Shown: piece by piece, positions 1 to 64,000 of the stretch | Numbering within the stretch: position 1 is the stretch's first letter | How the letters are laid out: each line of letters begins with the position of its first letter | NCBI GenBank assembly: GCA_965240325.2 | Contig: OZ251236.1 | Coordinates: 806,001-870,000, forward strand | Source: Rebecca billardiae RCC1528 | Lineage: Eukaryota; Protista; Haptophyta | Direction of reading: 5' to 3' | Length of the DNA stretch: 64,000 bases | Translations under genes and position numbers: made by a program | The notes under the pieces: model-generated | What the model saw: only the letters and a program-made list of their open reading frames with translations | Told to the model about the DNA's origin: nothing | Databases searched by the model: none

Positions 1-350
1 CGGCCCATGCCCTTGCCCACGCGGACGGCGTGCGCGGGCAGGAAGGCCTCCATGCCGTCGGCGAGCTGGCCGCGCGCGGGGACGGGCGCGTTATCCGGCC
101 CGCGCGTGTCCGCGATGAGCAGCAGGCGGTACAGCGTCACGACGACCACGCCCGAGGCGCCGCGCGCGTGCGACGTCGAAGCAAAGTCGCAGCCGACCGG
201 CCCGAACACAACTCGCTCTGCGGTGTAGAGCAGCTCGGCGATCGAGGCGGGCAGGTCGTGCGGGGGCGGCGGCGGCGGGAGAGGACTCAGCGGGTCGTTC
301 TCGAACGGGAAGTTCCCGTCGTCCGCCTCGCGGCCCGCCGGCGACGACAT
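1..350 (-). CDS. 5' part of a gene running off the window; N-terminal PH-GRAM-like domain (myotubularin-related?)
   Basis: accATG at 350, open to the window edge: MSSPAGREADDGNFPF...LLYTAERVVF...GVVVVTLYRLLLI. This resembles the myotubularin PH-GRAM pattern LLxGExV...GxLxxTxYRLxF. Absent from the ORF track (no stop in window). Confidence 0.5.
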   Translation of the reverse strand, partial: MSSPAGREADDGNFPFENDPLSPLPPPPPPHDLPASIAELLYTAERVVFGPVGCDFASTSHARGASGVVVVTLYRLLLIADTRGPDNAPVPARGQLADGMEAFLPAHAVRVGKGMG

Positions 351-603
351 GGTCGACGACGCCCGCGGCTTGCGCCGGCCGTCGCGAGTGCGCGGCCTTT
401 GGACTGCTGGCCCTTCACCGAAGACTCAGACGAGTAGTTTGTGTGGGCCAGTCCGGGCAAGTTGAAAGTATGTCGTCCGGGGAAGGGGGTTTCCAATCGT
501 CCGGGCAAGGGCGCAAGCTCTTGTTAGCCCTTGGCTTGGTCCGGGCCGCGTTTTGCGGAACCGTACCGCTTGGGCAAGGCTGCTTGATGCGGCCGGGCGC
601 GTC

Positions 604-2940
604 ATGCGCGATGCCTGGCGGGTTGGTGGTGTGGCACACGCTCTTGCTCTTGCCCTTGCTGTCATGGCGGCCCATACTGTAACAGCAAGAGCGTGGGCCG
701 GCGCGGCAGGCAAGGACGCTGCCGTGCGCAAGCCTTCGAGGCAAGCACGCAAGGCGCGCGCGACGGCGCACGCGTGTGCGTGCTCAAGCGTGTGTGACGT
801 GGAGGCCACTCTCAAGGACGCTTCCGCCTGCTTCGACCCGATCGCGCGGTGCGTCCCGCGGGTGCGGTGGTACACGCCGCCGCGTGACGTCGGGCGGCCC
901 GCCGACGCGCTCAACTATTCGCTCGCCCTCCTCGACTGGAACACCGTGTATCGCATCTCCGACCTCGCGCGCGCGCGCGGCGAGCGCTTCCGACTCGACT
1001 CGATGATCATTCTCTGCGAGCCCCGCTACCGCGGCACGCTGCTGCGCGACGCGCTCGCGCGGGTCTCTCGGCTGAATGGGACCTCGATGAGCTCGCTCGA
1101 CCACGCCGCCGTGGAGGCGGCCGTCGCCGCCTCCACCGAGGGCGGCGGCCAGCTCGGCCATGTGCGACTGCTGGGCAAGACGGGACCGAACGGGGTGACC
1201 ATCCAGCACGGGCTGATGGCGCGCGCGCTCGTCGAGCTCATGCGCGACCGGCTGGAGCGGGGGCAGTGCGAGGCGGCGCCGGCGCACGCCGTCGTCGTGT
1301 ACACGCGGCTGGGCGATGCCGTCGACGCCAACTACATCGAGCCGCTGCTCGAGCGGCTCGATCTCGAGCTGGAGGCCACCCGGACAGACGGGGCGCACGA
1401 CGCGCTCGTACAGCCGCTGCTGCCCCATCATCATCATCATCATCATGTTGATCGAGGCGGCGGGCGGAAGAGCGCCGCCGCCGCCACCGCCACCGCCACG
1501 CCAGTGCGGGAGGTGGTGATCAGCGGCGTGCTCAACTACGCGACGAACCCGCTGCGCGTGCGCGGGGACAGCACGCTCGCGTACGCGCACAGGGCGGAAA
1601 TGGACCGGCTCTCCGCGGACGTGGTCGACAGGCTCGTGCAGCGCGCCCACGCGCGCGGGCTGCGCGCCAGCGTGCGCTCCGAGCCGGACGCGGACCGCGA
1701 CCTGTGCTACTACGTGCTCTCGCCGCACGTGGTGACGGGCACGCACGGCGGGTTCCCGCTGTTCGTGCAGCTGCTGCGCCGCACGGCGGGGCTGCCCATC
1801 CCCGCCTGGGAGGGCAAGGGGCTGTACTCCACTCTGCCCAAGCACGCGTGCGCGTGCGCGCGCGCGTGCGCGCCGTGGGAGCGCGCGACGGTGGCGCGCT
1901 GCGTCGACCCGCTCCGTCGCTGCGGCACGGCGGCAATCAGGTGGTGGTCCTCGCCGAAGCGCAACGCGAGCACGCAGCTCGGGTACCAGCTCGCCGTCGT
2001 CGCGCAGCAGGGCGCGTACCGCGTCGCCGAGATCCTCCTGTCCCGGGGGCCCAAGTGGCGGCTCGACGCCACGCGTGTTTTGTGCGGCGCGCAGTTCCGC
2101 GGCACGGCGCTGCGGGACGCGCTCGCCAAGGCGAGCAAGCTCGACGGCGTGCTGAGCGGCTCGTGGGCGCCGAGTGAGCTGGAGCGGGTGCTGGGCAACC
2201 GCACCGAGGGCCCGACGCGCTGGCCAGGGCACGCCCTCCTCCAGGGCCGCAAGGGCGAGAACGGGCTGGTGCTGAGGACGCGCGAGATCGCGTTTGCGAT
2301 GGCGCGCGAGCTGCGCGCGCGGCTGCGCGCGCGCGCGTGCACGGCCGCACCGCCAGACGCGCTTGCGGTGTACATGCCGGTGGGCGACGGCCTGGGCGTC
2401 GATCCGGCCGCGCTCGCCAAGAAGATCGACGTGGTGCTCGCCGAGCTCCGCAACCAGCAGCGCGCGATCGTGCGCAGCGCCGTGCTGCTCGCGCGCATCG
2501 CGCTGCCGGCCGCGCTGGATGCCAACGCGAGCTCGGAGCTGGACTCGGGCGGTTTTAGTGCCTCGGCAATGGCGGAGCGGACAGATGCGGCGGTCGCGGC
2601 CGTGGACGCTCTCGTCGCGCACGTGCGCGCGCGCGGGCTGCACGTGAGCGTCCACTCGGAGCCGGACGTGGACCGACTGCTGTGCGTCACCACCTTCTCG
2701 CGCCACCTGGTCACCGCCGAGCTCCCGGGCAGCAGTGCCGATCACAGCCACAAGCAGTGGCAGGACGTCGTCGTAGGGAACGCACAGGTAGTGCCGCCGT
2801 CGCAGCGTCGTCGTCACCAGTGGCACCAGGCGTACGCAGGCGAGGACACCCACGGCGGGCTGCCACATCGGACAGAGCAGCTCTTCACGGAAATGCTCTG
2901 GCGTCTGCGCCGTGCTGCCGAGCTGACGAGTGCGGAGTAA
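604..2940 (+). CDS. Secretory-pathway protein with two tandem GT-B fucosyltransferase-like (GT11/NodZ-like) domains
   Basis: ATG at 604 is in frame with ORF 553..2940 and is followed by a hydrophobic anchor (AHALALALAVMAA). Clear internal duplication (CACSSVC/CACARAC; YRISDL/YRVAEI; RGTLLRDAL/RGTALRDAL; SEPDADRDLC/SEPDVDRLLC). Copy 1 has VYTRLGD (like motif HxRxGD) and DxDL...GGF. Confidence 0.6.
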   Translation: MRDAWRVGGVAHALALALAVMAAHTVTARAWAGAAGKDAAVRKPSRQARKARATAHACACSSVCDVEATLKDASACFDPIARCVPRVRWYTPPRDVGRPADALNYSLALLDWNTVYRISDLARARGERFRLDSMIILCEPRYRGTLLRDALARVSRLNGTSMSSLDHAAVEAAVAASTEGGGQLGHVRLLGKTGPNGVTIQHGLMARALVELMRDRLERGQCEAAPAHAVVVYTRLGDAVDANYIEPLLERLDLELEATRTDGAHDALVQPLLPHHHHHHHVDRGGGRKSAAAATATATPVREVVISGVLNYATNPLRVRGDSTLAYAHRAEMDRLSADVVDRLVQRAHARGLRASVRSEPDADRDLCYYVLSPHVVTGTHGGFPLFVQLLRRTAGLPIPAWEGKGLYSTLPKHACACARACAPWERATVARCVDPLRRCGTAAIRWWSSPKRNASTQLGYQLAVVAQQGAYRVAEILLSRGPKWRLDATRVLCGAQFRGTALRDALAKASKLDGVLSGSWAPSELERVLGNRTEGPTRWPGHALLQGRKGENGLVLRTREIAFAMARELRARLRARACTAAPPDALAVYMPVGDGLGVDPAALAKKIDVVLAELRNQQRAIVRSAVLLARIALPAALDANASSELDSGGFSASAMAERTDAAVAAVDALVAHVRARGLHVSVHSEPDVDRLLCVTTFSRHLVTAELPGSSADHSHKQWQDVVVGNAQVVPPSQRRRHQWHQAYAGEDTHGGLPHRTEQLFTEMLWRLRRAAELTSAE

Positions 2941-3889
2941 CAGCCTGGGGCTGGGCCGCCGACTCAGGCTCCGACCGTAGTGGACGGAGTCGTGATCGCG
3001 CGGAGTATATAGCCGCAGGGTCGGGACGGGACACGACTAACTCGACGACGGGTAGGTAAGCGCATATATGCGGGTATGTGTCTCTAATTAATAAGTGGCG
3101 GGTAACATGCGCTCGATCTTGGAGTAGTTTTTCGATCACCGAGTTCACCGACTGCTCTACGCGCACTCATCCGTCATCGTGCCAACTAAAATTCATCAGC
3201 AATTCCGTCGTCGTAATTTTGTTGGGGCGGGCGGTTGCAACGGTTATGAACAAGTAATAAGTCCGACGACATACCGTCATTAGCCGCCATAACAAGTCGT
3301 TGACGTTTGGCTGAATCTGTATGTGACACAGTGACGCAGCTGGCGTGCGCGCGCACGACCGCGCGACGGCACGCGGAGTCGGTTTTGGGTGCTTCTGACG
3401 GCTGGGCTGGGTTCCAGGACATATTTGTGCCGGTGCCTCCGCAAGCGCCACGCTCGTCAGACACCTAAATCGCATGGTTGTCGAAAATCACAATTCAGTG
3501 GGCTGCTGTCATGGACCCCCTACTAATTGAGTACATACGTAAAAGTCTAGTAGTTGTTGTAGTTCAGTACAGTAACTACTACCGTACTGTACTACGTCGT
3601 CGTCTGTACGTAGTACAGTTAGTTACAAATTTGAATATGAGACGCGCGCACATGTACAGCTCAGGCAGGCGAGATTGACGCCCGCCAACTGTCACCGCCC
3701 ATGAAGCCGTCGCCGATTGTACAGTTCAAGCAGTTTTAGAACGTGATGATGTATCATGATGCACGTAGTACGGTAGTAGTAGCTTACCTTGAAAAGATAG
3801 TACGACCGTACCCACTCCGTGGCAACTATTGTACGAATGATTGTATCATCGTCATACTGTAGGGTATTTGGTTGAGTCCTCAATAGCGG

Positions 3890-5242
3890 ATGGGGTCGAT
3901 GGCGGCACTCGTCCTCGCCCTCGTCGGAAGTGGCGAGGCGTCGACAGAGCGGAGCGTCACAGGCAGCTTCCCCGAGATGCTCGCCTTCGCCGTGCACCAC
4001 AAGACGGGCACCGCGCTCATGGGACAGCACGTGAACCGCATCGACGCGATGGGCCAGGCGCGCAACGTCTCTGTCTGGCGACACGCGATGAGCGGCTACG
4101 CGCCTTGGCCGGAATGGCGAGAGCTGCCCCCGCGCGCTGCTCGTGCGCAGCTCGGGATCATCACCTCCCAGCATGGGCCGCCGCTGCCGTCGCTCCCGAC
4201 CCAAGCCATCGCAGCCAACGCGCCTCGATGGTGCCTCCTGCACATCATGCGTGACCCCGTCAGCATCGCCGTCTCAGGCTACCTGTACCACGTGCGCCTG
4301 GGCGACGCAGACGTCCGGCGCCTGCTGGGGACCAAGGACACCCACATCGCTGAGGCGTCCATCCACTTTGACGAGCCCGACTGCGCCGCCGTGCCCGCCG
4401 CGCCGGCCCCGAACGGCACGCGCCCCCGCCGGACCCACTACGAGCTGCTCAAGGCGGCGCCGAGCGACGAGGCGGGCGTGCTGTGCGAGGTCGAGGCGAG
4501 GGCGATGAACACGACGTGGGAGATGCTGCGGCTGGCCGAGTCGGCCGAGGCGTATCCCCACGCACTGGCAGTGGACATGACCGAGCTCGAGCGCTCACCC
4601 GCCAGTGTGTACGCCCAGCTGAGCCGCACGTGTGCGCTCTCAGACAACGTCAGCGGCCTGCTTGACGCCGTGGCACGGTCAGCAGCGATCTGGTCCCCCC
4701 CGCCGTCCGGCATTCACGTCAACGCCGATCTGGCGCGAGCCCGGCGCCTCCGGGCATTCCTGCGGGCGGGCGACCTGTCCCCAGTCACGCGCCAGCTGGA
4801 GCCCTTTGCGCAGCGCACCGTCGTGGCTCGCTACCACGAGTTCATGGCGCTGAGCGCTCGGCTGGGGTACCTGCAGCCTGCGCCCTCGGCGTCCACGGGG
4901 CTGGCGGCTGAGGCGCCGCTCGAGCCCGCGCTGCAGCGCGACGGCGTCGTGCCGAGATGGGTGTCGCATCCGCTCAAGTCCTGCAACGAGGTCGTGCTTG
5001 GGCTGCTCAGCGCAGCCATGGCGGCGCAGCGCGCACAGGGGCGCCGCGTCGACCCCACCATGTACACCTGCGCCAAGCAGCCTGCTGCTGCACAGCCTGG
5101 CAGCATCACGGGGTACACCCAACCGACCCAACGCGATCGGCAACGCTTACGCGATGCTTCGGCGCGTGCAGAAGTCATCGCACGCTACCTGCGAGGCGGC
5201 TTCAGACGCATGCGGAATCATTCGTCAGCAGACGATGTTTGA
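3890..5242 (+). CDS. Golgi/secretory sulfotransferase-family protein
   Basis: Signal-like N-terminus MAALVLALVG; 5'-PAPS loop AVHHKTGT; 3'-phosphate-binding motif IMRDPVSIAVSGYLYH. Confidence 0.8.
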   Translation: MGSMAALVLALVGSGEASTERSVTGSFPEMLAFAVHHKTGTALMGQHVNRIDAMGQARNVSVWRHAMSGYAPWPEWRELPPRAARAQLGIITSQHGPPLPSLPTQAIAANAPRWCLLHIMRDPVSIAVSGYLYHVRLGDADVRRLLGTKDTHIAEASIHFDEPDCAAVPAAPAPNGTRPRRTHYELLKAAPSDEAGVLCEVEARAMNTTWEMLRLAESAEAYPHALAVDMTELERSPASVYAQLSRTCALSDNVSGLLDAVARSAAIWSPPPSGIHVNADLARARRLRAFLRAGDLSPVTRQLEPFAQRTVVARYHEFMALSARLGYLQPAPSASTGLAAEAPLEPALQRDGVVPRWVSHPLKSCNEVVLGLLSAAMAAQRAQGRRVDPTMYTCAKQPAAAQPGSITGYTQPTQRDRQRLRDASARAEVIARYLRGGFRRMRNHSSADDV

Positions 5243-5785
5243 CCGCAGCGTTCCGCCGCCGCTCCGTCGAGTAATAAGATCGACGAGTCATCTTAATCAC
5301 TCCGCCGCCGGGACCTAGCTCAGTAGCTGGCGCGGCCCTATGGCGTGACTATTCCGCCTCAGCCTGGCGGGCTCGGAGGGCTCCCGGACGACTCGACGAG
5401 GTCGAGGGCCTCCGCGGCCTGACGGCTGACGCTCGGATGATGATGACGACTGTGGCGATATGAGTGTGCTACTGAGTACTGACGATGTCCAGCATCATAT
5501 GATCGATGAAGACTGATGATGACGCGAAGCGCGCGCATGATTGATGCCTGAATCGGACTGATGTCTGATGATCAGTGACGACTACATATCAGATTCAGAC
5601 GCGACTCATCATCGATCTATAATATAGTATAATAGAGCTATATCACCTATATATATATATAGCAGCAGCTCTGCTCTTAGTTAGATAGTCTCTCGTCTGG
5701 CTCTCTCTCTCGTCTCTCTCTACTTCTTATCACTTATCAGCTGCTGCTCGATGCCATTATAGGCGATGACGACTGCTCTGAAGTG

Positions 5786-8700
5786 CTACTCGTCGCCGCT
5801 GAAGAGCGCGGCCATGTCGCGCTTGCCCCGGCGCTCCACGTACAGTGCCTTTCGCCTGCCGCCGCCCGCGACAGCGGCGGCGACAGCAGGGGCTGAGGGC
5901 GCGCCCACAGCTGTGGCACCGGCGCCACCAGCAACCTCGGTAGTGGCGGCGCCCGCTGCAGACGGCGCATCCTTGGTCTGGGCGGCGGCCTTGCCAGTGG
6001 CAGCGGCGCCGGCGGCACCCTTGCCGGCGGCTGGTCGGGGCTGGTGCGCGCGGTTGGTGATCGCGCCGAGTGGCGCGCGCTTTGGCGGCGCGGCCGCGGC
6101 GGCCACGACCGCCGTGCTCGCGCCGGGTGCAGGCGCGGCCGGTGAGTCGGCGGACGCGACAGGGGATGGCTCTGTCGTGGGCGAGTCGGCGGCGCTCGCG
6201 TCGGGCGTGCCGCCCGACGCCTTGGCGCGGCGCCGCGTCGTGATGGTCGGCGCGACGGCCTCAGCCGCCGTGGGCGCGAGCGACGCCGCTCCGCCCCGCT
6301 CCTCCGTGCCAGCGTCGCCGTCGGCCGCGCGCTCGGGGCGCGCGCGCGCGCGCGAGGCGCGCGGGATGACGGTGCGCGCCTCCTCCGTCTCGATCCAGTC
6401 CACGTCACTGCCCGCGGCCTCCTCCTCGTCCTCGTCGTCCTCCTCCTCCGACGAGGTGGCACTCTCCTCCTCCTCCTCCTCCTCGGTGCCCTCATCCTCC
6501 TCACTGCCGCCGTCAGTGCTGCCGCCGCCGCTGTCGTCGTCGCGCCCGGCAGCCGCCGCGGGCGCCGCGACGGGCACGCGCCGCGCCTCGTCGAGCACGG
6601 GGCGCGCAGGTGCCGCCTCGGCCGCGTCGGAGACGCGCGAGCGCGCGCGCGTCAGCTCGCCCTCCAGCTCGAGCACGCGCGCGCGCAGCGCGGCGGCGTC
6701 CGCGGCCGCGCGCGCCGCGTCCGCCTCTGCGGCGGCGAGCGTGGCCGACGCGTCGCGCGCCGCCGGCGCGCTGTCTATCTGAGCGGCGGTCGCGTCGACG
6801 ACGGCGGCGAGCTCCGCCTGGTGCGCGCGCTCCGCGCCCGCCTGCGCGCGCGCGTGCTCGGCGCGCGCGCGCTCGAGCTCGCGGCTCAGCCCGTCCGCCA
6901 CGTCGAGCGCGTCCTTGAGCGCCGCCTGTGCCTCGGCCGCGCGCAGCGACGCTGCGTCGTCGGACGCGCGCGCCTCGGCCGCGAGCGCGAGCGCGCGGCT
7001 CAGCGCCTCGCGCGCGCGCGCGGGCACGGCGGCGGCGGCGCCGAGCCGCGCGTCGTGCGCCGCGCGCCCCTTCTCCAGCGTCACGATCCGCTGCTGCAGC
7101 GCCGAGATTGCCTCCGAGCGGAACGCCAGCTCGCAGCGCAGCGCGTCGCGGCGGCCGTCGGCCGCGCCGCCGCCGGGCGCCTCGTCCGGCGGCCCGGCTG
7201 CGGCGGCGTCGGCCGCGTCGGCGCCCGTGCCGCCGTCGTGTGCGCCGCCGTCGGACGCGCCGCCGTGCTGCCTGAACGGGTGCGCTGCCGCGTCGAGGCC
7301 GTCCATCTCGCGCTTCGCCGCGCGCCGCGCGCCCACGTGCGCCTCGAGCTGCGCGCGCGCCTTGTGCAGAGCGAGTGCGCTGTCGGCGACAGCGTCAAGC
7401 CAGGCCGGCGGGTCGGAGGCGGCGGCGCCGCCGCCCGCGTCGGCCGCGGCCAAGGCGCCGCGCTCGGACGAGCCGCCGCCGCCGCCCGCCGTCGCGGGGC
7501 GCGGCGGCAGCGGCGGTTTCACCTGCGCGTGGATCCGGTCCCGCCGCGCCGCGGCCGCCAGCTGCGCCTCCTGCTGCCGCAGCTTCTTGTGCGCCGCCAC
7601 CACCTCCTCGCCCCGGCGCTTCAGCACGCTCGCCTGCCGCTCCGCGACGCCCGTGGCCTTGCTCAGCTGCGCGGCCAGCTTGCGCTCGGCGCGGCGCGCC
7701 TGCTTGAGCTCGTGCTCGCGCGCGCGCCGCGAGGAGAGGTGATCCGCCGCCGCCGCGCGCATCTGCTTCATCAGCCCCACCTTGGCCGCGCGCATCTCGC
7801 GGATCTCGGACTGCAGCGCGTGGAGGCGCGCGTCCGAGGACGCGCGCGCGCGGACGAGGGCCTCCGACGCGGCCAGCTTCTTCCGAGCGCCCTCGAGCGA
7901 TGCCTCGAGCGTGCGCAGGCGCTCGCGAGCCTCTCCCGCCGAGCCTCCGCCGCCCGACCCCGCCGCGGCGGCGGTCGCGCGTGCGCCCGGCGCGCGGCCG
8001 GCGTGCGCGCCGTCGGGGCCGGCGGTCCGGGGTCGCGCTGGCTCTGCCGCGGCCTCGTGCACGGCGGCGAGCGCGCCGAGCAGCCCCTCGCGCTCGGCCT
8101 GCAGCCGGCTGACGAGGCCGCGGAGCGCGTCAGCCTCTGCTTGGGCGGCGGCGGCGTGCGCCACGCCGCCGCCCTCCGCCGCCGCGCCGCTCGCCTCCGC
8201 GCCGGCGTCCGCGGCGGGTGCGCCCTCCGCCGCGGTCGCGTCTGCGTCGGCCGAGGCGTCACCGCGCGCGCCGCGCCGGGCGAGCACGTCAAAGTGCGCC
8301 GCGAGCTGCTCCTTGGCAGCGAGCGACGCGCTGAGCGCGTCGAGCTGCTGCGCCATCCGCCGCTGCTGCTGCGCGAACACGATGTCCTGCTCCTCCAGCT
8401 CCGCCGCGTCCGCCTCGTCGATCGGATCGGCGGCCGCGCCGTCCGCGTCGCCGCCGGCCGGCGCGGGCGCGTCCGCAGCCGGCGCTGCGGACGCGCCGCC
8501 CGAGGGCGGCGCGGCCGCGCCGGCGGCGTCGACGGCACCGGCCTGCACCACCGCCGCGCCGCTCAGCTCCGGCACCGGCGCGGTGCTCGCGCCGCTCGCT
8601 ACCAGCTGAGCGTGCAGTCGGCCAATCTCTGCGCCTGCGCGCGCGAGCTGCGTCTTGAGAGTGCCTACCTGGCCCTCGAGCTGGGCGCAGCGCCGCGCGA

Positions 8701-10367
8701 GCGCGCCCGCCTCGGCGGAGAGCTTGCCCATCCCGACGCCCGTCCCACCGGACGCCCCACCGCCGCCGCCCGCGCCTGCACCGCCGCCGCCCGCGCCTGC
8801 ACCGCCGCCGCCCGGCGCCTGCTGCGCCGACGCCAGCTGCGCCTGCAGCGAGCGCACCTGCAGTCGCAGCTGCTCGAGAGAGGCGCGCTCGACGTCCACG
8901 TTGACCACCGCCCTGTTCTGGATCTGCCGCGCACGGTGCGCGTACTTGAGGGTGTTGAGCGTCTCCTCGAAGTCGGCGTCCGAGGGCGAGACACACGCGA
9001 GCATCACGGTGCGAGCGTTCCCACCCAGCGAGTCCTGAAGAAGCCTGCGCGCCGGCCGCGGTGCGCGCGGAGGGGGGGCGCGGAGGCGGCGCGCGCGTCT
9101 CAGGGCATAGCGCGCGCGTCGCACGGCCCGCTCGAGCCGCGCCCGCGCGCACGCCGGGCCGCACGCCTCCCGCCGCGCGCGCGCGCGCCCCGCCAGCGAA
9201 CGCGCGCGAGCACCTGGTGAGCTTGGACTCGCGGTAAGGCACGTGCACGTGTGCCCCGGGCTTGCGCTCGGCGGTGAGCGCGCAGATCACGTTGCCGAGG
9301 GCGAGGAGGCCGCGGTTGATGTGGATGCCCTCCTGCAGCCGCTCGCCCTCCGCCTTGGTCCGCTTCAGCCGCTCCGACCCCGCCAGGTCGACGAAGTGCA
9401 GCTTGGCCACGCGTGACACCGGCGGCTCGCCCTCGGCCGCCGGCGCGTCCGACTCGACGCTCAGCGAGAAGACGGCGTGCGAGCGCGAGGAGATGGCGTT
9501 CATCGCGGTGGAGGCGGTGGCGCGGCCGAGCGCGCCGTGCTGCACGCAGCGCAACGCGTCCTCCGCCGAGCGCAGCTCGCGCGTGCGCGCGCCGGCGAGC
9601 GAGATGGCGCCATTCACATCCTCGCGAATGGTGACGTGCGCGCCCGCGCCCGCGGCCGACGAGCTGCCGCCACCGCCGCCGCCGCTCGACTCGGAGGCGG
9701 CGGCGTCGGCCGCGGCGGCGGCGGGGCCGCCGCCGGCGGCTGCTGCGTGCAGCAGGTCGCGCACCTCCTCGCGGTGGATCTCGATGAAGCTCGCGCTCAC
9801 CTTGGCGCGGACGAGCCGCTGTGAGTCGAGCGCCTCGCGCACCTGAGCGAACAGCAGGCGCATCGCGCGCGGCAGGATGCCGACGGAGGCGTCGTCGCGC
9901 TCGAGGTCGAGCGAGGCGGTGCCCATCGTGTGCGTCTTGCCCGAGCCCGTCTGGCCGTACGCGAACACCGTGCCGTTCAGCCCGTCGAGCGCGCCGCGCA
10001 CGAGCCTATCCACGCCGATCTCGGCAAAGATCTCGTCCTGAGACGCGCCGGTGCCAAAGACGTGGTCGAAGGTGAAGGCGCGCTCGGAGCCGAGGAAGAC
10101 CATGGGCTCGCCGGGCGTCGAGAAGACGCACTCGCTCGCGCCGTCGGCCAGGTCGGTCGGGAGCATCGGCCGCACGCGCAGCGCGACGCGCACTGCGCGA
10201 GCGCGCGGCGCGAGCGCGCGCGCGGCGCGCGCGCACGCAAGCCGTGTCACGACCGAGGCGGACGGCGCGCGCACGCGCGCAAGGCGGTCATCACAGCATC
10301 GAGCGGCGGCTGGGCGCCGTATCGCGCACGCACCGCTGGTCTCATCCTCCGCGTTGTCAGCGCTCAT
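5786..10367 (-). CDS. Kinesin-4 family motor (KIF4/KIF21-like), 3 exons, ~1423 aa
   Basis: Exons 10367-10334, 10192-9214, 9044-5786; GT-AG introns 10333-10193 and 9213-9045. Splicing gives [55 protein letters not shown]. Kinesin-4-type coiled coil ([11 protein letters not shown]...[11 protein letters not shown]). Confidence 0.93.
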
Positions 10368-11190
10368 CGTGAGCTCGGTGGGTGCGTGCGTGGCTGGGCG
10401 CGACCTCGCGACTGGTTTGAATGCGGCCGGGCGCGAAGCGCCGAGTCCGGCAGGCACCCAAGGCCGCAACCCGCAAGCACGTGGGCCGCAACCGGCTGGA
10501 CTGTTTCCGGACTCGAAGGCGCACTACCGGCTTGCAAACCAAGCCCCCCAAAACGGGATGGGCGAGCACTGGGCGACGCGAGGGCCCGCCTGCGCAGCGC
10601 TCCCAAGGCCGCATGCGGGCGTGACAGCCGTGCGCGGGCACTTTGTGGGGGCAAGAAGACCCGTAGGCAGCAATCGCGCCGCCTCGTCGACGCCCTAACC
10701 GCCCTCTCCGCGCGCAGAGACCTGCCGGATGGCACGCGCAGTTCTGGAGAAGGCCTGTCCGACGAGCGTGATGGGCACGCGTGCGCCCCTGGGGCATTCA
10801 AAGGTCGGCTTTTTCGCTTCTGCGAGATGGGTATGGGTGTACTCAACATCAGTGCTTCGCCGGCAGCCATGCCGACATCGATCAGACCGCACACACACGC
10901 TCGACAGCTGGCAGGCCAGCAACCGGTTGAAATGGCGGCGCGTGTGATCACAAGGCTGTCGGCGAGGAGACCGCAGTGCGAGCCAAAGGAGGGCGCGCAA
11001 GACATGCATCTCGGTCGTGAGGCGTGCATGAGCCGCGAGCACGGGCACGACGTGCACGGCAAAGCCCGTCATGCGCCTCGACGCGCACGCGCCGCGGGGG
11101 ACGACCGAGGAGGGCGCGCGCAGGCTGGCCTTCTTGGCGGCGGCTGCCCGGGAGTGCCCGCGCACGCGCAACCTGTATTCAAAAAGCTCC

Positions 11191-11231
11191 CGGATGACAC
11201 AGGGGGGTACAGTATACCCCCTGTGTCACCG
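11191..11231. repeat. Near-perfect inverted repeat upstream of the RNF213-like gene
   Basis: CGG(A)TGACACAGGGGG(G)TA-cagta-TACCCCCTGTGTCACCG. Confidence 0.85.
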
Positions 11232-11391
11232 TTGAGCCAGGCCTTTGGGGGGCTTGGTTCGCAAGCTACCGGTTGGTCCGGCTCGACGTGTCATCAGTCC
11301 CCGCCTCCGGCCTCCCCGGCCATTCTCTCACAATCATTCTCACCGCGAAGCCGGCGAGGCGGCGATTGCATCACCGCGCGAGGCGGACAAG

Positions 11392-14300
11392 ATGGACGAC
11401 GAGATGGAGGAGACGAGTGCGCACGAGCAGGGCGAGGGGGAGGTGCTCCTTCTCGTGCTCACGCGCCACGCAACCGAGCCGCCGCGCGCCCAGCCGCTGC
11501 GCGAGTGGCGCATCTCCGCACCCATGATGGTCGGCCAACGGCTCAGCGACCAGCCGGTCGAGCTCGGCGCGCTCGGCGCGCACGTGTGGCGCGCGAGCGC
11601 GCGGGCGTACGTGCCGGAGCAGGACTCGGAGCTCTCGTGGCTCCTGCCCACCCCGCTCGGCCCCGCCGCGCGCGCGTCCATCCCGCTCGCGCGCGTGGGC
11701 GGGCGCTGGCTGGGCGTGCACGTCGAGCCCGATCGTGCCGCGCACACGCTGACGGCCGCGGCGGCGTTCGAGGCGGTGTGCGCCGCGCTGCTGCGGCCCG
11801 AGCCGACGGCGGGCGCCGACGAGATCGTCGCGAGCCTCACCGAGCTCAGCGCCGCGCTCGGCGCCATCCGCTCGCAGCTGCGCGACGAGCCGCTGGCGCT
11901 CGACGACGCGTTGGCCGCGCTCGGCCGCGTGCTCGTGGGCGGTGGCGACGGCGATGGCGGCGACGAAAGCGGCGGTGGCGAGGACGATCGCGGCGACGAC
12001 GTGGCGCTCCTCGCCGTCCGCATCTGCACGCTGCTCGGCGGCGTCGGCGCGCTGTTCGAAGCGTTCCGCCGGCGCCCGCCGCCGCACGGGCCTGGGCTCT
12101 GGGGCGGCGGCGGGCCCGGGGTTGAGCCGGCGCCGATGGTGGCGGCGCTCTGGGCGCTGCCCTGCCGCCGCGCCGCGTGGCAGCGCGCGTGCCTCGGCGG
12201 CGTGCAGACGATTCTCAAGCGCTCGGACTGGCTGAGCGGCCACGCGCACGCGGCGCTCGCGGCGCTGGCGGACGTGGACGCGCGGCCACCGTTCTGCCCG
12301 TGGGCCTCGGCACCGCTCGCTCCGCTGCTCGACGCGCTCGAGCTGCGCTCACCCGAGCAGCCGCTCCCGGACCTCGCGAGGCGGTGGCGCCCGCTGCCGC
12401 GCCCGCGCGGCGCGCCGGCGGTGCTGGCCGCCGAGCGCTCGCGCCTGCTCGGCGGGCGTACCGCCGCCGCCGCCGCGCGGCGCGAGACGCAGCTCACGCT
12501 TGCGCGGCGGCGCGGCCGCGCCGCCGCGCTCGGCGGCGCGGCCGAGGGCGGCGTGGAGCCGGGCTCCGCCGCCGCCGCCGCCGGTGGCGGCGGCGGCGCG
12601 GGCGGTTCGCACGCGCCGAGCTCGCTCGCGGTCGAGCGGGCCGAGGAGTACCGGACTCTGGCGCACCGGATTGACGAGACTTCCGAGCCGGTGCTGCGCG
12701 CGGCGGCCGCCGAGCTGCACGCCGCGCTGGACGCTTCGGCGCGGCTGAGCGACGCCGGCGCGCGCGTCGCGCCGCTGCTCGCCGCGCCGCGCGTCGCGGC
12801 CGCCGAGCCGCGCGGCGACGACCTCGACAGCTGGGCGGCGGTGCGCGCCGCCGCGCGCGCGTTCGACGCCGAGGCGTTCGCCGCGGCCGCGCACGGCGCG
12901 TCACAGGAAGTGCTGGGCTGCACGCAGCAGTTGGAGGGGCTGCGCCAGCCGGGCCCGGGGAGCATCCCGCGGCTGCGCGCGCGCGTCGCCGCGCTCGTGC
13001 GCGCGCGCCGCGCCGTGCTGCCGCGCGCGGCGCGTCTCGTCTTCGACTGCGGCCACCCGCGCGACTGGGCGCTCGCGCCGCGCGCCGCGGCGGCTCTGGA
13101 GGGCGATGGCCGTCCGAGGGCGCGGCGCGCGCTGGCGGGCGTGCGCGCGCTGCCGCAGCCCATCTCGCTGAGCGTGCTCGCCGGGCCGCTGTACGGCTCG
13201 ACCGACGAGGGCGTCAGCGGCTTCGTCGACTCAGCCGACGCACACAAGGCGCGGCTCCGCGCGCCCGCCGCCGCGCTCGAGCTACCGATCGTCCGCGTCG
13301 GCGGCGGCGCGGCTGGCGGCGGCGGCGGGCGCGAGGGCGGCGTCGAGGTGGGCGGCGGCATCCTGGTGATCGACGAGCGCAACTCCGCGCTGCGCTGGCT
13401 GCGCTGCCCCGTGGGCGGCGGCGGCGGCGCGAACGCGCGCGCCGGCGGCGGCGCCGGCCTGCTGACGGCACAGCAAGACACGGAGGTCACCGCCGTGCTG
13501 GCGCGCGGCGCGTGCGCCGTGATCACGGTGGCCGGCCGCGCGGGCGCGGGCCACGCCGACGGGCCGACGCGCACGGCGATGTTCAAGCAGCCGCGCGACG
13601 CGCTGGCGAGCACGCGGCTGCGCCTCGCGCCGCTCGTCGTGCTCGTCGCCGACGCGGGCAACCACTGCGTGCGCGCGCTGCCGTGGGGCGGCGCGGGGCC
13701 GCTCGAGGTGCGCACGGCTCTCGGCACGGCGGGCAAGGCGGGGAGGCCGTCGCTTGAGAAGTCAGGGAAGCGAGAGGGCTCGGCGGTGGAGGGCGCGGCG
13801 CTCAACGAGCCGTCGAGCGTGCTCGAGCTCCCGGGCGGCGACCTGCTCATCGCCGACACCGGCAACAATTGCATCAGGCAGGTGGTGCGGTCCGCGAACG
13901 CCAAGGCGGCCGTCGGCGGGCGCGGCGGCGGCGGCGGCGGCTCGGCGGCCGGACTTTTTGAGTCCGACCGGATCGTGGTGGTCGCAGGCTCGTGTGGCGG
14001 CACGCCGGGCGTGCAGGACGGCGACTCCGAGGCCTCGCTCTGCTTCCGCCCGAGCGGCCTCGCCCTGTGCGCCGACGGCTCGGTCCTCTTCAGCCAGCCG
14101 CGGCTCACAGCGGCGGTGGCGCCCGCGCGCGAGGGCGGCGCGCGCGGCGCGGGCGGCGCGAGCGGCGCGCTGGGCGCGGTGCGCCGGCTTACACCCATCG
14201 ATGACCCTGAGCGCAAGAAGAAGTCCCTCGCGTTCTGGGAGTGCACCACGCTGTACGGCGGCGGCGGGTGCGAGCCCGCCGAGCCGTCGGCGGCGGCTGC

Positions 14301-15673
14301 GGCCGCGGCCGAGTCGGGGCGGCGTGACTCATCCGGCTCAGACGGCGGCGGTGCGGGCGGCGGCGGCGGCGGCAAGCGGCGAGGGGGCGCGCAGCCGGCG
14401 GCGGCGGCGGCGGCGGCGGGCGTCACGCTGCGCCTCGCGCCCGTGCCGAGCGCGCGATCGTTTGAAGCCGAGCACGCGCTGCGGCCGGCCGGCGCGCCGC
14501 CCGCGCACGGGTACTTACTTGCGGAGCCGAGCGGAGTGGTTGAGACCGCGCCCGGCGGACCGCTGCTAATCGTCGACGGTGGGCGGCTCGCGTATCTCCC
14601 GCCGATCTCGCGCGCGCTCGACGCCGCGGCGCGCGGCAAGTCGCTCGGCGTCGACGCCAAGGGCGCGCCCGCGCCGCCGCCGAGCGCGTGCCTGTGCTCC
14701 AGGCTTGCCGCCGAGCAGGGCGCGGCCGCGGAGGGCGGCGGCGGCGGCGCGGCGTCGCAGCTGCTCGTCACCGATCAGTTCGACGCGCTGCGCTTCGCGC
14801 GGCTCAGCACCGGTGGCGGCGGCTTCGCGGGCAACAGCAGCGCCGCCGCCGGCAGCGGAGTCCTGCTCGCCGCCGACCCGTCCGGACATCGGGTCGTGCG
14901 GCTCATGTGCGGCGAGCACGGCGCGGGCGCGGCCACCGACCGCCTGCGCGCGCTCGAGAACGAGGCGGTGCTGTCAGACGACGACGACGAGGAGGAGGAG
15001 GAGGAGGAGGAGGGCGGCGGGGGTCCGGTCGGCTTGGACGGCGCGGGGCACGAGGGCGGCGCGCGCCGCCGCTCGGCGGCGTCGCTCAACGATGCCGCGT
15101 GTGCGGTGCTGGAGGCGAGCGCCGGCGTGGAGCGCGAGCTTGCGCGCGTCGCGGCGCGCTCCGCAGCCGCGGCCGCCGCGGTGCACGCCCTCGCGGTGGA
15201 CGCGCACGCGCGGTGCCACGCGCGCGCGTGCGCGGCGCTTGCGCGCACGGCGCGCGCGCGCGCGCTCGCGCCGAGCGCAGCGGCCGTCGCGCTCACGCTG
15301 ATTCGCAACGCGCCGCACGTGAGCTCGCTGCTGCCGCTGCTCGGCGGCAGCGTCCAGCTCGACGCGAGCCTGCGCGGCGCGGCGCGGCGCGCGCTGATCG
15401 CCGTGCTCGCCGAGTCCGTCTGGGCGCGCGGCGCCGCCGACGCCGACGGCGGCGGTGGCGGCGGCGGCGGCGCGCGCGGCGCAGACGCGGCCACCGCCGA
15501 CGCGGCGGGCGGCGGCGGCGGCGGCTCGGCGCTGCTACCCGCCAGCTCGGGCCTGCTGCACACGCCGGCAGCGCCCGGGCCATCGAAGCCGTCGGAGCAG
15601 CAGTGGGTCGCCGATCTGACGACGCTTCTGTTGAGCGCCCACGCGCACCGCGCGACGGCCGCGGCCACGGCTG

Positions 15674-15736
<63 letters not shown>

Positions 15737-16122
15737 ACGACGAGGGCGGCGGCGGCGGAGGCGAGGGCGGCGGCGGCGCGCCTGCGCTGATTGATGCGAG
15801 CGTTGTGTGCGAGGTGCTGAGCAGCCCGCGCTTCGCCGTCGGCCTGAACGCGCTCAGTCTCTCGCTGCTCGCGCACGGCCTGGCCGCCTGCCTGCCGCCG
15901 CCGGCGCAAGCCGCCGCGGCCGGCGCGGGAGCCGCCGCGGCCGGCGCGGGCGCGGGCGACGGCACGGCCGGCGGCGCCTCGGGCGCGCCGGCCGCGGCGG
16001 CGGATGGTGACGAGGCCGAGGCGATCCCGGTGCGCATCGGCGGCGGCGCGCTGGCCGAGGCCGCCGTCGCGTGGCTCACGCGCCTTGCGCGTGTTTCGCC
16101 CGCGGGCGCGGCGCCGGCGGCC

Positions 16123-16171
<49 letters not shown>

Positions 16172-19100
16172 AGCAGGAAGGAGCGCGCGGCGCGGCGGCG
16201 CTGTCGCCGCTCGCGTGGCTCGCGACGCACGAGCCGGCGTCAGCGTCGGCGTGGCCGAGCGTGCGCGCGCACGCGGCCGCGTGCCTCCCGCCCTCCGCCG
16301 CCGCCGCCGCGCCCTCCGCCGCCGCCCTCCGCCGAGCGTTCGCTTGGCTCGCCGCCGCCACTCTGCGATTGCACGGGCAGTACCGCGGGCGCGCGCGCGC
16401 GCTCACGCTGCTCGGCGAGCTCGTGGGCGTGGCGGAGCGCGTGGAGCGCGCGCACGCGCGCGCGGGCGCCGCGGGCTCGCACGGCGGCGGCGGCGACGAC
16501 GGCGCGGCGGCGGCTTGCCCGGCCCGCGGCGGCGGCGCCGAGCACGACTGGCGCAGCGCGTGCGCGCGCGAGCTGGCCGCTGTCGCGCACGCCGCCGCGG
16601 ACAAGCTGAGCCCCGCGGCGGTGGTCGCGGCCGTGCTGCCTCAGCTCGGCGCGGAGGGCGGCGCGCTCTCGGCCGCGCAGCCCGCCGAGCGCGCGCGCGG
16701 CGTGCGCCTCGCCCTCGGCGTGCTCGCGAGCGCCGCGGCGCGCGCGCGCTCGCAGGCGCTCGCACTGCCCGGCGAGGGACCGCCGCCGCCCGCCGCGGCG
16801 GCGGGCGGCGAGCGCTCGCTCGCGCTTCGGCACGTGCTCGCGGAGCCGACGCTGTGGCTGCGGCTGCTCACGTGGCACCGCGCGGCGGCGCACGCCCTCG
16901 ACGCCGACGGCGCCGCGCGCCTCTGCGCCGCCGCGGACCGCTCCGCGCTCGGCGCGCTCACGGCCGAGGTCGCCCATGCGCTTCTCTCGGCCGCGCGCGC
17001 GCCGCGCGCGCGCACGCTCGGTGAGCTGGAGAGCGCGCGGCGCTGCGCGGGGCAGCTGCTCTCGGCGTGGTCGGAGTGCGGCGTGCGCGTCTCGGCGTCG
17101 GAGCTCGACGGCGCGTTCGACGCGCTCGACGAGCTCTCGGTCCGAAAGCGCATGGCGCTCGACGTGCTGCTGCTCCGCTGCGCGGACGCGACGCCCACGC
17201 GCTGGCTTCTTGCCGCCGAGAGCCGGTGGGCCGATCTGACGCTGGACGAGGCGGAGTGGATGCTGCGCGCGCACACGCGCGACGAGGGCGGCGTGGAGCT
17301 GCGCGACGAACCGGCGGGCGCGCTCGGCGCGCACGCCGCGCCGCCGCCGCCGCCGCCGCCGCGCACGCGGCTCGCGCTGGTCGCCACCGCGGCGGCCGGT
17401 GCCGGCGACGACGACGACGGCGGCGAGGGCGTCGGCGGCGGCGGCGGCAGCGGCGGCGCGCGGCCTATGGTGCTGCACCGCCTGCCGCGCGCGCTCTCCG
17501 CCGCGCTTGAGTGGCTGCACGCGCTGCAGGGCAGCGCGCTCTTCGACGCTCTCTGGGCGCACGCGGCGGCCTCTGAGATGGGCGCGACGCCAGCCGGGCG
17601 CGGTGCGTCGGGCGCGGGCGCGCGCGCCTCCGACGAGGCGGCGGCGATGGGCCTGGGCGACGCGCTGTGGGCCGCCGTCGACGTGTCGTCGTCAGACGCG
17701 GAGGAGGCGGGCGCGCGCGCGTGCGTGGCCGCGCTGTGCGCCGCGCGCGCCGCCTACGCCGCCGTCTTCTCCGCGCTCGACAGCGGCACAGCCGAGTACG
17801 CGCAGCTGTGCGTGTGGGCGCCACCTCTGCTCGCGTCGCCTGACGAGGTGCGGTTGCTCTCTGCGTGCGCCGCGCCCATCGCCGCCGCCGACGCCGACGC
17901 GCGCGCCGCGCCGGGGAATCAGACCGCGCGGGCAGCAGAGCATCAGACCTACGACGACGAGGAGGACTGGCTCACCGCCGACGTCGACGGCGCGTGGGTG
18001 GAGCGCTTGCTCCGCGCGCTGGACGATTTTGCGCTCGTGCGCAGCGTGCGCGAGGCCGCGCCGCGCGCGCTGCGCACGCTCTCGCTCGCGCAGCGGCTGG
18101 TCGCGCCCGGCGCGCTCGCCGCCTGCCAGCAGGCGGCGGCGGCGCTCGGCGCGCTGCTCGCCGCGATCGACGGCGGCGCGGCGCGGCGCGGCGGTGGCGG
18201 CGGCGGCGACGCGCCGCCCGCGCTCACACTTGCGCACGTCGCGCCCCTCGCCGAGCGCGCGCGCCTCGACATCGACCGGCGGCTTCTGCTGCTGCACGAC
18301 GGGCTGATCGGCGCTTTGCTCGCGCACGAGCGCACCCTCGAGTTCCTCAGGCACCGGCTCGTCACCGACACCGACTTCAGCTCAGCGGTCGAGATGGCCA
18401 TCGGCTCGACCGAGATGCGCTGCCCGGCCGAGCTGTGGAGCCGTGCGCAGGGGTGCGTGGACGAGCGCCCGCTCTCGACGCTCGCGTCGGTGCGCTCGTA
18501 CCTGCACGCGCACATCTACCGGCCCGCACCGCTGTACCCGACGCTCGGCGCGCTGCTCGACGCCGTCGGGGGCTGGGACTGGGGCCGCGCGCCGGACGTG
18601 GCGGCAGAGTTGGCGGCGGTGGATGAGTTACACGATGCGCTCGTAGAGCTGCTGGAGGGCGACGCGGACGACGCAGCGCCCAACAGGCTGGTGCAGCTCG
18701 CGCGGCCCGCGAGGCAGGCGGCGTGGCTCTGCGCCTCCGAGCCGCCCGCCGGCGCGGCCACCGGCGGCGGCGGCGGCGGCGCCGACGCCGGCGCGGACGC
18801 GGAGGGCGGCGGCGCCGACGCCTCGGCGCCGGCGCACGGCGCGAGCTCGCCGCCGCCTTCGCTGTGGCTGACGCATCGCGTCGAGCGCGATGGCTCGTGC
18901 GCGTACCTCCCGGCCGCCGAGGTGCACGACTTCCGAGCCTCGATCCTGCTCGCGCGCGTCGCCGGTCGCGGCGAGGACGTGCAGCAGCTCGTCGACGCCT
19001 TCGTCACTGAGCTCGCCAGCATGGCCGCCCTCGCGCGCTGCCTCGCGCGCACGCGCGCGCAGGGCCACTTTGGGCTGGCAAGCTATGAGGTGCGCGTGCC

Positions 19101-22100
19101 GTTCGGCACGCCCGCGGCGGAGATGGCGGCGCTGCTGCGCGCCGCGCGCGAGCGCGAGCGCGCGTGGGCCGACGCCGTGCGCACGTGCCGCGAGACTTGC
19201 TATTTTGCGAACGCGGCGCCGGCGCGCGCGCTGTGGCCGCTGCTGCGCGCGCTGCGCGCGAGCGAGCGCGCGGCGCGCGAGGGCGGCGAGGCGCGCGCGC
19301 GCGCCGCGACCGCCGGTCTCGCGGCCGCGCTCGCGCCGTGGCTCGACCTCGCCGGCGCGCGCGCCGACGACGCGGCCGTCGACGCGGCCGACGACGCGGC
19401 CGATGGCCTGGCGCTCGCGAGCGCGCGCCGGCTGCTGGCGGGCTGGGAGGAGGCGCGCGGCGGTGCGCGGTGCGCGCGTGTCGGCTCGGACGAGGACGCT
19501 CGCGACGCGCTGCGCAGCCTCGCGCACGCGCTCGACGAGGCGCTGTGCCCGCTGCCCGCCGTCGAGCGCGCGCTGCCGCCCGCGGGCTCCGCCGCGCCGG
19601 CCGCCGCCGCGTCAGCCGCGCTCGGCGGCGGAGGCGCCGCGTCGGCGTCGGCGGCGGCGCGCGGCGCGGACGTGGACGATGCCGGCCTCGCGCTCGGCTC
19701 AGGCGAGGTCGGAGTTGTCGTCGCGGACGGCGAGAGCACGGTCGCGCAGCACGTGCTGTCGCTGTACGCGCGCGCGCGCGCCGCGCCCGAGTCGCTCGAG
19801 TGCCTGTGGTGCGCGCGTGGCATGGCGGACGACGAGCTCCCCCGCTTGCTCGCGCGGTGGCGGGGCGCGGCGCGCGCCGGCCGCGCGCACCGCCTCCACT
19901 GCGTCGCGGCGGCTGACGCTCTGTCCGCAGAGGCACAGCGTCTGCTTGTGCGTGAGCTTCAGCTCGCGCTCGCGTCGGGGCGCGCGGTGCTGGCGCAGGG
20001 CGGCGGCGGCGGCGCGCGGCGCGGCGCGGGCGCGGGCGCGTCCTCCGCGCCGCCGCCGCCGCTTGATTCGTCATGGGGGGCATCAGCATGGCTGCCGCCG
20101 CTCGCCATCGTGTGCGGGGGCTCCGAGCGGAACATTCTGATCTCGCATCTGGGACACTCGCGGGTGCCGACGCGGCCGCTCCCGCCGCCCGCGCTGCACG
20201 CCGCGGCCGCGCACATCGGCGCGGGCGTGCTCCTCACCTCCGCCATCGCCGGCGCGGGCAAGACCTTCGCCGCGCGCGCGCTCGCCGCCGAGCGCGGCCT
20301 GACGTACGCGCACGCGCCCATCCACGGGGAGGACTTGCGCGCGCTCGGCGCGCGCGTGGCGCGCGCGCGGCGCGGCGGGCGCGGCGGCGGCACGCTGCTG
20401 CACCTCGATGTGGCGGACGTGCCGTCGGCGGCGCGCGCGCTCGACCAGGCGCTGTTCAGGCTGCTGCTGCTGCGCGTCGCGCCCACCACCGCGCCACCGG
20501 CGGCGGCGGAGGACGCCGAGCCCGCCGGCCACGGCGCCGAGGCGTCCGCGGCGCGCGGCCGCGGCGGCGGCGGCGGCGGCGCGGCGGACGCCGCCGTGCC
20601 GCCGGCCGCGCCGGGCGCGGACGGCGCGGAGCGCGAGTGGATCAGCGCGCGCGCCGCCGCGGAGGGTGCGCGGCTGCTGCCCGCGTCGCTGCCGGCGCGC
20701 GCCATGCAGTTTGTGCTCGAGATCCCGAGCGGCCGGCTGCGCTCGCGCTGGACCGTCGGAGAGCTGCTGCCGACGCGCCGGCTGCGCGCGGACGAGGGCT
20801 CGCTGCGCGTGACGCGCGCCGCGCTCCGCGCCGGCCTGCTCTCGGACGCCGCGGCCGCGGAGGCGCACGCCTCGCTGCAGCTCGCGTGTCGCGCCCTCGA
20901 CGTGCTCGACCGCCATGGCGGGCTCTTCCCCCACCGCTTCCCGACGGCGGCGCCCGGCGGTGGCGGCGGCGCGGGTGGCGCAGAGCTCGGCGGCGGCGGC
21001 GCGCCAAGCGGCGGCGGCCACGGCGGCGGCGGTGTCGCCGCGGGCAAGCGGCCGGCCGCCGCGAGCGCCGGCGCCGGCGCCGGCGCCGAGCCCGGCGGCA
21101 CGCCGCCGCTCGTCACGCTGTGCGACGCGCCGCGCATCGAGTGCGCCGCGGCCGACCTCCCCGCGGCGCGCTGCCACTCGCTGCTGCGCGCCGCGCTGCG
21201 CGCGCCCGCGCGCGCGCCGCTCAGCCTGTGGTCGGCCTGGGGCTTCGTGCGCGTGTTCGCGTGGCAGCTGCGCGAGCTGCACGCCCCGGACTCGGCGATC
21301 AACCAGTCGATGCTCCCGGACTCAGGCGCCGCGCAGGAGCACGACGCGTTCGTCAAGTGCGCGATGAAAGGCGAGCTGATTCGCTTCCTGGAGCGCACGG
21401 CTCGCGAGTTTGCGACGCGCGCCGCGGTGCCGGCGGGCTCGGGCGAGCTCGTCGCGCTGCGGGCGAGCGGCTTCGGCGAGATCGACTACGGGACGTCGGT
21501 CCGGTACAACGGGCGGTGGGAGCGGTGCCCGTTCGACAACGAGGGGCGGCCGTGCTTCCGCAAGGCGCAGGACGGTCTCTTCTGCTACTACCGCTCGCTC
21601 GCGCGCGCGTGGGTCATTCACACCGAGGTGGTGCCGTCCGGACTCGTCCTGTGCTCCGCGCCCGGGGAGTCGTTCCAGAACGGCTGGCTCACCGCGCCCG
21701 GCTGGGAGGTGGACGCGCTGGTCGTGGTCGCGCGCGCGCGGCACGCGGGCGGGCACGAGGCCGAGGCGGTGCGCGTGTCGGGCGTGGGCAGCGCGCGCGG
21801 GCGTCGCTCGATCGGCCCGCAGGAGATGGGCGTGTACCTTCGGCAGCCGCCATACGACGACGTGAACGGCCGCGAGCACTTCGTGAAGGGCGCGCGGGAC
21901 GCGGGCGGCGGCGGGCTCACGCTCGTCCGGCCGGGCGGCGAGGGCGGCGCGGCGGACGGCGCGCCGGCCGACGGCTCGCGCCGGCACCTCTTCTGGTCGC
22001 GCGCCGAGTCGCGCTGGGTGCTCGCGGCTGTGTGCAACGAGTCTCAAGGCGCGTTCGCTGTCTCGGAGGGCAGCGCGCTCGAGGGCCCGTGGTGCTCGAT

Positions 22101-22260
22101 GCCGCCCACCGTGAAGGAGAACGGCCGGTTCGTCGGCGTGCACGCCGACGCGGCGGAGGGCGGCGGCACGGGCGGCGCGGAGGCCGACGCCCTCGACGAC
22201 GAGCCCGAGCGCGGCGGCGGCGCGGACGGCGGCGGCGGGGACGGAGGCGGCATCGGCAAC

Positions 22261-22291
<31 letters not shown>

Positions 22292-24396
22292 GCGGGCTCG
22301 ACGCCGACGGTGGTGCGGACGGCGGCGGCCTCCGGCTGCTGCCCTGGGCCGCATCGAACCACGAGTGCGTGATCTTCTCGTCCGACTGCGCCGACGTCGC
22401 CTTCCTCTCGCTCGACGGCCGGCGGATGGAGCGTGACATGCATCCGCACCTGCGAGCGCACCTCGGCGCGAACGGCGTGCGCGTGGGCGACGGGCTGGGC
22501 GAGATCAACTCGAGATATCGCGAGGTGCTCGGCACGCTGACGGGCGTCTCGCGCTCCGCGAAGGAGGCGAAGGGCCTGCTGGGCGGCGCGTACTGCATCA
22601 CGGGCGACGCGCTCCTCAAGATGCTCGCCGTCTTCGTGCGCGCGCAGTGTTCGCTCCCTGTCGTGCTGTGCGGCGAGTGCGGCTGCGGCAAAACATTCCT
22701 GCTCACATTTTTGTGCGCGTGGCTCGGCGCGCCGCTGCTCGTGCTCGACGTGCACGGCGGGACGACCGTCGACGACATCCTCGGGATCTTCGGCCGCGCG
22801 CAGCGGCTGCTCGACGGCGACGGCGGCGGTGGCACGCCGCAGGGCTCGGCGCCGGCGGCGGCGGCGGGGGCGGCAGCGCCGGCGGACAGCGCCGCGGCCG
22901 CGGCCGCGCCGCCCGCCGCGCCGCCCGCCGCGTCTGCCGAGCGCGCGCCGCCGCCGCCGCCGCGGCGTGTGTTCGTCTTCTTGGACGAGCTCAACGCGTC
23001 GCCGCTCGTGAGCCTGCTCGCCGAGGCGGTCTCCTCGCGCTCGCTCTTCGGCGCGCCGATCCCGCCGGGCGTACAGCTCCTCGCTGCGATTAACCCGTAC
23101 AGGCTGCGCCCGCCGTCGATGCGCGACGAGGCCGGGCTTGCCTTCAACTTGCACGGCGGCGCGGCCGGCGGCGCGGCGGGCGGCGGCGGCGGCGGCGCGG
23201 CGGTCGACCCGATGTCGGCGCTGGTGTACCGCGTGCACCCGATCCCTCCGACCCTCGAGCAGTTCGTCTTCGACTTCGGCTCTCTGGGCGAGGGCGAGGA
23301 GAACGAATATGTGAAAGCCATCGTGACGCGCGCGCTGCTGCCGCTGCACCGGGCAGCGCGAGCGGCGGCGGCCGCGGCGGCGGGCGGTGGCGCGGAGGAG
23401 GCGAAGGGCGGCGCGGGGCTCGAGCTGAGCTCGACCGACGCGCACTGCGTCGCCGCCCTCCTCCTCGCCTCGCAGCGCCACGTGCGCGCGGTCGAGGCCG
23501 ACTCCTCCGCGGTCTCCCTTCGCGACGTGCAGCGCGCGTGCGCGCTGCTCTGTTGGTTCAGCTCCAAGCTCGTGCCGCGCGCGGCGGCGGGCGGCGGCGG
23601 CGGCGGCGCGGGGGGCGCGGCGCGGCCGGTCTCCCAGCTCGCGGTGGCGACGGTGCTCGCCCTCGCCTTCACGTACTGCTACCGGCTGCCGCGCCGCGCC
23701 GAGCGCGAGCGCTACTGGGGCGCGATGCGCGAGGCGCTTCGCCGCCAGTCGCGCGGCGTCGAGAAGGGGCGGGGCTGGCTCAGCTCGGGGTTCGCGCGGC
23801 TCGTGGCGGAGGGCGCGCTCGAGCGCGTGCTCGGCGCGACGCAGCGCCGGCTCGTCTCGCACCTGTCCCTCGAGCCCGACGTCGCGCTCAACGAGGCGCT
23901 GGCGGAGAACGTATTCGTGACGATTGTTTGCGTGCTCAACCAGCTGCCACTGTTCATTGTCGGCAAGCCTGGCTCGTCCAAGACGCTCGCGATGCAGGTG
24001 GTGACCTCCAACCTGCAGGGCGCGCAGTCGCCCTCGCCCTTCTTCCGCACGTTCCCCGCCGTCCACGTCTTCGCGTACCAGTGCTCGCCGCTCTCCACCG
24101 GCGACGCGATCCGCCGCCAGTTTGAGATGGCGTGTCGGTTCCAAGCACACCAGCAGTCGGGCGGCGCGGCGACCGCGCTGCTGCTGGATGAGGTTGGGCT
24201 TGCGGAGCACTCGCCGGACATGCCGCTCAAGGTGCTGCACTCGATCCTGGTGAAGCCCGCCGTCGCGGTGATCGGGCTGAGCAACTGGGCCCTCGACCCC
24301 GCCAAGATGAACCGCTCGATCTGCCTGCGCCGCACCGAGCCGACGCCGAGCGATCTCGAGCTCACGACAGCCAGCATCCTTGCCGGCGCCGCGCTC

Positions 24397-24433
<37 letters not shown>

Positions 24434-26352
24434 GCGCGGCGGCGCCGCCGGCGGTGCCGCCGGGCGCGGCGCGCGTGCCCTCGGGCGCGCCGCCGCCGGG
24501 CGCGCCGCTCGCCGCGCGCCGCGCCTCCTCCGGCCTGCGCCGGCTGCTGCCGTGGCTGCGCCCGCTCTCGCAAGCCTACCACCAGGTGTACTCGTCGCAG
24601 GCGCGGCTCGCGGCGGGCGGCCGCGACTGGCTCGGCTCTCGCGACTACTTCTCGCTGGTGAAGCTGCTCCGGGCGGAGCTGCAGCGGCGGTCGGAGCGGC
24701 AGCTCACGCCCGCGCTGCTCGCGTACGCGCTCTGCCGCAACTTTGGCGGCCAGCCCGCGCTGACGGCGCACGTGCTCGAGACTTTCGCCGCGCGCTGCTT
24801 TGCGCACGAGGCGGGGCGCGCGTGGTCGCGCGGCGGCGGCGCCGCCGCGCCGGCCGAGCTCGGCGGCGGCGGTGGCGGCGGCGCGGCGAGCGCGCTCGGG
24901 CTCGCGCCGCCGCCCGTCCTCGCCCTTGTCGCCGCCAACCTCCACGCCGAGTCCCTCGCCACGCGCCACCTGATGCTGTGCACGCGCAACGCGGCCGCCG
25001 TTGGGCTGCTCCGCGCCGCCGGGCTGCTGGACGACGCTTCCGCGGAGGTTCTCTTTGCGTCCGCGTTCGCCGAGGACCTCTCCGAGCTGCACATGGTGCG
25101 GCAGATCAACGCGGTGAAGACGGCGATGGCGCGCGGGCGCACCGTCGTGCTCGTCAACCACGACAACCTGTACGAGGCGCTGTACGACGTGCTCAACCAG
25201 CGGTACGTAGTCAAAGGGTCGCAGCGGTTGCTTCGGATTGCGATCGGCGCGCGCTCGCAGCTGTGCGCGGTGAGCGCCGGCTTCAAGCTGGTCGTGGTGG
25301 TGGAGGAGGAGCACGCGCTCTCGAGGCTCGACCCGCCGCTCCTCAACCGCTTCGAGAAGCAGCTGCTCACCCCCGCCGACCTGCTCACGCCCGCGCAGCG
25401 CGAGCTGGCCGAGTCGCTTGACGGCTGGGTCGAGGCGGTCGTGCGGCGCGCGGGCGTCGGCTCGGCGCAGGGAGCCTTCTGTGGCTTCCACTCGGGCACG
25501 GTGCCGTCCGCGGTGCTGTACGCGTGCGCACGCGCGCAGGGGGCGGTCGGCGGTGCGCGCGGCGTGGCGGGCGCCGGGGCCGCGCCCGGCGCGGCCGGCG
25601 CGCCCACCGCCGCCGTGGAGGAGGAGGCTGGCGCCGACGGCGCCGACGGCGCCGACGGCAGCGTGCCGGCCGTGGGCACGGCGGCGCGCGCGGCGCTCGA
25701 AGCTGAGCTGCGTGCGCTGCTCGCGCGCACGATGCTGCCCGTCGCCGCGCGCGCCGCGGCGCCCGACGACCCGGCGGACGCCGCGGCGTTCGCCGCGTGC
25801 TACTACGCACGTCACGCCGACATCTGCGCCGCCCTCGAGGCGTACGACCCGCCGCCTCCGACGACGCCGACGCCGACGCCAGAGGCAGAGGCGGCGGAGG
25901 CGGCGACGGCGGCGGCGGCGGCGACGGCGGCGGCGGCGGCGGCGGACCAGGCGGCGGACCAGACGGACCAGGCGCCTTCGTCCGCGCGCGGTGTGAGCGA
26001 CGCCGTGGGCGAGGGCGGGAGCGCGCCGCACTCGCTCGCTGCCGCGTTCGCCCGGCCCACCGCCGGCGACGAGCGCGCTCGCGAGCACGCGCGCTCGGCG
26101 CCCGGCGGCGGCGCCGCCGCCGTGGACGGCAGCGCCGGCGGTCGGCTGCTACTGCTGCTGACGCGCTCGCCCGCGTCGCATCTCTCCGCGCACGCGGTGC
26201 AAGCGGGCGCGCTCGGCCGGCGCACGCGCGCGCAGCTGCTGCCCCTCAGCGCCGTCCCGTCAGAGGAGGCCCTCGGGGAGGCGCTGCGAGAGTTCTACCG
26301 GAGGGGCCTGCCTCCTGCCGCCGACCAGCCTGCTGGGCGCGGCGCTCCGGAA

Positions 26353-26387
<35 letters not shown>

Positions 26388-28873
26388 GGCGCAGGGATCC
26401 GGACCGGGCCCTACCGGACCGGGCCCTCATCACCCGGCCGCGGAGGATGCGGCCGCGGCGGGCGCGCGCGCGGCGGAGCGCGGCGCTGCGGCCGCCGGCG
26501 CTGCAGCCGCCGCCACAGCCGACGCCGACTCACAGGCCACGCCAGGGCCCGCGCGACCGGCGGCGGGTGAGGCGGCGGCTGACGCCGCCGACGCCGCCGA
26601 CGCGCGTCCGCTGCTGCTGCTGCAGGCTGACCCGGTGTCTGGGCGCGCGATGCAGCTGCTGCCGCTGGCGATGCACGCCATCCAGCGGGAGCGCGCGCTG
26701 GCGCTCGGCGCGGCGGCAGACGGCGCGGCTGCGACTGCCGCGAGCGCCGCCATCGCCACTGCCGCCGCCGCCGCCGCGCCTGCCGCCGAGACAGCGGAGC
26801 CTGCGGCAGCGGCCGCGTCGGTGCAACCGGACGGCGGTGGCGGCTCCGCGGCCCCCGCGGACGCGCCAGCTCGCGCAAACGCTGACCGTGCGCGCACCGC
26901 CGCCGCCGCCGCACCGCACGCACCCGCCCAGCCGCTGCCAACCGTCGTCCTCCTCGTGCACCTCCCGCCAGGGCACCGCGGCTCGCAGCGCGCGTTCTCA
27001 CTCGACCTCGTGCGGCCCTGGGTGGCGGTCGCCGTCGACGACGTCCGGCCGGACGCGCCGGACTGCGGTCCGGGCGGTGTGGGCCGGCTGGACGCGCTCG
27101 CGGCCGACGCGGAGGGCGACCCGATCGGCAGGCTGGGCACGGCGACGCTGCTCGCCGGCTCGCCGCTCGCCCTGGTCGACTCGCTCGGCGCGGGCGCGCT
27201 GCTTGCGGTCGTGCGCGCCCGGCTACCCTCCGTGATGGCGCTCGCCCTCCCGCCGCTGGTGGCGGAGGCGGAGGGCGGCGCGCCGATGGCGGCTGCAGCC
27301 GAGGACGGCCGCGCGGGCGAGCACGACTCCGAGCCGCCGCCCCGCTCCGCCGTCGCGGGGCGCATCGCGCGCGTGCGCTCGCTGCTCGAGACTCGGCCGC
27401 AGCTCGCCGCCCTCGTCGCAAAGGGTGTGCGCACAGCGCTTGGCGCGTGCGAGCGCGGCGGCGCGCCCGGCGGCGGCGGCGAGGGCGCGCACGCGCACGT
27501 CGCGCTCGCGCTTGGCCAGCGCTTCGGCGGCTCGCTGCGCGAGGGCATGCGCGCCGCGCTGCGCGAGCTCGTCGTGCGCTCCGCCGCGGCGGTGCTGCGC
27601 GCGCTCGACGCCGACTGCGCGCTCGAGCTGCTCCGGGCGTCGGAGCGCGGCGGCGCGCGCGAAGCGCTTTGGTTCGAGATGGCCTCTCGGCTGCTCTTTG
27701 CGCAGCCGGACGGCTCGTCGGCGGCGGGCGCGCTCGCGCTCGCGCTCGCCGCCGCGCCGGGCGCGCGCGACGGCGGCGACGCGCACTGCCCGAGCCACGG
27801 CCTCCACGGCGTGCTCCGCGCGCGCTTCCCGTTTTCGCACCGGCTGCGCGCGCGGCTCGAGAGTCCGGACGTCGCCGCAGAGTTTCGTCGGCTGCTGCGC
27901 GCCGTTGGCCGCGGCGAGGAGGACGGCGGCGGCGTGGGCGACGCCGCCGCCGCCGCCGAGGCCGCGTCGGAGGAGGACGACGACGGAGCCGAGGCGGAGG
28001 CCAGCGAGCGCGCCGCCGGCGGCGGCGCGGCCGTGCCGGCCGCGCGCGCGTCGGCGCGTCTCTCGGTGAGCGAGGCGCTCGCCCGAGCGGCGGCCATCGG
28101 GCGGGAGGTGTACGGCGCCGGGCTGGATGAGCCCGGCGCGGAGGGCGGCGTGCACGGCGCGGGGGAAGCGCCCTCCGCCGCCGACGAGGCGGTCGAGCCC
28201 GCCGCGATGCTCGCCGCCTCCGCCTCCGCCGTGCCGCCGATTTCGGTCGGGTCCACGATCGCCTACGTGCACGATGCGGTCGCGCTCAGCGCGCCAGCGC
28301 TGCCGGCGCTCAGCCTGTCGAGCCAGCTGCGGCTGCACACGGCGGTGCTCCGCGCCGCGGCGCCCGGCGGCGCGGCGCTGCGCTCGCCCGCCACCGCGCA
28401 CGCCGCTCTCCTCCTGCACGCCTCGCGCACGCACCACGCCGCCGCGGCGCTGTCGGCTGCACTCTCGCGAGCGCCCGCACCGGTCGCGGCCTCCATCGCG
28501 GCGAGCGTCTTCGACGCGATCGACGGCGCGGCGGCGGGCGGGCGGGGCGTGCGCGCGGTCGACGCGGCGGTGGCCTCCTGCGTCGCGCGGGCCTTCTGCG
28601 ACGGCCTCGAGGCCGCCGTCGGCGCGGTCGGCTCGACGCGCGAGCTCGCGCCCTGGCTTGGCGCGTGGGCGAGCGCATGCTCAGCAGTTGAGCTGGACAC
28701 GTCCGCCCTGCTCGCGCACGCGCACGAGGGGGCGGGCGCGGCGGCGGGCGGCGTGCTTCCCGCCGCCGCCGCCGCCTCGCGCGACTGGGCGCGCGCGCTC
28801 GCGCTGCGCTGCTTTGTCCTGCGCGTGCTCCTCCCGACGCTCGAGAGCTCGCGCCGCGCCGAGCGCGGCGACG

Positions 28874-28916
<43 letters not shown>

Positions 28917-31426
28917 AGTTGTTGGCCAAGGCGCCTCCAGCGCGGCAGCCGGTGGCGGCGTCGTCGGTGGCGCGGCGGATGGCCCGTCCGCCTCGCTCGT
29001 GCTCGGCGTGTGCGCGGCGTGCGCCACCGCCGCCGCGGCGGCCGGGAGCCTGGAGTCGATCAGCGCGCTCATCCGGGCGGCGAGTGCGATGCGGCCTCAG
29101 CCACCGACACTGGTGGGGGACCTGATGGTGGCGCACGCGTCGGAGCAGCTGCTCGGGCGCACGGCGGTGCACGCGGGAAGCGCGGGCGCCGCGCCGCCCG
29201 AGCCCGCGCTGCTCGACGCGCTTGTCGCCCTCGTCAGCCCGCGCCGCGCGGCGGGCGCCGAGCGCGGCGCCGCGGGCGCGTCCGCCGGCGCGGCGCGGCT
29301 GCCGCTGTCGCCTGAGCACCTCGATGTGTGCGCGCGCCGCCGGCTGCTGCTGGCGCTCGTGCACGCCGCGTCGGACGCAGAGGGCGCGCGCGCGCGCGCG
29401 GTCGGCGCCGCGCTGCGCCGGCTGCCCGCGCACGGCGACGTCGCCGCCGTCGAGGCGGTGAATCTCGCCGAGGCGAGATTGGCGCACGCGGCGGAAGTTT
29501 CCGCGAACGCGCCGCGCGGCGCGGCGGGCGCGGCGCCGCCTCGCTCGCTGCTCGGCGCGGACGCGGCGGAGGGCGAGGAGGGCGGCGGCGCGCGTGCTGC
29601 GAGGCCGGCGCTCTCTCTCTCCGCCGCGCTCGCCTCGCACGGCGGGCTGCGCTGGTCGCTCGAGCAGCTCGAGGCGGTCGCGCGCGCCAAGGCGTGCGTG
29701 CGCGCGTACACGGCAGACCTACTTTCGCATCTGCAGGGGCGCACGCCCGCGGCGGCGCGCGCCGCGGCCGAGGCGGCGGCGGGTGGCGCCGACGGCGGGG
29801 GCGGCGGCGGCGGCGGCGGCGCGGAGGGCGGCGGTGGGAGCGCCGGCGGCGCGGGCGCCCTGCTCCGCGCGCACGCCGACGCGGCGACCGCGCTCCGCCT
29901 CTCGCGCGGCGCGGCGCAACTCGCGCTGCAGCTGCTGCTTCGCGACGGTGGCGTGGACGCGCTTGTGGCCCTGCTGGGCGAGGCGGAGCGGGACGTGCCG
30001 TGGCTGCCGTTCCGGCGGGAGGGCCTCGCGGCGGTGTCGGCGCACGGCGCGGCGCAGCCCACGCTCGACGCGCTCGCCCTGCTCGCGCGCACCTCGCAGC
30101 TGTACGCGCGCGTGTGCGCGTGGGCCGAGCGCGCGCGCACGGCCAACGCGTGGCTCGGCGCAGAGGGCGAGATCGCGGCGCGCGAGGCGATGCTCGCCGA
30201 CGCGGCGCTGCGGCCGTGCGCGGCGGACGTGGCGGGAATGCTCACGCTCACCGCGGCGATGGCGCGCGCGACCGACCCGGTGCTCGCCGCGCCGTGGCGC
30301 GCCAAGCCCCCGGGCTCCGAGTCCGCGCACCGTCGGAAGGTGCGCCGACTCTTCTGCGCGGCGCTGTGCTCAGGGCTGTCCGACACGGCGGTGCGCCAGG
30401 CCGCGCTGGCGATCGGCGCGGTCGGGCTCGACGCGGCGGCGTTCAGCGCGCACAAGGAGGGCAGCGCGCCCAGCGCCGCGCGCCGCCGCGCGCTCGTGCG
30501 CCAGCTCGGCCTCAGCCTCGCGCTGCGCACCGCCGCGGGCTCGACCGGCGGCTGGCTGCACGCGTGTCTGCTCGACCCTGCGTCGCAGGCGGTGTCGCAC
30601 ATGCCCACGTGCGATGGCGGCATCCCGCTCGAGCGGCTGATGGCGACGCTGGGGTACGCCGGGTGGTATCGCTGCCCGAATGGACATCTTTACTCTGTCG
30701 GCGAGTGCACCATGCCGATGGAGGTCGCCAAGTGCCCCAAGTGCGGCGCCGTGATCGGCGGCCGATCGCACACGGCCGTCGCCGGCGTCGTGAGGCTCGG
30801 CACGACTGACGAAATCCTCGAGGAGGCGAAGCGCGGCAACATGGAGAAGCTGGCGAGCGTGCTGCGCGCGGTCGGGCTGGCGGGTGGCGGCGGCGGCGGC
30901 TCGGTCCGCTTCCCGCGGCGCACGACCAGCTGCCCGATCGGCTTCGACCGCGCCTCCTTCGACGCGTCGGACGGCGAGACGATTGTGGACGTGCTGCCGC
31001 GCGCCGACCGCACGACGTGCTCTGTGCTTCGCGTCTTCATGTTCGCGACGTTCGCCGCGCGGCTGGCGATCAACGAGGCGCTGGCCGACGCGGAGGGCGA
31101 GCTGGCGGAGCAGGGCGCGGGCGGGGGCGAGCCCGAGCAGGGGTCGGGCGCGCCCGCCGCCGCGGACGACGACGGTGGCGGCCTGCAGAGCGGCCGAGGC
31201 GGCGGCGCGGGAGGCGGCGGCGGCGCGCGCAGCCGCGGCCGCGGCCGCGGCGCCGGCCACAGCGGCGCGGGCGGCGGCGGCGGCCGCTCGACCGGCGGCG
31301 GCGGCGGCGGCAGCGCCGACGCCGGCTCGGCCGCGCGCGCCGCCCCCGCCGCGGTCGCGGTGCTCAACGAGGGCGGCCTGCGCGCGCTGCGGCGCGACAA
31401 GGCCCTCCTCCGATTACTCGAGGGCA

Positions 31427-31482
<56 letters not shown>

Positions 31483-33450
31483 AGCTGGAGCGGCTCGAGC
31501 ACGGCGGCGCGCGCGTACGTGTGTGCGCGGCTGGACGCGGAGTGGCGCGGTCTCGCCGAGGCGCACGGCCTCTCGGACGACGACGTCGCGCTGTGCCTGC
31601 ACGCGTGCGCAGGGCTGCTGCTGCAGCACGCGCGGCGCGCGGGCGGCCAGCCCGTCTTCTCGTCCGAGCAGGCGCGCTCCGACTTTGAGATTGGCTTCCA
31701 GAGGCACGTCGTCGCGCCCGTCTTTGCCGGGCACAGGCAGCTGCGCGCGACGGTGAGCGCGCTGCGCGCGAGGCTCGCCGACGGCACCGCCGAGGCGCGA
31801 GCGCGCGCGGCGTACGGCGAGGAGCTCTGGCGCTCGCTGCAGGAGGGCGCGCGGCACGGCGGCGCCGTCGACGTGGGCGACGACGGCGCCGACGGCAGCG
31901 GCGCCGGCGGCCGCCGCGCGGCCGCCGCCGCGGCGCCGGCCGACGCCGCGGCCGCGCTGCCGCCGGGCGGCGTGTGGCACCTGTCCGAGCCGATCTCGTT
32001 CGGCGCGGCGCGGCGCGCGTTCAACCTCGCCTCGAGCAACGCGCGCGCGTGCCCGCTGCTCGCCGAGCTGCTGCGCGACGAGCGGCGCGCGGCGGCGATC
32101 GGCGGCGCGGCGGACGTGCTCGCGTGGCACGCGCTGCTGTTCGACGCGCTCCGGCCGCCCATCTCTCGCGAGGAGGCGTCGAGCCTGACCAACGCGGACG
32201 TGGTCGCGCGGCTGCCGGCCTCGCGCCGCGCGGCGGGGCGCGCGACGCTGCGCCGCTTCTGCGACGCGTTCAACGCCGGCCTGCCGCTCGTCCCCACGCT
32301 GTACGAGTGCCAGCCCAACCCTTTCCTGGGCGACGACGGCGGCGTCGACCTGTCCGGCACGCGCGTGCGCGCCGTGCGGATGGGGCCGTCGGTGGCGGTG
32401 GCCTTCTCGCTGCCCGCCGTGCACGACGGCGGCGCGGCGGGCGGCGGCGTGGACGCGCCGGGCCTCGCGACGATCCAGCTGCTCGCCACCCTCGTCAACG
32501 CGCACAACGCGCTGCTCGGCCGGCTCGGCCGCGACGCCGCGCGCCTCGGCGCGGCGGGCGCGCTCCCGCGCCTCTCGCACCGCACGCCCGCGCCCGCCGC
32601 GCGCCGCGCGCTGCTGCAGTACGATCGGCTCGCGCTGCTCGAGGCGCTGTACGCGCAGCACCCGGGGTGCGGCGCGGCGCTCGACGAGCGCACGTTCGCG
32701 CGCGTCGAGGGCTCGCTCCGCTCCTCGCTCCTCGCCACCGCCACGCCCGTCGACCTGCACGTGGAGCACTACGGCTACGCGGGCGCGGCGCAGCGCTCGG
32801 GCGTGCTGGGCCGGCTGCGCGCGCGCGTGCCGCAGCGCGCGCTCGCGCCGCCCGTGCTCGAGCAGCTCTGGGCGGAGCTCGACACGGCGCGGCAGCTGCG
32901 CCGGCTGCTCGCGCTCGTCGAGGAGGCCGCGCGCTTCGCCGGCGCGCTCGGCTCCGCCGACGAGACGGCCGCCGACACGCCGCTGCACGAGTACGCGCTG
33001 CGCGCGCTCTGCGTGCCGGAGGCCGAGTGGCTCGAGCTCGCGCCCGCGGCGGTGGTGCGGCACGTGCGGCTGTGCCACCTGAGCGCGCTGCTCGTCGCGC
33101 TCGAGGCGGGCGCCGAAGGCGCGACCGCCGCCGACGCCGTCGCGCCCAAGTACGCGCAGCCGCTGCCGCCCGAGCTGCGCGCCGCGCTCGCGCACGCCGC
33201 GCCGCGCGTGCCGCACGACGTGCTGCTGCCGCTGCTGCGCGACCTGATGGCGGAGCAGCTGCACTCGGACGCGTGGGACGCGGCCGCGCCGCTCAAGATG
33301 TACCTCGCGTGGTCGACCGAGCTCGAGCTCGAGGCCGAGCCGTGGTGGCGGCTGCTGCCCGACGAGCTCGCGCTCGCGCACGCGCGCGAGACCTTCCGGC
33401 TGCTCTCCGCCGCGAGCGGCGGCGGCGCGGGCGGCGGCGGCGGCCAGTGA
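11392..33450 (+). CDS. RNF213: Giant RNF213/mysterin-like AAA+ ATPase and RZ-finger E3 ubiquitin ligase with N-terminal NHL repeats (~7352 aa)
   Basis: Uninterrupted ORF, first ATG 11392. RNF213-type motifs in order: GAGKT...LHLDV (20251); GECGCGKT...VFLDELN (22672); GKPGSSKT...LLLDEVGLAEHSPDMPLKVLH...GLSNWALDPAKMNR (23962); LYEALYDVLNQRY; PPLLNRFEK; RZ finger CPNGHLYSVGECTMPMEVAKCPKCGAVIGGRSH (30664-30771). NHL-type repeats at ~13150-14910. Confidence 0.9.
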
Positions 33451-34421
33451 TGGCGACGCGATGCGAGACGACGTACTGCGGCTGTAGTCGGGCCGTCTCC
33501 GCGGACACGCCCCACGCGCCGCAGGCCCCCCGCGGGCTCGGCCGTCGAGCCTCGCGCGAGCGACCGCCATCGCCACTATCGAATGAGCCGAGCGAGCGCC
33601 ACGCGTGGATCCGGCCGCCAAGTTGAAAGTCCGGGGGAGTTTGCCCCCGCGCACGTAAAGCCAAACTCACAACGGATCCGTCCTCCGGATTTCCTCCGGA
33701 CATTTCTAATGGCCGCCAGCGCGCGCCCACGTCGCGGGGTGGGTCGGCCGGCGCGTTGGGCTCGACCGGCCTGGGGTTGGCTTCGACGCCACCAGCGGGA
33801 TGCCACACTGACTCGGCCATTGGGGCTCACGAGGACGCCTCGGAGTTCAGAGGGTGTGGTGGTCAGACGGGCGTCCCGGTCGTGCGATCGGGCGGCAAGC
33901 AGGCCGGCTGCCTAGCAGCCCACAAACGCGGCGCGCCGCGCGAGCCAAGGCCCTGGCGGGCATCACATGGACGGTACCTGGCCACATGGGTCGCCTGGAG
34001 TCCATTTCCGCGCGTGTGCCGCGCTGGACTGAGTCTACGGCTCAGCCGGAGGCACGACGGGCACAGCCCACGAGCACGGACTGAGTACGACCGCGCGCGC
34101 GTGGCGTGTGCAGCGACGTGTGGGGCCTACCTTGGCGCGCGAGCTCGCGAGCAGCGCGCGGACGACTAGTGCCAGGGTCCCAACTACGATGGCCCGCGCA
34201 CCCGCGCCCTTCGCGGCCTGTGACGGCGGACCAAGGCGGCGCCCTCGAAACGACGAGGGTTGCCGCCATCCTCGAGCGCTTTTCGCGCCCGGCGATGTCG
34301 TTTCTTTTTTTTCGGCCGGCCTAGGACGTGTAACGATTTTTTGTATCCGACGGATGACAGTTGGCAGCGATGCGCATGGAGGTGACCGCGCGACCGCCGA
34401 CAGCGGCCGCTGAATGCTGAC

Positions 34422-37400
34422 TCAGCGTGGCGTGCGCGGCCCCGCCGCCTCCGTTGTCGCGGCAGCACGTCCGTACTGAACACCAAACTCAATCCCTCGG
34501 CGTCGGCAGCGCTGCTCGCGGTGCACGAAGATGGACGTGTGGCACATGGAGCACAGGTGCTTCTTGCACCCGGCGCACGCGCGAGTCGTCTGCTTCACGA
34601 AGCCACCTGGGTCCTCGGGATGGTCGTCCGGCTTGCGCATGCCCTTGCGCAAGGCGTTGCCACGCGGGGTGAACGTCTTTTCGGCGTCCGCGTAGCACTG
34701 CACGCAGTCGCTCTTGGTGGGGAGCGGGTCGCCCTTGCCGTCGAAGAGCGTCTCAGCCTTCGTCAGGTAGCACTTGCGTGGGCGGTGCTGCGCGATTCGC
34801 GAGCCTGGGACGGGACCTGCGCTCGTCCCGCGCATGATGGGGCAGGACAGTGGGCACGGCGGCGCGGCGGTGAGTGGTCGGTGGCGACGCATTGCGCGAC
34901 GGCGTACATTCGCGAGCGCATCGCGCGGTGCCCGCACCGCTCTTCTTGCGCATGAAGTGCGGTGTCTCGTCGCCACGGCCCTGCATGTACTCCGCGCAGT
35001 AGCGTTGGATGCCGTGGTTCATCAGCTCACGGCCGAGTGACAGCTGCCAGTACGTCGAGTACGGGATGCCGGGCTCGCGAAGAAATTTCTCGTAGGACGG
35101 CAGCACGAACTCGAAGACAATCCTCGCGTCGTGCACGATCAGGCCGAGGTCCCAGTAGAACGCTGCGCGCTGCCAGCGGCGACCGACTCGGTTGACCCGG
35201 ATGTTCATACGAGCCTGGTCCTTGTCGAAGCGGTCGACCGGGCCCATCCTCCGCGCGTACGCCTTCTGCGCCAGGAACGACGTGTAGTACTTGTAGGAGC
35301 GGCTGGCTTTGTCGTACCGCCGCGCAAATGTCTCCTCCGCGTCGTTCTGGTAGGTGGTGTACAGCAGGCAGAAAGGCTTCGCGTCGCGCCATTGCGTCGC
35401 GTACAGCCACCACGTACCTCTCCCACGCCGTTGCGTTGAGGCGCCGCTGCCGCTCCCGTCCAGTGGCACGCGCGCAGTGCGACGCCAGCCGCGTGCGAGA
35501 GCGCTCACCACGCTGTTGGGGAGGTCGAACCAGGGCCAGGTGAGCCGTCCGTCTGTGGGCGCGGTGGCGGGCCGCTTCCACTTGTGCGGGCCGACGATAT
35601 GGATGCCGCGAGCGCGGAGCCAGAGCACGACTGGGATGGTCACAAACCATGAGTCGGCAAAGAGGACGTAGCCTTCGTGCCAGTACGCGACGACGAAGAA
35701 GCCAGTGAGAAGGGCGATGAGCACGTTCCCAGCGGCGTTGGCGCTGCCGCCGACGTCAAACTTCCACGCCTTCACGTAGCCCGCGGCGTCGGCATACACA
35801 AACGCCTTGATGCCCCACTTGATGGGCTTGCGTGGCAGGTACCGCAGGATCGGGCAGCGCTTGGAGAGGCAGCGGATCATCGCCTCGTCGAGCGCGATGT
35901 GCTGCAGTGCGTTCCAGGCCGAGTCGCACTTCTTCTGCAGGTCCGTGTCCAGCTGGCGCATCTTGCGGAGCGGGTCGTCCGGGAAATCCTCGCTCATCGG
36001 GTCCATGAAAGACAGCTGCGCGATCACCTTCCTCCAGCTGCGGCGCGCGGTGCGCACACGGGCGTGCGCGCGGGCGCGCGCGTTGGCCGCTCGCGTCTCA
36101 CTCGCGGCGCGCGGCGCATGTGCGCGGCGCACCGCGTCGCCGTGTACGAGTCGTAGATCTCGTCGTCGCGCAGACTGCCCGACCACAAGAAGCTCATCTG
36201 CCGCACCGGCCGCACACCCGCTTTGATCAGGATGCCCATGACGATCAGAAGCTCTGGCGGCGTCAAGTCGTCCCAGTCGTCGACCCGGCGCCTGGCAGTG
36301 AGGCGCAAGGATGCCGGGTCCGACGCCAGGAGTGGGCGCCATAACATCTTGCCAGCAGCGTCCTTGACCTGCGCGTAGGCGCGCGCGCACAACAAGCGCA
36401 CGCCAGTTGGCCAGCAAGGGGCGCGGCGTTAGGGCATGACTCCTCGCATACGCGCGCGCGCACGCGTATGCGCATGCGCGCGCGTATGCGCATGCATGCG
36501 CGCGCGCGCCTCACCTGCACAAGCCATTGCTTGGCGTGCGCGTTCGTCGCGTCGCAGATGCTCTGCAGGATGTCGTCGCTGAAGTAGAATAGGAAGCACT
36601 GCAGCAGCACGAACGCCGGGTCCGGGTCACCGACCGAGATGTCCACCTGGTGCGTGCTCATGTCCATGGCGATACCGGCCGCGGCGAGGAACACGACGAG
36701 CATTTGCGTCGGCCCCGGCTTTGCTCCTGTGAACAGCGGGCCGTGAGCATCGATGTCGGGCTCCTTCCCGCGGGGAGCGTTCGTGCGCGGCGCGCTTGGC
36801 GCCTTGTGGCGCACCTCCTCCCACGGCTCCACAGGCGGCTCGCGCTCAGGTGCTGCGCCCGCCCCGGCGGCGCCCGCGGCGGGCGCCGAGCGCCGTGCTG
36901 CTGCGCCGCGGCCGCGGCCGCGGCCACTGCCCGCGCCGCGGCCTGCGCCGCCGCCGCGACCGCCAGCCTGCGTCGGCTGTGCGGGCTCGAGCTCAGGCGG
37001 CGCGTCGGCAGACGCCGGCAGGTCCGTGCGCATCACGCAGCGCCGCTTTGACGAGTGCAGCCACAACTGCTCGTCCAGCACGATCAGCCGCGCGCCTCTC
37101 GCGCGCGCCAGGCGGCACGACGTGGGACCTCCCAGGATCTCGTGCGCGGATTTGGGTGATGGCGAGGCGCCACGGCGTCGCTTGCCCCGCCCGCGGGATT
37201 CGTCACGATACTCCGCGCGCTTTGCGACGAGGACGTCGACGCACGAGTGGATGAAGTCGGGGTCCTTGCTCGGGCCACTCCGACCGTCGTAGTTGCGGGC
37301 GAACTTCCTGATGTCGGTGCCCGCGACGCCCCACATCTTCTTGGGGTCGACGTAGCCGACGATGCAGGGTGGCCACGACATGCGCGCGCGCGCGCGCGCA

Positions 37401-38122
37401 GCCTCGAGCGCGGGGAGCGCGATCGCCGACGCGGTGACGAGGAGCACCGGCTGTGTTGAGGCGTGGCCCCGGGCGCGCACGATGGCATCGAGTACCTCAG
37501 GCAGCGTGTCGTCGAACGACTTCTTGCCGCAGAGCTCTGCCGCAGTGGGCGCGCCAGGCCGAGGGATGATCTCGCGCGAGTCGGAGGAGCACAGCCACTC
37601 GCGCTCAAGGAGCAACGTGCCCTTGGCGTCGGTCATCGACACAGACACGCCGGTCACGCGCGCCTCGAGTGGCCGCGAATGGTCGGTCAGGTCCACCTCG
37701 ACGGACGCGAAAGCAGCCCCTTGCACGAGCCTCTCCGACTCGTGCAACAGGTGCTGCCGCTGCTGCTTCTTGTCGCCGGTGCTCTGCGTCGGCGGCGGCG
37801 GTGGCGGAGGCTGGCCAGGGCCGGTGGCGCTGTCCAAAGGTACGGCGTCCTCCTCCTCCTCCTCCTCCTCCTCCTCCATGGGCCCGCCGCCGTCGTTGGG
37901 GTCGTCGCCTTCCGACGCGCCGCTCAGGTCCGCGCTCGACACGTCGTTGGTGTTGCCACCGTCGAGAGAACTCGTCTCGTCGTCGTCACCGCGCTGGTAC
38001 ACGTCGTCGGGGTCATGGCGCTTCGGAAGCTCGTTCAGGAGGGGGACACGCGCCGCGCCGCGCCGGAGCGCCGCGTCGCCCTCGCTCTGGCGACGGCCAC
38101 GTCCCGACGCCTTTGGCGCCAT
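34422..38122 (-). CDS. piggyBac-family (PGBD/DDE_Tnp_1_7-like) transposase, 4 exons, ~1112 aa, with N-terminal degenerate DEDD-exonuclease-like domain and C-terminal Cys-rich domain
   Basis: Exons 38122-36515, 36368-36133, 36037-34938, 34816-34422 join in frame (the last acceptor could be 12 nt further). Motifs: FLFYFSDDILQSICDATN, ALDEAM, YLPRKPIKWGIK, FADSWF, WRD, MGPVDRFD, RRW. C-terminal CVQC...CAGCKKHLCSMCH..H. Confidence 0.9.
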
Positions 38123-38244
38123 TTCGGATAACGTCCACGGTCCGGGCGCGCCCGGAGTTCTGATCGATTGGAGGGTAACCCCGCGCGGAGCGGTGGCACG
38201 CCCTCGAGTCGACCGTCGACGACGCCCTCGTCGTCCGCGACACA

Positions 38245-39801
38245 ATGCCGAAGCGCGCGGGAGAGGAGGCTGCGTGTGTCGTCTGCTTCACCGAAGCTGG
38301 CCTCGGCCCGCATCGCTGCGGACTGTGCACGGAAGGCGCTTGGCACGTGTGCCAGAGCTGCGAAGCGAAGCTTGCAAAGCGACGGCGCTGCCCGGTGTGC
38401 CGTTCCGACTACGCGCGCGAGCCGGCAGCGTGGGAGGCCCTCCCACGCGATTCGAAGACCCTCGTGATCAATACGCAGCCCTCGCAGCAGGAGCTCGCGC
38501 AGATCGCCGCGGAGTTCCCGCAGCTCGAGAACCTCACAATCGAGGACGAGGAGCGATTTGATCGGCACGGCGCGGACGAGGACGTGGATCTTGCGCTCGA
38601 CTTCGCACCGGACGGCGTCGCATTCCCGGCCCTTCGGGAGCTCACGCTCAGCGCCGTCAGCGTCAGGGCACTGCGGCTCACCGAGTCGACGTGCCCCAAC
38701 CTCCGCTCGCTCTCGCTGAGCACGCTCGAAGGCGCGGTCGAGGTGTTTGACATTGCGCTGCCGCAGCTCGAGCACTTCGAGGCCGAGCACGTGATGATGG
38801 CCGGGCGCAAGCTGGGCGAGTTCGGGCTGTTCCTGTCGCGCTGCCCACGGCTCGAGACGGTGACGAGCTACAAGCTGCGCGGGCTCGGCCAGCAGAACTT
38901 TGCGGTCACGCCGCGGCTGCGCACGCTCGTGCTCCACCGCGCGGAGGGCCTGGAGCAGCTGCACCTCGTGCACGCGCCTGTGCTCACGGAGCTCTCGGTG
39001 CAAGCGGCGTACTCGCTGGACGACCTGCGGGTGGACCATGTGCCCGAGATGACCGCCGGCAACGTCGAGGAGCTCGTGACGGGCCTCGAGGCCGCGCTCC
39101 TAGAGGCGCAGGCTGTCGCGCACAGCGAGGAGGAGGTGTGGCGCTCCGGCCGCAAAGGCACTCGAGAGGCGCGCAAGCTGCGCTGGGTCGAGCGTGACGA
39201 GGAGCTCGATCTCGAGGACGAGTTCCACCAAGAGATGCTGTGCGAGCACCTGCACACTCTGTGCGCCGCCGAGTTCGCCAAGCGCCGGCAGGCACTGCTC
39301 AGGGACCACTCCATCGCCGTGCCCAGCGATCACCCGCCGAGCCTGCCCGAGTGTCACGTCAACCTTGCCAACGCGAGTCTCTCGAGCACGAGTGTGCAGC
39401 GCCTTCGGCGGTGCCCACGCTTCCGGCCGACGCTTCCGTCTGGCGTCGAGGCCGGTCAGATGGGCTTTGCGTCCTTCGTGCATCCCAACGCTGCCCTTGG
39501 CATGCACATGGACGATGAGGACGATGAGGATGACGAGGAGGACGAGGACTGGCACGGGCATGGTGGTACGGACAGCGACTGCGATTCCAGCGAGGAGGAC
39601 AGTGGCGAAGAGGACGAGGGGGTGGATGGAGAAGACAGCGACAGCGAGGACGATGAGGACGACGAGGGCGAAGAGGGCGAGGGCGAGGGCGAGGAGGGTG
39701 ACGACGACGAACCAGGAGCAGATGATCCTTTCGGCGAGCGCAAGTTGCAGCGCGAGAGAGAGACTTCTGGTGGCGGCGGCCTGACTTGCATCGTGTCTTG
39801 A
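38245..39801 (+). CDS. RING-like zinc finger + leucine-rich repeats + acidic C-terminal tail (putative E3 ligase), 518 aa
   Basis: N-terminal CVVC-x10-CGLC-x5-HVCQSC-x9-CPVCR; repeated PxLxxLxL units (FPQLENLTI, FPALRELTL, CPNLRSLSL, LPQLEHFEA, CPRLETV, PRLRTLVL); D/E-rich tail at ~39510-39720. Confidence 0.75.
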   Translation: MPKRAGEEAACVVCFTEAGLGPHRCGLCTEGAWHVCQSCEAKLAKRRRCPVCRSDYAREPAAWEALPRDSKTLVINTQPSQQELAQIAAEFPQLENLTIEDEERFDRHGADEDVDLALDFAPDGVAFPALRELTLSAVSVRALRLTESTCPNLRSLSLSTLEGAVEVFDIALPQLEHFEAEHVMMAGRKLGEFGLFLSRCPRLETVTSYKLRGLGQQNFAVTPRLRTLVLHRAEGLEQLHLVHAPVLTELSVQAAYSLDDLRVDHVPEMTAGNVEELVTGLEAALLEAQAVAHSEEEVWRSGRKGTREARKLRWVERDEELDLEDEFHQEMLCEHLHTLCAAEFAKRRQALLRDHSIAVPSDHPPSLPECHVNLANASLSSTSVQRLRRCPRFRPTLPSGVEAGQMGFASFVHPNAALGMHMDDEDDEDDEEDEDWHGHGGTDSDCDSSEEDSGEEDEGVDGEDSDSEDDEDDEGEEGEGEGEEGDDDEPGADDPFGERKLQRERETSGGGGLTCIVS

Positions 39802-40533
39802 CTTATTTGCTGATATGCATGCGCCTGTCAATGGGTCGTAACTCAGAGTGAGACGGTGCCGCACGACGCCGAACGGCTCATCACTGCGACTCAGACGACG
39901 TTCACGCGCCGTATATAGTAGCGGTAGTGATGCTCTGCGTCATTATTTATTTATTATATTATATATATATCATTAATCATTATGCCGCGTCACGTCTAGC
40001 TAGTCAGTGAGTCACGAGTCCGACGACGGTCGGCTCATCCGAGTCTTAGAACGGCGCCCGTACTGACTACTGTCTATACTGAGGCGGCGTAGAGTGACTA
40101 ACTAGTCGTGAGACAGAGTAGTGGAGTCACGGGCCTCGTGAATTCGTCGTGATATAACGGCGCGGGCGCGCGTCCGCCGGCCTGCCGCTGCCCGCCGCCG
40201 GTCGAGTCGGCCCGCCGCGGCGGCTGGCGGCCTCGCCGCGGGCGCCGGGCCCGGCCGGCCCGGGGCCGCCCCACGCCGACGGGCCCGACGGCGACGGCCG
40301 ACCGCGGGCGACGGGCTGAAACAATATATTCATCATCATATTATTTCCGACTCCGCCGAGTAATATAATATTCATATCGTCAATAAATTACATGCATATA
40401 TATTAACGACGTGGTATGCAACGGGCAGGCGTCAGAGTCAGCAAGCTGTAGCAGCAGATCGAGCAGCAGAGACAAACACCAGGATCAGCGCTCCTCGCCG
40501 TCGTCCCCCCCCCCTCATAGTCGCCCATCACTC

Positions 40534-40557
40534 AATAATAATAATAATAATAATAAT
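40534..40557. repeat. (AAT)8 microsatellite
   Basis: Directly visible. Confidence 0.95.
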
Positions 40558-40775
40558 GACCGCGTTCCGCGGTCCTTTTCCGTAGAACGAACGTAGTTCG
40601 GGGCCCGCGGTGGCGGTGCACCCTCCGTCGCAGTCGTCTATTGACAGACCAGCCAGTTGCATGCCCGTACAACTAGACTCCAGCGGCGCGCCGCTGCGCC
40701 CCGGCGCCGGCGCCGCGGGCGCGGGCCCATCGCAGCCGCCGGCGCGGCGCCCGGATTGTGTACAGGCGGATGCGA

Positions 40776-41069
40776 CGAGGCGTGATCGACGAATGAGCGC
40801 GACTCCACGTGCACGCCAGGCCACGTGGAGCTGACAGCCAGGGAACACTGTGCGGGGCCGCGGATTCGTTCGGGCCGCTGCTGCTGACCGCGCTGTCTGT
40901 CGTCACACCGCGCCGCGGCAGCGCCAGGAGTAGTCAGTAGATGATTTGCACTGGTCCGAGTAGGGTTCGACCAGCGCCTGCGCGACGGCCGACAGGCGGG
41001 CGCGAGGCGTGATCGACGCATGAGCGCAACTCTATCTACGCGGAGCTGACAGCCAGAGGGAGCACTGTG
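40776..41069. repeat. Imperfect direct repeat pair (~70 bp)
   Basis: CGAGGCGTGATCGACG..TGAGCGC.ACTC...GGAGCTGACAGCCAG...CACTGTG at 40776-40852 and 41003-41069. Confidence 0.85.
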
Positions 41070-41132
41070 TGTGCCGAGGTGCGAGGGCACCGGTGATCGT
41101 TATTTCGCGCGCCGCGCGTGCACTGCACGGGG

Positions 41133-41648
41133 TCACGGGGTGACACACCTCGGTCGGGCTCGGCACGCGTCGCAGAGGCACGGCCAGCTCTGGGGACGTC
41201 GCGCACCACCGTCGCCCGCGCCGCAGCTCGTCCTCCTAGGTCCGCCCGTCCAGCGCTGCAGACAGACTCGCCGGCGCGGGCCGAGAGTGAGTGCCGCAAA
41301 GCGGCTGCCAGCTGTTGGGCCGGGTGAGGAGGAGGGAGGGAGCTGGCCTGCGGGGCGCGTGGTGAAGTCGGTGATCAGTCGCGTCGCGCTCCCCCTGGCG
41401 ATTGCGCCCTCGTCCTCCAGCACGGTGCGGACCTTGCGAACGAAGTTGTAGATCGACCATTTGGGCACGTTGTACTTCACGGCCGCAGAGGGCACGTCCT
41501 GCTCGTGCCTCACGACTGAGATGGCAGCAGCGATGCTCTGGAGCGTGCTCTTAGCCACCTTCTTCACTGCCCCGGATTCGAGCAGCACGTTCAATACGCG
41601 GCGAGCGCGGTCCTCGTCGGCGTCGCCAGCTGACGTGCTCGGCATCAT
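41133..41648 (-). pseudogene. Short ORF with a pipsqueak/CENP-B-type HTH (transposase N-terminus fragment or stand-alone DNA-binding protein)
   Basis: LQSIAAAISVVRHEQDVPSAAVKYNVPKWSIYNFVRK fits the HTH_psq pattern (A..AV....S...AA..Y.VP..T/SL). No DDE domain follows. Confidence 0.5.
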
Positions 41649-41807
41649 GTCCACGTGAGCGCAAAAGTGGCCTCGAGCCTGCTCCTGGCTCGCCAGAGGG
41701 CAAAAGGCCAATAGCTACTCCCAATTCCCGAAGGCTGATGATGAATACGCACACGTGCGCCTGATGAATATCGATGATATTCTGCTCGACCCCGCCTAGC
41801 AGTCCAT

Positions 41808-41972
41808 GAACCATATACATTATAATGTATGAAAACGAAGCGGTGCAAATGATGTTCTCCAGTATAGTGGATACGACCCCGACGAAGCGATTTTATGCCT
41901 GCGTGAACCATACATATGAATACGAAGCGCGGTGCAAATGTTCTCCAGTAGTGAATACGACCCCGACGAAGC
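41808..41972. repeat. Imperfect tandem direct repeat (~70-80 bp)
   Basis: GAACCATA...ATGAA.ACGAAGCG.GTGCAAATG.TTCTCCAGTA.GTG.ATACGACCCCGACGAAGC at ~41808-41888 and ~41905-41972. Confidence 0.85.
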
Positions 41973-42310
41973 CAATATATATCGGTTGGTTACTTCGCTG
42001 ATCCCGTAAGGACGTGCAAAAATAGCCTCAAAGAAGCTGACGCTTGTATTGGACTTGTAACCGTCCTACTTCACACAGAAGTGAACTCTCACGCCCGGCC
42101 GTCCACGATTGATTAGGGGAATGTCGTGGACGCGGTTTTTTTCTCCGTGATGCATCTGTAGAGAGGGTCTCAAAATTCGAAACTCGGTCTCCGCCAGCCC
42201 TAAAAATCGGCCCCCGCGTCCCTTTTTCTTGATCAAAGATCTTTTTGAAACGTGGTTCCGGCCCGCTGGTGCGGGCTCCACGCTGCGCGCTCCGCCCTGC
42301 ACCGCGGGCC

Positions 42311-42334
42311 ATAATAATAATAATAATAATAATA
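42311..42334. repeat. (ATA)8 microsatellite
   Basis: Directly visible. Confidence 0.95.
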
Positions 42335-43309
42335 CACAGTGCCGGAAAACTGCTCAGGGTGACGTTTTAAGTTGTCCGCACCACTAGTCGAATCATCGGA
42401 CAATTCTGAAGCGGTGCGCCTAAATTCGGCGCACCATAGGCGCGTCGAATCGTGGCACAGACCTTGGTAGCAGGCCACACCTGAGCGCGCTGCGCGCGCC
42501 GACGCGCGCTCGGCGCGGGCAAAAAATCATGCGCCGTTGGCATTACGCAGCCCCGCGCAGCGCTGTGCTCGAGCTCGGCGGCGGCGAAAGCGGGCGGGCG
42601 CACACGGCGGTGCCCGTGCGCGCTGCTCCGAGCGCAGCTGCGGCCACCCCGGCGGCATACCGCCGGTCGAGGGCACGAAAACCGATTTTTCGGGAAAATG
42701 CAGAGCAGCGGCGCCCGAGCGCGCCCGAGCTCGTCGCAGCACAGTCTCCTGGTGGCTGCGCCCCGTGAAGCCACGCCACGCGGGGCGCTGGCGTGCGCGT
42801 GGCCTGCGCCCACCGTGCGCTGCCCGATCATGGCCGTCGACCGCTCCGAGCGCCTCACCACGCGTGCTCGAGCCCACCGATACTGACGCCCGAGCACGGT
42901 GCCGGCAGCGCTCGCAGGTGGGCGTCGGAGAAAACACGCCGGCCGAACGAGCTTGAAGCGTCCGCCGCGATGCCAACGGCAGCGGACGACGTGCGCGCCA
43001 CCTCGGCGCCAGTCGCCCAGCCCTTGCGCGGCGGTGCGGGCTCGCTCGTTCGCCGCCATCAGCTGCGCGCGCGCAGCCCGATCACTGCCCGCTGGTTCTG
43101 TTGTCGAGCAGCTGCGGCCTGCCACGCGCACTGCCGGACATTGAGCCACAGCGCGAGCACGCGCCTCGTCTGGCACGCGCGAGCACTCAGCATCGTGCGT
43201 GGCCACCATGACGCGCCCATCTGCGCCAGCAGCGATGAGCACGCCGCCGTTCAGCTCGCATCGGGCTCGCTCGCGACGCAGCAACGCGCGGCCGTAGCGG
43301 CAGCAGCGG

Positions 43310-44040
43310 CGCCGTCGAGCACGCGCAGCAAACAAATATGCAGCGCGGGCGAGTCGACGGTCTGGAAAATGCGCGATCACGCCACAGCAGGCTGGCAGAG
43401 CCCGCCCGAGCTGCAGCATGCCGTAGGTGCTGCCCCAAGCTCTCGACTGCCCGTAAGCGGCGGCATGTGCGGCGGCGCCGGCGGCGGCCATGCTGCCACG
43501 CCGTTGTGCGCCGCGGGGCGCCGTCGGCACCTCTGTGGTGAAGCGCACAGAGCTCGAGCCCACGGGGGCTGGCGACCGTCAAACCGACACCCCATGACGC
43601 GGGGCTGCGTGCGCCAGCTGCGCGCACTCCGTGGGCCCACCTAGCCCGCTCGAGCAGCTCGCCTTGGGTGCGCGCAGCGGCTCGAGCACACTGGTATGGG
43701 ACGCCTGCCTGCGGTGCCGCCGAGCACATGCGGCCGACGGTCACTCAGCACGGGCGACTCGACGGCGGCGAGCAGGCGCGACGGCCTCGCCGCGCCGCGG
43801 AAAAGCCTGCCCGGGCTGCAGCACGCCGTAGGAGCAGCCCAGCGCCCTCCTCCGCCCTCCAGCTTCGGCGCGCGCAGCAGGCCCGGCGGCGGCCATGCTG
43901 GCGTGCCCAAGCATGAAGATGGGCGCGGCCGGCCGCGCCGTCGCAAAGCGCGCAGAACTCGAGCTCGGGGGGGCGGACGGCCGCCAAACTGGCGCGGCAG
44001 GACGTGGCACTGCGTGCGCCAGCTACGCGCACCCGCTGCG
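43310..44040. repeat. Diverged tandem duplication, ~404-bp period
   Basis: Matching blocks about 404-405 nt apart: 43341/43746 (CAGC.CGGGCGA.TCGACGG), ~43406/43811 (CCG.GCTGCAGCA.GCCGTAGG), ~43480/43885 (GGCGGCGGCCATGCTG), 43605/44010 (CTGCGTGCGCCAGCT.CGCGCAC). Confidence 0.8.
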
Positions 44041-45521
44041 CCCGCGTGGCCCGTGCGAGCGCCGCGCCTCGAGCACACGCAGCTGCTCGACACAGGCCAC
44101 GGCAGTGTGGCTTGTGCGCGTGCACGTGATCAGTCTCAGCTCTGAGGCGCGCGCTCAGGAGGGCTGCGGCCGGGCCGAGCGCGATCTGCGCGGACGGTAC
44201 AGCCTGGCGGCTCATGCCAGCCAGCCCAAAGCCCGCTCCGCCATCCGCGTCATGGCGCTCCAGCCTCTCGCGTGCTGCGCTGCAGCCGCGCTCGGCAAAG
44301 ACGTCGCCCAGCCCGCCTTGCACGCGGCTGAGCAGTGGCAGCCAGGCGAAGCGTCGTCGCGGGCGAGGCTGCGCTGGGTGATGCGGCTCGGGTCGGTGGG
44401 CAAGTCGCACCCCGCCGTCGGTCGCCTCCACGCCTCAGGCTCGCTCGAGGTCAAAGACAACTGCGCGGCGCGGCGTTTGCGCGGGCGGGCCGCGGGCGTG
44501 GCGGGGTGTACGCGTGCAATGTCACAGCCTCCCACACAATTTCAGGAGGGTGAGACGCACCGCCAGCGGCACCCGCACACAATCCCACCCTGCGCGAGCC
44601 ACCTGCCGTGTCGACTGAAGCATCAGGCTCGGGCGCAACCGCGGGCGGTGCATGCAAGAAGCTCGCGAAACGCACCGCGCGCGCCGTGAGGGCGAAAGGA
44701 GAGCACCCGTCAGGGCGGCGAGGAACTTGCCCAGCGCCACGCGGAAGACGACCCCAGCCCGCGTCGACGCATAGTCGGGCCCGCGAGCAGCCTCGTCGGT
44801 CTTCGCCGAGTAGATCGCGCCGCGAGCCGAGGCACCGCTCGTTTGAGGCTCCGTCCGCCGCGAAGTCGCGGCTTCCACCCGAGTTCCACTGTCCGGCCGA
44901 GACCGGATTCGCTGACTCGAGCTGCGGACCGTCCGAAGCGTCACGGAAAATTCCAATCCTGCACCAGTTGTGTAATAATAAATGACGCCGATCCTTAGGA
45001 AGTCCGACCGTGCCTGGCCGTGTCCCGGCTGACGATTCAATATATCGGATGGCGGCGGCGGCGGGCACTATGTAGTAGTATATACATGCTGTATACTATG
45101 CCGGCAATCGACGATGACGCGTCGATCATAATCGCCGTCAAAGTGTAACGTCTCAGGCTGACTGGCGGTGCCCCTGGCACTGGCACTGCACCCGCGCGGC
45201 GGCATGGCGCTGGCGCTGCGCGCCGGGCCCGACTCGGGGACGGCAGGCCAGCCACCAGCTAGCCAAACGCTTTGGACCGCCGCGCCCGTCAACGCGCGTT
45301 GTAGGCAGCCCGAGCTCTGAGGATGCCAATGAGAGTCCAATGCTCGCTTCGCGCCGGCAGCAAGGCCGGGCTTGCGACAGCACGATTCGCAGAAGCGCCC
45401 TGAAATCACAGGCCGCCTCGGCCTCAGCTCCCGCCGGCAACATGGAGTGGGCAAGGCGTTGGCGGCGAGCTGGATGCGCACGTTCCGCGCGCGCTTCGAG
45501 CAAGTGGCGGCGTGAGCCCGC

Positions 45522-46106
45522 TCACTTGTCGAGCACGCGGAGCATGACACCGAGCTTGCTGCCAACACCCTGCCTATTCAGGTGGGTGGGCGCTGCCGTC
45601 GGCGCGTTCTTGGGCCGGTCCTTGGTGAGGCGGTGCCTGTTGGACAGGCTGCCCAGGGTCTCCGGGTACGCGCTGGTGCGCGAGCGTGCCGTGTCCCGGC
45701 AGTAATAGGCGATGTCGTATTTCCGCACCTCCGCCATGCTCGGCACCACCGCCGGCTTCTGGCTCCCGGGCGCGACGCCGCGATACGAGGAGTAGATGGC
45801 CTGCGCACGCGCACGGCGCGGCCGCGCGCCACGGGAGGCATCATCAGCGGCGCGCTCGCGCCAGCCGCTGGGATGCGACGCGTGGATCGACTGCGGCGGC
45901 GGGCACGCACGTTCGCCGGGATGTGCTCAGGGTTCCAGTGGCTCAGCAGCCGGATCGACCTGTGCGCCGCGCGGAACTGCGAGATGATCTGCGCGCGCGC
46001 CGGGCGCGCGCGCGCGGGAGGACCTCGCCAGCATGGGTGAGCGCGCGGGAGCCAAGGGCTGCATCGCACTCGCGCCCCTCCGCACCTCGGAGACGATGCC
46101 CGCCAT
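45522..46106 (-). CDS. NDUFA7: Mitochondrial complex I accessory subunit NDUFA7/B14.5a-like, 3 exons, 125 aa
   Basis: Exons 46106-46086, 45988-45911, 45800-45522 with phase-0 GT-AG introns. Product MAGIVSE-IISQFR...[25 protein letters not shown]...[15 protein letters not shown] resembles the plant/protist B14.5a motif YR..P.....VP......Y.I.Y..RD.RR. Confidence 0.7.
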
Positions 46107-46295
46107 CCCGGCACGCGCCACGAAGTTGCCTGCTCACACGCCGCCCGGCGGCCAAGGCGAACCACCCCACCTCGGCTCCTCGATTTTCCGGACTCTCCAA
46201 GCGACTCCGGCTGCAGTCGACTCGACGGACCGGCTGCCCAGCGAGCGGCCGCTGCGCGGCCAGGCGATCGACGCGTGGTATCCCGCTCGGGCGAA

Positions 46296-47490
46296 ATGGC
46301 GGCGCCCAACAGCTGGTGCACGATCGAGAGCGATCCGGGCGTGTTCACCGAGCTGATCCAGGAGATGGGCGTCAACGGTGTGCAGGTCGAGGAGCTGTAC
46401 AGCCTGGACAAGGAGGCCATGGATGAGTTTGCGCCGGTGTACGGTCTGATCTTCCTCTTCAAGTGGCGCGCGAACGAGCGCGACGACCGGCCTGTGGAGA
46501 AGGAGCCCGCGGAGGACGTCTTCTTCGCGAGCCAGGTGATCAACAACGCGTGCGCCACGCAGGCCATCCTCTCCATCCTGATGAATCGGCCCGAGCTCTC
46601 GATCGGCAACGAGCTGACCAATTTCAAGACATTCACAAAAGAGTTCCCTGCGCAGCTGAAGGGCCTCGCGATCTCGAACAGCGACCTGATCCGCAAGGCG
46701 CACAACTCGTTCGCGCGGTGAGCGCGCCCGCGCCGCGCACACGCGCGCGCGCCCGCCGCTGGCTGACGCGCCGGTGCTCGGCTGCGCATTCGCGAGCGCG
46801 CGCGCTTGCGCTTGCTGCGCGCGCAGGCAGGAGCCCTTCGTGATGGAGGGCCGCGCCGCGGAGAAGGACGACGACCTGTACCACTTCATCTCGTACGTGC
46901 CGATCGGTGGCAAGCTGTACGAGCTCGACGGGCTGAAGGAGGGCCCGATCTGCCTCGGCGAGTGCGACAGCGCCACGTGGCTTGACGTCGCGAGGCCGGA
47001 GATCCAGAAGCGCATCGAGCAGTACTCGACCAAGGAGATCCGCTTCAACCTGATGGCGATCATCCGCAACCGCGCCGAGGCGATGCGCGAGGAGGGCGCG
47101 GCGCTGGAGCGCGAGAAGGAGCGCGCGATCGGGCTGCTGCAGTCGCGCGGCGCGGGGCTGCCCTCCGCGGATGAGCTCGAGCTGATGCTCGAGCAGGCGC
47201 GCGCGGCGGGCACCGCGGACGTCGGCCCTGTCGAGCCGGGGGCGGAGATGAGCGTGACGCCCGAGCACCTGCGGCTGCTCCTCGCCGTGACCGACGAGAA
47301 GCTCGCGCACAACCGCCGCCGGCTGCGCGCGGAGGAGGACAAGTTCGCGCAGTGGAAGATCGAGAACGTGCGCCGCAAGCACAACTACGTGCCCTTCATC
47401 CTCAACTTCCTCAAAATCCTCGCGCAGAAGGGCGAGCTCGCGCCCCTCGTCGAGAAGGCGAGGGCGAAGGCGGGGCGCAGCAGCAGCTGA
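46296..47490 (+). CDS. UCHL5: Ubiquitin C-terminal hydrolase UCH37/UCHL5, 2 exons, 361 aa
   Basis: [15 protein letters not shown]; [11 protein letters not shown] (catalytic Cys); YHFISY (His); LYELDGL (Asp); EIRFNLMA; C-terminal [13 protein letters not shown]. Intron 46718-46826. Confidence 0.96.
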
Positions 47491-48676
47491 CGCGCGCCGC
47501 GCGCGGCCGGGGGCGCTTCGGCGGCTAGGGGCCTCCGAGCCCATCATGGCGCGCACGTCGGGCTGCGCGCGCACGGCTTGGCCGACACCACGGCAAATCG
47601 ACTTGCGGCTGCGCCACGCCTCGTCATGAGGTCGCGATCGGAGATGTATACTGTACGGGTATGCTGAGTCTTCCCGCGCGCGGGGAGTGGCCAGGGGCTG
47701 GAGCGAGCGATCGGGCCCAGCCGCGCGGCTCCCCAAGCGCCAACCGCACCGAGCCTGAGCCAGAGCAGTCGTCAAAGGCCGCTCCGGATCATCATCGACA
47801 TTCTGATCGACACAGTGGCCTCGGACGGAGGCTCGGACCTGCTCACGAACCTGCCAGGTATGCAAAGGGCGCCCAGAAGTGCCGGCGTGGCGGTCAGGCG
47901 GAGTCACGGGAGTCCGCCGTCCGGCCGGCTGGGGGCGGCGACGGCTGCCCGGTCCGCTGGCAGTGACGTGACTCCGCGTCCGACTCTGATTCTGAGCGAG
48001 ATTTACTCTGACTCACTCCGATGACTGCGAGTCTGTGACTGTGTCAGTGTGGCCCGCACCGGCGCCCGTTAGCTCACGCCGTCACGCCGCCCCGAATAAT
48101 AATCCGGATATTATTATATTAAATAAAAGCGCGCCGGGCCGATTCACGATGACTGGCGCGAGACACGATTCTGAGTCGATGACGATTGGCGTCATCACTG
48201 GCGCGGACGCCGCGGAGGCCCGGCGTCGCGCGGCCCGGATTACCGTCAACCGCGCCGGCCCTCAGTCGGAATTGTCAGATGCCGATGGTATTACTATTAA
48301 ATCTGCCTCACATTATTCAGTCACATGAGTTACGCGACTATGTACGTACTCTGACACGCTGAGACTAGATTAAGCAGATGATGATGATGCGTGCTTCAAA
48401 GGAGCCATGAGCCACCGGGCTCAGTCTCCCCAGTGACGACTCTGGCAGACGACGAGGCCCCCGAGGACTCCCCCAGTCCGGATTGAGCCAAGACGTCCCC
48501 GGTCGGATGACCCCGACCTCGCCCCACGACCGACGACATGATTGTTCCATATCCATCGGAGGAGGCAATGTGCGTCGGGCGCCGCGGGCCACGCGTTTGC
48601 CCGGGCCCGAATCGTGTCCGTGCGTACCCTGCGCTCACAAGGGTCCCTGCACGGCGCGGCAGCGCGTGCCGCGCCG

Positions 48677-48739
48677 AGGGATCTCGGCCACACATCAGAG
48701 GCGCTTGTGCTCTTTGGATGTGCGTGCGTCATTAGCCCT
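48677..48739 (-). promoter_or_regulatory. SECIS element (type II-like) in the SelK 3' UTR
   Basis: Minus strand: AGGG cta ATGA c GCaCGCACATC c AAA gagcacaagcgcctct GATGTGTGGC c GA gat CCCT. This gives helix I, the AUGA/GA core, a 10-bp helix II with one bulge, apical AAA and a possible mini-stem. Confidence 0.85.
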
Positions 48740-48787
48740 TGCGAGTTCAAGGCAGCGACACCCGCGGACGAAAAGTCCGCGGGGTGC

Positions 48788-49048
48788 TTAGGTTCAGCCA
48801 CCGCCGGTACCGCAGTCGCCAGATCCGAGCGTTCGCACGTTCGGCTGCGGTCGAGTGGGCGGCCCACGGGTGGCTGCAGGCTTGGCCGCCGCGCCGCCAG
48901 CAGCGCGCCGCGCACGGATGGCGGCGACGGGCTCAGGCGAGACGAGCGTCATGATGAAGAGCACGATGACGTCCATGAGCTTCATGGGGTTGAACATGCT
49001 CCACCACGGTGGAGTCGTGACCACCTGGCCATTGCGGATGACAGCCAT
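48788..49048 (-). CDS. SELENOK: Selenoprotein K-like, 86 aa, penultimate Sec (UGA at 48796-48794)
   Basis: MAVIRNGQVV...PW..., one hydrophobic segment (VIVLFIMTLVSP), G/P/R-rich tail ending CGTGGG-TGA-ACC-TAA (GGG-U-T-stop); SECIS in the 3' UTR. Confidence 0.88.
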
Positions 49049-49335
49049 GGCGGGAGGCGGCGGGCGTTCGCCCCTGCCCCAACGCGCTTCTTGTGTGTGC
49101 AGCGCGTCTCGATCTGGAGATCTTTGTCACAGCTTGGGACCAGACCGGACCGTGCGTCCGGCTATGAGATGGGCTGAAAAATGTCGCGCGAGCACAATCG
49201 AGTGAGCTTCATCATCTTGTTCATCGGAGATCTCGCGCAGCACACATTATTGAACATCGCCGCCGTGCGCACGCACGGCCGGTGCCGAGCGACCGAGGGC
49301 CGCGGGCTGGCTGTGGGGACGTCGGCGCCAGCCCG

Positions 49336-52158
49336 ATGAGGACGTGCGTGTTCACGGCGTGCGTCCTCCTCGGCTGCGTCGGCGTCGTGGGTGGACGCCC
49401 GCCTGGCCTTGCGTCGGGCATCAGGCGGCTCCCTGGCGCTTCGGGCCGCGCGCGCCGCGCCAGGCCGCCGGGCGCGCTCATCCTCGTCAGGAATGGGCTG
49501 CCGGACTGGGCGCTGACGGACGAGCAGTTCATCGGCTGGGCCGACCCGGACCTGTCGGAGGAGGGGCAGCTGGAGGTGCGCTCCGCCGCGCGGCTGCTGC
49601 TCGAGGCGGGCTACACCATCGACTGCGTGCACACGTCGATGATGAAGCGCTCGATTCGAACCGTGTGGATTATTCTGCATGAGCTCGAGCGCATCTACCT
49701 GCCCGTGCTCAAGGACTGGCGGCTGGCCGCGAGGCGGTGCGGCGCGCTGACTGGCCTCTCCGAGCCCGAGATCGACCGGCTCTGGGGCCCGGGCTACGTC
49801 GAGCGCCTGCGCGGTGACTTGCACATGCGGCCACCGCCGGCGAGCGAAGCGCCTGATGACGCGCAGTACACCGCCACGCCCGAGCGCGACTTCCCACACC
49901 TGCGCAACTCGGACGACATCCTGCCGACGGAGAGCCTCGGGGAGGCATTCGGGCGGTGCGACTCTGCATGGAAGGTGCGCCGCCGCCAGCGTCGCCACCG
50001 CCTCGCCCTGGCGCCTGCGAGCGCACCGCACGCGCGACTGAACCGCGCCGCCGCCTGCGCGCGCGCGCGCGCGCTCGCGCGCGCTCGCGAGAGCAGCCGA
50101 TCCAGAAGGAGCTGGCGTCGGGCAAGAACGTGCTCGTTGTCGGGCACCAGACCTCCCTCTGCGCCCTCATCGCCCAGCTCGAGGACCTCGACCACGAGGA
50201 GGCGCGCCGGCTGATGGAGTTCCCGAGAGGTGCGGCGGCCGAGCGGCGCGCGCACGCCCGGTCGCCTCGCGCCGCGTGCCCCCGCGCCGCGCGCGGTGGG
50301 CGCGCCGAGGCGCCGTGGGCGACGGGCGGGCGGGCGGGCCGCTGCGCGCCGCCGCGCGATGCGCCGCCGTGCGCGCACCGGCTCACGCCGCCGCACGCCG
50401 GCCGCACGCGCGGACGCTCGCCCCGCGCGCTCGCGCGCGCTCGCCCGCGCGCACGCTCGCCCGCGCAGGCTGCCCCGTCATCTACCGGTTCGAGCGCGCG
50501 CCCGCCGGCCAGCTGCGCGTGCTGCCGCCGAGTGCGAGCCCTCGGAACGCGGTCAACTCGTTCTGCGCGCAGGCGGCGGCGAGGGGCGCGGAGGACGGCA
50601 AGGACGCGCCGATCCTGCCCAAGTTTGGGGACTTCCTTGCCGGGCCGTCCGACCTCGAGCGCCTTGCTTTGCAGCAGACGCCGCTGCGCGACGCGCCGCA
50701 GTGCATCACGTCGGGCGCGTTCGGCACGGACCTGTGCGCGTACGACGACCCGTTCTCCGCCGCGGCGAAGGGCGGCGCGAAGGCGTCGGAGACCGCGGCG
50801 GCGCGCGCCGCCGAGGTCGAGACCGGCTTCGCCACCGTCGCGCTCAACGGCGAGCGCGCCGAGTCGACGTATCAGGATGCGTTCGTGCCGTTGCAGGAGG
50901 CGGGCGAGGGCGGCCGCGTGCAGCGGCGGGACGGGCAGATCGTCGTGATCATCCGGCACGGCAAGACGGAGCAGAACAAGCTCGGGCTGTTCACCGGGTG
51001 GATGGACGTGCCCCTCGCCGCGGAGGGCGCCGTCGAGGCCATGCGCGCCGGCCAGCTGCTTCGAGAGCACGGCATTCACTTTGACCTCGTGTACGCGTCG
51101 TGGCTCTCTCGATCCATCTCGACCGCGTGGCTCGTGCTCGAGCAGCTCGACGCGCTCTGGCTGCCGATCATCAAGTCGTGGCGGCTGAACGAGCGGATGT
51201 ACGGGCGGCTCACCTCGCTCTCCAAGCGGATGATCCGCACCAAGTACGGCGAGGAGCAGTTCCGGCTGTGGCGCCGCGGGTACGACACGCGCCCGCCGCC
51301 CATCTCGTCCTTCTCGCCGCTCTACCCGGGGAACGACGACCGTTACGTGACCTACGTAACGGACGTGCGCAACTCGGTCCGCGAGACGGTGATCCGCTCG
51401 ATCGAGGCGGGGCAGCTCGAGCTGCACCCGAAGCTGCCCAAGGCCGAGTCGCTCAAGGACTGCATGGAGCGCACCATACCTTTCTGGAGGTGCGCGCGCG
51501 CTCGCGCGCGCGCGCACCACGACGCGCGCGTCGCGTGCGCGCGCGCGCGCGCTCACGCGCGCGTGCCCTCGCGCGCACCTCCTCGCGCGGACTCGCCGCG
51601 GCCATGCAGCGACGTGATCGTGCCGGAGGCCATCTCGAACGGCAAGAACGTGCTCATCTCCTCGTCCGAGAACGCGATCCGCGGCCTCATGATGCACCTG
51701 TGCGACATCCCGCCGGACAAGATCGTCGGCGTCGAGATCCCAACGGGTGCGCGCCGCGCGCCGAGCGCACGCCGAGCGCGCGCCGAGCGCGCGCGCGCGC
51801 GCATGCGCGGGGGAAGCGCGAGGGCCCCGCGCGGCCACGCGCGCCCTCCGCCGACGGGCTTGGCGGCTGAGCCCACGCCCCCCTCTCACCCCGCCCCCGC
51901 CCGCGCGCGCGCACCCGCCGCCGCGCGCCGCGCGCAGGCGTGCCGCTCGTGTACGACGTGCAGTCCAAGTGCATCCGGCTGCTCGACGACGGCTCGGGCG
52001 TGACGGACCCGCTCTCGCGGTACAACTTTGGCTCGAGCGGCCACCTGCTCTTCCAGCCGTGCGCGTACGACGCGTGGCCGGACGTGAACAAGAAGAAGCA
52101 GCCCAAGGTCGCCGCCGCCGGGGGAAGCAGCTCCGAGCCCAAGCCGGAGGCGGCCTAA
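49336..52158 (+). CDS. gpmA: Cofactor-dependent phosphoglycerate mutase with two tandem domains (first degenerate) and a signal peptide, 5 exons, ~716 aa
   Basis: Introns 49975-50096, 50230-50468, 51490-51609, 51747-51937. Domain 2: IIRHGKT..N..LFTGWMDVPL, WRLNERMYG, WRRGYD, ESLKD, EIPTGVPLVY. Domain 1: LVRNG, FIGWADPDLS, WRLAARRCG. N-terminal MRTCVFTACVLLGCVGVVGG suggests complex-plastid targeting (inference). Confidence 0.88.
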
Positions 52159-53117
52159 CCACCAAGCTCCGCTGACGCCGCTGCATCGCATCATCGCGCT
52201 CTGTTCCAAGCCCAAGGATGAGGGCCGCGATGTCCGCCCGAGGAGGCAGCAGCACTGCCACTCGGCTGGGGCCGTGCCCGTCTCCGCGCGGCTACCTGGC
52301 CAGGTGGCGCCCGGCAGTTGCGTTGGCGGACAGGCGCGCCAGCTCAGAGCTGCCGCCAGCTGACGCCGCTGTGAAGTGTGCTTGTGATTTGTGCGGACGA
52401 GTGCTGACCGCCGCAGCCCCGCGGTTCGGGCTTCGGAGTTCGGGCTTCGGCCCGTCGGGCCGTTCGCCTTCGGCCTTTGGGCCATCAGGTTGATACTAAG
52501 TGCCTGACGCAGCCCGTCTGAGCCGGCGGCGCGGGCCGACTGACGCGGTCCGCGGCTCCGCGTGTGACAGTGTCAGTGTGAGCCGCGCTGAAGGCAGACG
52601 GCGGCGGCGGACTAGCCCCGAGCCCGCGTACGGCCTACGGAGTACGGGGCCCGCTCCCGCAGACAGTCCGCCGGGGCGGCGGCACCGTCACCGTGACTCG
52701 GTAAGTTCAAGTCACTCGCCCGGCTCGAGCGGCCGCGGCTCGGATGAAGCGGATGGGAGAGCGGTGGCACCACCGAGGCCGGACCGACGACGCCGAGTGC
52801 ATAACAAGCGTGATAGACTCAGGCGGACGGAGGCTTCGTCGATCACGTCAAAATAAGATGACTACGGCTGCCATCGTGGCTCTGCACCTGTGACGGTCGG
52901 GAGCGCTGACCAGGGCTGACGGCCCCACATTTGAGGTACCCGCGAAGTCCGGATATGCCGTGCCAACGATCCGGTGCTGGTTGAATTGGCCAATCAGCGC
53001 GCGCCGCCTCCGAAAAGCCGCCGAGGCGCCTCGCGCAGCGTCTCGCGGGCGCCGGCGACGCAGCCGCGCGCAGCCGCGCACCGCCAAAAAAGGCCACACG
53101 CGGCGTCGCAAGCCACG

Positions 53118-56100
53118 ATGGCGCTCGCGAGGCGCAGTGGGCCCCCCGCCTCCCTCGATGTGGCGGAGGCGCCGGTGCTGCGGCCGTCGGAGGAGGAGTT
53201 CGCCGAGCCGTGGCGCTTCATCGCGTCCGTGCGCCCGCTCCTCGAGCAGTACGGCCTCGTCCGCGTCGTGCCGCCGCCGAGCTGGCGGCCGCGCTTCGCG
53301 CTCGACACGGCCGCCCTCCGGCTCAAGCTCGAGCCGCAGCGCGTGAACGAGCTGCTGGAGCACAACGGCGCGCGCATGAAGTTCATCAGCGAGCTGCGCG
53401 AGTTCCACGACGCGCGCGGCACGCCGCTCGCGCGCATACCCGTCGTCGCCGGCCGCGACCTCGACATGCACAAGCTCTTCCTCACGGTGACGTCGATGGG
53501 CGGCCACCACCGCGTCGTCGCCGCCAAGCGCTGGCCGGAGGTGGTGCAGGCGCTCGGCCTCACGTCGGCGCACTCGTCGTACATGCTGCGCCAGCACTAC
53601 GCCAAGATCCTGCTGCCGTACGAGCAGCACCTCGAGCAGCTGCACGGCGGCACGCTGCCGCAGCCGCCGCCGCTCCCGCCGCCGATTGCCGAGCCGACGC
53701 GCCGCTCGGCCGGCGGCGCGCGCGACGACGTGGTCAGCCTGCCGACGGCGATCGTCGGGAGCGCGGGGCAGACGCGCGCGGCGGAGCGCGGCGACGAGCT
53801 CGTCCGGCTGCGCGCCATCGAGCCGCCGCGCTCCATCTCGCACGAGGCGCTCGTCGCGCGGCTGCTCGCCGTCGAGGCGCGGGTCGCGCCGCGCGCCGCC
53901 GGCGCAGCCGACGGCGCGGGCGCCGGCGCGCGCTCGGCGGAGAAGTGGTCGGACCATCGGTGCGCGCGCGCGGCGCGCGGCTCGTGCGCCGTGCACGCCT
54001 CGCTCATCCCCGCCCCCTCTCGTCCGCGCGCACCGCCCGCACGCCCGCACGCCCGCGCGGCGCGCAGGTCGCTCTGGCGCGAGATGGTTCGATCGGCGCG
54101 CTCGCTGCAGGAGCTCGCGCTCGCGCTCGCCGCCCTCTCGCGCTCGGTGGAGACGGGCGAGGAGGTGCCGATGGGCGAGGGCTGGAAGCGCGTGCGCGAC
54201 GACTGGCTCCGCCAGCTCGTCGCGATCACGCAGGGCCTCGACGGTTTCAGAGACGGTTACGCCGAGGGCTACAATGGCGGTTACAACGCGCTCTATCGGC
54301 TGCTCGACCGTTTCGAGTCGTACCTCCCGGCGGCCGCGGCGGCGCAGCCGGCGCAGCCGGCGCAGCCGAGCGCCACGGAGTCCGCGCCGGAGGGCGGCGG
54401 CAGCATCGGCGGCAGCGGCGGCGGCGGCAGCGACGCCGGAGGCGCCGCCGCCGACGCGCCCGCGCCCGAGCCCGCGCCCGCGCCCTCGGGCGCAGGCGCG
54501 GGCAAGCGGCGCCGCCCCGAGACCCCGCCGACGCGCGCGTCGGCGCGCGGCAGCCACTCCGCCGGCGGCACGCCGCGCAGCGGCTTCGGCGGCGGCGGCG
54601 CGCCCTCGCCGCTGCAGCTCCCCCTGCCCGGCCCCGACGGCGCGGAGGGCGGCAGCGCGCGCTCGCCGCTGCCCACGCCGATCTCACCCGCCGCCAAGCG
54701 GCAGCGAGGCACCACGCCTGTCACGCCTCCCGCCACGGCGGGCGGCGGCGGCGAGGGCGCGGCGGCGGCGGCGGCCGAGGCGGGCGCGTCGGGCGCGCAC
54801 AAGCGCGCGCGCGGCTCGCCCGACGGCGAGTCGCCCGCCACCAAGCTCGCCTCCCTGGGCAACGGCGGCGCCGGCGCCGGCGGCACCAAGCCCGGAGCAG
54901 CGGCCGTCGCAGCCGCCGAGCGGCAGATGGATGCCGCGGCGGCGGCGGCGGCGGCTGCGGCCGTCGCCGCCGCGGGCGGCGACGACGATGGGCGGGCGGA
55001 CGACGGCGACGACGAGGGGAACAGGCCGTCGGACGAAGGCGACGAGAACGAGCAGGACGAGGCCGGCTCCGCCGGCGGCAGCGACCTCGTCCTCGACATC
55101 GAGCTCGCGACGCGCGCGGGCGGCCGCGCGTCAGGCCGTCTCCGCGAGTTGCAGGGCGCGCAGTCGCCGGGCGGCGGCCTGAGCGGCGCCAGCCTCGGCG
55201 GCCTCGGGAAGATGGTGCCGGCGGGCACGGCGGCGGCGGCGGCGGCGGCCGCGGCGGTCGCGGCGATGGGCGAGGACCTCGGCGCCGCGCTGAGCGGCTC
55301 GACGGGCGCCGCTGCCTCCGCCAAGCCGCCACTGCCACTCGCAGCCGCGAGCGCAGCCGCCGGCGCGGCCGCGGCAGCGGCAGCGGCAGCGGCCAACGCG
55401 GCCGCGAACGCGGTGGCGGCGGCGGCCACCGAAGGCAACGGCGCGGGCGGCGCGGTGGGCGCGGGCGGCGGCGCGGCCGCGTCGGCCGGCGCCGCGCCCG
55501 ACGGCGCCCTCTCCTTCCCCGCCTTCGAGCGCCTCTCGCACGCGTTCAAGGCTGAGTTCTTCGGCTCGATGCGGCGCGGCGCGCGCCGCGTCGCCGCCGC
55601 GTCGACCGATTCGTACGTGTCGGCACGCTCGCTCGAGTCCAAGTTCTGGAAGGCGGTGGAGCTGCCGCAGGAGGAGGTGGAGGTGTACACGACGCACGCG
55701 CTGCGCTCCGCCGTCGTCGGCTCCGCCTTCGACACCACCGCCGTCGCCGCCGCCGCCGACGGCCTCGCCCCGTTCACAGCGAGCCGACCGCCGCCGCGCG
55801 CGGCCGCCGCAGCCGCCGCCGCCGCGATCGCAGACACCGCGCCGCCGCCGCCGCCGCCGCCGCCCGTGCCGCCGAGCCACGCGGCGTGGTACCTGCCCAC
55901 GCTCGCGCGCTCGCCCGCGTGCTGCCTCTCGCTCGTGCCCGGCGCGGGCGCGCCCGTCTCGCCCGCGCCCACCCAGCCCCACGTCGCGCCGGCCGAGGAG
56001 GCGAACGCGGCGCTGCGCGAGCCCTCGCTCGTGAAGGTGTCGATGGCAATGGCGGCGCGCACGTGGACGGTTGGCGCGCAGTTCTCGGGGACGATCGAGT

Positions 56101-59100
56101 ACCTGCACTCGGGCGCGCCGCGGAGCTGGTACACGGTGCCCGCGTGCCACGCGGACGCGATGGTCCGCCTGCTCGAGGGCACGCGCGAGGCGCACGACGC
56201 GCTCGCCGTCACGGCCGCGGCCGGCGCGGACGCGGGCGCGCCCGCGGCGGCGAGCGGCGCGGGCGCGCGCGGCGCCGCCGGCGGCGCGGGCGCCGCCGCG
56301 GCGCGCGTGCCGCTCATCTCGCCGACGGAGCTGACCGCGCGCGGGCTGCACGTCTCGCACACGGTGCAGGAGGCCGGGCAGTTCGTCCTCGTCGCGCCCG
56401 CCGCGCACGTCACCTCCGTCGCGCACGGCCTGCACGTCTCCGAGTCCTCTGCGCTGTGCGACGCCGCGTGGCTGCGCTGGTCTGCGCGGCACTCGGAGCG
56501 GTGCCGGCTGTCGCGCACGCCGCCGCCGCTGTGCCACGAGGCGATGGTGGTCGCGGCGGCGGTGGACGCGCGCTCGGCGGAGGACGCGCGGTGGCTGCTC
56601 GCCGAGCTGTGCCGCGTCGTCCGCGTCGAGGCGGCGCTGCGCCGCGCCGCCGCCGACGGCGGGATCGCCAGCTCCGCCGTCTCGCGCGAGGCGGCGGACG
56701 CAGCGCGCGTCGCGACCGCGGCCGAGTCAACGATTCTGCCCGCGACCGCCGGCGCGCTCGGCCTCGGCGCGGGCGTCGCGGGCGGCGGAGCGGGCGGCGG
56801 CGGCGTGGGCGGGGTGGACGCGTGCGCGGACGGCGGCCCCGGCGGCGCCGCCGCCGACTCCGACTCCGACTCCGACTCGTCCGCGGGCGAGGAGGAGGAC
56901 GACGAGGAGGCGGCGCGCGCCCGCCTCGCTCGGCAGCGGGCGTCTTTGCGCGAGGGGGTCCGTCCGCTGCTCAACTCGCGCGCGGAGGCGTGCTGCGAGT
57001 GCGCGGCGCCGTGCGCGCTGTCGGCGGTGGTCTCGAGCGACGGCGGCGCGCGGCGCGTGCGCTGCATCGACGACGCCCTCGCCGCGCGCTCCGGCGCCGG
57101 CGGCTCGCGCCTCGCGTGCAGCCTCGAGTGTCGGCTTCCGCTGCGCGCGCTCACCGATCTGATCCGGCCGTTGCGCACGCTGGCGCGCAAGCGCGCGCGC
57201 TGGCTGGTGAAGGCGCGCGCGGCGTGCGCGGACCGCTCGCGCGCGCCGGCGCTGGAGGACGCGCGCGCGCTGCTCGCCGTCGCCGACTCGCTCTCCCTCG
57301 TCGACCCGCTCGTCGACTGGCTCCGCACCTCCGTGCGCCGAGGCCTTCAGTGGCGGCATGACGCGCGCCGCCTGCTGAGCGGCGGCGGCGGCGGCAGCGC
57401 GGCGAACGCCGGCCTCGGCACGGTCGGCGCGAGCCTGGGCGGGCTCGGGCTCGGCGGCTCGGGCGGCTCGGGGCTGGCGCGCACGGCGCAGCTCCTCGGC
57501 GCGCTCATCCGCGAGGGCCGCCGCCTGCCCCTCCAGCTCTCCGAGCTCCCGGCGCTCGAGACTCTCCGAGATCGCTCTTCCGAATGGGCCTCGCGCGTGC
57601 GCGCCGCGCTGCTCCCGGGCCAGCCTGTGCCCGCGGACGGCGTGACGCGCGAGCAGCTGCACTCGCTGCTCGGCGAGTACGACCGGCGGATCGGCGTGGC
57701 GCACGACGACGCGGCGCGCCTCCGCCGCGCCGTCGCGCGCCTCGACTGGATCAAGACCACCGAGGCCCTGCTCAGCGGCACGCCGCCGCCGCCGCTCGCG
57801 TCGACGGCCGCGGCGGCGCGCGCCGCCAAGAAGCTGGACATACTCGAGTGCACGCCGCGCGCGGGCGAGCTGCTCGCGGTGGTGCAGCGCGCGGAGGCGA
57901 CGGAGGCGCGGGCGAAGGCGGCGCTCGCCAACCGCGTGCCCGTCTCCGCCGCGCGCAAGCTGCTCGCCGAGACGAGCGAGCTGCCGATCGCACTCGAGTA
58001 TACTCCGCGGCTGGCGGCGGCGCTCGAGGCGGCGGCGGACTTCGCCGCCAAGGCCGCGCCACTGCTCTCGCCGGCGGAGGGCTCGGCGCGGCCGTCGCTC
58101 GAGGCGGTGGCGGAGCTGGTGGAGGAGGCGTCGGGGCTGACGCTGCAGACGCCCGAGGAGGACCGGCTCCGCGAGCTCGCGCGCCTCGCCGAGCTCTGGA
58201 GCGCGCACGCCGCCGCCGGCATCCTCCGGCGCGGCTGTGTCACGCCGCTGCCGGATGTGCTGCTGCGCGCGGCGGACCGCGCGACGCGCGACGCGGACGC
58301 GAGCGAGTGGCGGCTGGGCGGCGAGCACTCGGCGGCGGTGCGCCGGCGGATCGACGCGGAGTGCGGCGGCGTGCTCGGCGCCGCCGCCGCCGTCGGCGCC
58401 GCCGCCGACGGCGCGGTCAAGGCTGAGGGTAGCGACGGCGGCGCCGGCGGCGCCGCCGGCGGCGGCGCCGCCGACGGCGGCAGCGAGCTCGGGAGCGCGA
58501 CCGGCGCCGGCGCCGAGGGCGGCCGCGTCGGCGCGGCCGTGTCGGGCCGCGAGCTCGCCTCGCGCGTCGAGTCGGCGCCGTGCCCGTTCTGCGCCTCCGA
58601 GGAGCGCGCGGCGATGCAGTCGTGGATCGCTTGCGACACGTGCGAGACGTGGTACCACTCGGAGTGCGTGCACGTCTCCAAGGCGCAGGCGGAGTCGCTC
58701 GACACGTACCTGTGCCCGGCGTGCGCGACGAAGGCGGGCGTGCCGTACGCGTTCCGGCTGCCCGCGCCGCCCAAGCGCACGCGGCGGCCCAAGCTGCGGC
58801 TGGTGCGCGCGCTGCTCGCCGAGGCCGACACGCTCGGCGTGCGTGTGCCAGCCGTGGAGCCGCTCTCCATACTGATGGTCGAGGCGGAGGCGTGGCAGGA
58901 GACGGCGCAGGCGGCTCTGGCCGAGCCGCCGCTCGCGCTGGCCGCGCTCGAGGCGCTCATGTCCGCGGGCGCGCAGCTCGAGGTGGAGGCGGAGCTGATA
59001 CCCACCGTCGACCGGCTGCGCGACTCGGTCGCCTCGTGGTGCCAGCGCGCCGCGTGCGTCCTCGTGCCCCCGACACAGCTCGTCGAGCTCGCGCCCGCGG

Positions 59101-59274
59101 CCGAGGCTGAGGGGGGCGGCGGCGGCGGCGGCGGCGGCGACGGCCAGGCGGCGCCGGCACCGAAGCAGGAGGAGGGCGCGGCGGAGGGCGGCGGCGGCGC
59201 GCCGGACGCGCCGCCCGCGGCGGACGCGGTGGGCGGGGCGGAGGGCGCGCCCGCGGCTGAGGGCGCCGCGCCCG

Positions 59275-59308
<34 letters not shown>

Positions 59309-61548
59309 GCCGCCGCCGCCCGCCGCCAAGCTGCGCGCGGCCGAGGCTTCGCTTGCGCTCACGCTGCTCGGCGGGTGCACGCCGTCGAGCCAGCGGCGGC
59401 TCACGCTGCACGCGGCGAACGGGCTGCTGCGCGAGGCGCGCTCTCTGCCCGTGGCCCTGCCCGCCGTCGAGCAGCTGCAGCGCGCCACCGAGGCGGCGGT
59501 CGAGTGGCAGGCGCGCGCCGCCGCCACGCTCGATGCTGAGGACGAGGAGGTCCGCTCAGAGGCGGCGCTCTCGCAGCTCGCGCGGGAGGCGGCCGCGCTG
59601 CGCGTCGCGCTGCCCGAGCAGGATCGGCTCACGCGCGAGCTCGCGCAGATGCGCTGGAAGTCAGGCTCGCAGGTGCGCGCCGCGCCCGCGCGCACACGTC
59701 CTCACCCCTCCTTCGCGCGCCGCGAGCGCGCTCTCGCCCGCCGCGAGCGCTCGCGCGCGCGCGCGCTCACGGCTGCGTGCGCGCCCCGCGCCGCGCCGCC
59801 GCGCCCCGCGTGTTCGCGCGCAGGACGAGCTGCTCTCGGCATTGGGCGAGCGCACGCCGCTGCCGCGGCTCAAGCTGCTCGTCGCCGAGGCCAACCGCAT
59901 CGGTCTGGCCGCGCTGCCTGTCGTGCGCGCTGCGCTTACGTCGGTCGAGCGCGCGGAGGCGATGGAGGAGCGCTCGCTCTTCGCGGTGCAGAACCGCGCG
60001 CCGCTCGAGGCGGCGCGGCGGCTGCTCGTCGAGGCTGCGGAGCTGCCCACCGCGCTGGAGAACACCGCGCGGCTCGAGCGCGCCGTGCGCACCGCCGAGG
60101 CCGCCGCCGACTCGGCGGGTCTAATCCTGCGGGGCCGGCGCGCGACACTGGACGAGGTCCGCGCGCTGCTCCGGACGCTGCGCTCCCTCGAGCTGGCGGT
60201 GACGCAGGAGGCGCAGATCGAGTCGCTCGCGGTGCTGGCGGAGTGGTGGTCGTCGAGGCTCGCCGCGCTCGTGTGCAAGCCCGGCACGCCGAGCGACGCT
60301 CCCTCCGTCCTCAAGCTGCTCCGAGAGCTCGCCACCGAGGGGACGGCCGCGTCGTCATCCAAGGGCGGCGGCGCCAAGTCCAAAGCGCGCGGGAAGGGCG
60401 GCGGCGGCGACAAGGCGAGCAAGGCGGCGGCGAAGGCGGCGGCGGCGGCGGCGGCGGACGACGCGGACGACGACGCGGCCAACTCCACCTGCCCGTACTG
60501 CACCGACTCCTCCGCCGCCGCGCGCGAGCGCGAGGCGGCGATGCAATCGTGGATCGCGTGCGACACGTGCGAGACGTGGTACCACTCGGAGTGCGTGCAC
60601 GTCTCCAAGGCGCAGGCGGAGTCGCTCGACACGTACCAGTGCCCCGCGTGCGCGGGGAAGGCGGGCGTGCCGTACGCGTTCCGGCTGCCCGCGCCGCCCA
60701 AGCGCACCCGCCGCCCGCGCCTCCGCCTCGCGCGCGCGCTGCTTGCCGAGGCTGAGGCGCTTGGTGTGCAGCTGCCTGAGATTGAACCTCTGGCGCTGCT
60801 GAGTGCCAACGCGGAGGCGTGGCAGGAGGGCGCGCAGCGCGTGCTCGCGAGCACGCCGCCGCCGTCGACCGCGCAGCTGCAGGAGCTGCTCGCGGCGGGC
60901 GAGACGCTCGAGGTCGAGCCCGAGCTCGTCTCTGTGCTGCGCGAGGCTCTCGGGGTGCGCGCGAGCGCGCGAGCGCGCGCGGCCGCCGAGCTCTCGGCTG
61001 CCGAGCAGCGCGCCGGTGCGGGCGTGTGTGAGTGAGGCTGGGGCGCGCGCGCGTGCTCACGCGCGCCCTTGCCGGCGGTGCCGGTGCCGCCGCTGCGCTG
61101 TGCGCAGGGCATGCGCGCGGAGGAGTGGAAGTACACGCTGGCCGCGCACCGCTCGCACTTTGAGCGCGAGCAGCACAGGCAGAGCAGTGCGATGGTGCGC
61201 GCGCACGCGTGTGCGCTCGTGCGTCTGCGCGTCTGCGCGTCTGCGCGCGTGCGCGTGCGCGTGTGCGCGCTGTCTGAGCTGCGCGCGGTCGCGGGCCTCA
61301 CACGCCACACGCACTCACGCCGTCCGCGTCGCGTCGCGTCGCGCCGTGTGGCTGCGCGCCGCGCGCGCCCGCGCCTTGCTCGCTGCGCAGGTGCTCCAAA
61401 ACATGATGGCTGCCGCCGCGGCCGGGCAGCAGGGCGCGCCGCCGTACGGCGACGCGCAGCTGCACGCGGCGCACATCGCCGCGCAGCAGCAGCAGGCGGC
61501 GGCGGCGCAGCAGGCGGCGGCGGCGCAGCAGGCGGCGGCGGCGGCGGC

Positions 61549-61583
<35 letters not shown>

Positions 61584-62823
61584 CGCAGGCGTCACACTCA
61601 AAGCAGGCCGCGGCGCAGCTGGGCGTCTCGGCAGCGCAGTGCCCGTGCGCGCGCGCGCAGATGGGCGGCGGCGCGATGGGCGCGATGGCGATGACGCGCG
61701 CGCCGCCGCAGGGCGCAGCGTGTGCAACCAGCGCCGGGCAGTTGGGCGGACCCCACGCGTGCGACGGCGCGGCGCACGCCGCCTCGGCCGACTCTGCCGC
61801 GGCGGTGCAGGCGGCGGTGCAAGCGGCGGTGCAGGCCGCGGCGCAGGCGGCGGCGCAGGCAGCGGCGCAGGCGGCGCAGCAGGCGGCGCAGCAGGCGGGC
61901 ATGCAAGGCGGGCAGGGACAGCCCTCGGCCGCGCACATCGCGCAGATCATGGCGGCCGCGCAGCGCGCCGCGCAGCAGGCGGCGATGCAGCAGCCGCAGC
62001 ACGCCGCCATGCACCCGCACGCGGCGCACGCGGCGCAGGCGGCGGCGCAGGCGGCCGCGCAGCAGGCGGCCGCGCAGGTGGTCGCCGCCCAGCACGGGCT
62101 GCACCTGCAGCAGCCGCCGCCGCACGCGCACCCGCACGCGCTGCATGCGCAGCCCACGGCGCAGGCGCAGCTCGGCGGCGCGCGCGTCGCGCACGTCCCC
62201 CCGGTGCACGCGCACGCGCATCCGGCGGCCGCGGCGGTGATGCACTCGCACTCGGCACACCACGCCCACGGCGCGCACGCGCACCTGCAGCCGGGCGCGG
62301 CGGCGGGGCACCAGGTGCACGCGCCGCACCACGCGGCGGCGCACGCGCACGTGCACGCGCACGCGCACGCGGGCCACCCGGCGCACGCGCCGCACGCGCC
62401 GCACGCGCAGCACGGCGCGGGGCACCCGATGGCCGCGGGGCACGCGCAGCCGTACGGGGGCCAGCAGCAGCGCATGGCGCACGGCGGCGGCCACGGCGGC
62501 GGCCACGGCGGCGGCCACGGCGGCGGCCACGGCGGCGGCCACGGCGGCGGCGGCGCCCCGATCCACATCGTCGTCGCCACGGACCAACACGGCAAGCAGC
62601 TGCAGCACACGCACCCGCAGGCGGTGATGCCTCACCACGCCGCGCGCGCGGCGCCGATGCAGCAGCCGGGCGCGGGTGCGGTCGCGCTGGCGCAGCCGAT
62701 GGCAGGCTCGCCGTATGAGGCGCATGCGCATGCTGCGCAGCACGCGCAGCACGCGCAGGGGCACGCGCACGCGCACGCGCACGCGCACGCGCACGCGGTG
62801 GCGCAGCAGCAGGCGCAGCAGGC

Positions 62824-62859
<36 letters not shown>

Positions 62860-62910
62860 GCAGCCGCAGCCGTCGCCGCAGCGGCTGCATGCGCAGCAGC
62901 AGCAGCATGC

Positions 62911-62965
<55 letters not shown>

Positions 62966-63883
62966 GCGCTGCAGCAGCAGCATGCGCAGCAGCAGCAGCA
63001 GCAGCAGCAGCAGGCGCAGCAGCCACAGATGGCACAGCCGTTGCACCAGCAGCCGCCGCAGTCGCAGCAGCAACCGCAGCAGCCGCAGCCGCAGCGCAGG
63101 CGCACCTCCGCTGCGCCCTCGCCAGTGCCAATGGCGGGGGCTACGCTCGAGCCCGGGGCGCCGCCGCCCGGCGCGCCGCCGCCCGGCGCGCCTGCTCCGA
63201 AGCGCGGCGGGGCGCCGACGCCGCCGCCGCAGGCGCGCACAGAGGAGCCCCCCGACGGCGCGAGAGGGGCGCCCGCGGGCGCTCTGCCCTCGGCCGACGC
63301 ACTGGGTGGCCCGTTGGCGCGCACACCCACGCCGCCGGCCGCGCCGCGCGACGCCGCGCTCGCGCTCGGCACCGCCGCCGCCGCAACCGCTCTGCTGGCC
63401 CCGCCGAGCGTTGCCGCCGCGGAGGCTGGCGCCGCCCCGGCGGCGCGGCGCTCGCGCACGCCGACCCCGCCGCCGGAGGCCGTGCTGCGGGCAGTCGATC
63501 CGCAGCCTGAGCAGGAGCAGCGGCCGCGCACGCCGCCGTTCGGCGGGTCGGACGAGGACGAGGCGGAGGTGCCGGGCGGCGCCGGCGCGCTTCTGCCGCC
63601 CGTGCCGCCGCCCGCACCGCCGCCCGCGCCGCAGGATTCGCATGGCATCGCGCCGCGCTCGCCGGCGCGCGCGTTGCCCGGCGCGATGGATGTCGAGGAG
63701 CAGCCGCTCGCGCCCGCGCCGCCGCGCCCTGGGCTGGCGGCCGGCGGCGCGGGGCAGGCTGCACTGCTGCCCGCAGCAAGCACCGCGGATGGCGGCAATG
63801 ATCATGATGGCGGCGCTGAGCAGGGGCAGCAGGGCGAGGGCGGCGCTGATGCCGGTGGCGCCGCCTCGCCGATGGAGGAGTAA
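53118..63883 (+). CDS. KDM5: KDM5/JARID1-like chromatin protein: JmjN-ARID-(inactive JmjC)-degenerate C5HC2-PLU1-PHD-PLU1-PHD-Q/H-rich tail, ~3385 aa
   Basis: Introns 53960-54067, 59673-59823, 60955-61107, 61195-61390. JmjN APVLRPSEEEFAEP..YGLVRVVPP; ARID LDMHKLF..V..MGG...RWPEV...LRQHYAKILLPYE; JmjC-like EYLHSGAPRSWYTVP and QEAGQFVLVAP; two PHDs WIACDTCETWYHSECV. Joining of the last two exons is less certain. Confidence 0.85.
62810..63095 (+). repeat. Coding (CAG)n poly-Gln tracts
   Basis: Interrupted CAG runs encoding the poly-Q of the KDM5-like tail. Confidence 0.9.
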
Positions 63884-64000
63884 TCGTCGTGACTACAGTA
63901 GTGTGCAGCATCCCGTTCGCGGCTTCGAATCGAAGGAGCCCGCGCGTTTCAATAATATAGGATAAGACTATACAGGCGGTTCAGACGCGATGATTTTCAG

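What the first reader, a model, noticed from the sequence alone, without database searches (positions are those of the whole stretch)
11392..33450. A 22-kb uninterrupted ORF encoding an RNF213-like immune E3 machine in an apparent alga
Seen: the RNF213 AAA2/AAA3/AAA4 signatures in order, with intact Walker A/B in the latter two, followed by an RZ finger. Knowledge: animal RNF213 is a dynein-like ATP-regulated E3 that ubiquitylates bacterial LPS and coats intracellular pathogens. Inference: a cell-autonomous defence system in a unicellular eukaryote, about 2,000 aa longer than the human protein and with lineage-specific modules. Non-animal homologues exist, so novelty lies in architecture and host.
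Basis: partly seen in the sequence, partly recalled or inferred. Interest (0 to 1): 0.8.

Follow-up and report, generated by a model that had tools for sequence, protein, structure and literature searches.

The report
RING-less RNF213-like giant ligase in alga
A very GC-rich alga carries one unbroken 22-kb gene for a 7,352-residue relative of the human immune ubiquitin ligase RNF213 that keeps the ATP-driven ring and the catalytic RZ zinc finger but lacks the RING finger, belongs to an algal branch of the family I found no description of, and has no tested function.

Summary
Window 11392-33450 (+) is one stop-free reading frame of 7,352 codons, and its codon pattern looks coding along its whole length.

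The protein matches solved RNF213 structures (E 1e-99) and matches midasin only at one P-loop. Profiles built from non-animal relatives trace RNF213 in the same order throughout:
- linker;
- AAA2, which binds ATP but has no catalytic Glu;
- AAA3 and AAA4, with intact Walker A and B motifs;
- hinge/E3-back;
- E3-shell fold (Z 23.7 to the human E3 module);
- RZ finger with all six key Cys/His residues;
- C-terminal domain.

Three things differ from animal RNF213:
- There is no RING finger.
- The N-terminal 2,250 residues are unrelated and carry an NHL propeller.
- A tandem beta module with no family name sits between AAA2 and AAA3. The same unit occurs in arrays in front of caspase domains in other proteins.

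On a tree the protein is sister to a Prymnesium parvum protein. Both lie in a 45-member clade whose named members are all algae, separate from the animal/Capsaspora clade, so it is probably a paralogue rather than an orthologue.

The most likely mechanism is an ATP-gated E3 that accepts ubiquitin on a cysteine of the RZ finger. An immune role is only inferred. No RNA data were available.

Earlier notes of this scan report further RNF213-like genes elsewhere in this genome.

The parts
11392..33450 (+). Complete ORF with stop codon; 7,352-aa RNF213-like protein
11392..13308 (+). N-terminal aa 1-639: no detectable relatives and no Pfam family
13309..14781 (+). NHL-repeat beta-propeller region, aa ~640-1130. 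Best Pfam repeat at aa 813-830; two motifs of the type LxADxGNxCxR at aa 750 and 818.
   Evidence: Pfam NHL E 8e-8. 20 of the 30 nearest named Atlas clusters share the NHL family set, score 0.96. Weak BLAST matches to the same N-terminal region of clade-A relatives. The fold itself was not modelled.
14782..18138 (+). aa 1131-2249: Ala/Gly-rich and helical stretch with no detectable relatives. It stands where the RNF213 N-arm would be.
18139..19341 (+). aa 2250-2650: block homologous to the part of RNF213 just before its AAA ring. I take it for the linker; domain borders are from memory.
   Evidence: Profile A5 of non-animal relatives hits mouse RNF213 chain 7oik 1380-1678, E 8e-9
19489..21171 (+). 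aa 2700-3260: AAA1/AAA2 region. AAA2 Walker A Lys K2957 (window 20260-20262). The Walker B position reads HLD (D3006) with no catalytic Glu.
   Evidence: Profile A2 hits RNF213 7oik 1757-2098, E 3e-31, with the P-loops aligned. AAA2 of RNF213 binds ATP but lacks Walker B (PMC7311170).
21424..22176 (+). aa 3345-3595: two tandem beta units inserted between AAA2 and AAA3; no Pfam family
   Evidence: Alignments A1 and A7. Model pLDDT 78. Found in 39 of 44 clade-A hits and in none outside the clade. Only 238 hits among 1.84 billion representatives. Arrays of the unit precede caspase domains in P0294 and P0329.
22339..25533 (+). aa 3650-4714: AAA3-AAA4 core, running into the following AAA unit. AAA3 K3767/E3866; AAA4 K4197/E4267.
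   Evidence: phmmer to RNF213 PDB chains, E 1e-99, three collinear stretches
25534..26961 (+). aa 4715-5190: rest of the AAA ring (AAA5/6 region), interrupted by an Ala-rich insertion (about aa 4975-5185) that includes a (GCC)n repeat
   Evidence: A clade-A profile hits aa 4908-4970 and 5069-5294, E 2e-10 and 1e-18
26959..28881 (+). aa 5190-5830: block homologous to the hinge/E3-back part of RNF213
   Evidence: Profile A3 hits 7oik 3504-3889, E 4e-8, and human 8s24 3599-3979, E 4e-10
28846..28995 (+). aa 5819-5868: Gly-rich loop just before the stretch where the RING sits in animal RNF213 and in basal clade-A relatives. There is no Cys cluster here or further on before the RZ finger.
29002..30612 (+). 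aa 5871-6407: helical E3-shell region
   Evidence: A clade-A profile hits aa 5917-6407, E 4e-20. The model of aa 5860-6900 matches the human RNF213 E3 module 9jwg_A with Z 23.7, 544 residues aligned, next best Z 6.6. Foldseek ranks 1-7 are all RNF213.
30646..30792 (+). RZ finger, aa 6419-6467. Zn ligands C6428, H6432, C6448, C6451; C6439 and H6460 align with the human nucleophile C4516 and general base H4537.
   Evidence: Pfam PF20173, E 3e-20. Alignment to human RNF213. Residue roles from PMC11549300
31969..33447 (+). aa 6860-7352: C-terminal domain homologous to the RNF213 CTD
   Evidence: Profile A4 hits human 8s24 4780-5235, E 3e-43
10368..11391 (.). About 1 kb of non-coding spacer shared head-to-head with a kinesin gene on the minus strand (its ATG is at 10367). 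This leaves little room for upstream exons.

Best explanation
This is a real nuclear gene, probably a single exon, of a haptophyte-type alga. It encodes a 7,352-aa member of the RNF213 superfamily of giant AAA-RZ ubiquitin ligases. It belongs to a subfamily found in algae (called clade A here) that has lost the RING.

Shown by sequence or fold:
- A dynein-like AAA core. AAA2 can bind ATP but not hydrolyse it; AAA3 and AAA4 keep their Walker A and B motifs.
- An RNF213-type E3 module and C-terminal domain.
- An RZ finger with the four zinc ligands and the Cys/His catalytic pair.

Inferred from the animal enzyme:
- ATP binding at AAA3/AAA4 switches on the E3 module.
- An E2 loaded with ubiquitin passes ubiquitin to Cys6439 of the RZ finger (transthiolation).
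- His6460 helps pass ubiquitin on to the target.
- No RING is needed, as in the active RING-deleted mouse and human enzymes.

Inferred from architecture only:
- The N-terminal NHL propeller takes the place of the animal N-arm/CBM20 as the part that chooses the target.
- The tandem beta module between AAA2 and AAA3 is a further binding or regulatory surface.

The biological role is not shown. The leading guess, at roughly one in three, is cell-autonomous surveillance that marks invaders or damaged structures with ubiquitin.
For: - ORF and coding pattern.
- RNF213 at E 1e-99, against midasin 3e-9 on one P-loop.
- Collinear profile hits built from non-animal sequences only: 3e-31; 4e-10; 3e-43; 2e-9.
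- E3 module fold: Z 23.7; Foldseek ranks 1-7 all RNF213.
- RZ finger: Pfam E 3e-20, and all six key residues aligned to the human protein.
- RING-independent activity of RNF213: PMC7311170 and PMC11549300.
- Relatives assembled from transcriptomes as complete ORFs carry NHL, AAA and RZ in one chain: P0008 (5,677 aa) and P0035 (4,888 aa).
- Tree: sister to the Prymnesium parvum protein (SH-aLRT 99), inside a clade of 45 (100).
- The beta unit also stands in front of caspase domains.
Against: - No expression data: no RNA run was listed, so transcription, transcript ends and splicing are untested.
- No biochemical data for any non-animal member.
- The AAA5/AAA6 units and the NHL propeller were not modelled.
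- The E3 model is only moderately confident (mean pLDDT 64).
- The immune role rests on analogy with animals, although the protein lies in another clade and has a different N-terminus.
- The sister protein from Prymnesium shows no RZ finger. That may be a gene-model fault, or it may be real.
Confidence: 0.75

Rival explanations
1. The molecular machine is the same, but it does a housekeeping job rather than defence. Candidates are quality control of lipid droplets, organelles or large assemblies, or RNA-linked regulation through the NHL propeller, as in TRIM-NHL proteins.
For: Nothing in the window ties the gene to defence; its neighbours are a kinesin, a KDM5-like demethylase and a phosphatase. 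From my own knowledge, animal RNF213 also acts at lipid droplets, and NHL propellers of TRIM-NHL ligases bind RNA or proteins. The protein is not in the animal clade.
Against: The family shows the head-swapping typical of defence genes: RING, U-box, RBR, UBA, PH, FYVE, CBM20 and NHL occur among relatives. Cymbomonas has members in three clades, and this genome is reported to hold several copies. The inserted beta unit is shared with caspase-domain proteins. All of this is circumstantial.
Confidence: 0.35
2. It is the direct orthologue of animal RNF213, much diverged, and not a separate old paralogue.
For: The architecture is collinear from linker to C-terminus. Basal clade-A members P0034 and P0041 still have a RING at the animal position.
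Against: An unrooted quick tree splits clade A from the animal+Capsaspora clade with SH-aLRT 100. Cymbomonas has members on both sides and in a third clade, which points to duplication before the groups diverged.
Confidence: 0.15
3. The 22-kb frame is not one mature coding sequence. It hides in-frame introns or is made as several transcripts.
For: An intron of the neighbouring kinesin gene is 169 nt, 87% GC, and has no stop in the upstream exon's frame, so an open frame cannot exclude introns. Short Gly/Ala runs at aa 4965-5019, 5819-5868 and 6599-6641 lose the frame signal.
Against: All conserved blocks lie in one frame. 99.5% of windows prefer that frame. The weakest stretch is a (GCC)n repeat with no GT donor in it. 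These runs fall between conserved blocks, so their removal would not change the architecture. Transcriptome-derived relatives are single chains.
Confidence: 0.1
4. It is an ATPase scaffold that has lost ligase activity.
For: There is no RING. The sister protein in Prymnesium shows no RZ finger.
Against: All six RZ residues, the E3 shell and the C-terminal domain are conserved. In alignment A6 of 30 clade-A members the RZ Cys/His columns are invariant.
Confidence: 0.05

Closest known systems
Animal RNF213 / mysterin (PDB 6TAX, 7OIK, 8S24, 9JWG)
   Same: - Region before the AAA ring.
- AAA2 that binds ATP only.
- Active AAA3 and AAA4.
- Hinge/E3-back and E3-shell fold.
- RZ finger with zinc ligands and the Cys/His pair.
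- C-terminal domain.
All are in the same order.
   Different: - No RING.
- The N-terminal 2,250 aa are unrelated, with an NHL propeller and no CBM20.
- A 250-aa tandem beta module lies between AAA2 and AAA3.
- Long Ala/Gly inserts.
- 2,145 aa longer.
- A different deep clade.
Unnamed algal 'clade A' relatives, such as Prymnesium parvum AB1Y20_005488 (P0012, 6,914 aa), Cymbomonas CYMTET_34083 (P0022) and dinoflagellate proteins P0042/P0043
   Same: - Core identity is 38-44% over the AAA3-AAA4 BLAST segment and up to 54% on trimmed tree columns.
- They share the beta insert (39 of 44 members).
- Most have no RING.
- Nine have an NHL region near the N-terminus.

   Different: - This is the longest member seen.
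- Outside the NHL region its first 2,300 aa match none of them.
- Unlike P0012, it has a clear RZ finger.
ZNFX1
   Same: It shares the RZ-type zinc finger (Pfam PF20173).
   Different: ZNFX1 is built on an SF1 helicase, not an AAA ring, and has no RNF213 E3 shell or C-terminal domain (10.1101/2025.10.14.682297, abstract).
Midasin/Rea1 and dynein heavy chain
   Same: Six AAA units in one chain; dynein is the closest structural relative of the RNF213 ring (PMC7311170).
   Different: Sequence likeness here is limited to 58 residues around one P-loop (E 3e-9). They have no E3 module or RZ finger.
TRIM-NHL ubiquitin ligases (such as TRIM71, TRIM32, Brat)
   Same: They work alike in one respect: an NHL propeller as target-binding head on a ubiquitin ligase. 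This rests on my own knowledge and was not tested.
   Different: They are small RING/B-box/coiled-coil proteins with no AAA ring and no RZ finger. They are analogues, not relatives.

Membership tests
RNF213 superfamily (AAA-RZ giant ligases) | AAA3 and AAA4 with intact Walker A and B, most similar to RNF213 and not to midasin or dynein | tested here: met
   E 1e-99 to RNF213 chains; K3767/E3866 and K4197/E4267 align with the human Walker residues; midasin 3e-9 on one P-loop
RNF213 superfamily (AAA-RZ giant ligases) | AAA2 with a nucleotide-binding P-loop but no catalytic Walker B | tested here: met
   The GAGKT P-loop aligns with the mouse GVGKS P-loop; HLD aligns with mouse HID, with no Glu
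RNF213 superfamily (AAA-RZ giant ligases) | Full ring of six AAA units | tested here: inconclusive
   AAA1 and AAA5/6 are covered only by collinear profile hits to relatives and by spacing. No model of the ring was made.
RNF213 superfamily (AAA-RZ giant ligases) | RNF213-type E3 module fold. The authors found no counterpart of it in the PDB (PMC7311170). | tested here: met
   Z 23.7 over 544 residues to the human E3 module, next best Z 6.6; Foldseek ranks 1-7 all RNF213; model pLDDT 64
RNF213 superfamily (AAA-RZ giant ligases) | RZ finger with four zinc ligands plus a nucleophile Cys and a general-base His | tested here: met
   PF20173, E 3e-20; C6428, H6432, C6448, C6451, C6439 and H6460 align with human C4505, H4509, C4525, C4528, C4516 and H4537
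RNF213 superfamily (AAA-RZ giant ligases) | C-terminal domain | tested here: met
   Profile A4 hits human chain 4780-5235, E 3e-43
Animal-type RNF213 (orthologue of the human gene) | RING finger inside the E3 module | tested here: not met
   No RING, U-box or IBR family reached E 0.01 in the whole-protein Pfam scan. No 60-aa window with 5 or more Cys exists outside the AAA3 P-loop region and the RZ finger. No match to the RING pattern I used. RING is present at that place in P0034, P0041, Mytilus and Oscarella.
Animal-type RNF213 (orthologue of the human gene) | N-arm with a CBM20 carbohydrate-binding domain | tested here: not met
   No CBM20 hit. An NHL region is there instead. The first 2,250 aa match no animal sequence.
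Animal-type RNF213 (orthologue of the human gene) | Groups with animal RNF213 on a tree of the AAA core | tested here: not met
   It lies in a 45-member clade (SH-aLRT 100) apart from the animal+Capsaspora clade (100). This was a quick unrooted tree of 97 rows and 807 columns; no rows were left out.
Animal-type RNF213 (orthologue of the human gene) | ATP-dependent E3 activity, and ubiquitin coating of pathogens | not testable with these tools
   Needs biochemistry and infection experiments
NHL-repeat beta-propeller | Repeated NHL motifs forming a propeller | tested here: inconclusive
   Pfam NHL E 8e-8, but only one repeat passes on its own. Two clear motifs at aa 750 and 818. Atlas features favour NHL families (0.96). 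The fold was not modelled.

The most novel reading that the evidence does not exclude
Clade-A RNF213-like proteins would be an ancient defence ligase of algae that works without a RING. The NHL head and the tandem beta module (a sensor-type repeat also wired to caspase-like proteases) would recognise viruses, bacteria or damaged compartments. ATP-gated RZ-finger transthiolation would then coat the target with ubiquitin. This would place RNF213-type cell-autonomous immunity before the split of the major eukaryotic groups, with several specialised paralogues in one alga.
Probability: 0.25. Interest if true: 0.8.

Novelty: new variant of a known kind. Interest (0 to 1): 0.55.

Why it matters
RNF213 has been studied only in vertebrates, as the main moyamoya disease gene and as the ligase that puts ubiquitin on bacterial lipopolysaccharide.

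A natural version without a RING still keeps the ATPase switch, the E3 shell, the RZ catalytic pair and the C-terminal domain. That agrees with the proposal that the RZ finger, not the RING, is the catalytic heart of the enzyme.

This protein also shows that the scaffold takes on different target-binding heads (NHL here), and that it is old and widespread in microbial eukaryotes.

It gives algal biology a concrete candidate for cell-autonomous defence or quality control. It also points to a beta repeat with no family name that is shared with caspase-domain proteins.

I found no paper describing non-animal RNF213 relatives, but such proteins do sit unnamed in public databases.

Tried and rejected
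- Calls that failed or timed out.
- RNA evidence. No run was listed.
- Fold of the beta insert. Foldseek against the PDB gave nothing below E 0.001. The best match is Cryptococcus DNMT5 residues 817-1158 (VIA-align Z 8.0; Foldseek probability 0.97), an unnamed part of that enzyme. I treat this as a weak lead only. The ESM Atlas shape search was uninformative.
- Hidden intron in the Ala-rich stretch at aa 4965-5019. Rejected: it is a (GCC)n repeat with no GT donor in it.
- Naming the organism through the neighbouring phosphatase. This gave only the window's own protein, on a Logan contig of run ERR14847151, and diatom-like relatives.
- Paper searches with loose term rules returned nothing on RNF213 and say little.
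- P0323 and P0359, which seemed to hold many beta units. Their Pfam rows do not look like real domain matches, so I did not use them as examples of the module.


Full report
**1. The observation**

The window is extremely GC-rich: 0.75-0.81 across the feature and 0.62-0.69 in non-coding stretches.

Frame 1 of the plus strand is open from 11245 to the stop at 33448-33450. The first ATG is at 11392, which gives 7,352 codons. With this base composition my own arithmetic expects about one stop per hundred codons in a random frame. That is roughly 73 stops over this length, so an unbroken frame is far beyond chance. The longest antisense ORF in the window is 1,588 aa.

The frame looks coding throughout:
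- GC at codon positions 1, 2 and 3 is 0.82, 0.62 and 0.93.
- No 30-codon window has GC3 below 0.70, whereas the flanks are about 0.67 at all three positions.
- By the ORF's own codon usage, the ORF frame beats the two shifted frames in 99.5% of 40-codon windows. The exceptions are Gly/Ala runs.

Upstream, a kinesin gene runs the other way with its ATG at 10367. Only about 1 kb of spacer is left, so upstream exons are unlikely.

**2. What the protein is**

Pfam finds an RZ-type zinc finger (E 3e-20, aa 6419-6467), an AAA_5/AAA_22 P-loop region near aa 3756-3800, and an NHL repeat.

Against all PDB sequences, the C-terminal half hits only RNF213 strongly: E 4e-99 to 5e-95 over nine entries. The match comes in four collinear stretches, which are the AAA3 P-loop, AAA3-AAA4, the next AAA part, and the RZ finger. 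Midasin reaches only 3e-9, on 58 residues around one P-loop.

A word search found 96 large relatives. I used them to build profiles from non-animal sequences only and searched the PDB with each profile. Every profile hit RNF213 and nothing else of note, and the hits run in order along the chain:

| Part of this protein (aa) | Match in mouse chain 7oik, unless stated | E-value |
|---|---|---|
| 2250-2650 | 1380-1678 | 8e-9 |
| 2700-3260 | 1757-2098, P-loops aligned | 3e-31 |
| 5190-5830 | 3504-3889 | 4e-8 (4e-10 to human) |
| 6860-7352 | human 8s24 4780-5235 | 3e-43 |

Profiles of the closest relatives cover the two remaining gaps:
- aa 4908-5294, the AAA5/6 region;
- aa 5917-6407, the E3 shell.

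An AlphaFold2 model of aa 5860-6900 was built with 30 aligned relatives (mean pLDDT 64). Its best match is the human RNF213 E3 module, with Z 23.7 over 544 residues against 6.6 for the next entry. RNF213 also fills Foldseek ranks 1-7. The authors of the RNF213 structure reported that this fold has no other counterpart in the PDB (PMC7311170).

**3. Functional residues**

- AAA2 has a P-loop (K2957). At the Walker B position it reads HLD, with no Glu. RNF213 AAA2 is the same: it holds ATP as a structural glue and cannot hydrolyse it.
- AAA3 (K3767, E3866) and AAA4 (K4197, E4267) keep the residues that correspond to human K2426/E2488 and K2775/E2845.
- In the RZ finger, C6428, H6432, C6448 and C6451 align with the human zinc ligands. 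C6439 and H6460 align with C4516 and H4537, the proposed nucleophile and general base.
- In an alignment of 30 clade-A members the RZ Cys/His columns are invariant.

**4. What is different**

*No RING.*
- No RING, U-box or IBR family reached E 0.01 in the whole-protein Pfam scan.
- The only Cys clusters are the AAA3 P-loop region and the RZ finger.
- A RING pattern finds nothing.
- In animals (Mytilus, Oscarella) and in two basal clade-A proteins (P0034 from Pinguiococcus, and P0041) a RING sits about 300-500 residues before the RZ finger.
- In this protein a Gly-rich loop (aa 5819-5868) comes just before that stretch. The modelled stretch after it is helical and has no Cys cluster.

*A different N-terminus.*
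- The first 2,250 residues match nothing in animals. Except for the NHL region they match nothing even in the closest relatives.
- The NHL assignment rests on Pfam (E 8e-8), two clear motifs, and language-model features.
- I did not model the propeller.

*A beta module inserted between AAA2 and AAA3.*
- About 250 residues (aa 3345-3595) form two tandem beta units. They have no Pfam family and model confidently (pLDDT 78).
- The insert is present in 39 of 44 clade-A hits. It is absent from the five basal clade-A hits and from every hit outside the clade.
- A profile search of 1.84 billion representative proteins found only 238 matches. Most are fragments of this same family.
- The unit also occurs in tandem arrays in other proteins. 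In two of them (P0294 and P0329) the array precedes a caspase (Peptidase_C14) domain. One further protein (P0336) has it together with an arginine-kinase-type domain.

*Long low-complexity inserts.*
- Ala/Gly-rich inserts account for part of the extra length.

**5. Place in the family**

I made a maximum-likelihood tree of the AAA3-AAA4 core: 97 rows, 807 columns, quick search, unrooted, no rows left out.

- The protein is sister to Prymnesium parvum AB1Y20_005488 (SH-aLRT 99).
- Both lie inside a clade of 45 (100). Its named members are all algae: a haptophyte, the prasinophyte Cymbomonas, Pinguiococcus and two dinoflagellates.
- Animal RNF213 sits with Capsaspora in a different clade (100).
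- Cymbomonas has members in three clades, so the clades look like old paralogues.

I therefore file the gene in the RNF213 superfamily but not as an orthologue of the human gene.

The make-up of the query row departs from that of the alignment, and the tree has no outgroup, so deep branching should be read with care.

Earlier notes of this scan report other RNF213-like genes in the same genome: one with an RBR-type finger in place of the RZ finger, and one with a vWA insert. I did not check those notes. They fit a multi-copy family.

**6. How it most likely works**

Shown: all parts that RNF213 needs for RING-independent activity are present and conserved.

Inferred from the animal enzyme (PMC7311170; PMC11549300):
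- ATP at AAA2 ties the ring together.
- The nucleotide state at AAA3/AAA4 gates the E3 module.
- An E2 hands ubiquitin to Cys6439.
- His6460 assists transfer to the substrate.

Inferred from architecture alone: the NHL region and the beta insert choose or dock the target.

The role in the cell is open. Points in favour of defence are the variety of heads among relatives, the several paralogues, and the beta unit shared with caspase-domain proteins. All of these are circumstantial. A housekeeping role fits the data about equally well.

**7. Caveats**

- No RNA run was listed, so expression, transcript ends and splicing are untested.
- An open frame is weak evidence against introns here. An intron of the neighbouring kinesin gene is 169 nt, 87% GC, and has no stop in the upstream exon's frame.
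- The only stretches that lose the frame signal are short Gly/Ala runs between conserved blocks. The weakest one is a (GCC)n repeat with no donor site in it.
- Relatives assembled from transcriptomes as complete ORFs carry NHL, AAA and RZ in one chain.

**8. Novelty**

Proteins of this kind are in public databases as unnamed 'RZ-type domain-containing' or 'hypothetical' proteins.

In the paper library I found no description of non-animal RNF213 relatives:
- RNF213 with 'haptophyte': 0 papers.
- 'RNF213-like': 3 papers, none relevant.
- RNF213 with 'algae': 10 papers, none by title or abstract about algal relatives.

The structural paper calls RNF213 conserved in vertebrates.

My verdict is a new variant of a known kind. 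It is real, well supported as a homologue, and has an architecture that sheds light on the mechanism, but its function is unproven.

Noticed in passing
window 5789-10367 (-): A kinesin gene (motor domain plus a KIF21A-like domain) lies head-to-head with the RNF213-like gene. One GT-AG intron at about 9044-9212 is 169 nt, 87% GC, and has no stop in the upstream exon's frame. This shows that introns in this genome can hide inside open frames.
   Followed up: partly
P0294 and P0329 (proteins); window 21424-22176: The roughly 100-aa beta unit inserted in the AAA ring has no Pfam family. In other proteins it occurs as 3-4 tandem copies in front of a caspase (Peptidase_C14) domain, and in P0336 together with an arginine-kinase-type domain. 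It is a rare mobile repeat: 238 hits among 1.84 billion representatives.
   Followed up: partly
model of window 21139-22341; PDB 7r76_A residues 817-1158: The best structural match of the beta insert is an unnamed part of Cryptococcus DNMT5 (VIA-align Z 8.0 over 220 residues; Foldseek probability 0.97). Its meaning is unclear.
   Followed up: partly
window 52935-60752 (+): A 2,606-aa open frame with JmjN, ARID, JmjC, PLU-1 and PHD domains: a KDM5/JARID1-type histone demethylase.
   Followed up: no
window 50042-52000 (+): A histidine-phosphatase (phosphoglycerate-mutase-like) gene. Its exact product (P0097, 562 aa) is on a 4.7-kb Logan contig of run ERR14847151. The nearest relatives are from diatoms and other ochrophytes.
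   Followed up: partly
window 60803-63880 (+): A 1,026-aa open frame with a coding-like GC3 (0.89) and no Pfam hit.
   Followed up: no
P0012 (Prymnesium parvum AB1Y20_005488), residues 5500-6500: The sister protein shows no RZ finger by Pfam or phmmer, although its C-terminal domain is conserved. This is either a gene-model gap or a real loss.
   Followed up: no
window 26350-26390: A (GCC)n trinucleotide repeat encodes a poly-Ala run inside the AAA5/6 region. It may vary in length between strains.
   Followed up: no
relatives P0034, P0049, P0050, P0056, P0058, P0066, P0083, P0087-P0090: Other members of the superfamily carry RING+PH, U-box, RBR/IBR, UBA, FYVE, CBM20, EF-hand or WWE domains. 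The scaffold seems to swap its heads and ligase fingers freely.
   Followed up: partly

What the first reader, a model, noticed from the sequence alone, without database searches (positions are those of the whole stretch)
13150..14910. NHL beta-propeller at the N-terminus of the RNF213-like protein
Seen: NHL-type units VLVADAGNHCVRAL, ALNEPSSVLELPGGDLLIADTGNNCIRQV, G.QDG....FRPSGLALCADGSVLFS, LAEPSGVV...LLIVD, LLAADPSGHRVVRL. Knowledge: animal RNF213 has no NHL repeats; NHL propellers bind RNA or protein ligands in TRIM-NHL E3s. Inference: a swapped-in recognition module that could give different target specificity.
Basis: partly seen in the sequence, partly recalled or inferred. Interest (0 to 1): 0.7.

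Follow-up and report, generated by a model that had tools for sequence, protein, structure and literature searches.

The report
NHL propeller on RNF213-like giant
A 7,400-residue algal relative of the human immune ubiquitin ligase RNF213 does carry a six-bladed NHL propeller near its start, but RNF213-like proteins from at least six other protist lineages have the same layout, so it marks an old subfamily that I could not find described in any paper, not a local domain swap.

Summary
Window 13162-14910 (+) encodes aa 640-1222 of one uninterrupted 7401-codon reading frame (11245-33450, probable ATG at 11392). This stretch is a six-bladed NHL beta-propeller with many low-complexity loop inserts. 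Blades 1-4 are solid: Pfam NHL scores above its cut-off, a profile built only from orthologues gives E 4e-33, and AF2 pLDDT exceeds 90. Blades 5-6 are eroded and weakly supported. The model matches solved NHL propellers best: SOQ1 Z 29.6, NHLRC2 Z 29.0, TRIM-NHL about Z 23.

The rest of the protein is a true RNF213 homologue (E 7e-99 to human and mouse RNF213, two Walker-A AAA modules, an RZ finger) but has no RING.

Animal RNF213 does lack NHL. But the layout NHL, AAA core, RZ is not a local swap. Fourteen other giant RNF213-like proteins have it in the same order: Prymnesium, Cymbomonas, two dinoflagellates, Salpingoeca rosetta, Rigifila, Entosiphon, Sulcionema and metagenomic proteins. All fall in one well-supported clade, separate from animal RNF213.

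The propeller sits in the N-terminal arm, where human RNF213 carries its CBM20 module. A targeting role is therefore plausible but untested. I found no paper describing this subfamily.

The parts
11392..33450 (+). Single-exon gene for the RNF213-like giant protein. The mechanical ORF runs from 11245; the first ATG is at 11392; about 7350 aa.
   Evidence: One open frame of 7401 codons with no stop. GC3 is 0.79-1.00 in this frame in every 300-nt block from 11545 to the stop. The first Met is aa 50, at 11392.
13162..14910 (+). Six-bladed NHL beta-propeller, aa 640-1222, with low-complexity loop inserts.
   Evidence: Pfam NHL above its cut-off. Orthologue-only profile E 4e-33. AF2 pTM 0.71. VIA Z 29.6 to SOQ1 and 29.0 to NHLRC2 over about 300 residues.
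13162..13404 (+). Blade 1 (aa 640-720). It holds a Gly-rich insert.
   Evidence: Aligns with blade 1 of the orthologues. Covered by the orthologue profile hit at aa 657-951. AF2 strands lie at model residues 41-121, with block-mean pLDDT mostly 57-96.
13513..13686 (+). Blade 2 (aa 757-814), a canonical NHL unit.
   Evidence: Repeat HMM domain 62.9 bits. Most of the 3333 library hits cover this unit. pLDDT about 90 or higher.
13705..13887 (+). Blade 3 (aa 821-881), a canonical NHL unit and the site of the Pfam hit.
   Evidence: Pfam NHL at aa 862-879. Repeat HMM 80.4 bits. pLDDT about 90 or higher.
13969..14196 (+). Blade 4 (aa 909-984), with an insert before its last strand.
   Evidence: Repeat HMM independent E-value (iE) 3.5e-4 to 1.1e-3, in register. 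Within the orthologue profile hit. pLDDT 86-95 on the strands.
14236..14595 (+). Blade 5 (aa 998-1117), interrupted by a low-complexity insert of about 80 residues. Weakly supported.
   Evidence: Placed only by the alignment with orthologues. Marginal repeat-HMM hit at aa 1085-1113, iE 0.045. pLDDT is mostly below 50, apart from short strands at model residues 508-518.
14692..14910 (+). Blade 6 (aa 1150-1222). Its last two strands close the ring.
   Evidence: Orthologue profile hit in register at aa 1199-1222, iE 0.01. Block-mean pLDDT is 93 for model residues 611-620, which lie within the two closing strands at 606-623. The structural alignments run to model residue 621-631.
14923..14976 (+). 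Helix directly after the propeller (aa 1227-1244), also present in the orthologues.
   Evidence: AF2 helix at model residues 628-645. Aligned columns 935-960 of A1.
18337..19113 (+). Conserved block with no Pfam name (aa 2365-2623), shared by the whole clade. It serves as an anchor for the common domain order.
   Evidence: BLASTP hits with E 1e-9 to 1e-21 to every clade member examined, always between the NHL region and the AAA core.
22336..25518 (+). RNF213-type AAA core (aa 3698-4758), with Walker A motifs at 22672-22695 and 23962-23985.
   Evidence: phmmer E 7e-99 to human and mouse RNF213 structures. Pfam AAA_22, AAA_5 and AAA. 38-44% identity to the clade members in the table. Motif positions.
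30646..30792 (+). RZ-type zinc finger (aa 6468-6516).
   Evidence: Pfam PF20173, E 1.7e-20, 72.9 bits against a cut-off of 27. It is the only RZ finger found in the genome.
31975..33405 (+). Conserved C-terminal region (aa 6911-7387).
   Evidence: BLASTP E 1e-16 to 1e-48 to clade members, in the same order.

Best explanation
Shown: window 13162-14910 encodes a six-bladed NHL beta-propeller. It is part of the same polypeptide as an RNF213-type AAA core and an RZ zinc finger. The gene belongs to a subfamily of RNF213-like giants found across eukaryotes, in which an NHL propeller sits in the N-terminal arm and there is no RING.

Inferred: the C-terminal two thirds work as in RNF213. That means an ATP-driven dynein-like ring coupled to an E3 module whose RZ finger takes part in ubiquitin transfer. 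The propeller, about 1100 residues upstream of the subfamily's first conserved block (about 2500 upstream of the AAA core), is the module that docks the machine onto its target. The target could be a protein, an RNA, or the surface of a microbe or an organelle. The propeller would thus play the part proposed for the CBM20 domain in the N-terminal arm of human RNF213.

The propeller was inherited with the subfamily, not acquired in this alga. In this very GC-rich genome its loops and last two blades have filled with low-complexity inserts.
For: One protein:
- A single stop-free frame with uniform third-position GC bias.
- Complete transcriptome-derived ORFs of relatives (Rigifila, Entosiphon, Sulcionema) hold NHL, AAA and RZ in one transcript.

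Propeller:
- Pfam NHL above its cut-off, and 3333 NHL proteins hit in the library.
- Orthologue-only profile: 101 bits, against 2.8 bits at most for shuffles.
- Six blades in the same order as the orthologues.
- AF2 pTM 0.71, with blades 1-4 at pLDDT above 90.
- Z 29.6 to SOQ1, 29.0 to NHLRC2 and 28.0 to a teneurin-like protein, each over about 300 residues.

RNF213 kinship:
- E 7e-99 to the solved RNF213 structures, RZ finger E 1.7e-20, two Walker A motifs.

Subfamily:
- 14 further NHL-bearing RNF213-like proteins with the same domain order.
- All 15 NHL-bearing rows lie in one 43-row clade with SH-like support 99. None of the 78 rows outside has NHL, and 0 of 500 label shuffles cluster as tightly.
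- NHL is the only Pfam domain found in the N-terminal arms of five orthologues.

Recognition role by analogy:
- Human RNF213 has a positively selected CBM20 domain in its N-terminal arm, which the authors propose as a receptor domain (PMC11549300).
- Other RNF213-like clades carry other accessory modules (CBM20, PH, UBA, U-box) by precomputed Pfam.
Against: - No ligand, expression or activity data exist.
- Blades 5-6 are poorly supported: pLDDT is mostly below 50 and there is no significant sequence signal of their own. The ring may be imperfect.
- The AF2 alignment contained 52 canonical NHL propellers, which biases the model towards that fold.
- In human RNF213, point mutations in CBM20 did not change recruitment to pathogens (PMC11549300). 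So even the analogue's receptor role is unproven.
- 28 clade members show no NHL, so the module can be lost, or those gene models are incomplete.
- The tree is a FastTree with a midpoint root and uneven sequence composition. 'Ancestral to the clade' is therefore the parsimonious reading, not a proven one.
Confidence: 0.6

Rival explanations
1. The propeller is real, but it is a structural, self-assembly or autoregulatory part of the N-terminal arm and does not choose the target. It might, for example, dock onto the AAA ring or mediate oligomers or coat formation.
For: In human RNF213, coat formation depends on ATPase and RZ activity, and no N-terminal ligand-binding residue has been shown to matter (PMC11549300). 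The best structural matches, SOQ1 and NHLRC2, are not substrate adaptors of E3 ligases. The residues conserved among orthologues are mainly fold-determining Gly, Asp, Asn and Arg of the repeat itself.
Against: NHL propellers with known function (TRIM71/LIN-41, TRIM2, teneurins; listed) use their faces to bind ligands. The N-terminal arms of RNF213-like clades swap between typical binding modules such as CBM20, PH and UBA, as expected of adaptors.
Confidence: 0.2
2. The propeller is a decaying relic in this alga. It was inherited from the subfamily ancestor but no longer works, as low-complexity expansions erode it.
For: About half of the span is low-complexity insert. Blades 5-6 have no significant repeat signal and low pLDDT. 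Many clade members lack NHL altogether.
Against: The frame is intact over 1.75 kb with coding-type GC3 of 0.87-0.98. Blades 1-4 keep the repeat signature at 94-101 bits. The closing strands of blade 6 are confidently placed. The inserts fall in loops between strands when aligned to the orthologues. The same low-complexity load, 45%, affects the whole protein, including regions that are clearly conserved.
Confidence: 0.12
3. One reading: the NHL module was swapped into an RNF213 backbone in this lineage, replacing the animal-type N-terminus.
For: The animal RNF213 proteins among the hits have no NHL. The closest proteins to the NHL region in the library are multi-NHL proteins that share nothing else with this gene.
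Against: Fourteen proteins from six or more distant eukaryotic lineages have the same order of parts. A profile of their propellers recognises this one in register. All sit in a single clade separate from animal RNF213.
Confidence: 0.05
4. Two genes are read as one: a separate NHL protein upstream of the AAA-RZ gene, with an internal promoter or an unrecognised intron and stop.
For: None found beyond the general caution that stop codons are rare at 80% G+C.
Against: There is no stop in 7401 codons. There is no dip to the 62-72% G+C seen in most blocks outside the giant ORFs. GC3 stays at 0.87 or higher from the NHL region to the AAA core. Transcript-derived orthologues contain both parts.
Confidence: 0.03

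Closest known systems
Animal RNF213 (mysterin; human and mouse structures 8S24, 7OIK, 6TAX)
   Same: A giant single chain with a homologous dynein-like AAA core (E 7e-99), two Walker-A-bearing modules, an RZ finger, and a long N-terminal arm that carries an accessory domain.
   Different: It has no RING and no CBM20. It has an NHL propeller instead, is about 2200 residues longer, and is 45% low complexity. It falls in a different clade of the AAA-core tree from the cnidarian and echinoderm RNF213 proteins and Capsaspora.
Unnamed NHL-bearing RNF213-like proteins: Prymnesium parvum AB1Y20_005488, Salpingoeca rosetta PTSG_02206, Cymbomonas tetramitiformis CYMTET_34083, and transcripts of Rigifila, Entosiphon and Sulcionema
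   Same: The same order of parts: NHL propeller, conserved block, AAA core, RZ finger, C-terminal region. None of the four tested (P0151, P0153, P0164, P0181) has a RING by the motif search. They share one clade, with the Prymnesium protein as sister at support 95. The propellers align blade by blade.
   Different: This copy has the longest inserts and the most eroded blades 5-6. The S. rosetta, Rigifila and Entosiphon propellers show six clean repeats. Identity in the propeller is only 21-30%. These relatives exist only as database entries called 'hypothetical' or 'RZ-type domain-containing'. I found no paper on them.
Long-repeat NHL propellers: SOQ1 lumenal domain (7DJJ-7DJM), NHLRC2 (6G7W, 6GC1), teneurin and teneurin-like NHL (9IFO, 6VHH)
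   Same: These are the best structural matches (Z 28-30, rmsd 3.0-3.3 A, about 300 residues). They are also the best sequence matches in the PDB (SOQ1 E 0.006). The repeat period is about 55 residues, as in the library hits. Pfam TEN_NHL hits 5 of the 15 aligned propellers.
   Different: Those propellers are joined to thioredoxin-like domains or to extracellular teneurin scaffolds, not to an AAA or E3 machine. Sequence identity is 17-25%.
TRIM-NHL E3 ligases (TRIM71/LIN-41, TRIM2, TRIM3, Drosophila Thin)
   Same: A ubiquitin-ligase-type protein that carries a six-bladed NHL propeller. The fold matches at Z 22-24.
   Different: In TRIM-NHL proteins the propeller is C-terminal, behind a RING, B-box and coiled coil. 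Here it is N-terminal, there is no RING or B-box, and the catalytic part is an AAA core with an RZ finger. The resemblance is convergent design, not family membership.

Membership tests
NHL-repeat beta-propeller (Pfam PF01436) | Sequence match to the NHL repeat model above the curated cut-off | tested here: met
   26.4 bits (N-terminal 1600 aa) and 33.5 bits (aa 600-1245) against a cut-off of 20. 14 of the 15 aligned propellers match.
NHL-repeat beta-propeller (Pfam PF01436) | Six consecutive repeats that close into a six-bladed propeller | tested here: met
   Six blades align in order with the orthologues. The AF2 model aligns over its whole span (model residues 37-631) to six-bladed NHL structures at Z 28-30. 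The orthologue profile covers blades 1-4 and the end of blade 6.
NHL-repeat beta-propeller (Pfam PF01436) | Every blade individually recognisable and confidently modelled | tested here: inconclusive
   Blades 1-4 have pLDDT mostly above 85. Blade 5 and the first half of blade 6 have pLDDT below 50 and only marginal repeat-HMM hits (iE 0.045).
RNF213 family (giant AAA E3 ligases) | Homologous dynein-like AAA core with Walker A motifs in two modules | tested here: met
   phmmer E 7e-99 to human and mouse RNF213, four matched stretches. Pfam AAA_22, AAA_5 and AAA. P-loop motifs at aa 3810-3817 and 4240-4247.
RNF213 family (giant AAA E3 ligases) | RZ-type zinc finger downstream of the AAA core | tested here: met
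   PF20173, E 1.7e-20, 72.9 bits against a cut-off of 27, at aa 6468-6516.
RNF213 family (giant AAA E3 ligases) | RING finger in the E3 module, which gives animal RNF213 its name | tested here: not met
   No RING-type Pfam hit at E<=0.1. No C3HC4-type motif by pattern search, although the same pattern finds the RING in the Nematostella, Amphiura and Pinguiococcus homologues.
RNF213 family (giant AAA E3 ligases) | CBM20 module in the N-terminal arm, as in human RNF213 aa 378-515 (PMC11549300) | tested here: not met
   No CBM_20 hit in the N-terminal 3600 aa. NHL is the only named domain there.
RNF213 family (giant AAA E3 ligases) | ATP-dependent ubiquitin ligase activity | not testable with these tools
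   Requires biochemistry.
NHL-bearing RNF213-like subfamily (unnamed) | Order of parts: NHL propeller, conserved block, AAA core, RZ finger, C-terminal region | tested here: met
   BLASTP segments fall in the same order in P0151, P0153, P0164, P0169 and P0181. In the other nine NHL-bearing proteins the NHL units lie N-terminal of the same conserved block. P0151 and P0193 gave no RZ match. NHL units lie 900-1600 residues upstream of the conserved block in all.
NHL-bearing RNF213-like subfamily (unnamed) | Placement of the AAA core in the clade that holds all NHL-bearing members | tested here: met
   FastTree of 121 cores. A 43-row clade with support 99 holds all 15 NHL-bearing rows. This protein is sister to the Prymnesium parvum protein at support 95.
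TRIM-NHL E3 ligases | N-terminal RING, B-box and coiled coil, with the NHL propeller at the C-terminus | tested here: not met
   No RING or B-box hit. The propeller is N-terminal, at aa 640-1222 of 7401.

The most novel reading that the evidence does not exclude
The layout NHL, AAA core, RZ finger defines an ancient RNF213 sister family, possibly dating to the last eukaryotic common ancestor (LECA). In protists it would serve as a cell-autonomous surveillance ligase. The NHL propeller would be its pattern-recognition module, for example for viral or foreign RNA or for the surface of an invader. It would be the counterpart of the CBM20 domain of human RNF213, and would show that RNF213-type immune machines diversified by exchanging N-terminal receptor modules long before animals arose.
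Probability: 0.2. Interest if true: 0.75.

Novelty: new variant of a known kind. Interest (0 to 1): 0.5.

Why it matters
RNF213 is studied almost only in vertebrates, as the moyamoya disease gene and as a ligase that coats bacteria, parasite vacuoles and lipid droplets. How it picks its targets is still open, and its N-terminal arm with CBM20 is the current suspect (PMC11549300). This gene and its 14 relatives show a widespread RNF213-like lineage in protists. It has no RING, keeps the AAA core (and, in all but two relatives, a detected RZ finger), and carries a different, well-understood binding fold in the N-terminal arm. That offers a natural comparison for testing whether the arm is the receptor. 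It also offers a tractable organism, since Salpingoeca rosetta has the clean six-blade version. For this window itself the result is modest: a correct domain call on a member of a subfamily that is visible in databases but that I could not find described in any paper.

Tried and rejected
- Word-index homologue search with the NHL region (aa 620-1230) and with aa 3790-4690 of the whole protein: both timed out, probably because of low-complexity words. A low-complexity-free stretch, aa 4143-4377, worked.
- AF2 on the single sequence gave pLDDT 32 and was unusable.
- I looked for the architecture among the 150 best NHL hits of the exhaustive search. None shares any other part of the giant protein. 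Multi-propeller proteins outrank the true orthologues because their many repeats add up. So that search alone would have wrongly suggested that the architecture is unique.
- PDB sequence search with the NHL region gave only marginal hits: SOQ1 at E 0.006 and TRIM2 at E 0.4.
- Seven motifs of the strand type made a seven-bladed reading possible. I rejected it because the motif at aa 1172-1187 aligns with the first half of blade 6 in the orthologues and the model matches six-bladed structures.
- Literature searches for RNF213 together with NHL, NHL repeat, protists, choanoflagellates, algae and similar terms found nothing relevant; 'NHL' there mostly means non-Hodgkin lymphoma.
- No introns had to be modelled, and nothing here looked human, viral or toxin-related.
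Full report
THE GENE. The window is very GC-rich (62-81%). It belongs to a 72-Mb, 41-contig eukaryotic assembly. A single open frame of 7401 codons runs from 11245 to 33450 on the + strand. Stop codons are rare at 80% G+C, so I checked codon-position composition. In every 300-nt block from 11545 to the stop, third-position G+C is 0.79-1.00. It is the highest of the three codon positions in all but two low-complexity blocks. No stretch inside the frame drops to the 62-72% G+C seen in most blocks outside the giant ORFs. The gene is therefore one uninterrupted exon. By a simple entropy mask, 45% of the protein is low complexity.

RNF213 KINSHIP. Pfam finds AAA_22, AAA_5 and AAA around aa 3805 and an RZ-type zinc finger at aa 6468-6516 (E 1.7e-20). 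It is the only RZ finger in the genome. The C-terminal 3801 residues match the solved human and mouse RNF213 chains at E 7e-99 over four stretches. Two P-loop motifs lie at aa 3810-3817 and 4240-4247. There is no RING: no Pfam hit and no C3HC4-type pattern. The same pattern does find the RING in the Nematostella, Amphiura and Pinguiococcus homologues. 'RNF213-like' is therefore right for the AAA core and the RZ finger, but the name-giving RING is missing.

THE OBSERVATION. Pfam NHL hits aa 862-879 above its cut-off. An exhaustive phmmer search of aa 630-1225 against 1.84 billion representatives gave 3333 hits at E<=1e-3, the best at 2e-38. Almost all of that signal lies on aa 750-905, which is blades 2 and 3. 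A repeat HMM built from those hits also finds blade 4 in register (independent E-value, iE, 3.5e-4 to 1e-3) and gives marginal hits on blades 1 and 5. The 150 best hits are multi-propeller proteins that share nothing else with this gene.

RELATIVES WITH THE SAME ARCHITECTURE. Two homologue searches timed out on low-complexity words. A search with the clean stretch aa 4143-4377 then returned 465 giant relatives. By precomputed Pfam, ten of the best 120 carry NHL, and my repeat HMM finds NHL units in 14. They are:
- Prymnesium parvum AB1Y20_005488
- Cymbomonas tetramitiformis
- Polarella glacialis
- Durusdinium trenchii
- Salpingoeca rosetta PTSG_02206
- transcriptome ORFs of Rigifila ramosa, Entosiphon sulcatum and Sulcionema specki
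- six metagenomic proteins

BLASTP shows the same order of parts: NHL, a conserved unnamed block (aa 2365-2623 here), the AAA core, the RZ finger, and the C-terminal region. The block-to-C-terminus order was read in all 14; the NHL segment itself aligned by BLASTP in five (P0151, P0153, P0164, P0169, P0181) and is placed by the repeat HMM in the rest. Two of the 14, P0151 and P0193, gave no RZ match. The S. rosetta, Rigifila and Entosiphon proteins show six clean consecutive units. NHL is the only Pfam domain in the N-terminal arms of five orthologues. The three transcriptome ORFs are called complete and hold NHL, AAA and RZ together. That is direct evidence from relatives against separate transcription.

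SIX BLADES. A MAFFT alignment of aa 600-1245 with the 14 orthologous regions runs blade by blade in the same order (A1). It also shows that the extra strand-like motif at aa 1172-1187 belongs to the first half of blade 6, so the count is six, not seven. A profile built from the 14 orthologues alone scores this region at 101 bits (E 4e-33). One domain covers aa 657-951, in register over blades 1-4, and a weak in-register hit covers aa 1199-1222. 200 shuffles reach 2.8 bits at most.

STRUCTURE. AF2 without an alignment failed (pLDDT 32). With a 67-row alignment (14 orthologues and 52 six-unit segments of library hits, A2) it gave pTM 0.71 and mean pLDDT 66. 195 residues have pLDDT of 90 or more. 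Blades 1-4 and the two closing strands are confident. Most of blades 5-6 and all the inserts fall below 50. Every top Foldseek hit is an NHL propeller. VIA-align gives:
- Z 29.6 to SOQ1 (rmsd 3.3 A, 300 residues)
- Z 29.0 to NHLRC2
- Z 28.0 to a teneurin-like protein
- Z 22-24 to the TRIM-NHL domains (Thin, LIN-41/TRIM71, TRIM2, TRIM3)

In each case the alignment spans model residues about 37-630, which is the whole ring. One caveat: the alignment fed to AF2 contained canonical NHL propellers, so the model leans towards that fold. The independent support for a full ring is the matching blade order with the orthologues.

HISTORY. I built a FastTree of the AAA cores of 121 proteins. All 15 NHL-bearing rows fall in one 43-row clade (SH-like support 99), and this protein is sister to the Prymnesium protein (support 95). 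None of the 78 rows outside has NHL. Those include the cnidarian and echinoderm RNF213 proteins, which group with Capsaspora. In 500 shuffles the label never clusters as tightly. Within the clade, NHL occurs in most early branches. The NHL-less members mostly have the conserved block only 660-830 residues from their start, against 1320-2290 in NHL-bearing ones. That points to a shorter arm, or to consistently incomplete gene models, and not to random truncation. The parsimonious reading is that the propeller is ancestral to this subfamily and was not swapped in here. The root and the method limit how firmly that can be said.

FUNCTION (INFERRED). In human RNF213 the N-terminal arm carries a CBM20 domain under strong positive selection. 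Its discoverers propose it as a receptor domain, although point mutants had no effect (PMC11549300). By precomputed Pfam, other RNF213-like clades carry CBM20, PH, UBA or U-box modules. The NHL propeller occupies the corresponding region in this subfamily. The best-supported mechanism is therefore that it docks an ATP-driven, RZ-dependent ligase onto its target. The ligand class is unknown. Because the nearest folds are of the SOQ1, NHLRC2 and teneurin type and not TRIM-NHL, RNA binding should not be assumed.

OTHER OBSERVATIONS. The same genome has a second, more distant RNF213-like ORF of 4370 codons (G000:C17:1796522-1809631) with no NHL and no RZ hit. It may be this paralogue, but I did not check the finger.

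LITERATURE. Five full-text searches found no description of NHL-bearing RNF213 relatives or of RNF213 in protists. The relatives exist only as 'hypothetical' or 'RZ-type domain-containing' database entries.

VERDICT. This is a new variant of a known kind, shared with a subfamily found across eukaryotes that I could not find described in print. It is of moderate interest.

Noticed in passing
window 25519-30645 (aa 4759-6467): The stretch between the AAA core and the RZ finger, where animal RNF213 has its RING, has no RING by Pfam or by pattern search and is 38-76% low complexity. The four NHL-clade members tested (P0151, P0153, P0164, P0181) also lack a RING. The Pinguiococcus, Nematostella and Amphiura homologues have one.
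   Followed up: partly
window 18337-19113 (aa 2365-2623): A conserved block with no Pfam name, shared by every clade member examined (E 1e-9 to 1e-21). It always lies between the NHL region and the AAA core. Its fold and role are unknown.
   Followed up: no
G000:C17:1796522-1809631 (+); loci L001-L003: A second RNF213-like open frame of 4370 codons in the same genome. It is about 30% identical in the AAA core and has no NHL units and no RZ hit.
   Followed up: partly
G000:C1:765243-765922 (-) and G000:C1:1871213-1871695 (+): Two other NHL-repeat genes in the genome. The first has four canonical repeats in a small ORF. The second, in an open frame of 988 codons, is 41% identical to blade 2 of this propeller over 79 residues.
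   Followed up: no
P0223: A 5630-aa RNF213-like protein with an RZ finger is labelled 'ATP-binding protein [bacterium]' in NCBI. In the tree it nests among eukaryotic sequences, so it is probably a mis-binned eukaryotic contig.
   Followed up: no
one search hit list; By precomputed Pfam, RNF213-like clades differ in their accessory modules: CBM20, PH, UBA, U-box, EF-hand, WWE. In the NHL-less part of the NHL clade the conserved block sits at a strikingly constant 660-830 residues from the protein start.
   Followed up: partly
window 11245-33450: 45% of the protein is low complexity (runs of Gly, Ala, Pro, Asp and Glu). Even conserved domains such as the AAA modules are split by such inserts. 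This defeated word-index searches until I chose a clean stretch.
   Followed up: yes

Follow-up and report, generated by a model that had tools for sequence, protein, structure and literature searches.

Does a piggyBac transposase gene in a haptophyte carry, ahead of its catalytic core, a domain derived from a 3'-5' exonuclease, and could such a domain still act as an enzyme? The N terminus of piggyBac transposases is normally just a disordered regulatory tail. A sequence-only reading of a 64,000-nucleotide stretch of Rebecca billardiae RCC1528 DNA (contig OZ251236.1, positions 806,001 to 870,000; hereafter the window) had nevertheless described a transposase fused to a degenerate DEDDh (DnaQ-like) domain. 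With a probability that we put at roughly 80%, the gene encodes a piggyBac transposase with a domain N-terminal to the DDE core that is encoded in exon 1 together with the start of the transposase region, derives from a DEDDh (RNase_T/DnaQ-type) 3'-5' exonuclease, and has a decayed active site. The gene belongs to the piggyBac superfamily and is predicted to have several exons, as set out below.

Gene structure and identity of the transposase

The host is a eukaryote with a very GC-rich genome, and the window copy of the gene has a GC content of 70 to 80%. Exon 1 contains neither a stop codon nor a frameshift over its 536 codons. All of the peptide strings quoted in the sequence-only reading were found in this minus-strand frame, which opens with the ATG at 38122. 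The exon encodes, in order, an acidic low-complexity N terminus, the DEDDh-like domain, a Gly/Arg/Ala-rich linker, and the first conserved piggyBac segment. Its tail (window positions 36730 to 36512) matched amino acids 469 to 531 of P0130, an uncharacterized 1135-aa open reading frame (ORF) that is described below. Since a single open frame covers both the domain and the initial conserved piggyBac segment, the fusion is independent of splicing, which makes the question of whether exon 1 is joined to the transposase in cDNA moot. Codon-position GC contents followed the same pattern in the DEDDh-like domain (0.67/0.52/0.87) and in the transposase exon (0.60/0.47/0.86). A paralogue, L001, keeps the ATG at 38122 together with 52 nt upstream of it, as well as the reading frame of the domain. 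Three introns were predicted in total (Table 1).

Table 1. Coordinates of the transposase gene and its features within the window
Feature	Position	Strand	Basis or remark
Exon 1	36515..38122	-	536 codons; continuous ORF from ATG at 38122; GT donor at 36514
DEDDh-derived (RNase_T-like) domain, aa about 136-310	37193..37717	-	hhalign, Atlas neighbors, Foldseek, strand/helix order, dN/dS; probably noncatalytic
E142-V-D144, Exo I with carboxylates swapped (ExD for DxE)	37691..37699	-	Aligned to P0130 D-I-E; same in paralogue
T230-A231-S232, replacing Exo II A-H-N	37427..37435	-	hhalign against P0130 'VAHNGNSCDF'
H292-S-C-V-D296, possible Exo III remnant (H-x3-D for H-x4-D)	37235..37249	-	Low-confidence alignment region
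Predicted introns	36514-36369 and 36132-36038	-	Flank predicted exon 2; GT..AG
Predicted exon 2 (piggyBac N-terminal region)	36133..36368	-	GT..AG boundaries; collinear with P0006/P0130
Predicted exon 3 (DDE_Tnp_1_7 catalytic core; LDEAM, ADSWF, VDRFD Asp motifs)	34938..36037	-	PF13843; 3' boundary predicted
Predicted exon 4 (C-terminal Cys-rich domain)	34420..34804	-	Collinear with P0006/P0130 C terminus including C-x2-C; acceptor and end approximate

By its sequence, the transposase is of the piggyBac type. The ORF with exon 3 matched PF13843 (DDE_Tnp_1_7) with 72.5 bits against a Pfam cut-off of 22.4 (E = 5e-20). The window motifs LDEAM, ADSWF, and VDRFD aligned in invariant columns with IDESM, MDSFF, and VDRID of P0006/P0130; we take their three Asp residues to be equivalent to D268, D346, and D447 of the T. 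ni transposase. The Cys-rich tail is collinear with that of P0006 and is also kept in the paralogue.

TTAA is absent throughout positions 30000 to 39972, and an inverted-repeat search around the gene revealed no convincing terminal inverted repeats; the contigs of the paralogue stop short of the ends of the element. Searches for both features in the P0130 contig also found nothing. The family has been mobile, as the existence of the internally deleted and frameshifted copy L001 attests.

Origin of the N-terminal domain

The closest relative of the window transposase is P0130, which occurs in four assemblies (contigs L024 to L027), including a Tara Oceans metagenome scaffold. It matched PF00929 (RNase_T) with 43.5 bits against a cut-off of 24 (E = 6e-11) and PF13843 with an E value of 2e-45, and the motifs of its exonuclease domain are complete (DIETTG, HN..D, and H-x4-D). 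It is the kind of relative with intact DEDDh residues that the sequence-only reading had proposed to look for. The window core and P0130 are each other's closest relatives (196 bits versus 87 for the next locus), sharing 34 to 36% identity over the core; window exon 3 alone aligned over 399 columns with 34% identity (E = 6e-58). Both proteins comprise an acidic N terminus, a DEDDh domain, a linker, a DDE_Tnp_1_7 core, and a Cys-rich tail, in that order. They differ in that the exonuclease domain of P0130 is intact and recognized by Pfam, whereas the window copy is degenerate, and in that P0130 is a single intron-less ORF of about 61% GC. A 746-aa protein, P0006, had been considered as a relative without an exonuclease domain; it was rejected when a cluster look-up identified it as a truncated call of P0130, in which the domain is present. 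None of 42 other metagenomic piggyBac loci scanned showed a DEDDh match.

The segment named by the sequence-only reading, minus-strand positions 37711 to 37220, corresponds to amino acids 138 to 301, with FASVEVDLTD beginning at amino acid 138 (nucleotide 37711) and position 37220 falling in amino acid 301. Direct searches with the domain returned little. Pfam gave no match even at an E value of 10, either with the domain alone or with pieces of the paralogue, and the RNase_T gathering score was not reached. Nothing was retrieved from the PDB (single sequence and small profile), from a word-indexed collection of 5.8 billion proteins, or in a metagenome scan, and phmmer against 1.84 billion proteins yielded nothing significant apart from the paralogue fragment P0002. 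BLASTP against the P0130 domain gave an E value of 0.44, and a phmmer search of the PDB with the exonuclease domain of P0130 itself was blank. P0001, P0003, and P0004 were dismissed as domain relatives; they are repeat proteins, and their E values arose from 7 to 16 weak repeats matching a stretch of 30 to 40 residues.

Profile comparisons were more informative. A DEDDh profile was built from 18 sequences, namely, 14 phage exonucleases plus E. coli DnaQ, RNase T, ExoX, and Orn; a homologue search with E. coli DnaQ had returned just orthologues of at least 88% identity and was unusable for this purpose. Against this profile, the window domain reached an hhalign score of 20.3, which exceeded all of 400 shuffles (mean, 11.8; standard deviation, 2.0; maximum, 19.96) and all of 56 unrelated natural protein segments (peak, 15.2). 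The resemblance to DEDDh nucleases is therefore beyond chance. HMMER with the same profile was marginal, with 63 of 2,000 shuffles reaching the window score (p of about 0.03). When the window and paralogue rows were aligned together to the exonuclease domain of P0130, hhalign returned a score of 31.7 (E = 3e-4), in register over 109 columns that span strand 1 through Exo II. This score was reached by none of 200 shuffles and is comparable to those of the true family members RNase T (30.7) and Orn (32.3). It should be stressed that its significance requires the paralogue rows: the window sequence without them scored 16.9, within the null range.

Two further approaches pointed in the same direction. 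Among the Atlas protein-language-model neighbors of the domain, 27 of the 30 named ones were RNase_T, with scores of 0.91 to 0.93, and an Exu RNase H-like cluster was also present; a third of shuffled proteins likewise draw ten same-family matches. Seeding the AlphaFold alignment with DEDDh sequences would have been circular, so it was left unseeded. The two resulting models of the domain had low confidence (pLDDT of 36 and 44). In the first, three strands are followed by helices, a strand, a helix, a strand, and helices, an order that fits DEDDh. The top-50 Foldseek lists of both models consisted nearly entirely of DEDDh nucleases (Orn/REXO2, ERI2, 3'hExo, and TREX2), and Maelstrom was also among the matches. 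These matches, with E values of 0.009 to 0.3 and a TM score of about 0.2, derive from low-pLDDT models and are hence formally unreliable. The structural check suggested by the sequence-only reading consequently ranked DEDDh nucleases first, but on models of low confidence.

The weak points of this evidence could be taken to mean that the domain is unrelated to DEDDh nucleases and that their strand and helix order is mimicked by chance, either by an alpha/beta domain of other descent or by an ordered section of the linker. Such mimicry would accommodate the single sequence that matched nothing significantly in any search, the formal unreliability of the Foldseek matches, and the behavior of shuffled proteins in the Atlas. 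We regard it as very improbable, given that four methods agree on a family that the sequence-only reading had named beforehand, that the shuffle and real-protein controls were exceeded, and that a genuine RNase_T domain occupies this position in the nearest relative. In line with the earlier reading, a degenerate DEDDh domain is the best explanation for the globular N-terminal stretch, on the basis of the intact P0130 domain, the hhalign register, the Atlas neighbors, and the Foldseek rankings.

State of the active site and constraint on the domain

DEDDh active sites contain five catalytic residues (Asp and Glu in Exo I, Asp in Exo II, and His and Asp in Exo III), and the full set is not present in the window domain. 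In the hhalign alignment to P0130, E142 lies opposite the Asp and D144 opposite the Glu of Exo I, in agreement with the exchange of DxE for ExD that had been noted from the sequence. The alteration of Exo II was likewise borne out: His-Asn is replaced by Ala-Ser, and the Asp is lost to a deletion of 4 residues immediately following T230-A231-S232. At Exo III, where alignment confidence is low, the global alignment matched D296 alone and placed the catalytic His within a 7-residue gap. Given the exchanged carboxylates of Exo I, the missing His-Asn-Asp of Exo II, and the shortened Exo III, two-metal exonuclease chemistry has most likely been lost, as judged from established DEDDh mutagenesis, and the domain is probably noncatalytic.

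It is conceivable that E142/D144, D296, and nearby acidic residues (e.g., E240) still bind metals and that the domain trims 3' ends during transposition. Exo I retains its two carboxylates at positions i and i+2 on strand 1, an Asp aligns with that of Exo III, the domain is under some constraint, and the complete active site of P0130 suggests that activity matters to the clade. We nonetheless consider residual catalysis distinctly unlikely, as substitution or deletion has removed the His-Asn-Asp of Exo II and the Exo III His has an altered spacing or is absent. Epsilon, RNase T, and TREX1 become inactive when any one of the four acidic residues is missing.

If catalysis has gone, the domain might instead be a functionless relic, decaying as nothing more than a spacer in a transposase that can now do without an exonuclease, possibly in a dying element. 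The lost catalytic motifs, the failure of Pfam to recognize the domain, the absence of recognizable termini, and at least one frameshifted and internally deleted family member would all fit. The pattern of substitutions speaks against this. Relative to the paralogue, dN was 0.21 in the domain versus 0.46 to 0.49 in the flanking linkers, and dN/dS was 0.54 versus 0.85 to 0.87 in the flanks, the comparison partner being a pseudogene, so that the ratio mixes neutral and selected time. Judged by these values, the fold of the domain is under moderate purifying selection and is more constrained than its flanks. In addition, the 536-codon frame is intact, and the named Atlas neighbors are still of the RNase_T type. 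A functionless relic therefore appears unlikely.

Under the preferred reading of a decayed exonuclease domain that is retained, the fusion of exonuclease and transposase would be ancestral to a small clade holding the window gene and P0130, and the swap in Exo I, the loss of the Exo II His-Asn-Asp, and the shortening of Exo III would have taken place in the window lineage. By analogy with Exuperantia and other catalytically dead proteins of the DEDD fold, the domain may have a noncatalytic part in transposition, holding a partner protein or the 3' end of a nucleic acid.

Relation to other exonuclease-bearing transposons

Canonical piggyBac transposases, such as the 662-aa ORF of L029 and T. 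ni piggyBac, share the DDE_Tnp_1_7 core, the three Asp motifs, and the Cys-rich C terminus with the window protein; unlike it, they have only a disordered N terminus without a folded domain. Exuperantia and Maelstrom are animal host proteins with catalytically altered DEDD/RNase H-like domains that serve RNA binding. They resemble the window domain in that an exonuclease fold is retained, its active site decayed, as what would be a functionally analogous noncatalytic module, but they stand outside any transposase.

Two other groups of DDE transposons bring their own exonuclease. KolobokD, a TTAA-targeting eukaryotic element of the Kolobok superfamily found in molluscs, arthropods, and cnidarians, encodes a DEDDh/DnaQ exonuclease in which its authors found likeness to Exuperantia, TREX, and ERI1 (PMC9587614). 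The same structures top the Foldseek lists of the window domain; compared by description, KolobokD differs in belonging to Kolobok rather than piggyBac and in having an exonuclease that is presented as a DEDDh nuclease and not as degenerate. In Laccaria and Ectocarpus, Dada transposons contain a DEDDy DnaQ-like exonuclease with a proposed role in 3'-end processing during transposition (PMC3706591). Also by description, theirs is a DnaQ-superfamily 3'-5' exonuclease domain within a DDE transposase, but it is inserted between the catalytic residues and conserves all four acidic residues, whereas the window domain is DEDDh-type and N-terminal. As in KolobokD and Dada, exonuclease and DDE transposase thus occur in one element, and in the window and P0130 they occupy the same ORF. 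In the literature searched, we found no description of a piggyBac transposase combined with a DEDDh exonuclease. With Kolobok and Dada as precedents, piggyBac is a third superfamily in the recurring association of DDE transposons with DnaQ-type exonucleases; it is of major use in genome engineering and has repeatedly given rise to domesticated genes.

More tentatively, and with considerable doubt, the two genes may represent an undescribed marine-protist piggyBac clade with a working DEDDh 3'-5' exonuclease, which might process 3' ends, of the transposon or of the donor, or might, like ERI-1, remove host small RNAs by destroying or sequestering them. The window gene would then be an intron-bearing member without recognizable termini in which the exonuclease has become a binding module, perhaps nearing domestication next to a host RING-LRR gene. 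A clade with both an intact (P0130) and a degenerate (window) exonuclease fold offers a ready-made comparison of the contribution that a 3'-5' exonuclease makes to cut-and-paste transposition and of the way in which an enzyme domain turns into a pseudoenzyme inside a transposase.

Gene structure and reading frame

All of the peptide strings quoted in the sequence-only reading, which had proposed a piggyBac transposase fused to a degenerate DEDDh (DnaQ-like) exonuclease domain, were found in the minus-strand frame of exon 1. The GC content of the window ranges from 62 to 81% (2-kb windows). Codon-position GC of the domain (0.67/0.52/0.87) agrees with that of the transposase exon (0.60/0.47/0.86), indicating that this minus-strand frame is the coding frame. 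The ORF downstream of exon 1 matched Pfam DDE_Tnp_1_7 (72.5 bits, E 5e-20), and the Asp motifs LDEAM, ADSWF, and VDRFD are kept. Removing three predicted introns yielded collinearity with an intron-less relative across the core and the Cys-rich tail. Judged by its sequence, the gene is a piggyBac-type transposase; each exon was searched on its own. In a tblastn comparison, residues 469 to 531 of P0130, a metagenomic piggyBac protein, mapped to window positions 36730 to 36512, within exon 1 and in frame with the domain. One ORF therefore holds both the domain and the beginning of the transposase, and the fusion is independent of splicing. Alternating purine-pyrimidine units of the CGCATG/CGCGCATA type make up predicted intron 1 and are arranged as direct and palindromic repeats (families D11 and D18).

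Features of the transposase gene and the adjacent ORF in the window
Feature	Position	Strand	Description
Exon 1 ORF	ATG 38122 to GT donor 36514	-	536 codons; open frame read from sequence
Span of the sequence-only reading	37711-37220	-	aa 138-301 of exon 1 frame
Exon 1 part 1	N-terminal	-	acidic low-complexity
Exon 1 part 2 (the domain)	aa ~136-310	-	globular stretch
Exon 1 part 3	after globular stretch	-	Gly/Arg/Ala-rich linker
Exon 1 part 4	from aa ~465	-	first conserved piggyBac segment
Predicted intron 1	36514-36369	-	GT..AG read from sequence
Predicted intron 2	36132-36038	-	GT..AG read from sequence
Predicted intron 3	~34937-34805	-	GT..AG read from sequence
RING-LRR ORF	38245-39801	+	518 aa

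Kinship of the domain with DEDDh exonucleases

With the domain as the query, no match was obtained in Pfam even at an E value of 10, PDB sequence searches returned nothing relevant, and a word-indexed search of a 5.8-billion collection gave no match. Exhaustive phmmer retrieved a 147-aa fragment of a paralogue, three spurious repeat proteins, and no other match. The long repeat proteins, P0001, P0003, and P0004 (E 4e-27 to 4e-7), were rejected; these values arise because 7 to 16 tandem repeats each weakly match a 30- to 40-residue query stretch, e.g., 'CIVGYVDPKKMWGVAGTDIRKFA', a case which illustrates that multi-domain summed scores can mislead.

When the transposase core was searched against the 5.8-billion collection, the only non-self relative at E <1e-5 was P0006 (746 aa, 35% identity), which a cluster look-up revealed to be P0130 (1135 aa) called in truncated form. 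P0130 is a continuous ORF of 3408 nt that recurs in four independent assemblies, including a Tara Oceans metagenome scaffold, on contigs of 3.6 to 3.9 kb and ~61% GC. It matched Pfam RNase_T at aa 182 to 312 (E 6e-11; 43.5 bits, cut-off 24) and DDE_Tnp_1_7 at aa 502 to 901 (E 2e-45), and its motifs DIETTG, AHN..D, and H-x-A-x-x-D-A are complete. P0130 and the window gene have a common layout of acidic N-terminus, exonuclease, linker, DDE core, and Cys-rich tail. The window transposase core and P0130 are reciprocal best relatives with an approximately two-fold bit-score margin (196 versus 87; the next-best match of P0130 scores 102). Beyond this pair, the nearest relatives are ordinary piggyBac genes that lack the exonuclease domain.

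A less likely alternative is that the domain is unrelated to DEDDh enzymes. BLASTP found no significant match between the window and P0130 domains. Combined with the paralogue, the window domain aligned with the P0130 exonuclease domain in hhalign with a score of 31.7 (E 3e-4, probability 39%), in register over 109 columns from strand 1 to past Exo II. None of 200 column shuffles reached this score (mean, 12.8; standard deviation, 2.3; maximum, 20.7), and bona fide DEDDh proteins scored 14 to 58 against P0130 (RNase T, 30.7; Orn, 32.3). The signal depends on this small profile, as the window domain alone scored 16.9. A DEDDh profile of 18 sequences (E. coli DnaQ, RNase T, ExoX, and Orn plus 14 phage exonucleases) served as a test of the family named beforehand. 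Plain HMMER was marginal, the real score being matched by 63 of 2000 shuffles. The hhalign score was 20.3 when the paralogue was included and 19.1 when the window sequence stood alone; no shuffle out of 400 reached the former (mean, 11.8; standard deviation, 2.0; maximum, 19.96), and 56 unrelated natural segments scored at most 15.2. The register was the one expected, and the alignment extended from strand 2 to the helix before strand 4.

In a first search with Atlas, a protein-language-model neighbour search, all neighbour clusters having a Pfam family were RNase_T or Exu_RNase_H_like. When the trimmed domain was used, RNase_T was carried by 27 of the 30 named matches (scores 0.91 to 0.93); as their sources are phages, Bacillota, and Pseudomonadota, these matches cannot be put down to base composition. 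AlphaFold models had a pLDDT of 36 when built from the single sequence and 44 when paralogue pieces were added. The single-sequence model has three strands, two helices, a strand, a helix, a strand, and helices, the DnaQ-like order. Foldseek searches of the PDB with both low-confidence models returned almost exclusively DEDDh nucleases in the top 50, namely Orn/REXO2, ERI2, 3'hExo/ERI1, TREX1/2, RNase T, and the PolC and DinG exonuclease domains. Usual thresholds were not reached (E 0.009 to 0.4, TM-scores ~0.2), but the DEDDh enrichment is striking. All of the indirect tests (Atlas, Foldseek, and hhalign profile) converge on one family, DEDDh. With P0130 as a relative, they support the interpretation proposed from the sequence: a piggyBac transposase carries an N-terminal DEDDh-derived domain with degenerate catalytic motifs.

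Catalytic residues, constraint, and possible role

Exo I reads E142-V-D144 opposite D-I-E of P0130, as the sequence-only reading had anticipated (DxE to ExD); both carboxylates are present in swapped order. At Exo II, T230-A231-S232 replaces A-H-N, and the Asp falls in a 4-residue deletion. At Exo III (H292-x3-D296), D296 stands opposite the P0130 Asp in a low-confidence alignment that displaces the His by one residue or places it inside a 7-residue gap. The paralogue has the same changes. Established work on epsilon, RNase T, and TREX1 shows that activity disappears once one of the four acidic residues is lost. Given this requirement and the changed motifs, exonuclease catalysis has probably been lost, with residual catalysis as a less likely alternative.

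Another alternative is that the domain is a functionless relic. Between the window copy and the paralogue on contig L001, dN/dS was 0.54 for the domain (dN 0.21, dS 0.39), 0.87 for the N-terminal flank (0.49, 0.56), and 0.85 for the linker (0.46, 0.54). These ratios, in which one partner (L001) is a pseudogene, indicate that the folded part has been under selection.

Full-text literature searches turned up no description of piggyBac with a DnaQ-type domain. The RNase_T plus DDE_Tnp_1_7 architecture is nevertheless present, unremarked, in public data, as precomputed Pfam matches on P0130 give both. KolobokD transposons carry a DEDDh exonuclease (PMC9587614) and Dada transposons a DEDDy exonuclease (PMC3706591), and the authors of both studies proposed action on transposition 3' ends. 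Similarly, the exonuclease of P0130 and of the ancestral element would act on 3' ends arising in cut-and-paste transposition. A comparison can be drawn with Exuperantia: in the window lineage, the fold may have been kept as a non-catalytic module that would bind DNA ends, RNA, or a partner protein.

Copies, element ends, and neighbourhood

Logan contigs L001 to L004 derive from runs ERR14847148-50. L004 is 99% identical to the window copy and, since its 3' part is identical in alignment, probably represents the same locus. The second copy, a paralogue (L001 to L003; DNA ~80% identical), is frameshifted, and its exon 1 (~aa 455) is joined directly to the Cys-rich exon. Internally deleted copies are typical of DNA transposons, and this one implies that the family has been mobile. 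The window copy may be either a transposon or a domesticated gene. Around it, no TIRs or TTAA ends were recognisable, TTAA being absent from positions 30000 to 39972; the ORF is intact and carries predicted introns. The existence of a decayed, deleted family copy speaks against domestication. For P0130, no inverted repeats were visible in the 70- to 250-nt flanks, and contigs L024 to L027 probably do not reach the ends of the element.

In L001 (1380-1440), exon 1 after 'EPDIDA' (window 36760) is joined to the predicted last-exon acceptor (window 34804) across a 4-nt GCTC microhomology, which could reflect abortive gap repair; the latter endpoint coincides with a predicted exon boundary. Upstream of the transposase ATG, the window and L001 remain homologous for at least 52 nt, up to the contig end. 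The RING-LRR ORF starts 123 nt from this ATG, head to head. Weak Pfam evidence places a RING-type Cys motif at the N-terminus of its product, which also has F-box/LRR-like repeats (PF24758, E 4e-11) and ends in a long acidic tail. Positions 6000 to 34000 and 54000 to 64000 contain long stretches of 77 to 81% GC; the block with the transposase and its neighbours, at 34 to 50 kb, has 63 to 70% GC and may be a compositional island around a mobile element.
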